In this document: positions 1-38,460 of the stretch, piece by piece
Layout: the number at the start of each line of letters is the position of its first letter
How positions within the stretch are numbered: position 1 is the stretch's first letter
Assembly: GCA_964611235.1 (NCBI GenBank)
Contig: CAZSWH010000002.1
Location: forward strand, 1 to 38,460
Reading direction: 5' to 3'
Source of the DNA: Candidatus Woesearchaeota archaeon
GTDB lineage: Archaea > Nanobdellota > Nanobdellia > Pacearchaeales > GW2011-AR1
DNA length: 38,460 nt
Made by a program: the position numbers and the translations under genes
The notes under the pieces: generated by a model
The model's input: the letters and a program-made list of their open reading frames with translations, nothing else
What the model was told of the DNA's origin: nothing
Databases searched by the model: none

Positions 1-68
1 CGCAGATTTGATTAGAACTGACTTGTTCAGTTCACAATCTTTCTTATCTGCCTCCGATATTTTATTTT
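1..68 (-). repeat. Leader repeat copy 1 (cut by the window edge): promoter/5' leader hairpin element directly downstream of rpl4
   Basis: nt 1-68 equal 24677-24744 except one mismatch (g at 56 versus a). The first 37 nt are identical to 30257-30293. Contains the inverted repeat gaactga-cttgt-tcagttc. Confidence 0.8.
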
Positions 69-854
69 TCATTTGAATTTCTCTCCTATTTCTTTAATTG
101 ACTTTTCTGTGTAACAAGTAATTCTTCCTGGCTCTCCATTTGGCGACAGGTCGCTTATTCTTAAATTGTTTACATTAACTACATCAATTCCTTTTCTTTT
201 CATTTTCTTTCCACTTGATATAATAAATAAAAGTCCTGCATTTGATTTATATTTTCTCCCCCTCATTTTTCCTTTTCCTTTTCTGATTGTTTTTTTCTTT
301 ATTGCTTTATTAAAATTCTCTTCAAAAACTTTTTTTAATAAACCAAAAAATCCTTTAGTTTTTAGTTCTAAAACTTTTTCCTCAAATATAATTCCAGAAA
401 TAATTTTCTTTCCATATTTTTTCTCAATACATTTTGAGTCTAATGTTCCTGTGAGTGCAGAATTAAAAGCGATTGATAATTCTTTTTTATTTATTTTTTT
501 GAAAGGGTTTTTCTCGCTTCTTGGGGCGTGAGGTTTTCTCCCTCCGCGTGTGTTTGATACAGTTGCACCAATCCAATTAAAGCTGGAACCATGTCTTGAT
601 AAAATTTTGCGGGGGATTCTTGAAATTCCTCTTCCGTAAGTTGTTTTCCATACATGTCTTCGGTGTTTTAAAATTCCTGACGCAGAATATTGTGCTCCTG
701 CATCTTTCATAGCCCCATAAGGTTGAGCGTAAACCCCTTTTTGCGCTTCAAAAACTTTTGATAAAATGTCTTCACGAATTCTCGCAGAGAAATTTTTTGG
801 CAACTCTAAATTTCCTTTTTCTTTTCCATATTGGTCTATTATTTTTGCTTTCAT
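69..854 (-). CDS. rpl4: 50S ribosomal protein L4 (uL4)
   Basis: Typical archaeal L4 sequence (MKAKIIDQYGKEKGNLELP..., GRGISRIPR, GGRKPHAPR) and position after rpl3. I prefer the ATG at 852-854 (MKAKII) over 875 because it forms an ATGA overlap with the stop of the upstream ORF. Confidence 0.9.
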   Translation of the reverse strand: MKAKIIDQYGKEKGNLELPKNFSARIREDILSKVFEAQKGVYAQPYGAMKDAGAQYSASGILKHRRHVWKTTYGRGISRIPRKILSRHGSSFNWIGATVSNTRGGRKPHAPRSEKNPFKKINKKELSIAFNSALTGTLDSKCIEKKYGKKIISGIIFEEKVLELKTKGFFGLLKKVFEENFNKAIKKKTIRKGKGKMRGRKYKSNAGLLFIISSGKKMKRKGIDVVNVNNLRISDLSPNGEPGRITCYTEKSIKEIGEKFK

Positions 855-1219
855 CCTGCTATTAACTCTAAACATTTATCATAATAAGAAGGGTCACCAC
901 TGTTAATTCCTGTTCTTCTTTTTACTTCAATTACAATAGTGCCTTTGCTACAATAAAGTAATTTATCTTTGAGGTTAGGAACTGTAAAACAAAACATTCC
1001 TCCATCAATCTGTCCACTACTCTCAGGAACAGCATAATCAAAAATTCTATTTTTTTCTTCATCAAACCATAAAAAAATAATTTTTCCGTTATCATACCTA
1101 ATTCTAAAGACCACTTCAAACTCTTTTTTATCTGAGAGATTTTTTGCTATAAAACACGTTCCATTAGGCATAGTTTCGAAATCATCTAGATAATCTAAAA
1201 ATTTAACTAGTTTTTTCAT
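851..1219 (-). CDS. Hypothetical 122-aa protein inserted between rpl3 and rpl4
   Basis: Complete ORF with ordinary globular composition. Its ATG (1217-1219) overlaps the rpl3 TGA (1216-1218) and its TGA (851-853) overlaps the rpl4 ATG (852-854). I recognised no family motif. Confidence 0.6.
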   Translation of the reverse strand: MKKLVKFLDYLDDFETMPNGTCFIAKNLSDKKEFEVVFRIRYDNGKIIFLWFDEEKNRIFDYAVPESSGQIDGGMFCFTVPNLKDKLLYCSKGTIVIEVKRRTGINSGDPSYYDKCLELIAG

Positions 1220-2157
1220 CTTATTTCTACTAATTGTAGTTTCTTTTTAGATTGTTTCTTTGTAGGACGGATTGCAGGGGTTAAAACAAGTCCTCTTTTT
1301 GCAGGTCCTGGGACAGAGCCCTTTAAAATCATATAATCGTTTTTAACAATCCCGTAATGCTCAAACCCCCCTTTTTTGTTTATGTTTTTTCCCGTTATTT
1401 TTTCAATTTCTAATATTAAACTATTGTAGGTAATCCTGTTTTGGAATCCTGTCTGTCCTGCTTGAGCGGTTCTGAAAGTGACTCTTGCAGGATGCCATGG
1501 AGCGAGAGAGCCAGGTCTTCTTCTCCCTTTTTCTGACTTGTGGCTTTTTAATGAAATTCCAAATCTCCTTACAGGTCCTTGAGTTCCATAACCTTTAGTT
1601 ACTGCCCGAACATCAACTAAATTGTCCTTAAATACTTCTTTTATTGTGATTTCCTTTCCAATTTTCTCTTTGATAAAATTAATTTTTTTGTCTTTGTCTC
1701 CTGAGAGAGCCACTTCTATTATATCGGGTTTTTTCTTTCCAATGCCAGTGTTTTTTATTTCAGAATACAAAATTACTCTTATATCATTAAAATCTTCTTC
1801 TGATATTTGTTTTATCTCCTTAGGGAGTTTAACTTTTCTTTTTAGCTCTTTGTCTTTCGCCACAACAAATTCTTTTGAAACCTTTATGTTTTTGTAAAGT
1901 CTGACAGAATAAATTTTCATTGGAGGGCACTCAATTATAGTTGCAGGGACTATGATTCTTTTGTTTTTTGTCATAGAATCTTCTGTTGAGTCCTTAACAC
2001 AAGCAGAAACCATTCCAACTTTGTATCCTATGAAACCTAAAAAACCTGTGTCCTTTCCTGAAACAACTTTCCAGTTCACACTAGGAACAATTTTCTTTGC
2101 CCTAACTCTAGGGTAAAATTGCAAACTTCCTTTGTGTATTCCGCTGTTGTCTGTCAT
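1216..2157 (-). CDS. rpl3: 50S ribosomal protein L3 (uL3)
   Basis: HKGSLQFYPRVRA N-terminus, TKGYGTQGPVRRFG and RRPGSLAPWHPARV motifs typical of archaeal L3. Confidence 0.95.
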   Translation of the reverse strand: MTDNSGIHKGSLQFYPRVRAKKIVPSVNWKVVSGKDTGFLGFIGYKVGMVSACVKDSTEDSMTKNKRIIVPATIIECPPMKIYSVRLYKNIKVSKEFVVAKDKELKRKVKLPKEIKQISEEDFNDIRVILYSEIKNTGIGKKKPDIIEVALSGDKDKKINFIKEKIGKEITIKEVFKDNLVDVRAVTKGYGTQGPVRRFGISLKSHKSEKGRRRPGSLAPWHPARVTFRTAQAGQTGFQNRITYNSLILEIEKITGKNINKKGGFEHYGIVKNDYMILKGSVPGPAKRGLVLTPAIRPTKKQSKKKLQLVEIR

Positions 2158-2379
2158 TATATACCTTTGATTATTAATTTACCAAATAGCATTTTGGTTT
2201 ATCGTGACCAACCAATCACAAAATTCTCTGCCCAAACATTTAAGTTTTGAGCCACCGTTAAAATTTACCACAAAAGAAGTTTATAAAGTTATCTTTGGGG
2301 GTTCTCTGGTACATTAAGTGGTCTTATTTAGATAATTTAACATAGAAAAATATAAAAATGAATAATTGTTCGCATCTTC

Positions 2380-2925
2380 ATGGATGAGAATTGGAATAAA
2401 TCAAAAGCGATTGGAAATATTGCAGAAAGCATTGTTGAAATGTTAATTAACTCTATGCCTGATTGGAAATGTATTAAATTTGGTGTAGAAAACCATATTG
2501 AAGAATTAAAAAGTGTTGTTAGAAAAGATATAAGTGAAACCACAAGAAGAATAAAATCTATGCCAGATTTTATTGCATACAATGTAAAAGAAGGAAAAGC
2601 ATTCTTTATTGAAGTTAAATATAGAAGTTTTATTGATAAACGAGATGGGAAATCAGAATATAAACTTGATTTTTTAGAAGAATATTTAGAATATTGGAAG
2701 GGGACTAAATTAATTGTAGTTAATCCAACAATTTCTCCTCACTTTTTTGTAATTGATTTGAATGATGTTGAAAGAAAAAAAATGCTTAACACAGAAAGAT
2801 TGAACGAATGGGATTATAGGTGGAATTTTAAAGATATTGAAAAAGGGATTAAAGATTTGTTTCCTGAATTAGAAGAAAGAGTATTAAATGACGCAATAAA
2901 ATTAGTTCCAAAAAAAGATGATTAA
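2380..2925 (+). CDS. PD-(D/E)XK nuclease-fold protein (restriction endonuclease-like)
   Basis: GNIAESIV ... MPDFIAYN ... AFFIEVKYRS arrangement matches the E / PD / (D/E)xK signature of the restriction-endonuclease fold. No other domain recognised. Confidence 0.5.
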   Translation: MDENWNKSKAIGNIAESIVEMLINSMPDWKCIKFGVENHIEELKSVVRKDISETTRRIKSMPDFIAYNVKEGKAFFIEVKYRSFIDKRDGKSEYKLDFLEEYLEYWKGTKLIVVNPTISPHFFVIDLNDVERKKMLNTERLNEWDYRWNFKDIEKGIKDLFPELEERVLNDAIKLVPKKDD

Positions 2926-2957
2926 CAACTTAATTCAATTAACTTCAACTATTTATT

Positions 2958-3170
2958 TTAACTATTTAATTTTAAGTTAGTAGCCAACTCATAAGAACAG
3001 CAGTTAATCGCCTGATGTTTTCTAATAAAGTTATAAAATAATTCATAACCATTAATTATAGCGTCGGAACTTTCTATTGAGCTGTGAATACTTCTGAAAG
3101 TTTTTGTCCTTGCTCTTATTGAATTATGCCTTTTAATAGGATGATTAAAATCTCTTTGAACGATAGTCCT
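2958..3170 (-). pseudogene. C-terminal remnant of a DDE transposase/integrase (no start codon, about 70 codons)
   Basis: Minus-strand frame reads RTIVQRDFNHPIKRHNSIRARTKTFRSIHSSIESSDAIINGYELFYNFIRKHQAINCCSYELATNLKLNS*. The segment R-x-K-x-F-R...YNFIRxHQA is the characteristic C-terminal end of IS6/rve-type DDE transposases. An in-frame stop lies immediately upstream (3171-3173). Confidence 0.45.
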
Positions 3171-3220
3171 TTAATTACATCTTCGCAAAACTTTTTATAA
3201 CATCTTATATTTAGTTTTTT

Positions 3221-4711
3221 ATGGGTGAAGATTTTGAATTAGTGAGTGAGGAGCATCCCCAGGTTGCTAAAAAAATAGAAGAGGGATTGGACATCAGTGT
3301 TAAGGAAGGAGCTGTTTCTTCTATGTCTTCTGGTTTTGGGCTTTCTTATCTGATTCCTTTTGCGCTTGCTATGAATGCGACCTCCAGTCAAATAGGACTT
3401 CTTTATGGAATGATAAATCTTTTTCCGAGCATTATTCAGTTGAGGGCGTCTCATCTAATAAAAAAAATTTCCAGTAAAAAAATTGTTCTATGGGGTGTTT
3501 TGGCTCAGACAGTCCTCTGGTTCTTGGTTATATTAATAGGGGTAGGATTTTATAAAGGAGTTCTAAATTCTATGTGGTTGTTAATTGCAGTTTCAACTTT
3601 GATTTATAGTTTCAATGCTTTGGTTTATCCTGCGTGGTTTTTGTGGATGGGTTTTCTTGTGCCTGAAAAAATAAGAGGAAAATATTTCTCGAGAAGAAAT
3701 CTCATCGTGGGGTTGTTTGGAGTTGCATCAATGATTATTGCGGCAATTATTCTTGATAAAGTCAGAGAAGTTGGATTAGGGAAAGAAAGTGTTCTTTTTT
3801 ACACTTTGCTTGGATTTGGGATTATCTTTTTTATTGCTTTGTTATTTAAAATATGGTCATGGAAACTTCTTAAAAAAACTTATATTTCAAGGATTAAATT
3901 AAGGAACAAAGATTATTTCTCTTTTTGGCAGTTTTTCAGAAAAGCTCCTTCGACACCTTTCGGAAGATTTACAATTTTTAGATTTTTTCTTAGCATCAGT
4001 ATTGGAGTTTCTGTTCCTTTTTTCTCAGTTTATTTATTGAGGAATTTAGGACTTTCTTATATATGGTTTATGGCTATTACAGTGTCATCGATTTTTTTCC
4101 AATTGATTTTCCTGCCTTTGCTTGGGAAAGTTTCTGACAGATTTGGGAATATTGAATTAACAAAGATTAGTGTGGGATTAATTTTTATAATTCCTGGCTT
4201 GTGGGCTATTTCTGCTCTTATTCCTAATATTGTTTTTATGAGATGGTATTTATTAATTATTCCTTCTATAGTAAGTGGTTTTGCATGGGCTGGTTATAAT
4301 CTTGCTACTAATAATTATGTTTATGATTCAGTAAGTAAGAATAAAAGGGGCTACGGAGCAATTTATATGAACCTTCTTGTAGGAATTGGTGTTTTCGTAG
4401 GTTCTATAATTGGTTCAGTTATTGCTAAAATAGGGGTTTCGTTTATTGACACTATTATATTTATATTCCTTTTTTCTATGGTAGCGAGATTTTTAGTTTT
4501 TGTTTTTGGGGCGAAATATCTTAAAGAAGTGCGCCCTGTCAGAAAGTTCTCCTCACGTTTTCTTGTAAAAGAGTTTAAGCCACTTCAGGAAACAATTAGG
4601 GAAGTTAATTATGTAGAAAATATGATGGGAATCAGTGAATTTAAAAAAGAAATTTTGCAGGTTAAACGTCCAGCACTACTTCGCAGAAATATTCTCCGTT
4701 CTCCTTTTTGA
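3221..4711 (+). CDS. Major facilitator superfamily-type transporter
   Basis: About 12 hydrophobic segments in a two-times-six layout, a long central basic loop, and an MFS-like loop motif GKVSDRFGN. Confidence 0.7.
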   Translation: MGEDFELVSEEHPQVAKKIEEGLDISVKEGAVSSMSSGFGLSYLIPFALAMNATSSQIGLLYGMINLFPSIIQLRASHLIKKISSKKIVLWGVLAQTVLWFLVILIGVGFYKGVLNSMWLLIAVSTLIYSFNALVYPAWFLWMGFLVPEKIRGKYFSRRNLIVGLFGVASMIIAAIILDKVREVGLGKESVLFYTLLGFGIIFFIALLFKIWSWKLLKKTYISRIKLRNKDYFSFWQFFRKAPSTPFGRFTIFRFFLSISIGVSVPFFSVYLLRNLGLSYIWFMAITVSSIFFQLIFLPLLGKVSDRFGNIELTKISVGLIFIIPGLWAISALIPNIVFMRWYLLIIPSIVSGFAWAGYNLATNNYVYDSVSKNKRGYGAIYMNLLVGIGVFVGSIIGSVIAKIGVSFIDTIIFIFLFSMVARFLVFVFGAKYLKEVRPVRKFSSRFLVKEFKPLQETIREVNYVENMMGISEFKKEILQVKRPALLRRNILRSPF

Positions 4712-5075
4712 CAAACATCCCGTTGTAAGTTACCGCCTTTACATCATTTGTAAATTTGTAATTTTCTTCTTTGTCTCCAAAAACAATTGCTTTGAGTGTA
4801 AAGTTGTCTTCATCTATTTTTATTTCTTTAAACTCAGAGACTAAAAATTTTTCTGCATCAAGTAAGAACAAAAATTCTTCAAGAAAATTATATAGAAGAT
4901 TTTCAATATCATCTCCTTTAATGTTTAGAACTTTTTCTTCCTGGTCCAGGATTTTTATATCACCCCTTATAACTTCATTTAATGCTTTTGCAGATGAGAC
5001 AAATAATTCTTCTATTGTTTTTCCTTTAGCTCTAAATTTCACATCAGCAGTGTGTTCTAAAAAGTCATAAGACAT
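4662..5075 (-). CDS. Archease
   Basis: N-terminus MSYDFLEHTADVKFRAKGKTIEELF is the archease signature (F/Y-x-x-EHTAD). Size 137 aa and C-terminal VKAVTYNG fit the family. Confidence 0.85.
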   Translation of the reverse strand: MSYDFLEHTADVKFRAKGKTIEELFVSSAKALNEVIRGDIKILDQEEKVLNIKGDDIENLLYNFLEEFLFLLDAEKFLVSEFKEIKIDEDNFTLKAIVFGDKEENYKFTNDVKAVTYNGMFVKKENGEYFCEVVLDV

Positions 5076-5229
5076 TAATTAACAAGGAAAAGAAAGCTTA
5101 TAAGCTTTGTTAATCTATTTTTTGTAGAAATATTATTTTTCTGTTTCAGATTCTTTTAAATTCATATTAACTATAGACTACAAACCTTTTTATATCTTTT
5201 TAATTTTTTGATAGATAAGGTATAATATT

Positions 5230-6015
5230 ATGAAAAAGATCCCACAAGATATTATTGGTAATATAGCAATTTTGAAATTCCCAAAGGAGACTTTTTGGAT
5301 AATAAAAAAAATAAAGGCTTTTATTTTTCTAAAAAGAAATAAAAATATTGAAACTGTTCTTGAAAAAATTAAAGGATTCTCCGGCGAGTTAAGGACTCTA
5401 AAAACAAGATATCTTACAGGTGTTAAAACTAAAGAAACTTTTTATAAAGAAAATGGATGTGTTTTTAGGTTTAACATCGATGATGTTTATTTCTCTCCAC
5501 GACTTTCTAATGAACGAAAAATAATTAGTGAAGAAATTGCAAAAATATCAAAAAAAAGCAGGACAAAAATCCTTGTTATGTTTTCAGGAGTTTCTCCTTA
5601 CCCTATTGTAATAGCAAAAAAATTATCTGAAAAGAAAAAGAAAGCAGAGATAATATCCAATGAATTGAATAAAAAAGCTAATGTTTATGGAAAGAAAAAT
5701 ATTTTTTTAAATAAATTTGAAGATTATATAACTCTTATTGAAGGTAACGCTGAAAATCTCCCCAAAAAATTAAAAAAGAAATTTGATGTTATTTTAATGC
5801 CAAGACCTGCTCTTAAAAAAACTTTTTTAAAAACTGCGCTTATGCTTTCAAAAAAAGGGACTGTAATTTATTATTATGGGTTTGGTTCAATGAACGATGT
5901 TTTGGGTGAAATTAAAAGAGACACAAAAGGAAAGAGAGGAAAAATTTTAATAAGAAAAGCAGGAGATATTGGTCCGAGCAGGTATCGTTGGCAGGCGAGG
6001 TTTAGAGTTAAATAA
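5230..6015 (+). CDS. trm5: tRNA (guanine37-N1)-methyltransferase Trm5-like (Met-10+ family), short form
   Basis: DIIGNIAILKFP, KENGCVFRFNIDDVYFSPRLSNER, a Rossmann segment ILVMFSGVSPY, and ILMPRP in place of the NLP(Y) motif. Appears to lack the N-terminal D1 domain. Confidence 0.75.
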   Translation: MKKIPQDIIGNIAILKFPKETFWIIKKIKAFIFLKRNKNIETVLEKIKGFSGELRTLKTRYLTGVKTKETFYKENGCVFRFNIDDVYFSPRLSNERKIISEEIAKISKKSRTKILVMFSGVSPYPIVIAKKLSEKKKKAEIISNELNKKANVYGKKNIFLNKFEDYITLIEGNAENLPKKLKKKFDVILMPRPALKKTFLKTALMLSKKGTVIYYYGFGSMNDVLGEIKRDTKGKRGKILIRKAGDIGPSRYRWQARFRVK

Positions 6016-6309
6016 AAATGAGATTAAAAATTGTTGCTTGGCTTCGCCCAAATTCTAATGTATGTGTGTGATTGTATTTTGTATTAATACTAATTTATAA
6101 TAATAATCACTTTTTATAAATTTCCTATTTATTTTCCATTAATGAGTTATTACAATAAACAAAAGTTGTGAGACTTTATTTTCTAGTTCTTATCCGGATT
6201 TGCCTGTTATTTTATAGATAAGAGCAATCAAAAACTACACAAGTCTTGTGTTCAGGAAAATCAGAAACTTACTCTGCTACACTTCGTTATGAAGGACTTC
6301 TCTAAATCT

Positions 6310-7029
6310 TTATATTTTGCCCTCTGCATTTCTTTCTAAATTACTGCTAAAAGAGAGAACGCCTGCACGTCCACTCGCGATAATTTTTTCATTTTGCCAC
6401 CATCGAAGTTTAAAATATTTTAAAGGACCTTTTATTCTTATATCTCCTACAGTAATTTTAATAATTCCTGGTTTGTATCCTAAATGCATATTAAAACTTA
6501 ACGAAGCGTGTATTCCACTCTCTTTGTTTCTTGAGCCATAGTCAAGAAGTGCCGGTGCAGAAAGAGACGCTAAATACATTTCAGGAGTATCTTCCACGTT
6601 AGGAGCATAACCTATTGAACTTAAAAATAAACTTATTCTTTCTTGGCACACATCAGATTCATAAGTGTGAAGTTTCTCTTTCAGAGATTCTGGAGCAGAT
6701 GAATAACCCTCTATTTTAACCCCTGAAACTGAACAGACAACCTTGTTATCTTTTTTAAATTCAAAATCTCTTGCCCTGCTAACTTTATGGGGAGTTTCTT
6801 TTATTAGTATATGGTCTTCATAAAAGACATGGTCTAGAAACTTAATTTGTTTTATACTTGAGAGACCTGTTCTGCTTTGGATATGTGAGGCTATCCACAT
6901 CCCAGGAACAATCGCTTTGTTGAGTCCGTAATTTTTTGCTTCATCATCAGATTGATGAATAAGATTTTTATCTCTAACAGAATCAGTGTATCTTAAACCA
7001 TTGGTGTGCGTAAGGATTATATTTTCCAT
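6310..7029 (-). CDS. MaoC-like (hotdog fold) dehydratase-domain protein
   Basis: RDKNLIHQSDDEAKNYGLNKAIVPGMW resembles the MaoC hydratase motif (D-x-N-x-I-H-x5-A ... I-x-x-G). Confidence 0.5.
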   Translation of the reverse strand: MENIILTHTNGLRYTDSVRDKNLIHQSDDEAKNYGLNKAIVPGMWIASHIQSRTGLSSIKQIKFLDHVFYEDHILIKETPHKVSRARDFEFKKDNKVVCSVSGVKIEGYSSAPESLKEKLHTYESDVCQERISLFLSSIGYAPNVEDTPEMYLASLSAPALLDYGSRNKESGIHASLSFNMHLGYKPGIIKITVGDIRIKGPLKYFKLRWWQNEKIIASGRAGVLSFSSNLERNAEGKI

Positions 7030-7128
7030 AAACTTATTGCTTAAGAATATTTTAAAAAGGTTATTATATTAAATTTTATTTAGTGTTTTAATAGAATAAT
7101 TTAAAAACCTCATTTTGTAGATTTTTTA

Positions 7129-7344
7129 ATGGCAGTAAAAAGAAAAAAAATCGGGGCAGCAGGGAGATTTGGTGCTGGTTATGGGAAAATAAAAGGAAAA
7201 TTTTCTGAAGTAGAAAAAAGACAGAGAAAAAGACAGGAGTGTCCTTTTTGTAAAGGGAAGGCGAAGCGACAGGCAAGGGGAATCTGGCTTTGTTCAAAGT
7301 GTGGGAAGAATTTTGCAGGAGGAGTTTTTTACCTAAAGAATTAA
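7129..7344 (+). CDS. rpl37ae: 50S ribosomal protein L37Ae (eL43)
   Basis: GAAGRFGAGYG followed by the zinc ribbon CPFC...CSKCG, 71 aa. Confidence 0.9.
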   Translation: MAVKRKKIGAAGRFGAGYGKIKGKFSEVEKRQRKRQECPFCKGKAKRQARGIWLCSKCGKNFAGGVFYLKN

Positions 7345-7368
7345 AAACCCTTAGAAATTAAAAATAAC

Positions 7369-7506
7369 ATGGCATTATATAAATGTTTTTATTGCGGAAG
7401 TAAGCTTAAGTCAGAAGATCTTAATAAAAGATTTGTCTGCCCTGAATGTGGCGCTCGCGTTTTTTTTAAGCCAAGAACTAAAATGAAAAAAGTAAGCTCT
7501 AACTAA
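7369..7506 (+). CDS. rpoP: DNA-directed RNA polymerase subunit Rpo12 (RpoP)
   Basis: Not in the ORF track (45 aa): MALYKCFYCGSKLKSEDLNKRFVCPECGARVFFKPRTKMKKVSSN. Has a CxxC...CxxC zinc ribbon with the YxCxxCG...RCPxCG pattern, the conserved position after rpl37ae, and a stop that overlaps the next ATG (TAATG at 7504-7508). Confidence 0.7.
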   Translation: MALYKCFYCGSKLKSEDLNKRFVCPECGARVFFKPRTKMKKVSSN

Positions 7507-7868
7507 TGGCAGAGGAAAATAATAACCCTTTTGCAAATCTTGATGAAGAGACGCAAAATAAAATTCAGGAACTTCAGATGCTTGAGAATCATTTTCAACA
7601 GATGATTATGCAAAAGAATTCATTTTCTATAGAATTAAATGAAACTAATTTGATAATCAGAGAAGTAGAAAAAACAGATAAAGAGGTTTTAAGGATTATT
7701 GGAAATCAGGTTGCAATCAGGTCCAGCAAAGAGAAAGTTCTTGAAGATATGAAAAAGAAAAAAGAATTAATTGATACAAGATTGAAATCTTTGAAAACTC
7801 AAGAAAAAGAATTTTCTGATAAAATTGATTCTCTTAGAGATGAGATAATGAAGAAGATTAAAGGATAA
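7506..7868 (+). CDS. pfdB: Prefoldin beta subunit
   Basis: 120 aa, with two heptad coiled-coil arms flanking a central beta-hairpin region (IQELQMLENHFQQMIMQ ... LRIIGNQVAIRSSKE ... LKSLKTQEKEF). Confidence 0.75.
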   Translation: MAEENNNPFANLDEETQNKIQELQMLENHFQQMIMQKNSFSIELNETNLIIREVEKTDKEVLRIIGNQVAIRSSKEKVLEDMKKKKELIDTRLKSLKTQEKEFSDKIDSLRDEIMKKIKG

Positions 7869-7935
7869 TTTTAATAAATATTTTATTATTCTTAAGCACA
7901 TAAATATTTAAATACTTCTTGGGAGAAATTATAAT

Positions 7936-8334
7936 ATGGTATTTGATAAATTAAAAAAGATGATAAGAGGGAGAAAAGGAGAGGATTCTTCGGAGTTTAT
8001 AGAAATTGATTTAGAGAAAGAGAAACCAGAATCCAAAGTTTTAGTAAAGACCTTTGTTTTGAAAGTCTATGAAGATATAACTCCTATTCTTAATGCTCTA
8101 CGCGAAGGATATACGATTGCAGTTATAGATATTAAACCACTTAAATCAAAAGATGTTGTAGAATTGAAAAGAGCAATATCAAAAATAAAAAAAACTGTTG
8201 AAGCACTTGAAGGCAGAATTGCGGGCTTTGGGGAAAATGTAGTTATTGCAACTCCTTCTAAAGTTTTTGAAATTCAGAAAGGTTCAATTGAGCCACAGGA
8301 AGCCGCAAAGAGAGAAGGCATTGAGAGATTCTAA
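7936..8334 (+). CDS. sepF: SepF-like cell division protein
   Basis: Short basic N-terminal helix (MVFDKLKKMI), a linker, then the SepF core pattern VLVKTFVLKVYEDITPILNALREGYTIAVIDIKPL...ELKRAISKIK...LEGRIAGFGENVVIATP. Confidence 0.65.
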   Translation: MVFDKLKKMIRGRKGEDSSEFIEIDLEKEKPESKVLVKTFVLKVYEDITPILNALREGYTIAVIDIKPLKSKDVVELKRAISKIKKTVEALEGRIAGFGENVVIATPSKVFEIQKGSIEPQEAAKREGIERF

Positions 8335-8366
8335 ATTTTTAAAAACCTTCTTCACTTTTTTATTCT

Positions 8367-9020
8367 ATGAAAACTTTATTTATTGAGATGCGGAAGAAGG
8401 TTAAAGATTCCAATATAGATTTATCTGTTTTGAGAGATTTACCAGGGAAAAAAATTTCTGTCGGTGCGATTATTCAATATATTGAATTAATTCCTAAAGT
8501 GAAAAGGTATCTTGAAAGCAATGGCAAAGAAGTTTTAATAAAAAAAGGAGCGTGTTACAAAGGCCATATTCTTGGGTGTGATTCTTCAGCATTTGACAAA
8601 ACTGCTGATGCTCTGCTTTTAATTGCCGACGGAAAATTTCATGCAATAAACAACGCAATTCAACTTCAAAGAGAAATTTATGTTTTTAATACAAAGACTA
8701 TGGAAAAAATTTCTCAAAAAGAAATTCAGGAGTTCAACAAAAAAATTCTCGCTAAAAAAAAGATTTTCCTTTCTGCAGATGTAGTGGGTATTATTGTTTC
8801 ATTAAAGATTGGGCAAAAGAGTAATTTAGTAAATAGTATAAAGGAAAAAATAGAACATTTAAATAAAAAAGTTTTTGTCTTTGAGTGTGACAATGTAAAT
8901 CCCTCGGAGTTTGAGAGTTTCCCGCAGGTGAAAATTTTAGTGAATACTGCTTGTTTTGGTCTTGCACAAGATGATAAAAGAATAATTAACCTCTCTGATG
9001 TTTTAGAATTTTTGAATTAA
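8367..9020 (+). CDS. dph2: Dph2-like 2-(3-amino-3-carboxypropyl)histidine synthase lacking the N-terminal domain
   Basis: GHILGCDSS, LLLIADGKFHAINN, VGIIVSLKIGQ and VNTACFGL align with domains 2 and 3 of archaeal Dph2 (GQVLGC, G-x-FH, VIVS-x-K-x-GQ, ACPR). Only 217 aa. Confidence 0.65.
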   Translation: MKTLFIEMRKKVKDSNIDLSVLRDLPGKKISVGAIIQYIELIPKVKRYLESNGKEVLIKKGACYKGHILGCDSSAFDKTADALLLIADGKFHAINNAIQLQREIYVFNTKTMEKISQKEIQEFNKKILAKKKIFLSADVVGIIVSLKIGQKSNLVNSIKEKIEHLNKKVFVFECDNVNPSEFESFPQVKILVNTACFGLAQDDKRIINLSDVLEFLN

Positions 9021-9032
9021 ATTTTGTTTTGT

Positions 9033-9401
9033 CTAAATCTTTGCCATTGCGAAAACAGTTTTTAGAGATACAATTATCGTAGCGGGGACAAACAAAACAA
9101 TTAAAGAATATAATATATTTCTTAAGTATGTAACAATTTGATTATTCATTGAAACATATTTTAATGGTTCTGTTCCGAAAGCTCCAACAATTACAAGAGA
9201 TAAACTTGCAAGGAGGAATGTACTGGAGTTCTTGTCACCAGAATTCATAAAACCCACAATTAAACCTATGATAATAAGAGCAGAGTAAAATAGACTCCCT
9301 GCTGATTCAAGAGATTTATTAAATATCCCCAAGACTATTGCAAGAACGACCCCTGTAAGAAAAGCATATGCTCCTAATAAATTTTCTTTTGACCTTACCA
9401 T
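9033..9401 (-). CDS. Small integral membrane protein (about 4 TM segments)
   Basis: Four hydrophobic stretches. No recognisable motif. Confidence 0.5.
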   Translation of the reverse strand: MVRSKENLLGAYAFLTGVVLAIVLGIFNKSLESAGSLFYSALIIIGLIVGFMNSGDKNSSTFLLASLSLVIVGAFGTEPLKYVSMNNQIVTYLRNILYSLIVLFVPATIIVSLKTVFAMAKI

Positions 9402-9501
9402 AAAAACTATTAGATTATGAAATATTTAAATATATCTATCAGATATTTTAGAAATACAAAATAGAAAGTTTTATAAACTGCCGTAATTAGATAATTACAA
9501 C

Positions 9502-11247
9502 ATGATGAAAAGAAATTATTATTTAACCCTCGGAATTTTTGGGATTTTACTTTTAAGTTTAGGGGTTGTGATTGCTACTTCTGAAAATGGATTTATCATA
9601 TCTGTAGTTGGTGCAGGAGAATTAACTTCAAATAGAATCTCAGGAAATTCTGGAGAAACTGTTTCTTTCAATGTTCAATTTGGTAATTCTAATCAGACTT
9701 ATCAAAATGTAGTTTTGAGAATTTCTGGGACAGATGTTGTTGCAATGAATCGTTCTATAAGTGGAAATGAAACCTTTTCTGTTAATTTTGTGATTCCTCA
9801 AACTCAAGCTACGCAATCCAGAATAGTAACAGCAAAAGTTTATGATTTAAATAATACTATAAATATAGGGAACATTACAGATAGTGTTTATTATACTGTA
9901 ACAGATGCTTCAATTTCTGGTTGCACAGACCCTGACGCAACAAATTATAATCCTTCTGCTACAATAGATGATGGCTCATGCATTTATGATTCTAACGAAA
10001 CTTTCTGTATATCAGGAGAAAAAGGAGATTTAGAAATCTCTTATTTTACTATAGATAATATGGGAATAGGAGACGATGAAGAGTGGAATTTGTTAGACGA
10101 AATTGAGATTGAAGTTGAAGTAGAAAATACAAACAGAGATAATTATATTAAAGATGTTATTGTAGAGATGATGATATTGGATTGGAATGGGGAAGATGTA
10201 ACGAGTTATTTTGAATTAAATGACGAAGAAATTGATTTAGGAAGAATAAAAGATAGAGAATATGAGACTGCAGTTTTTAGAATTCCTGAATTGCCTGCTG
10301 ACCTTGAAGAAGGATATTATAAAATTTATGTAAAAGCATATTCTGAAGACGAAGGAGAAGAATCTCAATGTGTTAGTTCATCTAATGACTTTAACGAAAA
10401 GAACTATCAGGAGATAGAAGTTATCAGGGAAGACGACCCGGCAGTTATTGTTAGAAGCGATTTGATAAGGATGGATGTTTTGTGCGGAGAAAAAAATGTT
10501 GTGGTAAGCTTTGATGTTTATAATCTTGGTTCAGATGACGAGAGGAGAGTTTTAGTAATCTTAGAAAATACAGAGCTTGGAATTTATGAAAAACAAGTTA
10601 TAAGCAACCTGCGTTCTGGAAAGAAAAAAGAAATAACTTTTGTTTTTGATTTGTCAGATTATCTTCCGAAAGATATTTATGATTTGTCTGTAAAAACTTA
10701 TTTTGATTATGATGATGACGAGGATGAACTGGATAAGAATTCTTATGATGAAAGTTCTGATGATATTGGCAGAAGATTTTCTTTAAGATTAGATATTTTG
10801 GATTGCAAGATTCCTGAGCCAACAATCAACGCGAGATTGGATTCTGACGCTAAATTGGGTGAGAATCTTGTTGTGAGAATTAGCGTAAAAAATAATGCAG
10901 AAGAGGCAAAAAATTTTATCATCTCTGCAGAAGATTATGAGTTATGGGGAAACCTTATAAATATTGAGCCTACTTCAAGTTCAATAGGGGCAGGACAATC
11001 ACAGGATTTTTTAATAACTTTTGTTCCAGAAAAAGAAGGGACGCAATCTTTTAAAATTAGTATTATTGCAGACAATGAAACTTACGAACAACCATTTTCA
11101 GTAAATATAGAAGGAAAACCTGGTTTATTTAGGTTTGGTGGTCTTGATAGTTTTTCGCTTTATTTTCTAATAGGAATTGGTGTTTTGGTTATTCTAATCC
11201 TTCTTGTTTTAATTGTGAAGATGTTCTCTCGTAGAGCAAAAGAATAA
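9502..11247 (+). CDS. Secreted surface protein with CARDB-like beta-sandwich repeats and a PGF-CTERM-like sorting tail
   Basis: N-terminal signal/anchor (LTLGIFGILLLSLGVVIA), a GCTDPDATNYNPSATIDDGSC module, CARDB-like segments (GEKNVVVSFDVYNLGSDDE...; LGENLVVRISVKNNAEE...), and the C-terminus KPGLF...LYFLIGIGVLVILILLVLIVKMFSRRAKE. Confidence 0.6.
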   Translation: MMKRNYYLTLGIFGILLLSLGVVIATSENGFIISVVGAGELTSNRISGNSGETVSFNVQFGNSNQTYQNVVLRISGTDVVAMNRSISGNETFSVNFVIPQTQATQSRIVTAKVYDLNNTINIGNITDSVYYTVTDASISGCTDPDATNYNPSATIDDGSCIYDSNETFCISGEKGDLEISYFTIDNMGIGDDEEWNLLDEIEIEVEVENTNRDNYIKDVIVEMMILDWNGEDVTSYFELNDEEIDLGRIKDREYETAVFRIPELPADLEEGYYKIYVKAYSEDEGEESQCVSSSNDFNEKNYQEIEVIREDDPAVIVRSDLIRMDVLCGEKNVVVSFDVYNLGSDDERRVLVILENTELGIYEKQVISNLRSGKKKEITFVFDLSDYLPKDIYDLSVKTYFDYDDDEDELDKNSYDESSDDIGRRFSLRLDILDCKIPEPTINARLDSDAKLGENLVVRISVKNNAEEAKNFIISAEDYELWGNLINIEPTSSSIGAGQSQDFLITFVPEKEGTQSFKISIIADNETYEQPFSVNIEGKPGLFRFGGLDSFSLYFLIGIGVLVILILLVLIVKMFSRRAKE

Positions 11248-11283
11248 TTGAAAAGTTTTTAAAGCAACTAATCATTTAATTCT

Positions 11284-11841
11284 ATGGATAATCAGTCTAA
11301 AAAATTAATTGGGCTTTTTATAAGGTATTTTTTTGTTTTGATTCTTGGTGCTGGGAATCTTTATATTTTTTATAGTATTTTGACACCTCTTACGGTTTTT
11401 TTGGTTAGCGAGGCGGTTTCTCTTTTTACAGAAGTTTCTGTTTCAGGAATTTCTATTTATCTGGAAAATTTTACTGTTGAACTTATTGGCGCTTGTGTTG
11501 CGGGCTCAGCATTTTTTTTGATGTTTATCCTTATATTCTCAACAGCAGATATAAAACCAAAGAAAAGATTTTATGCTTTAGTTACAGCTTCGGCGTTGCT
11601 TTTTTTATTGAATTTTTTTAGGATTGTCTTTTTAATTTTTATTTATTCCCCAGAAAGTGTTTATTTTGATGCGGTGCACTGGATATTATGGCATCTCGTT
11701 TCTGTGTTCTTCGTCGTAGGGGTATGGTTTCTCGTTGTGAAATTGTATAAGATAGAATCTGTGCCGGTTTATTCAGATATTAAATATTTATTAAGTTTTT
11801 CAAAAAAGGGAAAAAAATCCGAGCGACGCAAGAAGAACTAA
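11284..11841 (+). CDS. Exosortase/archaeosortase-family protein (small form)
   Basis: Polytopic 185-aa protein with the family's Cys/Arg/His arrangement: LIGAC(71)VAGS, LLN-FF-R(113)-IVFL, and H132/H137 (AVHWILWH). Sits directly downstream of a protein with a PGF-like C-terminal tail. Confidence 0.55.
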   Translation: MDNQSKKLIGLFIRYFFVLILGAGNLYIFYSILTPLTVFLVSEAVSLFTEVSVSGISIYLENFTVELIGACVAGSAFFLMFILIFSTADIKPKKRFYALVTASALLFLLNFFRIVFLIFIYSPESVYFDAVHWILWHLVSVFFVVGVWFLVVKLYKIESVPVYSDIKYLLSFSKKGKKSERRKKN

Positions 11842-12279
11842 GAATCCCGCTATAATTATTCCTATTGATATTGCTAAGAAACTTTTTATTCTTTCTAAAT
11901 TTGTCGCCCATGCGAGCAGTGTTCCTGTCCATGCCCCTGTTCCCGGAATAGGGGTTGCAACGAAGACCATTAAAATAATATATTTCCAGTTTCCAAAGCT
12001 TTCTTTAATCTTATTTATCTTCTTTTGTGTTCTTTTTAATGTCCAACCAAATGATTTTCTGTAGAAAAATGATTTCTTTATTGCGAATTGGTGCAGGAAA
12101 TCAAGAAACAAGAAGATTAGAGGAATAATACTGATATTGATAAGAAGAACAAGAAAAAAGTAGGGCCATATTGAAATTCCATTTCTTATAAGACATCCAA
12201 TTATTACTGGGAGTCCGACTCTTAATTCTGTTATTGGGAGTATTGTTAAAATAAGTCCAAGTAAAATTTGTGGTTCCAT
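11800..12279 (-). CDS. Small membrane protein of the putative small multidrug export family (COG2426-like)
   Basis: N-terminal LPITELRVGLPVIIG matches the ELRxxIP signature. About 4 TM segments, 159 aa. Confidence 0.55.
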   Translation of the reverse strand: MEPQILLGLILTILPITELRVGLPVIIGCLIRNGISIWPYFFLVLLINISIIPLIFLFLDFLHQFAIKKSFFYRKSFGWTLKRTQKKINKIKESFGNWKYIILMVFVATPIPGTGAWTGTLLAWATNLERIKSFLAISIGIIIAGFLVLLASLGFFSLF

Positions 12280-12944
12280 TATTTCTCTTTGTAATATGAA
12301 CGGATTGTTTCAATTACGAATTTTTCAATTGGTTTTATATCTTCGCAATTGTTTATTTTTATTGTGTAGCAGTAAGAGTTTTTTTCTGATTGGGTGACAG
12401 AGGATTCTCCCATTTCTATTACAACCCCTCCTCCAATGCTATTGCAGTCGGCGAAGTTTCTTCCAGTGTTGTAGTAGACTTGCGGGTCTGTTGTTGAAGG
12501 CTCTAAGTTTTCAACTCCTACTGCTGAGTTTAAGAAGCTTGCAAGCGTGACAACTACAATAGGAATGTCCTCTCTACATCTATCAACTTCAGGGGAAAAA
12601 GAGATAAACGTTTCTCTCTTAAAAAAAGAGAAATCTCCTTCTGTATAAACATTATTTTTTCTTGGGTCGTTTCTGAGATATAAATTATAAATTAATTTGG
12701 GATTATTGAATGCTAAAAATTTCCCGTGGTAAAATTTTGTTCCACCGTGGTTTTCAATTACCCAATCAATATTAGCATATTCAAAACTTTTTAAACTCTG
12801 TAAATAAAAATAAGTTCCAAAGAATACCACAAAAAAGAAAATAATTATTCCAAATATCCAAAGTAATTGTTTGTTTTCTTTTTCTTCTATTTTTTTATTT
12901 TTATCACCTTCTATTTTTTTTGACTGAGTTGTTTTCTTTTTCAT
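12279..12944 (-). CDS. N-terminally membrane-anchored extracytoplasmic protein, unknown function
   Basis: Lys-rich N-terminus, one TM segment (LLWIFGIIIFFFVVFFGTYFYL), and a Cys-containing ectodomain. Its stop overlaps the next ATG (TAATG at 12277-12281). Confidence 0.5.
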   Translation of the reverse strand: MKKKTTQSKKIEGDKNKKIEEKENKQLLWIFGIIIFFFVVFFGTYFYLQSLKSFEYANIDWVIENHGGTKFYHGKFLAFNNPKLIYNLYLRNDPRKNNVYTEGDFSFFKRETFISFSPEVDRCREDIPIVVVTLASFLNSAVGVENLEPSTTDPQVYYNTGRNFADCNSIGGGVVIEMGESSVTQSEKNSYCYTIKINNCEDIKPIEKFVIETIRSYYKEK

Positions 12945-12957
12945 ATGTCTGATAAAA

Positions 12958-13512
12958 TTAATTAATATTTAAAACTTTATACAAGAAAGCGTCTGCTCCT
13001 TTTTTCTGTTCTCCGACTATATAGACGCAATTTTCTTTTTTATATACTAAAGAGCCCCCTTCTTCAAATATTATAAAATTATTACTGCAATCTTTTGTCG
13101 GGATGTCTTCTTTGCATTCTTCGTTAGTGCACGCTTTTTGGTATCTTAATATATAAGATTTGATGTTGTTAAGAATTTCAATGGCGCCTTCTTCTAATTT
13201 GTTGAAATAGAGTGGTTGGTTAGTATAGTTATTTAAATCGTAGATTCCTTCTATTGTTATGTTTTCAACTTCAGAAGGAAGATAAGAAAATGAGAATACT
13301 TTATCTCCTATTTGAGTTAGCCAGAATCCATTTTGTTCATAAAATTTAAAACCTTTTTCAGTTACGACTCCTTTTGTTGTTTCATCTTCTTTGCTTAGCC
13401 AAGAAAAACCAGCAGTTGAAACTACAAGCAAAAAAATCAGGACAATTCCAAGAATAAGTTGTTTTCTTTTGTTGCCTTTTTCAATCTGTTCTTTAGTTCT
13501 TATCTTTCTCAT
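12958..13512 (-). CDS. N-terminally membrane-anchored extracytoplasmic protein, unknown function
   Basis: Basic N-terminus, one TM segment (LILGIVLIFLLVVSTAGF), and a Cys-containing ectodomain. Confidence 0.5.
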   Translation of the reverse strand: MRKIRTKEQIEKGNKRKQLILGIVLIFLLVVSTAGFSWLSKEDETTKGVVTEKGFKFYEQNGFWLTQIGDKVFSFSYLPSEVENITIEGIYDLNNYTNQPLYFNKLEEGAIEILNNIKSYILRYQKACTNEECKEDIPTKDCSNNFIIFEEGGSLVYKKENCVYIVGEQKKGADAFLYKVLNIN

Positions 13513-13570
13513 AACAAGGAAAGAAAATGTTAGTTTAAATTTATTTCTATAAGATAAAAAAATAAAAGAA

Positions 13571-13598
13571 AAAGAAAAAAAGGGGAAAACCCCTAATT
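13571..13598 (-). terminator. Hairpin plus oligo-T terminator (duplicate of the S-layer terminator)
   Basis: On the minus strand, GGGG-TTTT-CCCC (13582-13593) is followed by a T-run, directly after the stop at 13599-13601. Confidence 0.6.
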
Positions 13599-13811
13599 TT
13601 AAACGACTACAAACTTTTCTTCAATTATTCTGGATATTGGTTTACTGGTTTTTTTGCTTAATTTTTTTAGTTTTGTTAAGGTTTCAGTTGATAAAGTTAT
13701 ATCTATCCTTTTTCTTTCAAATGGAAGTTTGTGAGTATTGTCGTATTTTTCCAGTGCATCAAAAACTTCTTTGTATTTTCTTAAAATATTTTTTATTTCT
13801 TTTTGATTCAT
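13599..13811 (-). CDS. Ribbon-helix-helix (CopG-like) protein, putative antitoxin partner of Doc
   Basis: C-terminal half RKRIDITLSTETLTKLKKLSKKTSKPISRIIEEKF has the strand-helix-helix RHH pattern. Its start lies 1 nt after the doc stop. Confidence 0.55.
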   Translation of the reverse strand: MNQKEIKNILRKYKEVFDALEKYDNTHKLPFERKRIDITLSTETLTKLKKLSKKTSKPISRIIEEKFVVV

Positions 13812-13812
13812 T

Positions 13813-14154
13813 TTAAATTATACATGTTTTTAATCTTTGTTCAATTTTTCTTATTTCAGTGATATTTTGGATGGCAATTGATACTATTTGATGAAGGAGT
13901 AAATTTCTATCTACTTGTTTGTTGTTTTTTTCTGTGAATGCGAATACTAAGAAAGTGGCGGTTCTTTTGTTTCCATCAGAGAACGGGTGGTCAACAAGTA
14001 TCGCTCTCAATAAATATGCAATTTTTTTATACTTACCTAATTTTTTATTATTTTGCATTTCAATTGCGAAATCTAAACTAGAATCACTTCTTAAATTCCC
14101 TCCAAAACCCCGATTTATTCTAAGTAAATCTTCCTTACTAATATCCATACACAC
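13813..14154 (-). CDS. doc: Doc (death-on-curing) / Fic-family toxin
   Basis: VDHPFSDGNKRTATFLVF matches the Doc variant of the Fic motif, HxFx(D/N)(A/G)NKR. 113 aa. Confidence 0.8.
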   Translation of the reverse strand: MCMDISKEDLLRINRGFGGNLRSDSSLDFAIEMQNNKKLGKYKKIAYLLRAILVDHPFSDGNKRTATFLVFAFTEKNNKQVDRNLLLHQIVSIAIQNITEIRKIEQRLKTCII

Positions 14155-14204
14155 AAATAATAGTAAGAAGTATATAAATCTTTCTGCAGGAGAAAAAGAA
14201 AAGA

Positions 14205-14237
14205 AAAAAAAGAAAAAAAGGGGAAAAACCCCTAATT
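14205..14237 (-). terminator. Hairpin plus oligo-T terminator of the S-layer gene
   Basis: On the minus strand, GGGG-TTTTT-CCCC (14220-14232) is followed by a long T-run immediately after the stop at 14238-14240. Confidence 0.6.
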
Positions 14238-16364
14238 TTAAACGACTACAAGAGTAGCTTCAGTAGTTGAAGTTCCTAAGTATTTCTTACCAACTGTTGT
14301 ATCAACATCTTGGTTAAGCAAGTATGTTTGAGCTTTTTCAGTATCAGCAGCATGGTAGCCAGCAACTAACAAAGCAGTCTTTCCAGCTCTGTTAAAGGAT
14401 TGTATCAGGAATTCTCCTGCGTCAACACCTGTTGCAGCAGTAAATGCGCTTTCTCTGTAAGCACCACCAAGTAATTCAGCAGCAATAGCATTAATAGCAG
14501 AACCTCCTACAACAACTAAATTCTTACCCACCATTTGGGAAGTTTCAGTGTCTTTAAGGATTATCGCACCAGCTTCGCCTCCTGAAGGTGTGCCTCCAGC
14601 AAGAACAGAAACTTTACCATAAACTTGGTCACTTGGAACACTAAAGATAACTTCATCATTATCTAAGTTTGCCTCAGGAGTCTTGATAATCTGACCGTTT
14701 GTAGTCATAATATCATTATCATAAGTTCCAACATTTGTGCTTGCAACTAACAAATCACCTGCAAGAGCAGCTTCTTTATCAGTAGCTTCTGTGTTGTTTC
14801 CAAACCACTTCAAAGTACCACCAGCACCATTTAAGATTGCATCTCCGCCTACATCAACTGAAAATGCTTGAGCAGCACCACCATCTGTGAAAGTTATGAC
14901 TAAGTTACCTAAAGTAACTGCAGCACTCATAGCGATAGTAGTATCTCCTACAATTATATCACCTAAATCTTGTGCTGAGAAGTTTCCATGCGTTGCATTA
15001 GTTGAAGCATAAGCAACCGAAAATCTTGGCTTTATAGCATCTTGAACAGTTCCGTCCACATCACTATAAAACACTTCTAATGTAGCAACCGATTGAGTTC
15101 CTTGAGTCTCTTGTGTAGAGTTAGCCCATCTAAGATAAATCTTATTGGTCTCTTGAGAACCATTAGTCAATGTAATAGCATCTTCTCTTCCATCAACAGC
15201 TTCTATAATCAAAACAGGAGCATCCAAAGTTTGAGCAGTAGATGTTAAGTCGGTATTATTCCAAAGGTCTTCTGCATCGTCAAAGTAAATCTTGAAATCC
15301 TCATAATCTACATCTGTGAGTCCATCAAATTTAATTTCTGCGAAGTTCTCAGGAAAAACATAACTTCCACCTGAATAAACTACATCATCAGTATCTCTCG
15401 TCTGTTTGTAGTTGTATTTAACACCAATATAACTTGCTGCCTCACCTAAAGTACCACCTATAGTCCATACCCATTCAGGGTCTGTCTCATCTTCACCAAT
15501 GTATTCTTCACCATCAGTATATGTCTTTGAAATATCTTCTCCAATCTTCAAAACTACTCTGCTAAGTTCAGGTGCATTAGAATGATAACCAATAGTGTCA
15601 ACCTCAACTCTCATACCATTTATCTTCTTAGTCCCTGATGAGGATATGATTTCTCCATTAACTTCAACACTATCACTAAAAATGCTATCTACTGTAAAGG
15701 TTTTACCGCCAACAGTAGCACTTCCCCCAACACTAAGAGAAAATTTTTCAGATGTAACTACAGTAATTGAACTTGCAGTCATAGAAGTTATCTCATATTG
15801 CTTTCCAAGAATTGTAAGATATAAATCATCTGCATCATCAGTCCCAACTAATGTAACATTGATAGCAGTACCAAAAACAAGTCTATACTCGATAGCTTTA
15901 TCATTAGTTAAAGCAACATTCTCAGCGAAGTCGTTGTCGTCAAAAGTTGTTTTAAGATTGATACTATCTGCAGTCAAGACAATCTGTTCGTCAATATCAT
16001 AATTAGCAGAACCTGTTCCATCATCCCAACTTATTCTTTCATCAAGAAGAGATGAAACCTTTGAATCAGTTATTGATGGAGGAATTTTCCCTGAGATAAT
16101 ATCTCCTCCAAGAGGAATTTCATCTTCAGTAACTCCACTTCCACCAGTCAAAGTAACACCACTTGTTGTAGCAACTGAGTTTAAGTTTGAAACTATATTG
16201 CTTGCGGAAGTAAAATCAGACGGGGCTGCACTAGCACCGTAGACAACTGCTGTATTGCTTGTAAATGGGCTTGGATAAGAAGCTGCGATAGCTCCACCAA
16301 TTGTAGCGCCAACTAAAACAACACTACTTAATACTGTTATAGCTTTTCTAAATATTTTTTTCAT
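14238..16364 (-). CDS. S-layer (surface layer) protein
   Basis: Signal peptide (AITVLSSVVLVGATIGGAIAAS). Ala/Thr/Gly/Asp-rich with no Cys. C-terminal block KNLVVVGGSAINAIAAELLGG ... GKTALLVAGYHAADTEKAQ resembles the euryarchaeal S-layer C-domain. Strong SD (AAGGAGGT at 16373-16380), a long leader, a strong terminator, and a G+C content clearly above its neighbours. Confidence 0.7.
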   Translation of the reverse strand: MKKIFRKAITVLSSVVLVGATIGGAIAASYPSPFTSNTAVVYGASAAPSDFTSASNIVSNLNSVATTSGVTLTGGSGVTEDEIPLGGDIISGKIPPSITDSKVSSLLDERISWDDGTGSANYDIDEQIVLTADSINLKTTFDDNDFAENVALTNDKAIEYRLVFGTAINVTLVGTDDADDLYLTILGKQYEITSMTASSITVVTSEKFSLSVGGSATVGGKTFTVDSIFSDSVEVNGEIISSSGTKKINGMRVEVDTIGYHSNAPELSRVVLKIGEDISKTYTDGEEYIGEDETDPEWVWTIGGTLGEAASYIGVKYNYKQTRDTDDVVYSGGSYVFPENFAEIKFDGLTDVDYEDFKIYFDDAEDLWNNTDLTSTAQTLDAPVLIIEAVDGREDAITLTNGSQETNKIYLRWANSTQETQGTQSVATLEVFYSDVDGTVQDAIKPRFSVAYASTNATHGNFSAQDLGDIIVGDTTIAMSAAVTLGNLVITFTDGGAAQAFSVDVGGDAILNGAGGTLKWFGNNTEATDKEAALAGDLLVASTNVGTYDNDIMTTNGQIIKTPEANLDNDEVIFSVPSDQVYGKVSVLAGGTPSGGEAGAIILKDTETSQMVGKNLVVVGGSAINAIAAELLGGAYRESAFTAATGVDAGEFLIQSFNRAGKTALLVAGYHAADTEKAQTYLLNQDVDTTVGKKYLGTSTTEATLVVV

Positions 16365-16590
16365 TATTATTAACCTCCTTTCAGCACCATCAGATTAGCC
16401 GCCTTTTTTAAGGCCGCGAAAACGCGTTCAACTTTTCTAATAGTCTGGCCGGAAAACTTCTACTCTTATTGTCTCATTGACACAAGAGCGAAAGTTTTGA
16501 CCTATAACAGGGAGCGTTATAAGTTGTAATCACTAGGGTTCCTTTATGAACACTAACTAGTTAATGCATTATTGTAAACAATAACGCTAA
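16365..16590 (-). promoter_or_regulatory. Long structured 5' leader of the S-layer mRNA (TATA-like TTTATAAA at 16610-16617)
   Basis: About 41% G+C by hand count for 16381-16560. Extended imperfect hairpin at 16453-16498 (aaaactt/aagtttt, ctctt/aagag, tgtc/gaca), a cgcg-aaaa-cgcg hairpin at 16415-16426, and no ORF. Confidence 0.4.
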
Positions 16591-16809
16591 ATGAACAACT
16601 CAAAAACCCTTTATAAACTTTACCATAAACCCCCAAAAATAACCCTAAAATGCCTTGTTTTACATAGTTTATTTATAAATTTTTTGTTATTTAAATTAAA
16701 AATAACACTTTTTTTAAATTTGGTTTTTGTTGATTGAATATATATGTGCTGAAATCCTATATATGTTTAAAACAGAAGATTTATATATCTGAAGTGTTAT
16801 ACCCTATAT

Positions 16810-17163
16810 ATGGCACAGAAGAAAACTAAGGTCCGTTATGTTGATATTAATGTCAGCAAGAAGAATTTTGTTTCAAAGTTAATTGGCTCTGAAAAATCTT
16901 ATGACTTTTCTGATATAAAAATTCTTAGAGGTTTGTTAAGCAATGAAAAGGCAAAAATTCTTTATGTTTTAAAACACGAAAAATCTAAATCAATTTACGA
17001 ACTCGCTAAAAAACTTGGAAGGGATTTTAAATCTGTCAGAGACGACCTAAAGGCGCTTGAGAGGGTTGGTTTTATAGATTTTGTCCTTGAAAAAAAAGGC
17101 CGGAGAGAGTCTTTGATGCCAGTCCTTTCAGTAGATAGTATCAAGATTATAATAAATATTTAA
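16810..17163 (+). CDS. Winged helix-turn-helix transcriptional regulator
   Basis: KAKILYVLKHEKSKSIYELAKKLGRDFKSVRDDLKALERVGFIDF is a typical ArsR/MarR-like wHTH segment. 117 aa. Confidence 0.6.
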   Translation: MAQKKTKVRYVDINVSKKNFVSKLIGSEKSYDFSDIKILRGLLSNEKAKILYVLKHEKSKSIYELAKKLGRDFKSVRDDLKALERVGFIDFVLEKKGRRESLMPVLSVDSIKIIINI

Positions 17164-17660
17164 TTGCAAATTGTCATTCTCACGATAAGAGTTTGAGAAT
17201 CCTTAAAGATGTTTCTTTGTGCTCCAGAGATTTGTCCGCTACAATTTCCCCATTTTATCTCAATTATTCCAGCACCTTCTTTTTCAAAAAGCTCAAATTT
17301 ATAGTAATTTATTGTCGCTTCGCTTTTTATTAAATTGTCTAAAACTTCTCTTAAACTATCATTAAGATATTTGCATGCCTCCTTGTTAAGATTACGGCAG
17401 ACCTCATTTTTGTAACAGCTTCCGAATAATTCTCTATAATCTTCAAAGTCCGGCTCAAAAACAAGAGCACATTCTGTCGTTGTTCTCATTATTGAATCCA
17501 ACATATTCCCTACCTGAACACTATTCCCTTCTGCCGGTGATTCTTTAAAAGAAATGACAAGATAAACCATAAGCCCGACCACGACAAGCACGACTATAAG
17601 AACAAAACCAACTATTTCCTGCTGTGCTTTTTTACTTGAAGATATTTTTAATTTATTCAT
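17160..17660 (-). CDS. Prepilin-like (class III signal peptide-like) protein, unknown function
   Basis: N-terminus MNKLKISSSKKAQQEIVGFVLIVVLVVVGLMVYLVI (basic residues, KAQ, then a hydrophobic helix) and a Cys-containing ectodomain. Overlaps the upstream gene by 8 nt. Confidence 0.5.
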   Translation of the reverse strand: MNKLKISSSKKAQQEIVGFVLIVVLVVVGLMVYLVISFKESPAEGNSVQVGNMLDSIMRTTTECALVFEPDFEDYRELFGSCYKNEVCRNLNKEACKYLNDSLREVLDNLIKSEATINYYKFELFEKEGAGIIEIKWGNCSGQISGAQRNIFKDSQTLIVRMTICN

Positions 17661-18285
17661 TGGTTTTTACTCCTACAACTAATTTTCCGATTTCACATTT
17701 GTCATAAACATAACTGAATTCTTTTATTTTCCTGCAGATTGAGACATATGTGGAATATTCCTTAACATTTTTTTGTCCGCTGTTGTAAATCTCATAATAA
17801 TTGCAGTTTAAAGAAGGGCATTTTATGATTTCTCCTGCAGGGTAAATTTTGTAAACTTTTATTGAACTCACTGGCCAGAATGTTTCATAATATTTTCCAA
17901 AGTTCCCTAAAAGAATTCTTAATTTATCTTCGTCAAGAACGAGCGTTTCACTCGAATCAAAGTTTATTTCTGCCATGTCTGAGATTACTTTTAGTGAAGA
18001 AACTGCAGATTCCTCTTGGAGCAACATTGCTTTCTGCCTCAGACCTCTAAATTCAATTGACAAAAAAAATAATCCTACTAATATAAAAAATAAAAAAACT
18101 GCAAGAATCATAAAAGCCATCTGCTGAATTTTCATCTGTGCTTTGTTATTTTTTAGTATAGCTAAACTATTATAATTTTTTCTACTTGCGAGAAATTTCT
18201 TTTTTTCGACAAAGAAGAAAAACATGAACCGACTTGTTCGATGCTTTTTTTCTAAAAAAGAAAGAGCTCTTACCATAATCTGCAA
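17653..18285 (-). CDS. Prepilin-like or signal-anchored protein, start uncertain (M1 18285, M21 18225 or M51 18135)
   Basis: ...LKNNKAQMKIQQMAFMILAVFLFFILVGLFFLSI. The 19-bp repeat at 18181-18199 lies inside the longest reading frame, which argues for a later start. Confidence 0.45.
   Translation of the reverse strand: MQIMVRALSFLEKKHRTSRFMFFFFVEKKKFLASRKNYNSLAILKNNKAQMKIQQMAFMILAVFLFFILVGLFFLSIEFRGLRQKAMLLQEESAVSSLKVISDMAEINFDSSETLVLDEDKLRILLGNFGKYYETFWPVSSIKVYKIYPAGEIIKCPSLNCNYYEIYNSGQKNVKEYSTYVSICRKIKEFSYVYDKCEIGKLVVGVKTNE
18181..18199. repeat. 19-bp inverted-repeat partner B (tctacttgcgagaaatttc)
   Basis: Exact reverse complement of 19804-19822. Contains the near-palindrome gagaaatttct. 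Confidence 0.8.
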
Positions 18286-19256
18286 AGTTCTCCTGCGTTT
18301 AGTCTGTTTAATTTTTTAGATATTTGATTAAGTAAGATTATATTCTCTGAAGTTGCATTTTCAGTTAATCCTTTCCATATAAGAAGGTCTGGCTTGAGAT
18401 TTGTGTTGCAGTCTCTTGCATTTATTAGGTCTGCTTTTTCGCTTAGAAGTTCAGCAATTTTTCCAGTTCTTTGAAGCAGTCGCTCAACATTACATTCGTA
18501 AATATTCGGTTCTGAAAATATTGCAGCGTATATCAGGTTCCCTTTGTATTTCATTGTTCCCTCTTTTTTTTCCACAGTTCCCTCTTCATAAATTGAATTA
18601 CAATCAGTCATACACACACCATAAACCATTATATCACAATTATTCCCCTTCCCGAAACAGACTACTGTATCAGAATCAGAACAGTTGCTAATTTTAATAT
18701 TGGGAATTCTTAGTCCTATAATTTCTTCTGAGATATATTCAGGAGGATTTAATAAACAGTAATCTTCTGACATTAAAAAAATCATATCGTTTACTTTGTA
18801 AGGAAATTCAAATGGCTTGGAAAAAACATAAAAGTCCTTTCCTTCGTTTTTTTCTTTTGAGAATATGTATTTATTATGGACTGAGATTGCTCCTCCGGAT
18901 TTTCCCCATTCTTTTACAATGCCTGATTTTGTTGAGATAGATATGTCGTTTTTTCCGAAGTCTTCTTTGAAACAAATATTATTTATCCTTGTTTCTTCTC
19001 TAAAAGAAATTTTTCCGTAACTTCCTTCGGCGAAACTTGCTTGCATAGGGTCTGTGAGGATTGCCAGAGTTTTTGCAATTTCTGTGTCGCTTTGAAATTT
19101 CTTAGTCTCTCCAAATTTTACAGAACCGTATATAGCTAAAAATAAAATTGCCCCGCCAGCTATAATGGCAAAAAGCCAGACAAAACCAAACTCTCCTCTT
19201 TTTTTCCGAGCCAGCAATGGAAACATGGAACTTTGAAAAAAGTTTCTTTTTTTCAT
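18270..19256 (-). CDS. Prepilin-like protein, unknown function
   Basis: N-terminus ...LLARKKRGEFGFVWLFAIIAGGAILFLAIYG and a 280-aa Cys-containing ectodomain. Confidence 0.5.
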   Translation of the reverse strand: MKKRNFFQSSMFPLLARKKRGEFGFVWLFAIIAGGAILFLAIYGSVKFGETKKFQSDTEIAKTLAILTDPMQASFAEGSYGKISFREETRINNICFKEDFGKNDISISTKSGIVKEWGKSGGAISVHNKYIFSKEKNEGKDFYVFSKPFEFPYKVNDMIFLMSEDYCLLNPPEYISEEIIGLRIPNIKISNCSDSDTVVCFGKGNNCDIMVYGVCMTDCNSIYEEGTVEKKEGTMKYKGNLIYAAIFSEPNIYECNVERLLQRTGKIAELLSEKADLINARDCNTNLKPDLLIWKGLTENATSENIILLNQISKKLNRLNAGELCRLW

Positions 19257-19290
19257 TAAATTTAAAGGACAATTCTTTTTTTAAACTCTT

Positions 19291-19779
19291 TTATTCAATC
19301 TTGACCAATTTATCATAGAAATCTTTTTTTATTTTCAGATTATTTGAAACAAGGACACAGTAAGGATTTTTGCTTTCAGTAATTTTTGTAATGTTAATGT
19401 AATTTATATTTTTCCATTGCATATTTTCTGCGTTTTCTGGGGGAAGCAAAAAAGTGTTGGCTTCATAGATGTCATAATTTTTTATCATTTCATAATCTTC
19501 AAAGTTGGAGGTTATCTTTGCAGAGAGGTTAGCAAAACATACTTTTTCTATTTTGTTTGGGAGGTTAATTTTAAATTCAAACTCGCTTGACTGGGAATTC
19601 CTTGCTTTGTTAACTTCTGTTTGTAAGTCCTGATAGAACATCCCGACTTTAGAAGCATTTCCGATGTCAAGAAAGTTAGATATTGCAATGAAAGCTACTA
19701 CAACGAACACGACGATTAGAAATATTGCGAAAATAACCCCGAAGGGCATACCCATAGTTTCTTGTGCTCTTTTGTTCAT
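19291..19779 (-). CDS. Prepilin-like protein, unknown function
   Basis: N-terminus MNKRAQETMGMPFGVIFAIFLIVVFVVVAFIAI. Confidence 0.5.
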   Translation of the reverse strand: MNKRAQETMGMPFGVIFAIFLIVVFVVVAFIAISNFLDIGNASKVGMFYQDLQTEVNKARNSQSSEFEFKINLPNKIEKVCFANLSAKITSNFEDYEMIKNYDIYEANTFLLPPENAENMQWKNINYINITKITESKNPYCVLVSNNLKIKKDFYDKLVKIE

Positions 19780-19803
19780 AGGTTTCTTTCTCTTTAGAAA
19801 AGA

Positions 19804-19822
19804 GAAATTTCTCGCAAGTAGA
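19804..19822. repeat. 19-bp inverted-repeat partner A (gaaatttctcgcaagtaga)
   Basis: Exact reverse complement of 18181-18199. Embedded in the perfect palindrome gagaaatttctc and located 25-43 nt upstream of the ATG at 19779. Confidence 0.8.
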
Positions 19823-19896
19823 GAAACTTTTGTTCCAAAACTGCGTTTTGATTTATTATATACAATTAAGTAAGTAAGGTTATATAAAATTATTTA

Positions 19897-22125
19897 TTAG
19901 GCCCCAAAAAGATTTTCACCCAGGCGGACAATTGCTGAGCAGTCTGCGTCTTCGTTTTTGAATTCATCTCTGCATTTTATATAATATGTTTTGTCTTTGT
20001 TCCATTCTGCTATGTGATTTGTAGAATTTGCATAAGGCATTTCAGTTCCTTCTTCAAATGTGAAATCGCAGTTTGCGAAGTTGTAAGCACATTCACTTTC
20101 TTTGACTGTTACTATTTTGAGCAGACCTTCTTCTTCATAAATTCTAGCGATTACTGGTGCGCTTGTATCTATATCTAAAATGAATTCTATTGTGTCGCGT
20201 GCGATGTTTCCCCCTTCATCTATACATTCAATGTAATACTTGTGGCTTCCAGGACCTAAACTTTGTTTCTGGGTGCTTACTCCATCTTCATTGTTTGTGT
20301 CATAAAACATTATGAAATCTCCTTCGTTTCCTGTAGTTGAGTAATCGCATATTGATAATCCATTATTGCATCCGAAAAGTGTCTGAACATATAATTCAAT
20401 AGGTGCTGGATTTACCGCTCCAAATACTGTCCCATTAGGGAGCAGTTTGCTTATTTTTAGTGCTGTGCTTCCTCTTAAATTGAATACAAAACTTTCTCTA
20501 TTTCTGTTTCTGTCATTTACTTCTGAATTTGGTTGGTCTTCACATCTAATATAATATTTTGTCCCTTCTCTTGAAATTCCTGTAAGAGCTGTTTTGCAAG
20601 TGAAGAGTTGGTTTGCATTTATCTGATATAATTCGTTTGAACAAATCATTTGGTTCTGCATATTTTCGTAACTTTGGTCATCAAAACTCCATCTGCAGTT
20701 TGCTGGTTCATTTGTGTAAACTTCAACATTGACAGAATCTTGGTTTTCTGCTACGCATCCACTGTTCATTATTGAGGTCGCTTTTATCAGAGGAGCTGTT
20801 GTGTCAGGGCTTGGGTCAATGCACATTTTGACGGCATATTCTGCTGTATTCTCATTTCCATTTTTGTCCTTGCATCTTATAAAGAATGTTATATCTTTTC
20901 CATTTTCTAATATTAAACCAGAGCCCTCAAGAGTTTCTGCTCCTGGAAGAGAGAATTGTTCTGTGTGGTTGTATAAATATAAATTGCTTCCGCCTATGAA
21001 GGAAGTCATTTCGTCAAAATTTGTTGTGTGGTTGAAATCAATCTTACATTGTGCTGGCTCATCTATGGTGATGCCAAATTTTAGAGGAGTGAATGCTTTA
21101 AGGCACCCGTCTGAACTTTCAAGATTTATTATTTCAAATCCTGGTCCAGGGGGCGATGTTCTGACATTTGTGTATTTGTGTCCTTCTGTTATTACATTGT
21201 AATTAGGGGAGATTACAGGGGGGTTTACATCCCGAGGATTTATATTGACGCATTTTTCCTGTGTTGTTCCTTTATTTACAAGTTCACAATTCTGCCCTAA
21301 ACTTCTGCATCTATATTCAGAACAAGGCAAGGTATCATAATTACATATTTCACAATCGTTTCCCCCAGACGGCGCTTGCCAAGTCAAACAATCAAAGGTT
21401 ACAATTTCTGTGTCTGTTTTTCTGTACATAAGAATAAGGATGAATACTCCGATTCCGATTCCAAAGAGAGGGTTAGCAAGTATTTTATTCGCAGCAGTTA
21501 CATCCCATGTAGAGAAAAAATTATAAGAACCAAATCCTGCAGCCATTGCAGTTGCAAGTGCCTGTGTATTTTGCTTGCTCATTCCGAATAAACTTCCAAG
21601 CATATAGCCAACACCATAAGCAAAAAGCGCCCACTGAGCTCCTGTTGCAAGTGCGTCTAAACCTCCTCCTGTAGGAAGGCGAAGGAATTTTGAGAGAGTT
21701 GAAGAGCCTGGTTTTGCTTCAAGGGTTCCTGAGCTTAAGAAATTTCCTTCCTCCCCTTTTTGAATGATATATGGTGTCCCATCTTTAGTAACTATTTTAA
21801 TTGTTCCATCAGCTAATTGAGAAGCAGATTTTATGTTAGTTGTTTGGAGAGTGATAGGATTTGAGCCATATAATTTAGTGTTTATTGGGGTAAAACTAAT
21901 GGTTTTTGCAGCACCGGTATTTACATATAATGGAATATTTCTTGTAGCAGAAGTGCCCCCATTAGTTAAAGCATTTGCACTGCTGACTTTTATCGGATCA
22001 GTTCCACTAACAAAAGGGGTACTCAACCCAACTAAAAACGAGAAAGCAATTATAGAAATCATTAGATTTAGAATTATAAAATAAACTTTCAAACTTTCTC
22101 TTTTTATTCCCTCTTTTTTTATCAT
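19897..22125 (-). CDS. Large membrane protein: Gly-rich hydrophobic region plus Cys-rich, repeat-containing C-terminal ectodomain (paralog of the C-terminal half of 25822-29502)
   Basis: VTFDCLTWQAPSGGNDCEICNYDTLPCSEYRCRSLGQNCELVNKGT aligns with VTFECKPWQPPTGGSDCEKCNGDPLKPCSEYRCQNLGAACELVNKGT of the 1226-aa protein. Four colinear C-terminal modules end in YYI(K/R/E)C. Confidence 0.6.
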   Translation of the reverse strand: MIKKEGIKRESLKVYFIILNLMISIIAFSFLVGLSTPFVSGTDPIKVSSANALTNGGTSATRNIPLYVNTGAAKTISFTPINTKLYGSNPITLQTTNIKSASQLADGTIKIVTKDGTPYIIQKGEEGNFLSSGTLEAKPGSSTLSKFLRLPTGGGLDALATGAQWALFAYGVGYMLGSLFGMSKQNTQALATAMAAGFGSYNFFSTWDVTAANKILANPLFGIGIGVFILILMYRKTDTEIVTFDCLTWQAPSGGNDCEICNYDTLPCSEYRCRSLGQNCELVNKGTTQEKCVNINPRDVNPPVISPNYNVITEGHKYTNVRTSPPGPGFEIINLESSDGCLKAFTPLKFGITIDEPAQCKIDFNHTTNFDEMTSFIGGSNLYLYNHTEQFSLPGAETLEGSGLILENGKDITFFIRCKDKNGNENTAEYAVKMCIDPSPDTTAPLIKATSIMNSGCVAENQDSVNVEVYTNEPANCRWSFDDQSYENMQNQMICSNELYQINANQLFTCKTALTGISREGTKYYIRCEDQPNSEVNDRNRNRESFVFNLRGSTALKISKLLPNGTVFGAVNPAPIELYVQTLFGCNNGLSICDYSTTGNEGDFIMFYDTNNEDGVSTQKQSLGPGSHKYYIECIDEGGNIARDTIEFILDIDTSAPVIARIYEEEGLLKIVTVKESECAYNFANCDFTFEEGTEMPYANSTNHIAEWNKDKTYYIKCRDEFKNEDADCSAIVRLGENLFGA

Positions 22126-22146
22126 ATTACCTATTTTTTGAGCCTA

Positions 22147-22830
22147 TTACTCTGCTCTTGCACCAGTAACAACTATTGTATCTCCTTTCTTTAACGGTTC
22201 TCCTTTAATTTCTATATTATAATATCTCAAAAGTTCTTCTAAGTTCCAAAAAGATAATAAAATTTCATTTTGCTGGTTAAACAAATTACAATTATATCTT
22301 TTTTTTGCAATTTCAATTTTTATAGGATTTCCATTAAGAGTTTCTATTATTTTATAACCTCCCTCAGGAAAATCTCCTTCTATCATTTTAGTAATTAAAA
22401 AATTTGTAGTAAAATAATTAAATCTTGTTTTACTGTTAGGATGTGTTGTTCTTCCTATAAGTTCTTCTGCCCTATCTTTAAATGTTCTTCCATAAACTTC
22501 TCCTATATCTTCTTTTTCATTTCTGTCTAAATTGTAAATTTCTGTTGAATATATTTGAGGAGTTGGTATGTTTGAAGAACTTTGACTTTCATTATTTTCA
22601 CTATTTCCAGTATTACTTGGTTCTTGCACATTTACATAGGTAGTGCTTCCTCTCGGTCCTTCAATTTCATTTCTAATTGTGCTGTCAATCGCACTAACTG
22701 TTGTTTGTTGCCATGCTGCTGTCACGAGAGAATCTGCAAGTTGTTCATTGCATCCTGAACCAACTAAACTTGCAAGTCCGATTAAACTTGCTCCTGCGTA
22801 ATTCCTGATTTTTTGTTTTAAGTTTTCCAT
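22147..22830 (-). CDS. Putative lipoprotein, unknown function
   Basis: Lipobox-like LASLVGSGC after a signal sequence, then a Ser/Asn-rich linker and a globular C-terminal domain. Confidence 0.5.
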   Translation of the reverse strand: MENLKQKIRNYAGASLIGLASLVGSGCNEQLADSLVTAAWQQTTVSAIDSTIRNEIEGPRGSTTYVNVQEPSNTGNSENNESQSSSNIPTPQIYSTEIYNLDRNEKEDIGEVYGRTFKDRAEELIGRTTHPNSKTRFNYFTTNFLITKMIEGDFPEGGYKIIETLNGNPIKIEIAKKRYNCNLFNQQNEILLSFWNLEELLRYYNIEIKGEPLKKGDTIVVTGARAE

Positions 22831-22895
22831 ATTATTTCTATGTTTTTTGATATTTAAACCTTTCGTTTTGTAACCTTTATTAAGTGGTGTCTCTT

Positions 22896-24668
22896 TTAAT
22901 TAATTTCATTCCAATCATCTCCTGATATTGCTCGGACTATCATTCCTGTGAAACCGCCTTTTATTTTGTTTATTGTGTTTGGTGCGAAGTTTTTTACTTT
23001 CCCGTCAATTTTCCAATCATATCCTTCATCTGTGTATTTTTCTATATAGTTGATGTATCCACCGCAGTCGCCGAGTGATGTGCAGATTCGGTTCGCTTCA
23101 AGAGCCCATTGTTCTTCTAGGCATTCTTTTCCTTCAATAATTTTTTCATTTCCGAAAACGTCTTTTTCTTTTACAACTGTGCATTGTGCACTTGCCTGAC
23201 CGCATATTTGCTGTGAGTTGGCGTCATCCCAGAAGTTTAGTCCTGGCGGGAATTGAGGGACGCAAACTCTCTTTTCACCTGAATATGTTGTTTCACTTCC
23301 GCTTGTTTCAAGGCCTGTTATTGGTGCGATTGAATTTCCTGTTGCTGTTGGGTTTGTAAATGCTTTGCTTTCTCCAGCAGTTGGATTTGAGAAACCTGTT
23401 GTTTGTCCGCTTTCGGAGGTTCCTGCTCCTAAAGTCATTCCAGTTACATGAGGTAACCACTGGCAATCTCTTTTGTCAATATTGAGACAATCTTTTTCTT
23501 TTGTCTGTAAAACACAATCTTGCCAGCGATTTACTCTGCAGGCAGCTGTCTGGAAGAATCCACTGTCTGTTTCTATTCCTCCTTCAAGACATATTTCATT
23601 TCTGTATTCTGCACACGGCTCGACTTTTACTTCTCCGTCCACGCAAATTTCTCTAAAGTATCTTGAACCAACTTTATCTAATCCCTTTCCCACATTTCCA
23701 TCATAGACACACCAACTCTCTCCATTAATTCTTTTGTTTCCATTTCTATCCACACATTCTGTTCGCTTACAATAATAATCACTTCCTGCTGGTTTTCCAA
23801 TGTTTAAAGTTCCGTCCCATACAGCACATCTGCTTCCTAATAAATATTCACAATTTCCACAATCTTTATTTGAGCCGTCGTTTGGAGAACAGACCAAATC
23901 AGGTTCTAAAACTCGACCATTGTTCCAACTTTTATCTTTGTTTGAAGAATAAACATTTTCGCGATTGCCACAAGAATCTGTCCAGTAAACTTTTCCATTG
24001 TAGCAGGTAGTTGAGACTTGTCTTGCACAGATTGTGTTGAGCTCTTCTGCCGAACATAGTAAGTCCTTATAGAATTTTTTTTCAGAAGAGGAAGAATTTT
24101 CTATTGTTTCTACTTGTTCTAATGCTCCGCAGTCTACTCTTGTTGTGAATTTGCAGACTCTTTCATAATCTTTTTCATAAACGCACGCCCCTATATCTTG
24201 CGACTGAGCCGCAGCTATACACTGAATTTCAGATGTGATTTCTGTTCTATAATTGTTTTCAACTCCAAAGAAACTTGATAATCTTTTGCATCGGACTAAT
24301 GAGACAAACGCAGCTTGGTCAGAAATGATGCAACATCCTAATTGGCATTGGGGGACTTCTGTAATTGAACGGCTATCCCAAGTTCCTCCACTACTCGAAC
24401 AGACACTTTGAGGCGTATTTTCCATACAGATTCCTTCAGAAGAATCATAGCAAGTTCCTAATCTACAATAAGATGTTGTTTCACAGGAAGTCATAGAACT
24501 TTTGAAATTAGGGTCGCAATTTTCTTCTTCTGTGTTAATACAATAAGCTCCTCCTTTTGTTTTCTCGCAACAACTGCTCGGCTCTGACAGAGTAGTCGCC
24601 GAGGAGACAATTCCTATTAAAGAAAATAATATTAAGATTCCGATTGAAAGGATTATTTTTTTATTCAT
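22896..24668 (-). CDS. Secreted cysteine-rich protein (paralog of the N-terminal half of 25822-29502)
   Basis: Signal peptide MNKKIILSIGILILFSLIGIVSSA. NGESWCVYDGNVGKGLDKVGSRYFREICVDGEVKVEPCAEYRNEIC aligns with NGESWCVYDGKIGGGDDIVGSRHWRYVCNNGEIQVEPCADYRNQIC. The ATG at 24666-24668 is preferred over the TTG at 24674. Confidence 0.6.
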   Translation of the reverse strand: MNKKIILSIGILILFSLIGIVSSATTLSEPSSCCEKTKGGAYCINTEEENCDPNFKSSMTSCETTSYCRLGTCYDSSEGICMENTPQSVCSSSGGTWDSRSITEVPQCQLGCCIISDQAAFVSLVRCKRLSSFFGVENNYRTEITSEIQCIAAAQSQDIGACVYEKDYERVCKFTTRVDCGALEQVETIENSSSSEKKFYKDLLCSAEELNTICARQVSTTCYNGKVYWTDSCGNRENVYSSNKDKSWNNGRVLEPDLVCSPNDGSNKDCGNCEYLLGSRCAVWDGTLNIGKPAGSDYYCKRTECVDRNGNKRINGESWCVYDGNVGKGLDKVGSRYFREICVDGEVKVEPCAEYRNEICLEGGIETDSGFFQTAACRVNRWQDCVLQTKEKDCLNIDKRDCQWLPHVTGMTLGAGTSESGQTTGFSNPTAGESKAFTNPTATGNSIAPITGLETSGSETTYSGEKRVCVPQFPPGLNFWDDANSQQICGQASAQCTVVKEKDVFGNEKIIEGKECLEEQWALEANRICTSLGDCGGYINYIEKYTDEGYDWKIDGKVKNFAPNTINKIKGGFTGMIVRAISGDDWNEIN

Positions 24669-24744
24669 TAGCAAATCGCAGATTTGATTAGAACTGACTT
24701 GTTCAGTTCACAATCTTTCTTATCTGCCTCCAATATTTTATTTA
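24669..24744 (-). repeat. Leader repeat copy 2: promoter/5' leader hairpin element ending 9 nt before the ATG of 22896-24668
   Basis: 68 of its nt match 1-68 with one mismatch, and it shares cattagcaaatcgcagatttgattagaactgacttgttcagttcacaa with copy 3. Confidence 0.8.
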
Positions 24745-25031
24745 CCACTTTTATATTCCTCTTTAATAAAATATACTATTAAACTTATAATCGTATATAG
24801 AATTATTATTAATCCAAAGAGCAAGACAGAAGCAAGAGCTCCTGCTAAAATTTGCCCTTTTGAATTTAAATTCTCTGTAATAATATTCGGAAGAACGGCT
24901 GATGTATAAATAATCCAAATAAAGAAAGCAAAGATAAGGGTAAGAATCACTTTCCATTTGCCTGGCTTCAAAAATTCAAATATTTCTTTTAACTTTTCTG
25001 GTTTTCCTAATATTCCTTTTTTTGTTATCAT
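24738..25031 (-). CDS. Small membrane protein (2 TM segments)
   Basis: Two hydrophobic helices. The ATG at 25029-25031 forms an ATGA overlap with the stop of the upstream gene (25028-25030), so it is preferred over 25052. Confidence 0.5.
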   Translation of the reverse strand: MITKKGILGKPEKLKEIFEFLKPGKWKVILTLIFAFFIWIIYTSAVLPNIITENLNSKGQILAGALASVLLFGLIIILYTIISLIVYFIKEEYKSGK

Positions 25032-25777
25032 CCGAAATATCCTGCTGGCCACGCAATGCTCCTGCTGGCGAACTGAAATTTATTTTCAAATATTTTGCTA
25101 TTGATTGTGTAAACTGTTGTCCCGTCGTCCATTTTCATTTTTTCAATGTAGTAATCAGGATAAAAGTCATTTATGTAATCCACATCAGAATCCCCATAGG
25201 CAGTTTCAAATTGGAGGAGTGAAGTAGCGAGCATTAAAATATCGTAGAGAGGAGAGTTGACTTCAATATTAAATCTTGAAAATTTCCCGGGGCCGATTGT
25301 GGTAGGGGCATTAATAAAGATTTTTATGATTTCAGGTTCTATTGAAATGTTGTAGTTCAATTTTCCTGGGGTGACATCATAGCCTTCTGCTTTTAATTCT
25401 GAAAGAGAATCTTCATAACAATTGTTTATTTTTTGAGAAACATATTTTTCTAACTGCTCTTCAAAATGCTGTTTTAAAAAAGGTTTTTGGATAGTGCATG
25501 TTTTATAATACTCAGTAGTGTAACAAAGGTAAGTAATTTTCTCGTCTTTGTAAGGATAAGTAAGTTCAGGATTTATGTAGCCTGCATTTTTTTCTAATTC
25601 TTTAACAGATTCTTCTATTGTTTCCCTGACGCATCCTTCAAAACTTAATTTTCCTCCTCTCTCTGAGATATAAGTTGGTCTAAACCATAAAAAGAAAATT
25701 AGAATAATTGAGATAATAACAATCCCTAAAATAATAAATAATGTTACCTGCCCTTTTTTTGCGAACCTCTTTCCCAT
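25028..25777 (-). CDS. Prepilin-like protein, paralog of 29499-30248
   Basis: N-terminus MGKRFAKKGQVTLFIILGIVIISIILIFF. Shared blocks with the paralog: C-V-x-E-x-IE-x-SV, TYLCY..YY..C, PLY, and a C-terminal (A/S)-x-(W/F)P(A/P)G. Confidence 0.55.
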   Translation of the reverse strand: MGKRFAKKGQVTLFIILGIVIISIILIFFLWFRPTYISERGGKLSFEGCVRETIEESVKELEKNAGYINPELTYPYKDEKITYLCYTTEYYKTCTIQKPFLKQHFEEQLEKYVSQKINNCYEDSLSELKAEGYDVTPGKLNYNISIEPEIIKIFINAPTTIGPGKFSRFNIEVNSPLYDILMLATSLLQFETAYGDSDVDYINDFYPDYYIEKMKMDDGTTVYTINSKIFENKFQFASRSIAWPAGYFG

Positions 25778-25821
25778 CTTTATTTTAGTTATTTTCTATT
25801 TATAAATTCTATTATATTGCA

Positions 25822-28800
25822 TTAAGTAGGAGAAATAGTAATGGAGCACCCTGCTGGAAGATTTTCGAACTCGTCCTTGCATTTGATATAATAAATTTGT
25901 CCGCGGAATATTTCTATAGTGTGTTTTTCTCCAAGAGAAGTTGATGTTTCATTATTCCATTTAAATTCGCAGTTGGTTTTAGAATAACTGCACTCTGCTG
26001 GTTCGTTTGTGATAAAATATATTTTTCCTTTTTCCTGCCAAACTCTTGCTATCTGTGGCGATGAACTGTCAATTTCAGATTCTTCCTCCTCTTCCTCCTC
26101 TTCCTCGTAATTTTCTGTTTCATATGAACTGTCAAGTAAGATTTCAAATTCTGCCTTTCCTCTTACGAAGTCACCTGTTTCATCTTTACATTCAATATAA
26201 ATTATGTTTTGTTTTGAAGGGACGCTTAAGCCTGGTTGTTTGTGGATTCTTGCTTCGCCTGTCTCAAAAATTTCTATCATTTTTTCGTAGCCTGACATTG
26301 AGTATGAACAAATATGGTATTCTCCTCCGCCTGAAGTTCTTACCTGAATTTCTATTGTAGTGAATTCTGTTGAGGTTCTGAAATCCTCATTTGGGGCAAT
26401 CCAATCTATTGTGATTTTGCTTTCAGGTTTTCTCAGTGTATATAGTGTGCTTTGCGTGTTGGCGTTTCTTTCGTTGCTTCGGTTTAATTCTTCAAGCCAT
26501 GGCTGGTCTTTGCATCTTATATAGTATTTGTTTTCAATGGATGTTATCGATAGGGTTGTTTCGCAGGAATATCCTTGTGTTGATGATGGCGATTCAAACC
26601 CATCTTCACAAATCATTTTATTGTTCATCATAGAGTAATCTTTGTCTGAGGTGTCCCATTTACAAGTAGATAGTTCGTTTGTTATTACTTTGATTTTTTC
26701 TTCTGTTGAATTGAAACTGATTAATCTATTGTCTTCAGGTTCTATTGCACGGATTCTTGGGGCGGTTTTGTCCGGTCCTTGATTGACGCACATATCTATT
26801 GTATAAAAGTTCTGAGTCTCGTGTCCGTTAGTGTCTTGGCATTTTACATAAAGAGTCAATTCTCCAGACCAATCAACTCCGTGGCTCTCTCCGTGGCTCG
26901 GGTCAGGAAGCGTGAAAAACATTGTGTGGTTATATCCAAAAAGATTTGAGCCGAAGTCAAAGTTCATTTCAGAGAAGTCTTTCATTTCTAAGTCAAATCT
27001 GCATTGCGCTGGTTCGTCTGTTGTGATTCCAAATAAGATATCAGTGTAAGCGTCAAGGCATTCTCCTTGAGTAGAGGAAATTTTGAATCCTTTGTCAGAT
27101 ATGCTACTGTATTTTTTATTTTCAGAGATTACTCCATATTGTGGTTGGAGCTTTGGAGGGATTACATCATTTGGGTTTTTGTGGACACATAGTTCGTTGT
27201 TTGTTCCTTTGTTTACTAATTCGCAGGCAGCACCTAAATTTTGGCATCTGTATTCAGAGCAGGGCTTTAGCGGGTCGCCATTACATTTTTCACAATCGCT
27301 TCCTCCTGTCGGCGGTTGCCATGGTTTGCATTCAAATGTAACTGTTTTTGGGTCGCAGTCAGAACCTCCGAAGAATAAAGAGATGATTGTAAGAATGATT
27401 CCTATAATCATAAGAGGAGCAAATAAGGCTCCTAATTCGATAATACCTAAAACCTGAGTCATTGCTGATCCAACCATACTCCCACCAACAGCCATTAAAA
27501 TTGAACCAATAGGAGCGAGCCCAAGGGCTTTGGCTAAATAAGCTCCTGTAAGCATTCCGATGCCTGCTCCAATCGCAGCGCCGGCAAAACCTGCCATATT
27601 AGCAGTAAATCCTGCCCCCACTGGATCAACAAGTGGTGCAGCTATACCAGAAAGCTCTGCAAGAGTTAGACTTCCTGTAGCATAAACTCCTGCAGCATAT
27701 CCTATCCCTAAAAATCCTGCCCCTGTTTTCATAAAATCACTTGTTATATCATAATCTTCTCCATTTTCTCCACCGCTTATAACTCCTGCAGATTTAAGGT
27801 ATTTAGTATAATCTTCAACTTCTGCTCTCTGCCCTGGAATAGGATTTGCTAATTGTTTTAATTTATTTATCCATGAAGAACTTAGCCTTGGGGCTTTTGT
27901 AACTTTATAATTTTCAGTGTATTTTCCTACAATGTTTACTTCGCCTCCACAATCGCCGAGTGACCTGCAAAAGTCGTTCATTTTTTGTGTGAATTCTTCT
28001 GTTAAACAATCTCCATTATATTCTATCTCACATCCTCCAAATAGTTTTGGTTTATAGACAACTGTGCATTTTTGCGTTGCCATTCCACAGATGGCTTTTG
28101 CTGTTTCAGAGTATCTCTGGTCAGTTAAATCAAAACCTGCAGGATATTTTGGAGTGCACACATCAAAACTAAATTTATCTGCTATATTCACTTTTTCTAT
28201 TCTGCAATTTAGAGTTTTTGCACATTTTTCCAAGCCGTCTTCTTCGCTGTTAAGGGAAATACATTCTCTCCAATTGTTTGCTACACAAGAAGATGTTCTA
28301 AATTCAATTTCTTTTCCTTCTATGTCAAAAGTGTTTGATTGAATACAAATCTGGTTTCTATAATCAGCACATGGCTCAACTTGTATTTCTCCATTGTTGC
28401 AGACATATCGCCAGTGTCTTGAGCCGACTATATCATCTCCTCCTCCAATTTTTCCGTCATAAACGCACCAGCTCTCTCCATTCTTGTATGCCTCTCCCTT
28501 GAACATACAGGAAGTTGGTTTGCAGTAGAAATTTCCTGAATTAACGTTGAAGTTATTTGCCCCAGCAGAAGAACATATTCCCCCTAAAAATCTATTGCAG
28601 TTTCCACAGGTTTTGCTGTTGGCATTTCCATCTTTATTACTCGCTCCGCAACTTTCTTCCAGCGGGGCGATTTTTTCCCAGTAATTTTGGTCATTCATTT
28701 TTGAGCTGTCATAAATATTGGCTATGTTACCACAAGAATCCAAGAAATAAACTCCATCTTTTCCATCAATACAGGCTGTTTGAGTTGTTTTTTCACAGGA

Positions 28801-29502
28801 AGTGTTAAGTTCTTTTGAGGTGCATAAATATCCTTCATTAAATTCCCCTTTATAATTTAGGCAACTTTTTTCTGTTATTAATTTACATTCTCCTCCGCCA
28901 AGAACGCACGCTCCTTCTTTTTGGGTTGATGAAAGTAATATGCATTGAAGTTCGTTTAAGTCTGATTTCCATTCCAGTTCTAACCCTCTCCACGAACTTT
29001 CTGTCTGGCATTGTCCTTGTGTTACGAATAGTGAGATACTCCCCAAGACACAGCATCCTTTTTTTGCTCCAGGGAGATTGCAGTTTGGGTCAGAGTTCCA
29101 ACTTGCAGTGCAGTCAGCTCTTAAAACATTGTTGTCATAAATTCCTTTTTTTTCATTATAACAACAGCCTTTTACACAAAAGGAGGTGCTTGAGCAGAGT
29201 GCTCCTTCAGCGAATTGTCCTGCGCAGTATTCTTCAGTTGAAGTCGCACATTTTTCACTATTTTTATTGATTGAACAACATCCAATTTGTTGTGCTGAAA
29301 CGACCTGGAAAAGGGGTGTTCTAATTTTTTTGTATATCCCTATTAATGCTTTTTCAATTAAGTTGTTTTTTTTGGGGTTTATTCCAAAGTAGTCTTCGTT
29401 GAATAGATTTCTTGAAGAATAGAGGATATAGGAAAAAGCGAAAGTTGAACTTATAATTAATATTAATTCAAAATAAGTGATGATTATCTTTTTTGTTTTC
29501 AT
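25822..29502 (-). CDS. Giant (1226 aa) cysteine-rich membrane protein: N-terminal Cys-rich ectodomain, Gly-zipper hydrophobic region, C-terminal repeat ectodomain
   Basis: Equals the 590-aa type plus the 742-aa type in one chain (alignments given for those two features). The ATG at 29500-29502 forms an ATGA overlap with the upstream stop. Includes a poly-Glu linker (EEEEEEEE). Confidence 0.65.
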   Translation of the reverse strand: MKTKKIIITYFELILIISSTFAFSYILYSSRNLFNEDYFGINPKKNNLIEKALIGIYKKIRTPLFQVVSAQQIGCCSINKNSEKCATSTEEYCAGQFAEGALCSSTSFCVKGCCYNEKKGIYDNNVLRADCTASWNSDPNCNLPGAKKGCCVLGSISLFVTQGQCQTESSWRGLELEWKSDLNELQCILLSSTQKEGACVLGGGECKLITEKSCLNYKGEFNEGYLCTSKELNTSCEKTTQTACIDGKDGVYFLDSCGNIANIYDSSKMNDQNYWEKIAPLEESCGASNKDGNANSKTCGNCNRFLGGICSSAGANNFNVNSGNFYCKPTSCMFKGEAYKNGESWCVYDGKIGGGDDIVGSRHWRYVCNNGEIQVEPCADYRNQICIQSNTFDIEGKEIEFRTSSCVANNWRECISLNSEEDGLEKCAKTLNCRIEKVNIADKFSFDVCTPKYPAGFDLTDQRYSETAKAICGMATQKCTVVYKPKLFGGCEIEYNGDCLTEEFTQKMNDFCRSLGDCGGEVNIVGKYTENYKVTKAPRLSSSWINKLKQLANPIPGQRAEVEDYTKYLKSAGVISGGENGEDYDITSDFMKTGAGFLGIGYAAGVYATGSLTLAELSGIAAPLVDPVGAGFTANMAGFAGAAIGAGIGMLTGAYLAKALGLAPIGSILMAVGGSMVGSAMTQVLGIIELGALFAPLMIIGIILTIISLFFGGSDCDPKTVTFECKPWQPPTGGSDCEKCNGDPLKPCSEYRCQNLGAACELVNKGTNNELCVHKNPNDVIPPKLQPQYGVISENKKYSSISDKGFKISSTQGECLDAYTDILFGITTDEPAQCRFDLEMKDFSEMNFDFGSNLFGYNHTMFFTLPDPSHGESHGVDWSGELTLYVKCQDTNGHETQNFYTIDMCVNQGPDKTAPRIRAIEPEDNRLISFNSTEEKIKVITNELSTCKWDTSDKDYSMMNNKMICEDGFESPSSTQGYSCETTLSITSIENKYYIRCKDQPWLEELNRSNERNANTQSTLYTLRKPESKITIDWIAPNEDFRTSTEFTTIEIQVRTSGGGEYHICSYSMSGYEKMIEIFETGEARIHKQPGLSVPSKQNIIYIECKDETGDFVRGKAEFEILLDSSYETENYEEEEEEEEESEIDSSSPQIARVWQEKGKIYFITNEPAECSYSKTNCEFKWNNETSTSLGEKHTIEIFRGQIYYIKCKDEFENLPAGCSITISPT

Positions 29503-30248
29503 ATTCCTGGAGGAAACGCGCAACTCCGAATTGCAAATTTAAATTCTTTTCCAGTCTTCTTATCTACCACTTTGTAAATTTTACTGCCATCGAAGTCGAT
29601 TCTCCATATTTTATATTCTGGGTGGAGGAGCATATAACTGTTATATTCGAAATAGCAATATTGTGATTCGCTGTTGGTAATCTCTCTTGCTATATTAATT
29701 AATTCATAAAGAGGGAACAATAAATCAAAGCTGAAATCTTCAAAATTCTGGGAACTTTCGTCTTTTAATATCTGAACTTTCTTTTTTACATCCACTCTTA
29801 TTTTTCCAGGAAGTAAAATAATTGAAAGATTTGTAGCACCCCCACTGACCTCAAGACCCTCTCCTTCATAATCTTCTTTCATTCTGTTGAAACAATCTTG
29901 AACTTCATTTTTAATATCCTCTTTTATTTCATACTCTATTTTTTCCTGAAGTATTGGGTAAAGATTATAACAAGAAAGGTAATAGTCCCCTTGATAACAA
30001 AGATAAGTGTAATATTCTCCGTCGTATAAAATTTTTTGTTGTTGTTGGAGTCCTCCCCCATTTTTTAATATAATATCAACTGACTTTTCTATCGATTCTT
30101 TTACACATTTCTGAATGTAACTTTTGGGGTTGGTGATTATTGGTTTCTCATCTTTAATTTTGTTTGAAAGAAGAAAGAAAAGAATAATGACTATAAATAT
30201 TAATATTCCAAGGATAATAAAAATCGTGACCTGTCCTTTATTTTTCAT
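29499..30248 (-). CDS. Prepilin-like protein, first gene of the locus
   Basis: N-terminus MKNKGQVTIFIILGILIFIVIILFF (KGQ followed by a hydrophobic helix). The ATG at 30246-30248 is preferred over the TTG at 30254. Confidence 0.55.
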   Translation of the reverse strand: MKNKGQVTIFIILGILIFIVIILFFLLSNKIKDEKPIITNPKSYIQKCVKESIEKSVDIILKNGGGLQQQQKILYDGEYYTYLCYQGDYYLSCYNLYPILQEKIEYEIKEDIKNEVQDCFNRMKEDYEGEGLEVSGGATNLSIILLPGKIRVDVKKKVQILKDESSQNFEDFSFDLLFPLYELINIAREITNSESQYCYFEYNSYMLLHPEYKIWRIDFDGSKIYKVVDKKTGKEFKFAIRSCAFPPGI

Positions 30249-30329
30249 TAGCAAATCGCAGATTTGATTAGAACTGACTTGTTCAGTTCACAACCTTCCC
30301 TTCACTGCCTTCAGGATTTTATTTTTCAT
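30249..30329 (-). repeat. Leader repeat copy 3 (more diverged distal half)
   Basis: The proximal 48 nt (including the ATG) are identical to copy 2. The distal part is diverged, with one indel, but keeps the hairpin core. Confidence 0.75.
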
Positions 30330-30474
30330 TTTCCTCTCTAAAAAGCAAATCTATTGCAGCTTCGATAACATGGGATTTATTTCTAAAATTTCTCTTTTTA
30401 GTAATTTCTTTTATTTTCTGAATAGTTTCTTTTTCTACACTGGCGGAAATTCTTTTTTTTGTAATTGTGAGAAT
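30319..30474 (-). CDS. Possible ribbon-helix-helix (CopG-like) DNA-binding protein; no canonical start codon found
   Basis: Minus-strand frame reads ..ITKKRISASVEKETIQKIKEITKKRNFRNKSHVIEAAIDLLFREENEK* with a typical RHH strand-helix-helix pattern. The open frame after the stop at 30484-30486 contains only ATA/ATT/TTA-type codons, so the start is unresolved. Confidence 0.3.
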   Translation of the reverse strand: MLTITKKRISASVEKETIQKIKEITKKRNFRNKSHVIEAAIDLLFREENEK

Positions 30475-30652
30475 ATATAATATTTTTTAATATATAATAT
30501 TATATAATAATATACTATTTAAATATTTCTTTTATAGGATTACGGATTAAAATTCTTTTAGTTAGATTTATAAAGTATTTTTTTCAAGGTTTAATGGGCT
30601 AAAGTTCCGTTTGCGGTTAACGATTTGCTTTCGAAAGAAAGGCCTTATTAAA

Positions 30653-31183
30653 ATGGCAAGGATAATTTATGAAAAAGATGCAGAGAATTTTGTTTTGAGT
30701 TTAGCAGAAGCTTTGAAAAAAATTCCTGAGTTTGAAGTTCCTGAATGGTCTTTATTTGTTAAATCAGGAAATTCTCGGGAAAGACCCCCCGTTAGTATTA
30801 ATTTTTGGTATATTCGTGCAGCTTCTATGTTAAGACAATTGTACATAAAGGGGGTTGTAGGTGTTGGGAGATTAAGAATTAAATATGGTTCACGGAAAAA
30901 CAGAGGAGGAATGCCAGACGAATTTAGGAAGGCTGGAGGGAAAATTATTAGAACGATTTTACAACAATCTGAGAAGGCAGGTTTTGTAGAAAAGGTCACT
31001 AAATTTCAATACGGAAGAAGATTAACAGATAAAGGAAGAAAATTTTTAGATTCTATTGAAGTTGAAGAGAAAAAAGGAATTAATTTGGATAATGTTAAAG
31101 TTGAAAGTTTAGAGAGTATTAGGGGTCAAGAGATAGAAGAAATAAATAATAATATTGGAGAGAATGGTAAGCAGAAAGGTTAA
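30653..31183 (+). CDS. rps19e: 30S ribosomal protein S19e (eS19)
   Basis: PEWSLFVKSGNSRERPP, NFWYIRAASMLRQLY, GVGRLRIKYGSRKNRG and IIRTILQQSEKAGFV are classic eS19 blocks. The ATG at 30653 is preferred over the TTG at 30611. Has an acidic C-terminal extension. Confidence 0.9.
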   Translation: MARIIYEKDAENFVLSLAEALKKIPEFEVPEWSLFVKSGNSRERPPVSINFWYIRAASMLRQLYIKGVVGVGRLRIKYGSRKNRGGMPDEFRKAGGKIIRTILQQSEKAGFVEKVTKFQYGRRLTDKGRKFLDSIEVEEKKGINLDNVKVESLESIRGQEIEEINNNIGENGKQKG

Positions 31184-31379
31184 ATCTAAAAGTAGTAGAA
31201 AAAGGCATCTTGGCAAGGCTCAGAGTCAGACTAAGTGGGCTCCATTCTGGACTATTTTAAAAAAATTTGGAAAAGGAAAAAAAGTGCATCCTTCTGCGAT
31301 TACTCATATAAGGAGAAACTGGAGGAGAAGCAGTTTAAAAATTAAACCAAGAACAACCAAGAAAAAGTATTTAAAATAA
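31164..31379 (+). CDS. rpl39e: 50S ribosomal protein L39e (eL39)
   Basis: SRKRHLGKAQSQTKWAPFW...HIRRNWRRSSLKI matches the eL39 pattern (KxRLAKAxKQNxxxPxW...RRxWRRxKL). The ATG at 31164 follows GGAGAG. Confidence 0.75.
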   Translation: MVSRKVKSKSSRKRHLGKAQSQTKWAPFWTILKKFGKGKKVHPSAITHIRRNWRRSSLKIKPRTTKKKYLK

Positions 31380-32050
31380 TGGTAGAAGAAGATACAAAAA
31401 AGGAAACCGAAGAGAAAGTTGTTAGTGAAACAAAGAAAGAAACTGTTAAAGAAAAAAAGAAGGAATCTAAACCTGCAGTTAAAAAAGAATCCGAAAAAGT
31501 TAAGGAAGAAAAGATTGAGCTTGAGAGGGAGTATGTTATTCCTTTGAAGAAAAAGGTTTTGAAAGTTCCGAAGTATAAAAGAGCGAAAAAAGCTGTTAGG
31601 ACGATTAGAGAGTTTTTAGTAAAGCATATGAAAGTGGAAAATAGAGATATTAAAAAAGTAAAGATTGATTTGTATCTTAATAATGAGCTCTGGTTTAGAG
31701 GAATAAAGAAACCTGCGAATAAAATTAAAGTTAAGGCAGTTAAGAAAGGAGGGATTGTTTATGTTGAACTTGCAGAGGTTCCTGAGGCAGTTAAGTTTGT
31801 TATTGCAAGGGATAAGAAAAAGAAAGAGAAATCTAAAAAAATAAAAGTGAAAATGTCTAAGCATGAGGAAAAAGAAAAAATAAGTGATGAAGAAAAAACA
31901 GAGGCAATTGAAAAAAAGAAAGCAAGTGTTGAAGAAGGACTGGCAATACAGAAGAAAGTGGCAAAGGATTTGAGACATACTGCTAAACCAGTATCAGGAA
32001 AACAAGATAATTTGGCTGGGAAGACGCAAAGAAAAGCGCTGAAAAAATGA
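31379..32050 (+). CDS. rpl31e: 50S ribosomal protein L31e (eL31) with long Lys/Glu-rich N- and C-terminal extensions
   Basis: Core EREYVIPLKKKVLKVPKYKRAKKAVRTIREFLVKHMKVE...VKIDLYLNNELWFRGIKKPANKIKVKA is eL31. The total length is 223 aa. Confidence 0.8.
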   Translation: MVEEDTKKETEEKVVSETKKETVKEKKKESKPAVKKESEKVKEEKIELEREYVIPLKKKVLKVPKYKRAKKAVRTIREFLVKHMKVENRDIKKVKIDLYLNNELWFRGIKKPANKIKVKAVKKGGIVYVELAEVPEAVKFVIARDKKKKEKSKKIKVKMSKHEEKEKISDEEKTEAIEKKKASVEEGLAIQKKVAKDLRHTAKPVSGKQDNLAGKTQRKALKK

Positions 32051-32225
32051 TTTTGGATTTTTGTTAGATTCTTGTTTTATTTGGGTTGAAGTTCTACAAG
32101 GATTTTTCTTTTAATGTCTGTTAAGTCGTGCGAGGCGAAGGCGACAGTTATTTTTAAAGGCGTTCCATAAAAAGAGTAAATGATGCGTCGAGAACAAGAA
32201 TCAAAGGTCAGTTTTCTGTGTAAGT

Positions 32226-32483
32226 CTATAATGCAGAGCCAATTATTGCGGCAAGAAAAAGCCAAAATATAGAATATATTACTGAAAATACTAAACCTAT
32301 TATGCTTGTTACTAATCCTCCAGTAGAAATTCCGTTAGCAAATATCTTCTTTTGTTGTACGTGGAAAATAATTCCTAATATTCCAGAAACTAATCCAAGA
32401 ATAGGCACCCAACAAAAAACGATGCTGATAATCCCTAAAACTAAGCTTGCGATACCATAACCATTAGACTTAGTTTCCGCCAT
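32226..32483 (-). CDS. Small membrane protein (DUF4190-like, 2-3 TM segments)
   Basis: GIASLVLGIISIVFCWVPILGLVSGILGII pattern. 85 aa. Confidence 0.5.
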   Translation of the reverse strand: MAETKSNGYGIASLVLGIISIVFCWVPILGLVSGILGIIFHVQQKKIFANGISTGGLVTSIIGLVFSVIYSIFWLFLAAIIGSAL

Positions 32484-32686
32484 TAATCAGTATAATTATA
32501 TGGTTATATTTAAATATATCGGAAAGGAAAACTGCCCCTTCTAGACGTTAGCCCTTAAAAATAATTGAAACTAACATCCCCATATCAATACTTCACTATT
32601 GATAATCTCCTAATAAAACATATAATAATTTTCCCTTCCCCTTAATAACTTAATTTAATTCCTCCCACAGAATTCCCTCTTATCCT

Positions 32687-33943
32687 TTAGTTGTATTTTT
32701 CAGATATTTCTTTTATTTTTTCTTCTGGTTTTTCTGGTTTGATTTTTTTTGATTTTCTGTAGAAGTAATATCCCCCTAAACCTAAAATTATTAAGATTAT
32801 GATTCCAATAATCCATTTTGAGCCGCCGCCTTTTTCTGTTTTTATTTCTTCGCATAAGTCTAAGCAACAATATTCCCCTCCTTTTGTGAATGTTGCGTTT
32901 CCTATGCAGATTTCTTCTAAAGTGCATACATTCCCCCCAATTTCGTCGCAGGTTTGTTGAGAGATTTCAAAGTTCTCTTCAGTGCTTCCTTCAGGAAGAA
33001 CAAATAAACTAAAAGAAATTTCAAGATGATTACTTTCATTTAAATGTTCATAAGTTATGTTTATTACTCCATTGAAATGTCCTGCGTTCTCTGGTGAAAA
33101 CTGAATTGAAAGGTTGCGGGTTTCTCTTGCTGACATATTTTCTATTGTTCCAAATTTGATAAAATCTATATCTGAACTTATTTTAATATTTGTGATGTTT
33201 TCGTCTCCGAAATTGAAAAGCTGAATTGTCTCAAAATTTTCTTCTCCTAATATAAGATTTTTAAGAATTATTTCGTGGGGTGATTTGAGAGGAATTTCTT
33301 CTATAGGTGTGAAAATATCTTCTTCTGAGAAAATTATTGGAATTGAAAATTCTTTGTATGCGTTAATTTTGAAAAAAGATAGATTAAGTGATGGCGAGAG
33401 TGAGAACTCTTTTTCCTCCATAGGTTTAAGAGAAATTTTTTCAGTTGAGCTGTTGAGGTTTGTTATTGTAAAATTAATTGATGCGTTCCCTAAATTTATT
33501 ATTTTTATTTTTGGTTCTTTTTCAAGAAAAATTAATCCAGGTTTTATAGAGACTATTTCTGTTTTTGAGATGTTGTTTTTTATTACTGGTTTTTTTAAGA
33601 CACTTATTTGCTCTTCAATGTTTTTTGAGTTGAGTTGTTCGTCCTGCTTGTATAGTATATTATTTATTTTCATAGTGAAGTTTCCTTCTCTTGTCATGTA
33701 GGCATAAAGGTAATGCGTTCCTTTATAGAAAATTATTTTTAATTCAAAAAAGACTTCTTTTCTTCCTTCAAAAAATTTTATATCTGATTCAGAAATTTGT
33801 TTTATGAACTCTCCGCTTTCTAATTCTATTGTTGCAAGTAGAGTTTCTCCTGGCTGGATTTCTTTATGTTGTAATTCAATAAAAGGAGAGGAGGTTGCAA
33901 AAGATAAAAATAGTATAATAAGGAATATGTTTAGTTTGTTCAT
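32687..33943 (-). CDS. Secreted, C-terminally anchored surface protein with beta-sandwich-like repeats and a Cys-rich stalk
   Basis: Signal peptide, several N-x-S/T sites, a stalk CDEIGGNVCTLEEICIGN...CCLDLCEE, a TM segment (WIIGIIILIILGLGGYYFY), and a basic tail. Confidence 0.55.
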   Translation of the reverse strand: MNKLNIFLIILFLSFATSSPFIELQHKEIQPGETLLATIELESGEFIKQISESDIKFFEGRKEVFFELKIIFYKGTHYLYAYMTREGNFTMKINNILYKQDEQLNSKNIEEQISVLKKPVIKNNISKTEIVSIKPGLIFLEKEPKIKIINLGNASINFTITNLNSSTEKISLKPMEEKEFSLSPSLNLSFFKINAYKEFSIPIIFSEEDIFTPIEEIPLKSPHEIILKNLILGEENFETIQLFNFGDENITNIKISSDIDFIKFGTIENMSARETRNLSIQFSPENAGHFNGVINITYEHLNESNHLEISFSLFVLPEGSTEENFEISQQTCDEIGGNVCTLEEICIGNATFTKGGEYCCLDLCEEIKTEKGGGSKWIIGIIILIILGLGGYYFYRKSKKIKPEKPEEKIKEISEKYN

Positions 33944-33974
33944 AGTAAATTATGTAAGTAATAATTAATAAATC

Positions 33975-35765
33975 TTACTTAGAAGACATTTCTTTTAGTT
34001 TTGAGAAAACATTTGATGTTTCTTTATCTTCAGATTTATTAGTTCTCCCTCGAGACGAAGGATATAAAGGGTGTGTTCTTCTTATTGGAGGGAATCCTGG
34101 CTTGAATTGAGGTCTTTGTTGTTGTGGGGGGTATCTTGGAGGTCCTCTTGACCAAGGCGGGAAACCTCCTCCCTTATCTTTCTTGAATCTTGATTTTAAC
34201 TTAAACCAATATAATTTTAATTTTTTTCTATATAAGAATAATATTACTATGATTACTACTAAAATTAAGATTGATAATATCCATATCCACGACGAGCCAG
34301 ATGTTTCTTCTGTTTTTGTTCTGCAACAGACTTGACCATAATTGCATGAAAAATCAACTTCCTCTTGAGATTCTGAACAAGAATCTTTGCAGACATAAAA
34401 CATTGATTCACATTCAGTTTCAGTTATTCTTTCTACACATTCTCCTGTGCAACACTTATCAGTGTCTGATGATTTTCTTTCATTTCCTGTGCAAACTTCA
34501 TTTGAACCACAAACTTCCCCTCCATATTCAGAACAAATTTTTAGATTTTCTGTCATACAACAAGTCTCAGATTGAACTGGGCAGAAGTAACTTGCTCCTA
34601 CATCTTGGTCAGTAGGGCATTCTGATGAAGGGACACAGAAATATCCTGCTTGTGAGCAATATGTTACTTGATCTCCTGAAGGAGTTTTCCCAGAGCGTCC
34701 TGAAAGTGCCCATAGAACTATTGCTGTTTCTCTTATTGAATTCTGCCAGCATCCCTTGGAGTCCTGAGCAAAGAATAACCAATTTTTTGCATTTTGAATT
34801 TGTTCAGATGAAGAGCTTCCTAAAGAAAGGAGTGTTAAAGAAGTATCATAATATTTATTGTATGCAGAGTTTTCTGCTTCCCAGTAATTCCCTAATTTTT
34901 GGGCTGATATAAGTTTTGTTGCGTATCCTTCATAATTTGTAATCATATAAATAAAAGAATCTGGGAGATATTTCTTGTTTGTTTCTGACATAGCAATAAT
35001 ATAAGGAATGAATTCTTCTATGTTGTGGCCTGTCTTCAAAAGTGCGAGAGTCGCCCACAGAGTGGCTTCATAATCACAAGAAGACTCTCCGAAGCATTTA
35101 GAATTAACTTTAAGTTTTACTGAACCATATGCTTGTGCTGATTTTGTTCCTTCTAAGACATAGATTGTCGGAGAGTTTTTATTTTTGTATAGCAGTGTTC
35201 CAATAAAATCTTTTTCGCATTCTAATGTAAACTCTTTTCCATAACATTCAGAGGCAATCTGAAGCCAAAAGTTTGATTGTGCTCTTGTAAGGCAAGGTCC
35301 TGCATTCTTGTCTATTTTTTTGTTTTCTCTTATTGTAATAAGGTAATCAGAAGAATCATATCCTATATGACATTGTGTTTCTCCTTCTGAATCCTGTTCT
35401 AAATACCAGATTAATTCTGTAGGAGTTCTTGAGCGATTAAGAATCCATTCTTCAGAATTTTTTGTGCTCTTTCCTGCATGCTGTAAAGAAAGAATAGCGA
35501 GTGCAGTATCTCTTATATTACCCCAATTATCTGAAGATTTTCTACTCTCTAATTCACTTATACAATCATCTAAAATATTATCTGGTGTTGCAAGAATTGT
35601 TAAAGCGATTTCTTGATTTGTCAAAGAGGAACAGTCTTCAGCTTTTGATTCAAGACATTCAAAACCTTTTTCTATTTTTTCTGAAGTTTCTGTTGTGTTC
35701 TGTGCGGAAATTATTGGGAATATTAATAATAAAATTACTAAGATAAATATACCTTCTTTTTTCAT
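33975..35765 (-). CDS. Secreted, C-terminally anchored protein with an alpha/alpha-toroid (prenyltransferase/terpene-cyclase or thioester-domain-like) repeat region, a Cys-rich stalk and a Pro-rich cytoplasmic tail
   Basis: Signal peptide. Repeated W/Y..aromatic..TA.AL.AL motifs (NWGNIRDTALAILSLQHAG, EATLWATLALLKTGH, YYDTSLTLLSLGS, WQNSIRETAIVLWALSG). Stalk CSEYGGEVCGSNEVCTGN...CCTGECVE, a TM segment, and the tail GGGFPPWSRGPPRYPPQQQRPQFKPGFPP. Confidence 0.55.
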   Translation of the reverse strand: MKKEGIFILVILLLIFPIISAQNTTETSEKIEKGFECLESKAEDCSSLTNQEIALTILATPDNILDDCISELESRKSSDNWGNIRDTALAILSLQHAGKSTKNSEEWILNRSRTPTELIWYLEQDSEGETQCHIGYDSSDYLITIRENKKIDKNAGPCLTRAQSNFWLQIASECYGKEFTLECEKDFIGTLLYKNKNSPTIYVLEGTKSAQAYGSVKLKVNSKCFGESSCDYEATLWATLALLKTGHNIEEFIPYIIAMSETNKKYLPDSFIYMITNYEGYATKLISAQKLGNYWEAENSAYNKYYDTSLTLLSLGSSSSEQIQNAKNWLFFAQDSKGCWQNSIRETAIVLWALSGRSGKTPSGDQVTYCSQAGYFCVPSSECPTDQDVGASYFCPVQSETCCMTENLKICSEYGGEVCGSNEVCTGNERKSSDTDKCCTGECVERITETECESMFYVCKDSCSESQEEVDFSCNYGQVCCRTKTEETSGSSWIWILSILILVVIIVILFLYRKKLKLYWFKLKSRFKKDKGGGFPPWSRGPPRYPPQQQRPQFKPGFPPIRRTHPLYPSSRGRTNKSEDKETSNVFSKLKEMSSK

Positions 35766-35820
35766 TGTTTTCTAAGTGATTAATCATTTATAAATATTAT
35801 CTATGATTGGATATTAAGTA

Positions 35821-37374
35821 TTAATTATTTTTAATTTTTCTTCTTGCAATCATTGCCATTTTTATTGTATAGTTAATAGGGTTTTTTATCCCAGGTTGTG
35901 GCGGGCCTCTTATTCCAAATTCTTTGTATATTGGCTTGTCGTAATTTGGAGGAAGCCGTTTGTTTTTTAGATACCACGATATTTGAGATTTAATGTAACC
36001 TTGTTTTAAAGGGGCATAGTTTTTTTTATTCCAATTAGAAATTTTTTCTTCAATAAACTCTTCAGGGAATTCTAAGCTTGTAAAAAAGGAGAGTAAAATT
36101 GAGAGGGCTCTTTTTCTCCCGTCATTTTTTATTCCTTGTAAGATTTTTTTTATTCCTGGAGGATACATATCTTCAGTTATTGTAAGACCTTTTAAGTCAA
36201 TCCTAACACTCTCGTATTTTTTTGTTTTCGGCTCTTTTTTTTCTGCCCAGTCAAGAGCTTGTGCCAGAAGTTCTCTTGCTTCTCCTTCCTGACTTTTTGG
36301 CATATAAGAAATAATATTTTTTATTCTTAAAGGGTCTGCGTTAGATGGTTTAAAATTTTCAAGTTCTTCTTTTTTGAGGGGAATTGAAGCTAAAGAAGTT
36401 TTTTCGTGAAGAGAGTAAGGTGTCCGGAAAAGATGCCTCGAGGATACAAGGACAATATCTATAGAATCTGCCTGAGATTTGATTGTTTCTTCTTTTTTAA
36501 ATTCTTCTTCTGTTTTTCTTTTTTCCCCGCCGAATGAACTTATACTCTCTTTTAATTTTTCAGTATTTATCTTGCAGTTCTCGCAAAAGAAAATTTCTTC
36601 CTCTAAAACTTTTTCCATATTCCCGTTGCACGAAGGGCATCTTAATTTTTTTCTATTGGATTTCATTGAGGTCATTGTTGAGCGGCATTTAAAGTTTGGG
36701 CAGATGTATTTTGAGATTGTTTTTTTCTCAGCAGTTCTTCCGCATTTTTGGCATATTTGTTGAGATATTAATTCTCCTTTTGATTCAAGTTCTTCGCGGG
36801 AGGTTAGTTTCATTATTTCATTGTTCATTGGTTCTTTTATCAAATCAAAAATATATTCTGCAATAATCCTTGGCCATTCTGGAAATTGGTTTTTTGTTTC
36901 TTTATCAGCAAAAAATTTTGGAAATGCCTTGAAAGGAATTAGAATATGAAAACCTTTTGAACCGCTGAATTTTATTCCTATATTTTTTATGCTATGCATA
37001 TTAAGGGCAGAGAGCAGAAGTTTTGCAGCGAGTTTTGAATAGTCAAAATATTTTGAATCAATGTCTATTAATAAGTCCCAACCAATTTTGATTTCATTAT
37101 ATTGCTCTGAAATCATTTCAGTTCGTATGTCCAGGGGATTTTCCCAAAGTTCTTCTGAGCAGTGAAAAGAAGTTGCTCCTTTTTTTGCAGAGTTTAAAAT
37201 ATCGGTTGGATAATCAAGACAATCAGGCCGTTTTCCAAAAAAATCATTATTAAAGTTTGCCACAGTTTCTCTGTTCTTACAAAAGTCAAATATTGCTTTC
37301 TGGATATCTTTTCTCGCATAATAAGATAGAGCGACGACTTGCACTTTTTTTAGAGGTTCTTTTTGAAATGTCAT
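35821..37374 (-). CDS. priS: DNA primase: PriS catalytic domain fused to a PriL-CTD-like helical domain
   Basis: DLLIDIDS, KFSGSKGFHILIP and FRTPYSLHEKT are AEP primase motifs I-III. A multi-CxxC zinc insertion is present (CQKCG...CPNFKC...CPSCNG...CENCK). The C-terminal YPPGIKKILQGIKNDGRKRALSILLSFF resembles the PPC(I/M) region of PriL. Confidence 0.75.
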   Translation of the reverse strand: MTFQKEPLKKVQVVALSYYARKDIQKAIFDFCKNRETVANFNNDFFGKRPDCLDYPTDILNSAKKGATSFHCSEELWENPLDIRTEMISEQYNEIKIGWDLLIDIDSKYFDYSKLAAKLLLSALNMHSIKNIGIKFSGSKGFHILIPFKAFPKFFADKETKNQFPEWPRIIAEYIFDLIKEPMNNEIMKLTSREELESKGELISQQICQKCGRTAEKKTISKYICPNFKCRSTMTSMKSNRKKLRCPSCNGNMEKVLEEEIFFCENCKINTEKLKESISSFGGEKRKTEEEFKKEETIKSQADSIDIVLVSSRHLFRTPYSLHEKTSLASIPLKKEELENFKPSNADPLRIKNIISYMPKSQEGEARELLAQALDWAEKKEPKTKKYESVRIDLKGLTITEDMYPPGIKKILQGIKNDGRKRALSILLSFFTSLEFPEEFIEEKISNWNKKNYAPLKQGYIKSQISWYLKNKRLPPNYDKPIYKEFGIRGPPQPGIKNPINYTIKMAMIARRKIKNN

Positions 37375-37588
37375 AATATATGTAGGAGAAAAGGGTATTT
37401 AGAAATTTGGGTTGAGAATTTTAGAAACAAAAAATTGAAAAAATATTCTCCAAACCTTATAAATTATAAGTTATATTTTAAAAGTCAGACTCCGAAAAGA
37501 TATTTATTAAAAAGGGTATTAATGAAAAAATAAACAAACACCACCAAAACACAATAATCTTTAAATAACCTATCCTGTTTTCATTACT

Positions 37589-38311
37589 ATGATACTGAAA
37601 CTTGAAAAACCAAAATTGCTTTCTGACGCTATTGCGATTATTTCAGAAATTGTTTCTGAGGTTCGTATTAAGATTTTAGAAGAGGGAATGAGCATTGTTG
37701 CTGTTGACCCTGCTAATGTGGCTCTTGTGATTTTTAAACTTCCGAAAGAGGGTTTTTCAGAGTATGAGTCAGGAAACGAGGTTTGGGGGGTTAATCTTAA
37801 TGATTTGAAAAGAATTTTGAAGAGGGTATCGGTTTCTTCAAGCGTGGTCTTTGAGCAGGAAGAGAATCAATTGAAGATTTCAATTTTTGATAAGGTAAAA
37901 AGGATTTTCACACTCTCATTGATTAATGTGGAAAGCGATGATAAAGATATTCCTGAACTTTCTTTTGGGGCTCGGATAGAGATTGATTCTGTCAGTTTCT
38001 CTCAGGCAATTGAAGATGCGAAGATAGTTGCAGATTCCTGCTCTTTAATTTCAGGCGAAGGATTTTTTATAGTTGAAGGAATAGGAAGTCTTAATTCTGC
38101 AAGGACAGAGTTTTCCGGCGACGAGGCAGACATTTCAGGGATTGCAAAAGCAAAATATTCTCTTGAGTATATTATGAAATTTATAAAAGCAACAAAAACT
38201 TCTGAAAAGGTTATAGTTAATTTTTCAGATAATTACCCTTTGAGGTTAGACTTTCCTGGGGAAAAGATGGGATTAGGTTTTGTTTTGGCGCCGAGAGTTG
38301 AGAACGATTGA
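37589..38311 (+). CDS. pcn: DNA polymerase sliding clamp PCNA
   Basis: 240 aa. LSDAIAIISEIVSEVRIKILEEGMSIVAVDPANVALVIFKLPKEGFSEYE and the C-terminal YPLRLDF...GFVLAPRVE are typical archaeal PCNA blocks. Confidence 0.9.
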   Translation: MILKLEKPKLLSDAIAIISEIVSEVRIKILEEGMSIVAVDPANVALVIFKLPKEGFSEYESGNEVWGVNLNDLKRILKRVSVSSSVVFEQEENQLKISIFDKVKRIFTLSLINVESDDKDIPELSFGARIEIDSVSFSQAIEDAKIVADSCSLISGEGFFIVEGIGSLNSARTEFSGDEADISGIAKAKYSLEYIMKFIKATKTSEKVIVNFSDNYPLRLDFPGEKMGLGFVLAPRVEND

Positions 38312-38460
38312 TAATAGATAAATTAAATTTTTAATATGTATGACAAACAATAATGTTTCTTTTTTATTGGGTGCTTTTTATTAAGACCAATTAAGGTAAC
38401 AAAGAAGAATATAAGTAAGATTTATAAATATAAAACTTCTTAAAAAAGGATGGAAAGGGG

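What the first reader, a model, noticed from the sequence alone, without database searches (positions are those of the whole stretch)
17160..30329. 13-kb single-strand locus of six prepilin-like proteins plus giant Cys-rich membrane proteins: candidate undescribed surface or attachment apparatus
Eleven consecutive minus-strand genes run from 30248 to 17160. Several are translationally coupled, with ATGA overlaps at 29499-29502 and 25028-25031 and an 8-nt overlap at 17653-17660.

Six products begin with basic residues, then [KR][GA][QE], then about 20 hydrophobic residues:
- MKNKGQVTIFIILG
- KKGQVTLFIILG
- NKRAQETMGMPFGVIFAIF
- KKRGEFGFVWLFAII
- NNKAQMKIQQMAFMIL
- SKKAQQEIVGFVLIVV

This is the pattern of archaeal class III (type IV prepilin-like) signal peptides. 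Interleaved with them are a lipoprotein, a 2-TM protein and three very large proteins (590, 742 and 1226 aa). These large proteins have dozens of cysteines, a glycine-zipper membrane region and repeated ectodomain modules.

I recognise no catalytic motif in any of them. The window contains no pilus ATPase (PilB/FlaI type), platform protein (PilC/FlaJ type) or prepilin peptidase.

By analogy with bacterial minor pilins plus the large tip adhesin PilY1, this could be a pilus-tip or cell-cell contact complex. That would fit a host-dependent small-genome archaeon. The function is inference only.
Basis: partly seen in the sequence, partly recalled or inferred. Interest (0 to 1): 0.85.

Follow-up and report, generated by a model that had tools for sequence, protein, structure and literature searches.

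The report
Pilin-like surface operon in Pacearchaeota
A 13-kb operon that is conserved across tiny, probably host-dependent archaea (Pacearchaeota/Woesearchaeota) encodes six proteins with pilus-subunit-type signal peptides plus giant, disulfide-rich membrane proteins from families nobody has described. It is most likely a cell-surface attachment complex, but no pilus motor was found nearby.

Summary
Eleven co-directional, partly overlapping genes lie at 17160-30254. Six begin with [KR][GA][QE] followed by about 20 hydrophobic residues.

At family level this is a strict motif. Position -1 is G, A or S in 101 of 101 homologues, +1 is Q in 97 of 101, and leaders run from 4 to 74 residues. The site tetrads (KGQV, RAQ., KAQ.) match those listed for the Methanococcus maripaludis Epd pilins, which are substrates of the EppA peptidase. 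In all six reading frames of the window the motif occurs only inside this locus.

The locus is an ancient duplication. G1+G2 is paralogous to G3+G5+G7, and G2 is a fusion of a G5-like half and a G7-like half.

The giant proteins have:
- an N-terminal anchor
- a roughly 500-residue Cys-rich ectodomain
- a four-helix glycine-zipper membrane bundle
- four Ig-like repeats

None of the 11 proteins has a significant Pfam, NCBIfam or PDB match. The gene order, including a wHTH regulator and the S-layer gene, is kept in about 35 related contigs down to roughly 30% identity.

Against the pilus reading:
- no ATPase, platform protein or peptidase was found in 88 related loci
- the G1 model has no pilin-like fold match
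- the giant proteins are polytopic, unlike PilY1

Verdict: a new variant of a type IV pilin-like surface system. The function is inferred.

The parts
29499..30248 (-). G1: 249-aa pilin-like adaptor. It has a class III-like N-terminus (MKNKG|QVTIFIILG) and an alpha/beta ectodomain with conserved Cys, ending in RSCAFPPGI.
   Evidence: ORF. The family has 168 hits, all hypothetical. Q at +1 is invariant and -1 is G, A or S. The AF2 model has pLDDT 90 and no PDB fold match. The gene overlaps G2 by ATGA.
25822..29502 (-). G2: 1226-aa giant protein. From N to C: an N-terminal anchor helix, a Cys-rich ectodomain of about 500 aa, a Gly-zipper 4-TM bundle (about residues 600-720), a small Cys-rich module, and four Ig-like repeats.
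   Evidence: 681 homologues, none with a Pfam domain. About 75 invariant Cys among 63 sequences. The AF2 model of homologue P0005 has pLDDT 80.8. Foldseek returns Ig/FN3 arrays only. Repeats and Gly-zipper. G2 is a fusion of a G5-like and a G7-like half.
25028..25777 (-). G3: 249-aa paralogue of G1 (KKG|QVTLFIILG). It is the adaptor of the split module.
   Evidence: 29% identical to G1, E = 2e-28. Orthologues are 47-68% identical in related loci and always directly precede the G5-like gene.
24738..25031 (-). G4: optional 97-aa 2-TM protein.
   Evidence: TM segments. It is present in only some relatives, and its internal KGQ is not conserved. It has a weak DUF4013 hit (E = 0.0012).
22896..24668 (-). 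G5: 590-aa Cys-rich ectodomain protein (41 Cys), homologous to the N-terminal half of G2. In some relatives it is fused to the G7-like protein.
   Evidence: Fused 1308-1386-aa versions occur in L005, L006 and L008.
22147..22830 (-). G6: 227-aa lipoprotein-like protein. It is variable and optional.
   Evidence: It carries a signal followed by Cys (LVGSGC). Weak or relocated orthologues occur in L004, L005 and L028.
19897..22125 (-). G7: 742-aa protein homologous to the C-terminal half of G2. It has an anchor, a Gly-zipper TM bundle and four Ig-like repeats.
   Evidence: 36% identical to G2 over 631 columns, E = 1e-105. Repeats. Orthologues are 37-71% identical in most related loci of 8 kb or more.
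19291..19779 (-). G8: 162-aa small pilin-like protein (NKRA|QETMGMPFGVIFAIF).
   Evidence: The orthologue N-termini follow the consensus [KR][GA]Q[QE]TMGMPFG; about 30 distinct N-termini were extracted, with two departures.
18270..19256 (-). G9: 328-aa pilin-like protein (KKRG|EFGFVWLFAII) with a Cys-rich globular domain.
   Evidence: 258 homologues, 55-60% identical. The family consensus is [KR][GAS]QFNFVWLFAI and leaders run 4-26 aa.
17653..18285 (-). G10: small pilin-like protein (NNKA|QMKIQQMAFMIL). Its start codon is uncertain.
   Evidence: Orthologues begin MVRAQMKIQQ or MVKKSAQMKIQQ. The window has no nearby ATG.
17160..17660 (-). G11: 166-aa small pilin-like protein (SKKA|QQEIVGFVLIVV).
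   Evidence: 819 representative clusters. Q at +1, E at +3 and G at +6 are invariant. The N-terminal helix is far better conserved than the rest (0.68 against 0.42).
16810..17163 (+). Conserved wHTH regulator (PF25212 HVO_A0114 family). It is convergent with G11 and divergent from the S-layer gene. It is a candidate regulator of the locus.
   Evidence: Pfam E = 3.6e-17. It holds this position in most related loci of 8 kb or more that include G11, at 41-71% identity.
14238..16364 (-). S-layer protein (708 aa). It is the invariant neighbour of the locus.
   Evidence: PF05124 S_layer_C above the Pfam cut-off. Neighbour annotation. Synteny.
18181..18199 (-). 19-bp partly palindromic motif GAAATTTCTCGCAAGTAGA upstream of G10. 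It may be an operator.
   Evidence: An exact second copy lies at 19804-19822 (+), upstream of G8. Chance expectation is 0. The arms extend to 56 nt.
19804..19822 (+). Second copy of the 19-bp motif, in inverted orientation, 25 nt upstream of the G8 ATG.

Best explanation
The locus encodes a lineage-wide cell-surface complex of Pacearchaeales/Woesearchaeales built on type IV pilin-like subunits.

**Proposed mechanism (steps 1-5 are inferred; only the sequence features behind them are shown).**
1. G1, G3 and G8-G11 are made with EppA-type class III signal peptides ([KR][GA]|Q...).
2. An A24 prepilin peptidase encoded elsewhere in the genome cuts them at the cytoplasmic face. This leaves a conserved hydrophobic N-terminal helix.
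3. The four small proteins G8-G11 form one tight operon and act like a minor-pilin set. They would nucleate or cap a short pilus or pseudopilus-like helix bundle.
4. G1 and G3 are adaptors. Each is translationally coupled to, and co-duplicated with, its own giant protein: G2, or the split pair G5+G7.
5. The giant proteins stay anchored in the membrane by a glycine-zipper four-helix bundle. They project a disulfide-knotted domain of about 500 residues and four Ig-like domains through or along the S-layer, where they bind another cell or surface.

**Shown:** the motif and its conservation, the paralogy, the predicted architecture and the synteny.
**Inferred:** the cleavage, the co-assembly, the adaptor role and the adhesion target.
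For: - The motif occurs only in this locus in six-frame scans of the window.
- Across the three aligned families, -1 is G, A or S in 101 of 101 sequences, +1 is Q in 97 of 101, -2 is mostly K or R, and leaders run from 4 to 74 aa. The G8 family follows the same consensus in most orthologues.
- Two other membrane-anchored families in the same genomes (X184, X221) lack the small residue at -1.
- The tetrads KGQV, RAQ. and KAQ. equal the processing sites listed for M. maripaludis EpdA-E. EppA requires Q at +1 (PMC4371748, PMC3875500).
- In the G9 and G11 families the N-terminal helix is the best-conserved part of the protein. The only similarity between the G1 and G9 profiles is a weak alignment of the N-termini. 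Both are typical of pilins.
- G8-G11 stay together even in rearranged loci.
- Every giant unit is preceded by its own G1/G3-type gene, in one to three copies.
- The C-terminal halves match arrays of Ig/FN3 adhesion domains.
- About 75 invariant Cys indicate an extracellular, disulfide-bonded protein.
- Published archaeal T4P loci typically combine five or more minor pilins, large adhesin-like proteins, S-layer-like proteins and conserved cysteines, and pilin genes are often unlinked from the motor genes (PMC4858521).
- FlaI/J/K or ArlHIJ genes are reported in Woesearchaeota and in DPANN cluster 2 (PMC8407392, PMC13473441).
- Pacearchaeota appear strongly host-attached (bioRxiv 10.1101/2020.05.14.094862).
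Against: - No secretion ATPase, TadC/ArlJ platform protein or A24 peptidase was found in the window or in 790 kb of 88 related loci. This rests on motif scans and on Pfam labels of neighbours.
- One paper states that T4P components are missing in DPANN (bioRxiv 10.1101/2020.05.14.094862).
- The E at +5 typical of EppA substrates is absent. E is at +3 in G11 and +2 in G8, and there is none in G1, G3 or G10.
- No Pfam pilin model is matched, apart from 2 of 42 G11-family members with a weak Pilin_N hit at E = 0.02.
- The G1 model shows a TM helix, a low-confidence linker and an alpha/beta domain with no pilin or other PDB fold match (best E = 0.01, TM-score 0.15).
- No small major-pilin candidate exists in the window.
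- Sequence conservation is high for a host-recognition adhesin (G9 is 55-60% identical across many lineages).
- Polytopic giant proteins cannot be extracted into a filament.
Confidence: 0.45

Rival explanations
1. S-layer-associated envelope scaffold. The N-termini are uncleaved signal anchors. The conserved [GA]Q and helix residues serve TM-TM packing. The complex forms membrane-anchored pillars that tether or space the S-layer, whose protein lacks a TM anchor of its own, or that organise the pseudo-periplasm. In this reading it is a housekeeping structure, not a pilus or an adhesin.
For: - The locus is adjacent to the S-layer gene and a wHTH regulator in essentially every related contig long enough to show it, down to about 30% identity.
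- The S-layer protein has a Sec-type signal and no C-terminal TM segment.
- Sequence conservation is high, which suits a core structural role.
- No pilus machinery lies nearby.
- The giant proteins are integral membrane proteins with stalk-like Ig arrays.
- The G1 fold is not pilin-like.
Against: - A strictly small residue at -1, Q at +1 and a variable basic leader across five unrelated globular families is the signature of a processing site, not of helix packing. Control anchors in the same genomes lack it.
- PCNA, primase and ribosomal protein genes are also syntenic with the locus. Gene order in these small genomes is generally stable, so adjacency to the S-layer gene is weak evidence of function.
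- Six different anchor subunits plus duplicated modules is elaborate for a tether.
Confidence: 0.3
2. Intercellular conduit or membrane-active apparatus. The glycine-zipper bundles of the giant proteins oligomerise into a pore, in the archaeon's own membrane or inserted into the host's. The Cys-rich and Ig-like ectodomains dock to the host. The pilin-like proteins form a piston or needle, as in a type II secretion pseudopilus or a competence pilus. The system would move lipids, metabolites or DNA between host and symbiont.
For: - There is a 130-residue Gly/Ala-rich four-helix region with 14 small-xxx-small-xxx-small motifs. NCBI names one homologue 'glycine zipper family protein'.
- The set of four small pilin-like proteins resembles the minor pseudopilin sets of T2SS and Com systems (background knowledge; PMC3875500 discussion).
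- Pacearchaeota have minimal metabolism and appear tightly host-attached (bioRxiv 10.1101/2020.05.14.094862).
Against: - No homology or fold match to any channel, fusogen, secretin or translocon. The AopB hit at E = 0.55 is noise.
- No ATPase is nearby.
- Glycine zippers also occur in ordinary tightly packed TM bundles.
- The TM region is modelled with only moderate confidence, and the preceding linker is disordered.
Confidence: 0.12
3. No functional unit. The eleven genes are unrelated hypothetical membrane proteins that merely sit together, and the shared N-terminal motif reflects AT-rich codon bias (K, N and Q are abundant).
For: - The genome has about 32% GC.
- K-rich N-termini are common here.
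- One further KGQ before a TM segment, in G4, is a chance occurrence.
Against: - The motif is absent from all other ORFs and frames of the window and is invariant across hundreds of divergent homologues.
- The operon structure has overlapping stop and start codons.
- Adaptor and giant genes are co-duplicated.
- The order is kept in about 35 contigs.
Confidence: 0.03

Closest known systems
Epd (EppA-dependent) type IV-like pilus system of Methanococcus maripaludis, called TFF 'system 1' (PMC3875500, PMC4371748, bioRxiv 10.64898/2026.04.22.720090)
   Same: - The signal peptides have [KR][GA] at -2/-1 and Q at +1, and the tetrads are identical (KGQV, RAQx).
- There are several minor-pilin-like genes in an operon.
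- Pilin genes can be unlinked from the motor genes.
- System 1 is reported in some DPANN archaea.
   Different: - There is no E at +5.
- No DUF361 or Pilin_N Pfam match.
- No EpdJ/K/L (platform and ATPase) or EppA gene in the neighbourhood.
- The globular domains are unrelated to known families and rich in Cys.
- There are giant polytopic partner proteins with no Epd counterpart.
Bacterial minor pilins plus the PilY1 tip adhesin, and the archaeal DUF2341 'PilY-like' proteins of TFF subsystems 1 and 4A/B (PMC4858521)
   Same: A set of about four small pilin-like proteins is encoded next to very large surface proteins that look like adhesins.
   Different: - PilY1 is a soluble beta-propeller protein carried at the pilus tip.
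- G2, G5 and G7 have no propeller or DUF2341 domain, carry five TM helices, and contain Ig-like arrays.
- Here each large protein has its own dedicated 250-aa pilin-like partner.
Thermoproteales T4P loci of clades 4E/4G (PMC4858521)
   Same: They combine diverse small minor pilins, two large proteins (S-layer-like or adhesin-like) and extra membrane proteins. Nearly all components carry conserved cysteines.
   Different: - Those loci include the ATPase and TadC genes.
- No sequence similarity was detected.
- They belong to a different phylum.
Modular type IV pilins with grafted adhesin domains (for example Streptococcus sanguinis PilB, PMC8179133), and Ig/FN3-array adhesins such as GhpA grappling-hook protein fragments (PDB 9flw and others)
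   Same: - A pilin-type N-terminus is joined to large functional ectodomains.
- The C-terminal halves of G2 and G7 match Ig/FN3 arrays structurally (E = 1e-12 to 1e-8).
   Different: - The matches are generic Ig-fold similarity (TM-score 0.1-0.4, 8-15% identity).
- The N-terminus of the window's G2 (KKIIITYFEL) lacks a small residue at -1.
- Internal TM helices are present.

Membership tests
Archaeal class III (type IV prepilin-like) signal peptide proteins, EppA-type | A short, positively charged leader ending in [KR] and then a small residue (G or A) at -1. | tested here: met
   Position -1 is G, A or S in 101 of 101 aligned homologues of G1/G3, G9 and G11. Position -2 is mostly K or R. Leaders run 4-74 aa. 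G8 and G10 orthologues behave the same way.
Archaeal class III (type IV prepilin-like) signal peptide proteins, EppA-type | Glutamine at +1, which EppA requires. | tested here: met
   Q in 97 of 101 sequences and E in the rest. In the window, five of six proteins have Q and G9 has E. The requirement is described in PMC4371748 and PMC3875500.
Archaeal class III (type IV prepilin-like) signal peptide proteins, EppA-type | An uncharged hydrophobic H-domain of about 20 residues directly after the site, conserved better than the rest of the protein. | tested here: met
   Hydropathy and motif scans. Conservation of the first 25 mature residues against the rest is 0.86 vs 0.73 for G9, 0.68 vs 0.42 for G11 and 0.63 vs 0.60 for G1.
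Archaeal class III (type IV prepilin-like) signal peptide proteins, EppA-type | Glutamate at +5. | tested here: not met
   E is invariant at +3 in the G11 family and sits at +2 in the window's G8. G1, G3, G9 and G10 have no acidic residue in the helix, apart from E at +1 in the window's G9. [quoted passage not shown]
Archaeal class III (type IV prepilin-like) signal peptide proteins, EppA-type | A match to curated pilin N-terminal models (Pfam PF04021 Class_III signal/DUF361, PF07790 Pilin_N). | tested here: not met
   None at E <= 1 for the window proteins. Among family members, only 2 of 42 in the G11 family hit Pilin_N, at E = 0.02 and below the cut-off.
Archaeal class III (type IV prepilin-like) signal peptide proteins, EppA-type | Cleavage by an A24-family prepilin peptidase encoded in the same genome. 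| not testable with these tools
   The source contig appears to equal the 38-kb window. No GxGD-type membrane peptidase was found in 88 related loci covering 790 kb. Whole genomes could not be fetched.
Type IV pilin fold | A long N-terminal alpha-helix whose C-terminal half packs against a beta-sheet or beta-sandwich head domain. | tested here: inconclusive
   The G1 model (pLDDT 90) has a TM helix at 4-29, a low-confidence linker at 30-40, and a helix at 41-63 packed in an alpha/beta domain. Foldseek against the PDB gives a best E of 0.01 and TM-score 0.15, with no pilin among the hits.
Type IV filament (TFF) system locus | Co-located secretion ATPase (PilB/ArlI, PF00437) and polytopic platform protein (PilC/TadC/ArlJ). 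| tested here: not met
   Absent from the window and from the flanks fetched (up to 10 kb each side) in 88 related loci, by motif scans and neighbour Pfam labels. The literature gives conflicting accounts of their presence elsewhere in such genomes.
PilY1 / DUF2341 pilus-tip adhesins | A beta-propeller or DUF2341 domain in a soluble, secreted large protein. | tested here: not met
   No Pfam hit. The model shows five TM helices, and the fold matches shown are almost all Ig/FN3-type arrays.
Ig-like / FN3 domain surface adhesins | Tandem beta-sandwich domains of about 100 aa. | tested here: met
   There are four repeats with conserved B- and F-strand Cys. Foldseek gives E = 1e-12 to 1e-8 to PTP-delta, NCAM2, GhpA and phage tail FN3 proteins. 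At sequence level there is only a weak Big_13 hit (E = 0.027). This is a fold class, not a functional family.

The most novel reading that the evidence does not exclude
The locus would encode a previously undescribed surface nanomachine specific to Woesearchaeales/Pacearchaeales. EppA-type pilin-like subunits would scaffold giant, disulfide-knotted proteins that carry a glycine-zipper pore. These proteins would dock onto a host cell and open a conduit to it. That would be the missing molecular basis for attachment and resource transfer in one of the most abundant uncultivated DPANN lineages. It would work either without a canonical type IV pilus motor or by borrowing an archaellum-type ArlHIJ motor.
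Probability: 0.15. Interest if true: 0.9.

Novelty: new variant of a known kind. Interest (0 to 1): 0.6.

Why it matters
Pacearchaeota and Woesearchaeota are abundant, uncultivated archaea with minimal metabolism. They are presumed to live attached to hosts, yet no attachment or transfer machinery has been defined for them.

This locus is present in many related contigs from this group and is strongly conserved. It contains at least seven protein families with no annotation. It also supplies concrete, testable candidates:
- six predicted prepilin-peptidase substrates
- two or three giant adhesin-like membrane proteins
- a linked regulator

If processing and assembly are confirmed, the repertoire of archaeal type IV filament-related systems would extend to a form in which the pilin genes are permanently separated from any motor and paired one-to-one with polytopic giant proteins.

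If instead the proteins turn out to be S-layer anchors, that would address how S-layers of this type, whose protein lacks an anchor of its own, are tethered to the membrane.

Tried and rejected
- **Profile searches.** Pfam and NCBIfam scans of ten of the eleven proteins (G4 had Pfam only), and Pfam scans of every member of the G1, G9 and G11 family alignments, gave nothing above the cut-offs.
- **PDB sequence searches.** Profile searches with the four family alignments gave nothing.
- **Fold search, giant protein.** Searches against the PDB and the viral library returned only generic Ig/FN3 arrays.
- **Fold search, G1.** No match was significant. The top hit, XLF, is not meaningful.
- **Viral or mobile-element origin: rejected.** The locus is fixed between housekeeping genes in every relative examined.
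- **Fusexin or class II fusogen idea.** No fold support among the matches shown.
- **G4 as a hidden mini-pilin (KGQ before its second TM segment): rejected.** The site is not conserved and would face outward.
- **Invertible pilin cassette.** The 19-bp inverted repeat flanking G8 and G9 is partly palindromic, sits in promoter-proximal positions and is absent from relatives. An operator is the more likely reading. Inversion was not supported and was not pursued.
- **Genome-wide search for a prepilin peptidase or ATPase.** This was not possible. Only flanks of 10 kb or less could be fetched, and motif scans of 88 loci were negative.
- **Source contig.** An exact-sequence look-up of the G2 product found no record.
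- **Rfam.** A scan of the window found no known RNA family.

Full report

Yes. One search lists eleven consecutive minus-strand ORFs between 17160 and 30254. I call them:
- G1, 29499-30248
- G2, 25822-29502
- G3, 25028-25777
- G4, 24738-25031
- G5, 22896-24668
- G6, 22147-22830
- G7, 19897-22125
- G8, 19291-19779
- G9, 18270-19256
- G10, 17653-18285
- G11, 17160-17660

The window is AT-rich (about 32% GC). It carries archaeal ribosomal-protein-like ORFs plus PCNA and primase genes. Homologues of the locus proteins come from Pacearchaeota, Woesearchaeota or 'Nanoarchaeota' metagenome-assembled genomes.

A six-frame scan for [KRN][GAS][QE] followed by an uncharged hydrophobic stretch gives seven hits in the whole 38 kb. 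All seven are in this locus: the six quoted proteins plus an internal site in G4. The G4 site is not conserved in orthologues.

**2. Anatomy: the locus is a duplicated module plus a four-gene block**

- G1 and G3 are paralogues (29% identity, E = 2e-28).
- G2 is a fusion of a G5-like N-terminal half (35%, E = 3e-59) and a G7-like C-terminal half (36% over 631 columns, E = 1e-105).
- So [G1-G2] and [G3-(G4)-G5-(G6)-G7] are two ancient copies of the same unit.
- Relatives carry one to three units. Each giant gene is preceded by its own 250-aa G1/G3-type gene.
- G5 and G7 are fused into a single protein of 1308-1386 aa in some genomes.
- G4 (2 TM segments) and G6 (lipoprotein-like) are optional.
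- G8-G11 form a tight block that stays together even where the rest is rearranged.

**3. The N-terminal motif at family level**

I aligned homologues of G1/G3 (35 sequences), G9 (24 sequences) and G11 (42 representatives of 819 clusters).

| Position or feature | Result |
|---|---|
| -1 | G, A or S in 101 of 101 |
| +1 | Q in 97 of 101, E in the other 4 |
| -2 | mostly K or R |
| Leader length | 4 to 74 residues |
| G11 family | Q at +1, E at +3 and G at +6 all invariant |

- In the G9 and G11 families the first 25 mature residues are clearly better conserved than the globular part (0.86 against 0.73 in G9, 0.68 against 0.42 in G11). In the G1 family the difference is marginal (0.63 against 0.60).
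- G8 orthologues follow the consensus [KR][GA]Q[QE]TMGMPFG (about 30 distinct N-termini, two departures).
- G10 orthologues read [RKN][GA]QMKIQQMAF.
- Two other single-pass membrane families from the same genomes (the 184-aa and 221-aa proteins downstream of the S-layer gene) do not have a small residue at -1.
- The G1 and G9 profiles align only weakly, and only over the N-termini (hhalign).

This is the architecture of class III signal peptides. It is specifically the EppA type. The M. maripaludis Epd pilins are listed with sites RAQI, KGQV, KGQV, KGQL and KGQI, and EppA requires Q at +1 (PMC4371748, PMC3875500).

Differences from the EppA type:
- There is no E at +5.
- There is no match to Pfam pilin N-terminal models. 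Only 2 of 42 G11-family members touch Pilin_N, at E = 0.02.

The G10 start is ambiguous in this window because there is no ATG near the motif.

The G2 family also has a pilin-like N-terminus: [KR][KR][IV][IV]A[GS]FE[LM]xLM..FAFSY, and in some members KKAQATFE or KKAGISYFE. The window's own G2 (KKIIITYFEL) lacks the small residue, so I treat this only as a lead.

**4. What the proteins look like**

*Giant proteins.* An AlphaFold2 model was built for a 1162-aa G2 homologue (61-65% identical to G2) with a 63-sequence alignment. Mean pLDDT is 80.8. It shows, in order:
- an N-terminal helix
- a mixed alpha/beta Cys-rich ectodomain (about residues 36-520)
- a disordered Gly-rich linker
- membrane helices in the glycine-zipper region
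- an all-beta C-terminal half

In the window's G2, the Gly/Ala-rich region (about residues 600-720) has room for four TM helices. It contains 14 small-xxx-small-xxx-small motifs. An even number of crossings places both Cys-rich ectodomains outside the cell. This fits the roughly 75 invariant cysteines.

The C-terminal half is four Ig-like repeats of about 110 aa. Each has a conserved B/F-strand cysteine pair. Foldseek matches only tandem Ig/FN3 arrays:
- PTP-delta, NCAM2 and GhpA 'grappling hook' fragments, with E down to 1.7e-12 but low TM-scores and 8-15% identity
- FN3/Ig-containing phage tail proteins in the viral library

*G1.* The model is confident (pLDDT 90.1). It has a TM helix at 4-29, a low-confidence linker, and a compact alpha/beta domain. 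No PDB match is significant (best E = 0.01, TM-score 0.15). So G1 is not recognisably a pilin fold.

*Database matches.* None of the eleven proteins, and none of the four family profiles, matches Pfam, NCBIfam or PDB sequences significantly. Where a source gives a name it is 'hypothetical protein', apart from one 'glycine zipper family protein'.

**5. Conservation and context**

Family sizes:
- G2: 681 hits
- G1: 168 hits
- G9: 258 hits at 55-60% identity
- G11: 819 representative clusters

In eight loci fetched through protein look-ups and a genome scan, and in 80 more from a metagenome scan, about 35 contigs of 8 kb or more keep the same order. That order is G3-G5-G7-G8-G9-G10-G11, then wHTH on the opposite strand, then the S-layer gene. 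It holds down to 28-45% protein identity. It holds even where toxin-antitoxin modules, a FabH gene or a GNAT gene have been inserted.

The wHTH protein belongs to PF25212 (E = 3.6e-17). The 708-aa neighbour carries PF05124 S_layer_C.

PCNA and primase genes upstream, and an archaeosortase-like gene downstream, are also syntenic. Gene order in these genomes is therefore generally stable, and adjacency alone is weak functional evidence.

No PilB/ArlI-type ATPase motif and no GxGD peptidase motif was found in any of the 88 loci (790 kb). None appears among the neighbours' Pfam labels.

The literature disagrees on whether the motor exists in these lineages:
- One study says T4P components are missing in DPANN, and shows that Pacearchaeota are enriched on large size fractions, meaning strong attachment (bioRxiv 10.1101/2020.05.14.094862).
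- Others report FlaI/J/K in Woesearchaeota (PMC8407392).
- Others report FlaIJK in a sister order (PMC8561730).
- ArlHIJ is reported in DPANN cluster 2 (PMC13473441).
- TFF systems 1, 4A and Aap-like are reported in some DPANN (bioRxiv 10.64898/2026.04.22.720090).

**6. Most likely mechanism (confidence about 0.45)**

The best-supported reading is a type IV pilin-like surface complex.
- The six proteins are substrates of an A24 peptidase encoded elsewhere.
- G8-G11 behave as a minor-pilin-like set.
- G1 and G3 are dedicated adaptors of the giant proteins. The support is translational coupling, one-to-one co-duplication and the fact that they always directly precede a giant gene.
- The giant proteins remain membrane-anchored and display a Cys-rich domain and an Ig-like stalk at the surface, plausibly for cell-cell contact.

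What is shown: the motif statistics, the paralogy, the predicted topology and fold class, and the synteny. What is inferred: cleavage, co-assembly, the adaptor role and the binding target.

This arrangement resembles published archaeal T4P accessory gene sets, which combine five or more minor pilins, large adhesin-like and S-layer-like proteins and conserved cysteines, with pilin genes often unlinked from the motor (PMC4858521). It differs in four ways:
- the polytopic giants
- the paired adaptors
- the lack of any nearby motor
- the unrelated globular folds

**7. Rivals**

- (a) An S-layer-associated scaffold made of uncleaved signal anchors (about 0.3). It is favoured by the invariant S-layer adjacency, the high conservation, the non-pilin G1 fold and the missing motor. 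It is disfavoured by the processing-site-like motif that control anchors lack.
- (b) An intercellular conduit formed by the glycine-zipper bundles with a pseudopilus-like piston (about 0.12). It is attractive for a host-dependent organism, but it has no homology or fold support.
- (c) No functional unit (about 0.03). The conservation data contradict it.

**8. Novelty and verdict**

Its interpretation is partly supported: 'prepilin-like' is well supported at the signal-peptide level, the PilY1 analogy is not, and the host-contact role is inference.

I found no description of this locus or of its protein families in the searchable literature.

I rate it a new variant of a known kind, namely archaeal class III signal / type IV filament-related surface systems. 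It contains several entirely unannotated protein families.

Interest is 0.6. The locus gives a concrete, widely conserved candidate for the surface machinery of a major uncultivated lineage. Class III signal proteins of unknown function are common in archaea, however, and the key link (peptidase and motor in the same genomes) could not be tested here.

Noticed in passing
window 24666-24740 (-), 30246-30320 (-), and 1-68 (-): A structured intergenic element of about 75 nt occurs three times on the minus strand. One copy is directly upstream of the G5 ATG, one is directly upstream of the G1 ATG, and one follows the rpl4 stop at the window edge. The core hairpin GAACTGAACAAGTCAGTTC is identical in all three copies. 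The G1 and G5 copies are 95% identical over 61 nt, although the coding regions have diverged to about 30% aa identity. The RNA fold is -19.1 kcal/mol (z = -3.2). There is no Rfam match, and the element is absent from the eight related loci (L001-L008) searched.
   Followed up: partly
window 18181-18199 (-) and 19804-19822 (+); a similar sequence at 30430-30459: An exact 19-bp motif, GAAATTTCTCGCAAGTAGA, occurs in inverted orientation on either side of G8-G9 (arms extend to 56 nt at 77%). The copies lie upstream of G10 and G8, and a related 30-nt sequence lies upstream of G1. The motif is partly palindromic (TTTCT..AGAAA) and may be an operator for the adjacent wHTH regulator. It is not found in relatives.
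   Followed up: partly
window ~30318-30450 (-): There is a ribbon-helix-helix-like reading frame (...KKRISASVEKETIQKIKEITKKRNFRNKSHVIEAAIDLLFREENEK*) between the S19e gene and G1. It has no ATG, GTG or TTG start. It may be a decayed gene or use a non-canonical start.
   Followed up: partly
window 9502-14154: A conserved 'envelope island' lies downstream of the S-layer gene. It contains:
- a Fic/DOC protein (13813-14154)
- two anchored proteins of 184 and 221 aa
- an Sm_multidrug_ex protein
- a 185-aa archaeosortase/exosortase-like protein (weak PF09721 hit)
- a 581-aa surface protein ending in KPGLFRFGG, a TM segment and RRAKE, which looks like an archaeosortase sorting signal

The same neighbours occur in L008.
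   Followed up: partly
window 32687-35765 (-): Two further large surface proteins (418 and 596 aa) share a Cys-rich module (C.E.GG.VC...C.GN...CC..C.E) just before a C-terminal TM segment and a basic tail. Homologous genes sit at the same place in L001.
   Followed up: no
window 16810-17163 (+) vs 17160-17660 (-): The wHTH regulator gene and G11 converge, and their 3' ends overlap by 4 nt. The regulator is more conserved in its identity range (41-71%) than most of its neighbours in all related loci.
   Followed up: no
window 26070-26130 (-) (G2 residues ~1136-1155): There is a poly-glutamate insert (ENYEEEEEEEEESEIDSSS) between the third and fourth Ig-like repeats of G2. It is absent from G7.
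   Followed up: no
L008 7532-13014; L007 1706-2071 and 11808-12161: In relatives the operon is interrupted by selfish or accessory genes without losing its order. These are Polbeta/HepT and ParE/MazE toxin-antitoxin pairs, a GNAT acetyltransferase, a FabH-like gene and 23S_rRNA_IVP genes.
   Followed up: no

What the first reader, a model, noticed from the sequence alone, without database searches (positions are those of the whole stretch)
19897..29502. Tandem paralogous modules with a gene fusion/fission: one 1226-aa protein equals a 590-aa plus a 742-aa protein next door
Module A is the prepilin-like gene 29499-30248 plus the giant gene 25822-29502. Module B is the prepilin-like paralog 25028-25777, a 2-TM protein, 22896-24668, a lipoprotein, and 19897-22125.

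The N-terminal ~545 aa of the giant protein align with the 590-aa secreted protein. Examples are GESWCVYDG.(I/V)G.G.D.VGSR, VEPCA(D/E)YRN(Q/E)IC, and SLGDCGG near both ends.

Its C-terminal ~630 aa align with residues ~150-742 of the 742-aa protein (VTF(E/D)C..WQ.P.GG.DCE.CN, PCSEYRC..LG..CELVNKGT). The break point falls just before the Gly-rich membrane region.

This shows that the secreted Cys-rich part and the membrane-embedded part work together. It is a Rosetta-stone type argument for physical interaction.
Basis: seen in the sequence. Interest (0 to 1): 0.65.

Follow-up and report, generated by a model that had tools for sequence, protein, structure and literature searches.

The report
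Split and fused archaeal surface spike
A tiny uncultivated archaeon encodes the same large, cysteine-rich cell-surface protein twice, once as one chain and once as two separate proteins; this pattern recurs across dozens of related genomes and ties together the parts of a conserved but completely uncharacterised cell-envelope gene cluster.

Summary
The 1226-aa protein matches the 590-aa protein (E 4e-59 and 6e-17) and the 742-aa protein (E 7e-106). The matches survive masking of all cysteines. Independent assemblies reproduce the split without indels.

The cut is not linear. The giant's conserved N-terminal membrane anchor goes with the 742-aa protein. The 590-aa protein is therefore the Cys-rich ectodomain excised from between the anchor and the Gly-zipper helices, with its own signal peptide.

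The genes belong to a conserved cluster in Pacearchaeota/Woesearchaeota (DPANN): pilin-like protein, fused giant A, pilin-like protein, module B, four small pilin-like proteins, a regulator and an S-layer-like protein. Module B is split in about 46 species-level loci and fused in 13–15, in the same syntenic slot. At least 10 independent interconversions are needed. A lipoprotein gene precedes 28 of 61 split bases but only 1 of 57 fused genes.

The stalk is a chain of Ig-like domains. The Cys-rich ectodomain has no known fold. No component matches Pfam, NCBIfam or the PDB.

The Rosetta-stone inference is supported. Function is inferred, not shown, and is most likely an extracellular envelope spike or pillar.

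The parts
29499..30248 (-). pilA: 249-aa pilin-like protein of module A. It has a class-III-type signal (MKNKG|QVTIFIILGI) and overlaps the giant's start by 4 nt.
   Evidence: The family is conserved upstream of giant A in 27+ loci. No Pfam or PDB relative.
25822..29502 (-). Giant A, 1226 aa, fused architecture: anchor, Cys-rich ectodomain, Gly-zipper helices, Cys knot, Ig-like stalk.
   Evidence: There are 692 homologs, and the top 120 are all fused proteins of ~1050-1400 aa.
29413..29502 (-). Giant A aa 1-30: conserved N-terminal membrane anchor (family consensus KKIIAGFELVLMIVSVFAFSYFVY).
27823..29292 (-). Giant A aa ~71-560: Cys-rich ectodomain (42 Cys), homologous to the 590-aa protein.
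27358..27735 (-). Giant A aa ~590-715: Gly/Ala-rich glycine-zipper helices, the membrane segment.
25825..27357 (-). Giant A aa 716-1226: Cys knot plus Ig-like stalk, homologous to aa 237-742 of the 742-aa protein.
25028..25777 (-). pilB: 249-aa pilin-like paralog of module B (AKKG|QVTLFIILGI).
24738..25052 (-). tm104: 104-aa two-TM protein. It is accessory, found only in the window, L010 and L011.
24669..24761 (-). Repeated ~95-nt leader with a hairpin, directly upstream of the 590-aa gene. The 50 nt at 24664-24713 are 100% identical to the sequence upstream of pilA.
   Evidence: No Rfam match.
30249..30336 (-). Second copy of the repeated leader, upstream of pilA.
1..87 (-). Third copy of the repeated leader, at the contig edge. 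Positions 1-67 are 98.5% identical to 24677-24743.
22896..24668 (-). Bn (590 aa): stand-alone Cys-rich ectodomain (41 Cys) with an ordinary Sec-type signal peptide. It has no membrane anchor and ends after GGFTGM.
   Evidence: No fold match in the PDB or BFVD.
22147..22830 (-). 227-aa lipoprotein (lipobox LVGSG|C), encoded 21 nt upstream of the 742-aa gene. It belongs to a family that always lies directly upstream of a split base gene.
19897..22125 (-). Bc (742 aa): the base. It has the same parts as the fused protein minus the Cys-rich ectodomain.
22021..22125 (-). Bc aa 1-35: N-terminal anchor, a degenerate copy of the giant-type anchor (5.2 bits against the anchor HMM).
21676..22020 (-). 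Bc aa 36-150: variable extracellular loop with a small beta unit. It is equivalent to the linker of B-fused proteins.
21418..21675 (-). Bc aa 151-236: three Gly-zipper helices. Helices a and c look membrane-spanning. Helix b is charged and probably not.
19900..21417 (-). Bc aa 237-742: Cys knot (7 Cys in 64 aa) followed by about five Ig/FnIII-like beta-sandwich domains.
19291..19779 (-). p162: small pilin-like protein (NKRA|QETMGMPFGVIF).
   Evidence: Present in 40/40 complete loci.
18270..19256 (-). p328: pilin-like protein (KKRG|EFGFVWLFAI), 10 Cys.
17653..18285 (-). p210: pilin-like protein (NNKA|QMKIQQMAFMIL). The true start is probably downstream of the ORF's TTG.
17160..17660 (-). p166: pilin-like protein (SKKA|QQEIVGFVLIV).
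   Evidence: Present in 35/40 complete loci.
16810..17163 (+). Divergent HVO_A0114-family winged-helix regulator, a conserved boundary of the cluster.
14238..16364 (-). S-layer-like protein (S_layer_C domain). It has a signal peptide, no Cys and no C-terminal anchor. It is syntenic with the cluster in 34/40 loci.

Best explanation
The region is the core of a conserved, unannotated cell-envelope gene cluster of Pacearchaeota/Woesearchaeota-type DPANN archaea.

It holds two paralogous modules. Each module pairs a ~250-aa pilin-like protein (class-III-type signal) with a membrane-anchored extracellular 'spike'. The spike is built from five parts:
1. A conserved N-terminal anchor helix.
2. A ~500-aa disulfide-rich ectodomain of unknown fold.
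3. A glycine-zipper helical membrane segment.
4. A small Cys knot.
5. A stalk of about five Ig-like domains.

In module A these are one polypeptide. In module B of this genome the Cys-rich ectodomain has been taken out of the loop between the anchor and the Gly-zipper helices. It is made as a separate, soluble, Sec-secreted 590-aa protein. The 742-aa protein keeps the anchor, a short loop, the Gly-zipper helices and the stalk. A lipoprotein is encoded just upstream of it.

Inference: the secreted ectodomain docks non-covalently onto the membrane base, possibly helped by the lipoprotein and the translationally coupled pilin-like protein. This would rebuild the same complex that module A makes as one chain.

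Predicted topology: N-terminus inside, and the ectodomain, loop and Ig stalk all outside.

Likely role (inferred, about 0.35 each for the two leading options): either an envelope pillar that reaches and tethers the anchor-less S-layer protein encoded next door, or a cell-contact/adhesion spike. In both cases it would be assembled together with the four small pilin-like proteins.

The direction of evolution is unresolved. Fused and split forms have interconverted at least 10 times. Each change must also have relocated or duplicated the anchor.
For: Shown:
- Pairwise homology is highly significant and independent of Cys.
- The split is reproducible in independent assemblies.
- The cluster is conserved in order across about 60 species-level loci. 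B is split in about 46 and fused in 13-15, in the same slot.
- B-fused proteins are 55-65% identical to both split proteins.
- The B clade is monophyletic in 100/100 bootstraps. At least 10 changes of state are needed on both the N and C trees. The N and C distances correlate at r = 0.91.
- The anchor HMM hits 49/55 fused, 36/62 C-only and 1/48 N-only proteins. Of 27 B-fused proteins, 26 have an N-terminal anchor and none has an internal one.
- N-only tails are short and non-hydrophobic.
- A lipobox gene lies directly upstream of 28/61 C-only genes against 1/57 fused genes, p = 3.8e-9.
- The AlphaFold model of the 742-aa protein (pLDDT 81.6) shows the anchor helix, three helices, and then about five beta-sandwich domains. 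These match tandem Ig/FnIII ectodomains of adhesion molecules (E down to 1.8e-15).
- Cys content is 3-12% in the stalk and knot, against 0-0.8% in cytoplasmic proteins of the window.
- The charge and hydropathy profile supports three spans with the stalk outside.
- pilA overlaps the giant by 4 nt. In L001, pilB overlaps Bn by 10 nt.
- All six small proteins carry a conserved [KR][GA]|Q class-III-type signal.
- The S-layer-like neighbour has no anchor of its own.
Against: - No direct evidence shows that the 590-aa and 742-aa proteins bind each other. Co-folding could not be run.
- The r = 0.91 correlation is expected for any two neighbouring genes inherited together.
- The topology rests on hydropathy and charge only. 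If all three Gly-zipper helices span the membrane, the stalk would be cytoplasmic.
- No type IV pilus ATPase, platform protein or prepilin peptidase is in the window or in the flanks that were annotated. Processing and assembly of the pilin-like proteins are therefore unsupported.
- No family, fold (for the ectodomain) or paper gives a function.
- High sequence conservation argues against a host-specific adhesin. Ig-like stalks are generic.
- No RNA data were available.
Confidence: 0.7

Rival explanations
1. Type-IV-pilus-like tip or priming complex. The four small pilin-like proteins and the two 249-aa proteins would form a short (pseudo)pilus. The giants would enter it through their pilin-like N-terminal helix as tip adhesins. 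This would parallel the bacterial minor pilins with PilY1, or the large PilY-like proteins proposed for archaeal T4P loci.
For: Six families carry a conserved [KR][GA]|Q signal plus a hydrophobic helix. The giant anchor has KK, then 4-5 residues, then a 92%-conserved E/Q inside the helix, which recalls Glu5 of type IV pilins. Archaeal T4P loci with five or more minor pilins and a large putative tip adhesin are described in PMC4858521.
Against: No ATPase, TadC-like platform or prepilin peptidase is in the cluster or the flanks. No pilin Pfam family is hit. Only about 35% of the giant anchors have G/A at the putative -1 position. The giants have further membrane helices in mid-chain, which is incompatible with extraction into a filament.
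Confidence: 0.15
2. After the split, the two module-B proteins work independently (subfunctionalisation). The secreted Cys-rich protein would be a free exoprotein, and the base would function alone. The Rosetta-stone inference would then hold only for the fused forms.
For: The 590-aa protein has no anchor. Stand-alone lipoprotein + base pairs exist without a nearby ectodomain gene (L019, L025). The spacing between the two genes can reach 7 kb, with unrelated cargo in between.
Against: In all ~46 split loci both genes are kept in the same order in the same slot. Repeated interconversion with the fused form shows that the two states are interchangeable. The genome with a stand-alone base (L025) also has a complete split module (L037).
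Confidence: 0.1
3. The split is an assembly or sequencing frameshift, or a recent pseudogenisation of a single gene.
Against: The two genes are separated by 770 nt that contain a conserved lipoprotein gene. Each has its own start and its own signal or anchor. Independent assemblies show no indels. Identical proteins occur on other contigs (P0241, P0121). Hundreds of stand-alone orthologs of each half exist.
Confidence: 0.01
4. The Ig-like 'stalk' is cytoplasmic because all three Gly-zipper helices span the membrane. The protein would then be a transmembrane link between an outside Cys-rich domain and an inside scaffold.
For: AlphaFold predicts three consecutive helices of TM-like length. After the last helix the balance is K+R 2.0 against D+E 2.5, which is not decisive.
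Against: Helix b carries on average 1.4 K/R and 1.6 D/E, with a mean hydropathy of 0.19. The stalk and knot have 3-12% Cys, with nearly all Cys invariant. That pattern is typical of exported proteins in this genome. The stalk's fold matches ectodomains.
Confidence: 0.12

Closest known systems
Rosetta-stone (gene fusion/fission) pairs used to infer functional linkage (established concept; from my own knowledge)
   Same: Two separate proteins in one genome are homologous to non-overlapping parts of a single protein. Here the composite protein is even in the same genome, next door, and orthologous fused and split forms occupy the same locus in relatives.
   Different: The split is not a linear cut. 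An internal ectodomain is removed from between two membrane segments, and the N-terminal anchor stays with the C-terminal part. The state has flipped at least 10 times. A third gene, the lipoprotein, is associated with the split state.
Archaeal type IV pilus-like loci with several FlaFind-positive minor pilins and a large putative tip adhesin (Makarova et al. 2016, PMC4858521); the bacterial minor-pilin/PilY1 complex (my own knowledge)
   Same: There is a cluster of five to six small proteins with class-III-type signals. They sit next to very large surface proteins.
   Different: The cluster has no ATPase, platform or peptidase. No pilin family is hit. The large proteins have internal membrane helices and a novel Cys-rich domain instead of a PilY/vWA or beta-propeller domain. 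The cluster is restricted to DPANN lineages not covered by that census.
Two-component archaeal S-layers with a membrane-anchored stalk protein, such as Sulfolobales SlaB holding SlaA (my own knowledge; review PMC5744192 listed, not read)
   Same: The base is a membrane-anchored protein with a stalk of beta-sandwich domains. It is encoded next to an S-layer-like protein that has no anchor of its own.
   Different: The anchor is N-terminal and combined with a Gly zipper, not a C-terminal TM. There is no coiled coil. No sequence or fold relation was detected. An interaction with the S-layer protein was not tested.
Tandem Ig/FnIII ectodomains of adhesion molecules: PTP-delta, contactin, Sidekick, the GhpA grappling hook and an RTX adhesin (Foldseek hits)
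   Same: The fold of residues ~300-735 of the 742-aa protein matches them, with E down to 1.8e-15.
   Different: This is only a generic domain-level resemblance, with 9-13% identity and low global TM-scores. The membrane segment, the Cys knot and the partner ectodomain have no counterpart.

Membership tests
Rosetta-stone fusion/fission pair | Two separate proteins are significantly homologous to non-overlapping parts of one composite protein. | tested here: met
   E 4e-59 and 6e-17 for giant 52-549; E 7e-106 for giant 610-1223. The result is robust to Cys masking.
Rosetta-stone fusion/fission pair | Orthologous fused and split forms exist, not merely paralogs or an artefact. | tested here: met
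   B-fused proteins are 55-65% identical to both halves and sit in the same syntenic slot. Independent assemblies confirm the split.
Rosetta-stone fusion/fission pair | The separate proteins interact physically. | not testable with these tools
   No multimer prediction or experiment was available. The structure jobs were limited to single chains.
Archaeal type IV pilin-like (class III signal peptide) proteins | A short, positively charged leader ends in G/A/S and is followed by a ~20-residue hydrophobic helix. | tested here: met
   A [KR][GAS][QE] motif precedes the helix in 32/36 pilA, 50/57 pilB, 43/63 p162, 33/60 p328, 41/60 p210 and 31/35 p166. For the giants' anchors only about 35% have G/A at the equivalent position.
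Archaeal type IV pilin-like (class III signal peptide) proteins | The protein matches a curated pilin, archaellin or Class_IIIsignal family. | tested here: not met
   No Pfam or NCBIfam hits. The PDB profile search gave only an insignificant N-terminal match to an archaellin (E 2.4).
Type IV pilus-like assembly system | An assembly ATPase (FlaI/PilB-type), a TadC/FlaJ platform and a prepilin peptidase are in the locus or genome. | tested here: not met
   None is in the 38-kb window or in the annotated flanks of L001 and L003. The rest of the genome could not be searched.
Ig-like / FnIII-like ectodomain arrays | Tandem beta-sandwich domains are recognised by structure comparison. | tested here: met
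   586 PDB hits at E <= 1e-3, top 1.8e-15. The model has pLDDT 81.6. Some orthologs have weak Pfam Big_13 hits.
Glycine-zipper membrane segment | Repeated (G/A/S)xxxGxxx(G/A/S) motifs occur in hydrophobic helices. | tested here: met
   The motif is present in 188/190 family members in the 130 aa before the Cys knot, at about 3.8 per protein. NCBI names one homolog 'glycine zipper family protein'.
Lipobox lipoprotein | A signal peptide ends in a lipobox with an invariant Cys. | tested here: met
   LVGSG|C in the 227-aa protein. The family has 11 members, of which 10 scored a lipobox-like motif with my pattern and 1 did not. Lipid modification itself is not testable here.
S-layer stalk/anchor protein (SlaB-like) | The protein is homologous to, or shares architecture with, known anchors (C-terminal TM, coiled coil) and binds an S-layer protein. 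| tested here: not met
   No sequence or fold relation was found, and the architecture differs. Only synteny with an anchor-less S_layer_C protein supports the idea.

The most novel reading that the evidence does not exclude
The cluster is the conserved cell-contact and envelope machine of Pacearchaeota/Woesearchaeota. It would consist of a pilin-like stem plus two paralogous spikes. The novel-fold Cys-rich ectodomain would be the ligand- or membrane-engaging part, and the Gly-zipper bundle could oligomerise into a conduit. Its modularity would be actively exploited. Recombinase-linked spare cassettes (integrase, lipoprotein, base) and the insertion hot spot between the ectodomain and base genes would let cells swap or uncouple parts. 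That would explain the 10 or more fused/split transitions.
Probability: 0.2. Interest if true: 0.85.

Novelty: new variant of a known kind. Interest (0 to 1): 0.6.

Why it matters
Pacearchaeota and Woesearchaeota are abundant, uncultivated, ultra-small archaea that are thought to depend on other cells. How their envelope is built, and how they touch partners, is unknown.

This analysis turns a set of 'hypothetical proteins' into a defined cluster of 10-12 genes, conserved across the group. Its domain architecture and topology are predicted. The natural fused/split experiment, repeated at least 10 times, says which parts belong to one complex.

That yields concrete, testable targets for metaproteomics, cryo-ET and heterologous expression. 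The targets are the Cys-rich ectodomain of unknown fold, the Ig stalk, the associated lipoprotein, and the six pilin-like proteins.

It also offers an unusual case of gene fission by excision of an internal ectodomain rather than by a simple cut.

Tried and rejected
- **Pfam and NCBIfam** on all cluster proteins gave nothing.
- **Profile searches against PDB sequences** for the ectodomain, base and pil249 families gave nothing significant.
- **Foldseek of the ectodomain model** against the PDB and against viral predicted structures gave a best E of 0.4-0.5. There is therefore no support for a viral-fusogen-like, fusexin-like or any other known fold.
- **Frameshift, assembly artefact or pseudogene** is rejected.
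- **Similarity due only to Cys spacing** is rejected.
- **B-fused genes as read-through fusions of present-day split pairs** is rejected, because no B-fused protein has an internal anchor.
- **Simple fission by a stop codon** is rejected, because the anchor is on the C half and not the N half.
- **Polarising fusion versus fission.** Unweighted parsimony puts 'split' at the root of crown B (100/100 bootstraps; 10 changes against 12). The all-fused outgroup A and the anchor positions argue for a fused deeper ancestor. The question is left unresolved.
- **Recombinase involvement at in-cluster junctions.** Homologs of the cassette integrase were found only in L019 and L025.
- **The repeated leader as a known RNA family.** No Rfam match. 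It is also not a consistently framed upstream ORF, from my reading.
- **Expression data.** No RNA runs were available.
- **Literature.** No paper describing the cluster was found.
- **P0048.** The equal contig length (38,460 bp) is a coincidence, and it is a different contig.

Full report
**1. The observation**

- The 1226-aa protein (25822-29502) aligns with the 590-aa protein (22896-24668) at 35% identity over giant 52-424, E 4e-59. A second segment, 448-549, gives E 6e-17.
- It aligns with the 742-aa protein (19897-22125) at 36% identity over giant 610-1223 = 140-733, E 7e-106.
- The two 249-aa pilin-like proteins are full-length paralogs, E 3e-28.

- With every Cys masked, the matches remain at E 4e-28 and 1e-75. 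Identity outside Cys columns is 34-37%. Thirty-six of about 40 ectodomain Cys and 21 of 22 C-half Cys are aligned. The best of 200 shuffles reaches 25 bits against 202 observed.
- The stretch occurs in 24 salt-marsh metagenome runs. Contigs of two independent runs cover 19800-24686 with 0-2 substitutions and no indels. The stop of the 590-aa gene, the intervening lipoprotein gene and the start of the 742-aa gene are therefore real.

**2. Organism and family**

The window carries archaeal ribosomal proteins S19e, L31e, L3 and L4. It also carries PCNA, the primase small subunit and an S_layer_C protein.

Homologs of the three proteins are named Pacearchaeota, Woesearchaeota, Nanoarchaeota or 'archaeon' by their sources. 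A few labels are evidently mis-binned: Pseudomonadota, Patescibacteria and Methanococcoides sp. SA1.

No cluster protein matches Pfam or NCBIfam or any PDB sequence. I found no paper describing the cluster.

An exhaustive profile search places the Cys-rich ectodomain in 1,688 of 1.84 billion representative clusters (893 at E <= 1e-30). It is always at the N-terminus of the protein. Lengths are bimodal: 73 of the best 147 new representatives are 850 aa or shorter and 72 are 1000 aa or longer.

**3. The split is old, common and not a linear cut**

The giant's top 120 homologs are all fused. The 590-aa and 742-aa proteins each have hundreds of stand-alone orthologs at 50-80% identity. There are also about 19 proteins of 1210-1298 aa whose N half is 55-65% identical to the 590-aa protein and whose C half is 54-63% identical to the 742-aa protein. 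These are module-B proteins in fused form.

The break point is precise.
- The 590-aa protein ends just after a conserved GGFTGM motif.
- B-fused proteins continue through a variable 67-232-aa linker into '...PGSSW..QWA'. That linker corresponds to residues ~36-150 and onward of the 742-aa protein.

Unexpectedly, the N-terminus of the 742-aa family is homologous to the N-terminal anchor of the fused giants. The logo is KK-x-(V/I)-A-(G/S)-F-(E/Q)-(L/I)-x-L-(M/L)-I-x-S-x-F-A-F-S-(Y/F). An HMM of this anchor scores 8 bits or more in these fractions:

| Class | Proteins scoring >= 8 bits |
|---|---|
| Fused | 49 of 55 |
| C-only | 36 of 62 (many others are degenerate) |
| N-only | 1 of 48 |

The window's 742-aa protein scores 5.2 bits. 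N-only proteins have ordinary Sec signal peptides and short, non-hydrophobic tails.

So the 742-aa protein is the fused protein minus its Cys-rich ectodomain, and the 590-aa protein is that ectodomain made soluble. Of 27 B-fused proteins, 26 have the anchor at the N-terminus and none has an internal one. Fused genes are therefore not read-throughs of today's split pairs, and simple stop-codon fission is excluded too. Either direction requires relocating or duplicating the anchor.

**4. The cluster**

I annotated 80 species-representative loci and three contigs found by protein look-up. They share one gene order:

pilA (~250 aa) - giant A (fused) - pilB (~250 aa) - module B (split or fused) - p162 - p328 - p210 - p166 - divergent HVO_A0114-type regulator - S-layer-like protein - x184 - x221.

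- In 40 loci that span pilB to the regulator, p162, p328 and p210 are present in 40 of 40, and p166 in 35 of 40.
- Module B is split in about 46 loci and fused in 13-15.
- Some genomes have a third module.
- All six small families carry a conserved [KR][GA]|Q class-III-type signal followed by a family-specific hydrophobic helix.
- pilA overlaps the giant by 4 nt. In L001, pilB overlaps Bn by 10 nt. This suggests translational coupling of the 250-aa protein with the gene that carries the ectodomain.

**5. Evolutionary dynamics**

On neighbour-joining trees of the C core, module B is monophyletic in 100 of 100 bootstraps. Both the C-core and N-core trees need at least 10 changes of state:

| Scenario | Changes needed |
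|---|---|
| Only fusions allowed | 10 |
| Only fissions allowed | 17 |
| Equal costs, split root | 10 |
| Equal costs, fused root | 12 |

The window's nearest B relatives after L001 are fused (L033, L003). The N and C distances correlate at r = 0.91.

Polarity is unresolved. Crown-B parsimony favours a split root. The all-fused paralog A, which has the same architecture, favours a fused deeper ancestor.

The repeated interconversion is itself the strongest argument that fused and split forms are functionally equivalent. It implies that ectodomain and base form one unit.

**6. The junction is a hot spot, and a lipoprotein goes with the split state**

The spacing between Bn and Bc runs from -41 nt to 7.4 kb. 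The gaps hold variable cargo: nucleotidyltransferase/HEPN-like pairs, radical-SAM genes and a polytopic membrane protein.

Very often the gene directly upstream of Bc is a small lipobox protein.
- An iterative HMM finds a lipoprotein family of 11 unique members. All of them lie 2-147 nt upstream of a C-only gene.
- Any lipobox gene is directly upstream of 28 of 61 C-only genes against 1 of 57 fused genes, Fisher p = 3.8e-9.

The window's 227-aa lipoprotein belongs to this family.

In two MAGs a discrete 3.4-kb block [tyrosine recombinase - 188-aa lipoprotein - ~690-aa base] lies elsewhere, among defence-type genes. In one genome that base is a close paralog (74% aa) of the in-cluster base.

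Integration of such a cassette into the linker of a fused gene would produce exactly the split architecture seen here. This is only an idea, and recombinase homologs were not found at in-cluster junctions.

**7. Structure and topology**

The AlphaFold model of the 742-aa protein (87-sequence alignment, pLDDT 81.6) shows these features:
- An anchor helix at 7-35.
- A disordered loop with a small beta unit at 90-121.
- Three helices at 155-179, 184-206 and 219-233.
- A Cys knot.
- About five beta-sandwich domains.

Foldseek matches the stalk to tandem Ig/FnIII ectodomains of adhesion molecules: 586 hits at E <= 1e-3, best 1.8e-15.

The 590-aa model (pLDDT 73.7, confident over ~150-410 and 470-570) is rich in beta hairpins. 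It has no significant match in the PDB or BFVD.

The family-wide charge and hydropathy analysis gives:
- K+R 3.2 before the anchor.
- Helix a moderately hydrophobic.
- Helix b charged (K+R 1.4, D+E 1.6, mean KD 0.19).
- Helix c strongly hydrophobic and uncharged.

This favours three spans (anchor, a, c), with the N-terminus inside and the ectodomain/loop and stalk outside.

Cys content agrees. Cytoplasmic proteins of the window have 0-0.8% Cys, exported ones 1.2-6.9%, the stalk 3.1-3.6% and the knot 11-12%. Glycine-zipper motifs occur in 188 of 190 family members.

**8. Mechanism**

*Shown:* homology, architecture, synteny, repeated interconversion, the lipoprotein association, and the Ig-like stalk.

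*Inferred:* the secreted ectodomain docks on the membrane base to rebuild the fused spike, and the lipoprotein and pilB assist.

For the biological role I rank the options as follows:
1. An envelope pillar whose Ig stalk (about five domains) reaches the anchor-less, Cys-free S-layer-like protein encoded in the same cluster.
2. A cell-contact or adhesion spike.
3. A type-IV-pilus-like tip complex. This ranks lower because no assembly machinery is present and the giants have internal membrane helices.

The high conservation (50-80% identity between species, nearly all Cys invariant) fits a structural machine better than a host-specific adhesin.

**9. Verdict**

It needs refining: the event is an excision of an internal ectodomain, it is ancient and recurrent, and it comes with a lipoprotein partner.

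The gene families and the cluster appear to be undescribed. Function remains inferred.

Noticed in passing
window 24669-24761, 30249-30336 and 1-87 (minus strand): A ~95-nt element with a stable hairpin (-19.1 kcal/mol, z = -3.8) is present three times: upstream of the 590-aa gene, upstream of pilA, and at the contig edge. Fifty nt, including the start codon, are 100% identical between the first two copies. This explains a 3x depth spike and assembly-graph branching at ~24.65-24.75 kb. It probably also explains why the contig ends at position 1. No Rfam match. It may be a shared promoter or leader, or a trace of recent gene conversion.
   Followed up: partly
L025 8432-11823 and L019 8609-12018: A discrete 3.4-kb block [short tyrosine recombinase (Phage_integrase) - 188-aa lipoprotein - ~690-aa base protein] is 80% identical at the DNA level in two MAGs, with unrelated flanks. 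It lies among PLD, Schlafen/AlbA_2, HATPase_c_3, HerA and XRE-HTH genes. In one genome the base is a close paralog (74% aa) of the in-cluster base (L037). It may be a mobile or spare cassette.
   Followed up: partly
Gaps between Bn and Bc in L006, L008, L015, L051, L057, L063-L066, L070-L073, L079; L084 14297-15197: The cluster, and especially the Bn-Bc junction, is an insertion hot spot. Cargo includes nucleotidyltransferase/HEPN (HepT) toxin-antitoxin-like pairs, radical-SAM genes, HTH genes and a 336-aa polytopic membrane protein.
   Followed up: partly
window 14238-16364 and 11284-11841: The S-layer-like protein (S_layer_C) has a signal peptide but no Cys and no C-terminal TM or sorting signal. 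A weak archaeosortase/exosortase-like membrane protein is encoded nearby.
   Followed up: partly
window 33975-35765 and 32687-33943: Two further secreted proteins outside the conserved cluster have no family assignment. One is 596 aa with a signal peptide and 28 Cys. The other is 418 aa with a signal peptide, a Cys-rich C-terminal part and a C-terminal TM helix.
   Followed up: no
L010, L044, L048, L060, L074 (upstream of pilA): Some genomes carry a third spike module, an extra fused giant upstream. The number of modules therefore varies between 2 and 3.
   Followed up: no
window 25605-25873: Contigs of runs X2 and X3 show a joint that skips 267 nt, covering the 5' part of pilB and the 3' end of the giant. 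Only 21 letters support it on one side. It may be a strain variant or a graph artefact.
   Followed up: no
window 22063-22125 (start of the 742-aa gene); public records of homologs: The public gene call for this protein (P0121, 721 aa) starts 21 codons later and would cut the anchor. Orthologs support the 742-aa start. Several homologs sit in MAGs labelled Pseudomonadota, Patescibacteria or Methanococcoides sp. SA1, which are probably binning or contamination errors.
   Followed up: partly

Follow-up and report, generated by a model that had tools for sequence, protein, structure and literature searches.

A repeat at start codons of a Pacearchaeota-like DPANN archaeon: a putative family of intercistronic insertion elements with a relay reading frame

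The window analysed here is a whole contig of 38,460 nt from a low-GC archaeon. It carries a short, hairpin-forming sequence three times on its minus strand, each time directly before the start codon of another gene. The question that this locus raises is whether such a repeat serves the genes that it precedes or has been inserted between genes that can tolerate it. The initial annotation took the repeat for a promoter and leader in which a hairpin brings a distant GGAGG close to the start codon. With moderate confidence we regard it instead as a family of intercistronic insertion elements of 83–101 nt in a Pacearchaeota-like DPANN clade, in which a relay open reading frame (ORF) and a Shine-Dalgarno (SD) sequence would preserve translation.

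Three copies in the window

The three minus-strand copies reported in the initial annotation are all present. A search with a 35-nt core pattern gave exactly three matches, and no match in any of 100 shuffles. Over 68 nt, copies 1 and 2 show one difference (C/T), and copies 2 and 3 are identical across the 49 nt preceding the ATG and divergent 5′ of that, with a 1-nt indel. The description of the GGAGG, the 9-nt spacer and the TAATG agrees with the sequence, as do the GGUU that replaces GAUU in copy 3 and the indel that ends its small ORF at codon 13. The copies had been given narrower limits, and the natural unit rather runs from an ATG or GTG to the downstream ATG (1–72, 24666–24748 and 30246–30329). 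The gene supposed to lie unseen to the left of the window does exist, and the L4 look-up described below identified it as rpl23. The features of the three copies (c1–c3), all on the minus strand, are as follows.

1–72, minus: copy 1, type A, cut short at the end of the contig, between rpl4 (69–854) and rpl23 (off the window)
70–72, minus: leader ATG of copy 1, overlapping the rpl4 stop TGA at 69–71
51–55, 27–33/15–21 and 5–10, minus: GGAGG, hairpin P2 and 5′ arm of hairpin P3 of copy 1
69–854, minus: rpl4, upstream neighbour of copy 1, identified by Pfam PF00573 and exact protein look-up
24666–24748, minus: copy 2, type A, with a 104-aa membrane ORF on one side and the gene of a 590-aa Cys-rich secreted protein on the other
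24746–24748, minus: leader GTG of copy 2
24742–24744 and 24738–24740, minus: stops of copy 2, TAA in frame +1 and TAA in frame +2, the latter being the stop of the upstream gene
24666–24670, minus: TAATG stop/start that ends the putative relay ORF (26 codons) of copy 2
24727–24731, minus: SD-like GGAGG of copy 2, at the 5′ foot of the long-range stem
24691–24709, minus: P2 of copy 2, GAACUGA-ACAAG-UCAGUUC, supported by column-pair changes and RNAalifold
24672–24686, minus: P3 of copy 2, CAAAUC-UGC-GAUUUG, directly before CUAAUG
24722–24727/24678–24683, minus: outer stem GCAGAU/AUCUGC of the initial annotation in copy 2, which excludes P3
22896–24668, minus: gene of the 590-aa Cys-rich secreted protein, with its ATG formed by the final three bases of copy 2
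30246–30329, minus: copy 3, type A but divergent in its 5′ half, with an RHH ORF on one side and a 249-aa pilin-like gene with a class-III signal on the other
30288–30290, minus: TGA of the copy 3 leader ORF, 13 codons long after a 1-nt insertion
30308–30312, minus: GAAGG of copy 3, in place of GGAGG
30283–30289/30271–30277 and 30261–30266/30252–30257, minus: P2 and P3 of copy 3
29499–30248, minus: 249-aa pilin-like gene (MKNKGQ...), whose ATG is the final three bases of copy 3

The complete copy 1 is visible in contig L005 (6910–6992), and the rpl4 stop falls within the first four bases of the element. Copy 3 is bracketed by a 13-nt direct repeat, AATGAAAAATAAA, and is unchanged in three other JGI samples.

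Several features of the surroundings were also recorded. The region 22896–30248 (minus strand) is a duplicated module. It contains, in series, two pilin-like paralogues of 249 aa, whose class-III signal is KGQ, and a pair of Cys-rich secreted paralogues of 590 and 1233 aa; one gene of each pair is preceded by a copy of the element (copies 2 and 3). The first 21 nt of the 590-aa Cys-rich gene (ATGAATAAAAAAATAATCCTT; window 24648–24668) match the start of rpl23 (L005 6990–7010) at 20 of 21 positions, and its paralogue begins MKTKKIII. Judged from this match, copy 2 may be a duplicate of copy 1 that took some adjoining rpl23 codons along, or the identity may be an AT-rich coincidence. The RHH_1-domain ORF 5′ of copy 3 (30325–30465, minus strand) has no in-frame ATG, GTG or TTG start and is uncalled in the JGI contigs; 5′ of it follows an AT-rich region with the repeated motif ATATTATATATT.

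Source contig and assembly

The contig encodes L3, L4, S19e, L31e, PCNA, primase, archease, prefoldin and SepF, together with a PACE-CTERM S-layer protein. The nearest L4 proteins come from MAGs of Pacearchaeota, Woesearchaeota and Nanoarchaeota. An exact look-up of L4 with the start MKAK led to contigs from the same population. Exact-protein look-ups gave no record for the 268-aa L4 ORF, the 590-aa protein and the 104-aa protein, and that of PCNA did not extend the contig.

The left end of the contig falls inside copy 1, and the short-read contigs L007, L008 and L073 also end within the element, which makes four breaks. Breaks inside the element are explained by its nature, as a multi-copy repeat is expected to break short-read assembly. 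Because the contig starts in the repeat and other short-read contigs break there, bases 1–35 of copy 1 could have been influenced by the assembly. Besides breaking short-read assemblies, the element gives rise to spurious small ORF calls (36 and 33 aa in the JGI data) and misleads the annotation of start codons, so that the start of rps4e is miscalled in several contigs. The latter is annotated inconsistently, as MPKIW... or as MHIKRSKMPKIW... (L066 4741–4762 and other contigs). Comparison with relatives shows that the native rps4e is the longer form, starting at the TAATG of the element.

Insertion into tight gene junctions

In L005 the spacer between rpl4 and rpl23 is 76 nt long and is filled by the element, whose terminal TAATG provides the rpl23 start. 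The two genes overlap or abut in 34 of 34 GTDB relatives (L4 identity 78–35 %) and are likewise free of a spacer in an 85 %-identical relative (...TTCAGATGAGCAAAACAATAAT...). Since 35 related genomes have no spacer at this junction, copy 1 is an insertion specific to this lineage, placed where stop and start overlap within the ribosomal-protein operon.

The same pattern was found at a second junction of this operon. A fourth copy (c4) lies in L005 between rpl24 and rps4e. Its 5′ 40 nt and its 3′ CGCTAATG are shared, and its middle differs. In relatives the tail of L24 (...NAHKKK*) overlaps the start of S4e (MHIKRSKMP), and here the element splits that overlap. The ORF of c4 was called by JGI as a 36-aa gene, and a search with its peptide recovered a 33-aa relative on contigs of the same population, which hold a head-to-tail tandem of type B followed by type A (c5 and c6). 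Profile searches of fetched loci added the following copies in four related species.

c7, L060: between rpl23 and rpl2
c8, L030: between rps3 and rpl29
c9, L014: between rpl23 and rpl2
c10, L014: between rps4e and rpl5
c11, L013: between rpl22 and rps3
c12, L014: weaker candidate, between rpl19e and rpl18

The analyses use 11 copies at ten insertion sites, seven of them in ribosomal-protein operons and three at other junctions (one being the tandem of two subtypes); these proportions carry a sampling bias, as the copies of relatives were found only in loci centred on the ribosomal-protein operon. Six copies were present in the ~56 kb sampled from one population, with identities of up to 98 % within a genome, and the orthologous sites in relatives are empty. 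Element length ranges from 83 to 101 nt. Over 19 ribosomal-protein junctions in ~37 genomes, the median gaps ranged from −31 to +17 nt and were mostly a few nt from zero, inserts being sporadic; the element family is one kind among these. No additional copies were found by covariance model R1 in 671 kb of relatives. The hairpin-pattern scan had no match in viral or GTDB genome collections, and its metagenome version gave only four unrelated coding matches. A second viral scan, for the 5′ module, and a phage BLAST also had no match.

The placement of the element is precise at both ends. Every copy ends right before the downstream ATG, usually as CTAATG, and opens with an ATG or GTG at −11 to +4 nt from the upstream stop. 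In the bases that follow this ATG or GTG (RWAAATAA), both frame +1 and frame +2 meet a stop no more than 11 nt on, and the upstream gene therefore terminates in these A-rich codons. Sister species begin their native rpl5 with the 14 nt found at the 5′ end of the element (L060 with ATGAAAAATAAAATG, L009 with ATGGTAAATAAAATG), a hint that the element arose from gene starts or recombined with them. When a partial duplication of rpl5 was considered, the identity extended over 14 nt only (26 nt for c10, z about 3) and wider similarity was weak; for such an origin this is suggestive only.

Conserved hairpins

Copies 1 and 2 fold better than shuffled sequences (z = −3.2 and −3.6), and copy 3 does so more weakly (z = −1.9). 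In the MAFFT alignment A1 the type A stem GAACUGA/UCAGUUC shares columns with the type B stem CAAUGRC/GYCCUUG. In P2 (columns 42–49/53–60) and P3 (columns 64–71/91–98) 81 % of the cells are paired, compared with 33–48 % when the partners are slid, and both sides have changed in 8 of the 16 column pairs. The covariation score is 0.277 against 0.02–0.08 in the slid controls, and none of 500 shuffles reaches it. For P2 itself, both-side changes occur in five of eight column pairs (11 copies), and RNAalifold recovers the hairpin independently with compensatory changes in five of six pairs. The inner hairpin GAACUGA/UCAGUUC of the initial annotation is thus borne out by compensatory changes across 11 copies from at least five species. 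With a small sample of copies that share a common descent, the statistics for P2 and P3 are indicative only. Counterparts of P3 in other copies are CAAAAAC/GUUUUUG, GUAAAAAC/GUUUUUAC and GCAAAAAC/GUUUUCGC. The outer stem GCAGAU/AUCUGC, as originally drawn, is not conserved across the family, and it cannot form together with the better-supported P3, which overlaps its partner AUCUGC.

Natural variation was observed in the same stems. Copy 1 in five other assemblies (L005, L006, L065, L066 and L067) has two G→T changes, which break P2 and P3. The same G of UCAGUUC in the 3′ arm of P2 has changed independently in two copies (L005 6965 and L063 3428), being G→T in copy 1 in the five assemblies and G→A in copy 6 in two, and each change breaks the central C–G pair of P2. 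Given these variants, P2 and P3 may not be under strong selection in the host. Searches of the window against Rfam 15 returned nothing at the gathering threshold; at E ≤ 10 the best E-values were 3–9, from unrelated snoRNA and miRNA models.

Shine-Dalgarno placement and regulatory readings

Each copy has one SD, located either 5′ or 3′ and never at both places. In c1–c7 GGAGG (GAAGG in c3) lies near the 5′ end and is followed directly by CAGR, which is predicted to be pairable with YCUG 8–12 nt before the AUG. Copies c8–c11 are without the 5′ motif and have GGAGG, AGGAG or GGAG 9–12 nt before the AUG, in or beside the loop of P3. The S-layer gene of the host also has GGAGG 9 nt before its ATG. 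On the predicted pairing, a split SD is plausible.

This arrangement could be that of a selected cis-regulatory mRNA leader, whose hairpin moves the distant GGAGG beside the AUG; the split ribosome-binding site formed in this way would set or regulate how the downstream gene is translated, possibly by switching between the long-range stem and P3. The predicted pairing in c1–c7 agrees with this idea, as does the canonical SD in the copies that are without a 5′ one. The long-range stem and P3 are mutually exclusive in a switch-like manner, c4 has a good fold in the sense strand only (−25.6 versus −14.3 kcal/mol), and there is a precedent in T4 genes 25 and 38 (PMC3014915). However, the genes downstream of the element are unrelated (rpl23, rps4e, rpl2, the pilin-like gene and the secreted protein), and it occurs sporadically among close relatives. 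The closing stem CAGR/YCUG, which competes with P3, shows no column-wise covariation, and the position of its partner shifts between subtypes. Moreover, stem-breaking polymorphisms persist and there is no matching Rfam family. We consider a dedicated leader unlikely.

A promoter in the element was rejected on the basis of the host promoter consensus and the operon context. The first genes of the host are mostly leaderless and have a TTTAAATA/TTTATAAA box 26–34 nt before the ATG. Copy 1 and c4 lie inside a ribosomal-protein operon, and the element has no box resembling the host consensus at that distance. The TATA-like box AAAATAAAATAT proposed earlier is unlike the host promoters and contains the stop codons that end the upstream gene.

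Alternatively, the hairpins might act in RNA processing or stability in the manner of REP/ERIC, by protecting mRNA segments from exonucleases or marking cleavage, so that operon segments could vary in abundance independently of one another, an effect that would account for the spread and retention of the element. Two conserved hairpins at transcribed intercistronic positions are what such a role would predict, and many other species-specific hairpin arrays, including ones with UUCG loops, occur at ribosomal-protein junctions of the clade. Nevertheless, the exact placement at start codons, the stops in two frames and the open frame ending in TAATG would all remain unexplained, and we give this possibility a rather low probability.

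The initial annotation also offered a palindromic DNA operator, for example for the RHH protein encoded 5′ of copy 3, and P2 and P3 are indeed inverted repeats in DNA, with the RHH ORF adjoining copy 3. This is very improbable and was rejected, as it is the structure and not the sequence that is conserved: P2 varies in sequence while its pairing persists, G–U pairs included, and copies are found in ribosomal-protein operons, species and sites with no RHH gene nearby.

The short leader frame

The frame that starts at the 5′ ATG is open up to the downstream ATG in nine of 11 copies, with a chance expectation of 0.03–0.2 per copy for these 11 sequences, which are related by descent. In six copies its stop is the TAA of TAATG (overlap −1), and in three it lies 6–19 nt beyond the A of the downstream ATG (overlap −7 to −20). 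The leader of c3 and c12 stops early at the TGA of GTGAA, so that the downstream termination-reinitiation (TeRe) junction fails, and both copies persist. At the upstream junction, the distance from the upstream stop to the leader start falls within TeRe range in all copies.

Between c5, c9 and c7, each of the three possible frames is used over the homologous P2 DNA, and the resulting leader peptides are unrelated (MKNKISEADKKDC..., MKNKYRRQERKIV... and MGNENIGTIRIKLCND...). As the same DNA is read in three frames, the peptide is not conserved; what the copies have retained is not a protein but a frame that stays open and in register with the start downstream. The earlier proposal of a leader ORF thus holds for the ORF, which is maintained, and fails for the peptide. 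Since its first 14 nt coincide with the beginning of rpl5 in sister species, the element could owe the openness of the frame partly to a coding ancestor. That the frame of 26–36 codons encodes a functional microprotein, as its openness and the three synonymous changes between c4 and c5 in the ORF frame might suggest, is hardly credible given the three frames over homologous DNA, the unrelated peptides and the truncation in c3 and c12, and we rejected it.

Four other identities were tried and rejected. There is no bulge-helix-bulge geometry for a BHB intron, the flanking genes are separate proteins and not products of a bypass like that of T4 gene 60, an attC-like site would need RYYYAAC/GTTRRRY cores that are missing, and the element has no C or D boxes of a C/D box sRNA.

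A relay of translation through the insert

The element sits between genes whose translation is expected to be coupled. In H. volcanii and E. coli the coupling of termination and reinitiation drops steeply with distance and is absent at ~20 nt or more (PMC10666635). An untranslated insert of 80–100 nt would therefore uncouple rpl23 from rpl4, and it is for this reason that we infer the short frame to be a relay. Ribosomes that reach the end of the upstream gene, or that its old SD brings in, would initiate at the element's own ATG, translate through the element while melting P2 and P3, stop at UAAUG and restart on the downstream gene. Because the insert overlaps the upstream stop and ends at TAATG, such a short cistron would restore two successive coupling junctions. 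The SD would offer a second, de novo entry route, lying 9–12 nt before the AUG in some copies and being brought to 8–12 nt by the long-range stem in the subfamily of the window. The element could in this way be tolerated between essential ribosomal-protein genes at little cost.

As this layout would cost little even between such genes, we regard the element as mobile or spread by recombination and as largely selfish or neutral, and not as a dedicated regulator. A copied intercistronic element of this kind is probably mobile. The element has no terminal inverted repeats, and searches with Pfam, NCBIfam and PHROGs found no transposase or recombinase in the 38-kb window. The flanking direct repeats vary (3, 4, 4, 5, 5, 6, 6, 8 and 13 nt), and for this reason no known transposition chemistry fits. 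We propose only tentatively that the family represents a new class of archaeal mobile elements that targets the start codons of tightly coupled genes and brings its own cassette of stop, relay ORF, hairpin, SD and start. Our literature search found no description of start-codon precision, two-frame stops or a relay ORF in such elements. If there is such a class, the structured inserts at ribosomal-protein junctions across DPANN would belong to the same phenomenon.

If the relay operates as proposed, the element would be a natural bicistronic coupler that is able to colonise essential ribosomal-protein operons without breaking translational coupling, that is, a selfish insertion rendered harmless within the most conserved and tightly coupled operons of a reduced genome. 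To our knowledge, translation signals of DPANN archaea are almost unstudied, and the element provides a defined example on which termination-reinitiation and the use of SDs in these organisms could be tested.

Other inserts and repeats

Several further inserts were seen in the ribosomal-protein operons. A 122-aa ORF (851–1219, minus strand) lies between rpl3 and rpl4, overlaps both and has no family match. The 85 %-identical relative L059 lacks this ORF and has overlapping rpl3 and rpl4 genes, and the junction holds inserts of 190–450 nt in other genomes of the clade. In the population of the window, rpl23 and rpl2 are separated by a 108-aa ORF that matches no family (L005 7249–7575). It begins with ATGGGAA, as rpl2 does, and other samples have a 47-aa variant that arose by a 183-nt deletion (L066 633–776). 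We found no similarity between the 108-aa and the 122-aa ORF.

Ribosomal-protein junctions of other species (L024–L027, L025 and L035) carry different short structured inserts, which include ATGAAATCGGAGATTTCAT hairpins across the stop/start, arrays of UUCG-loop hairpins (GGCTTCGCC and GACGCTTCGCGTC) and repeats such as GGTCGGTGGTCGG. These inserts mostly end with GGAGG before the ATG.

Elsewhere in the window, an 88-nt direct repeat with 76 % identity (13536–13623 and 14175–14262), which includes GGGGAAAACCCC followed by TAATTTTAAACGACTACAA, flanks an RHH_3-Fic/DOC gene pair. From its sequence, this pair could be a small cassette with terminator-like ends.

Comparison with known systems

The element shares its general build with MITEs, ERIC/IRU, Correia/NEMIS, REP/BIME and Rickettsia RPE, being short (~80–100 nt), multi-copy and hairpin-forming. 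Like these small intergenic repeats of bacteria, it sits at transcribed intergenic positions in operons, is sporadic between relatives, forms subfamilies with conserved ends and a variable middle, and inserts in tandem. Unlike them, it lies exactly at start codons, always in sense orientation, and has stops in two frames, an open frame from ATG to TAATG and an SD. It also resides in a DPANN archaeon, and the window shows no transposase that could be its partner. A MITE in the strict sense does not fit, since the 5′ ATGRWAAATAAAAT and the 3′ GATTTGCTA are not inverted repeats, the hairpins are internal only, and the direct repeats of 3–13 nt show no target duplication of fixed length.

PATEs derived from IS200/IS605 and REPINs resemble the element in having hairpins in place of terminal inverted repeats, no fixed target duplication and a short conserved sequence at the flank and the element end; here this is (A)ATG, which abuts every copy. 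As this flank is a start codon, selection may explain its conservation as well as targeting does. In contrast to PATEs and REPINs, P2 and P3 differ in sequence and are confined to the 3′ half, which leaves the 5′ end free of hairpins, and no TnpA or RAYT was found in the window.

In its junctions the element resembles overlapping TeRe gene pairs (Huber et al. 2019, PMC6728339; 2023, PMC10666635), with ATGA, TAATG and distances of −11 to +4 nt, and the ancestral junctions are ATGA-type overlaps. The difference is that here, by analogy, an inserted short cistron would relay the coupling over 80–100 nt. The placement of the SD recalls T4 genes 25 and 38, in which an intervening structure reduces the spacing of a split SD from 27 to 11 and from 22 to 5 nt (PMC3014915). 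In our element, too, a predicted structure would cut the spacing of a distant SD to 8–12 nt. Unlike in T4, two internal hairpins lie in the 45–60 nt of intervening RNA, P3 is in competition with the closing stem, the element is repeated at unrelated genes, and c8–c11 have an ordinary SD.

The relay that we propose also has an engineered parallel. Synthetic translational couplers of bicistronic design (BCD) were reportedly described by Mutalik et al. in Nat Methods in 2013. In BCD a short leader cistron with an internal SD ends in a TAATG that overlaps the gene of interest, and expression is independent of context because of the helicase activity of the ribosome. By analogy, the short cistron of our element, with its SD and terminal TAATG, would be a natural counterpart of these engineered couplers if the relay reading is true, differing from them in its natural origin and, in the subtype of the window, in an SD that lies far from the TAATG.
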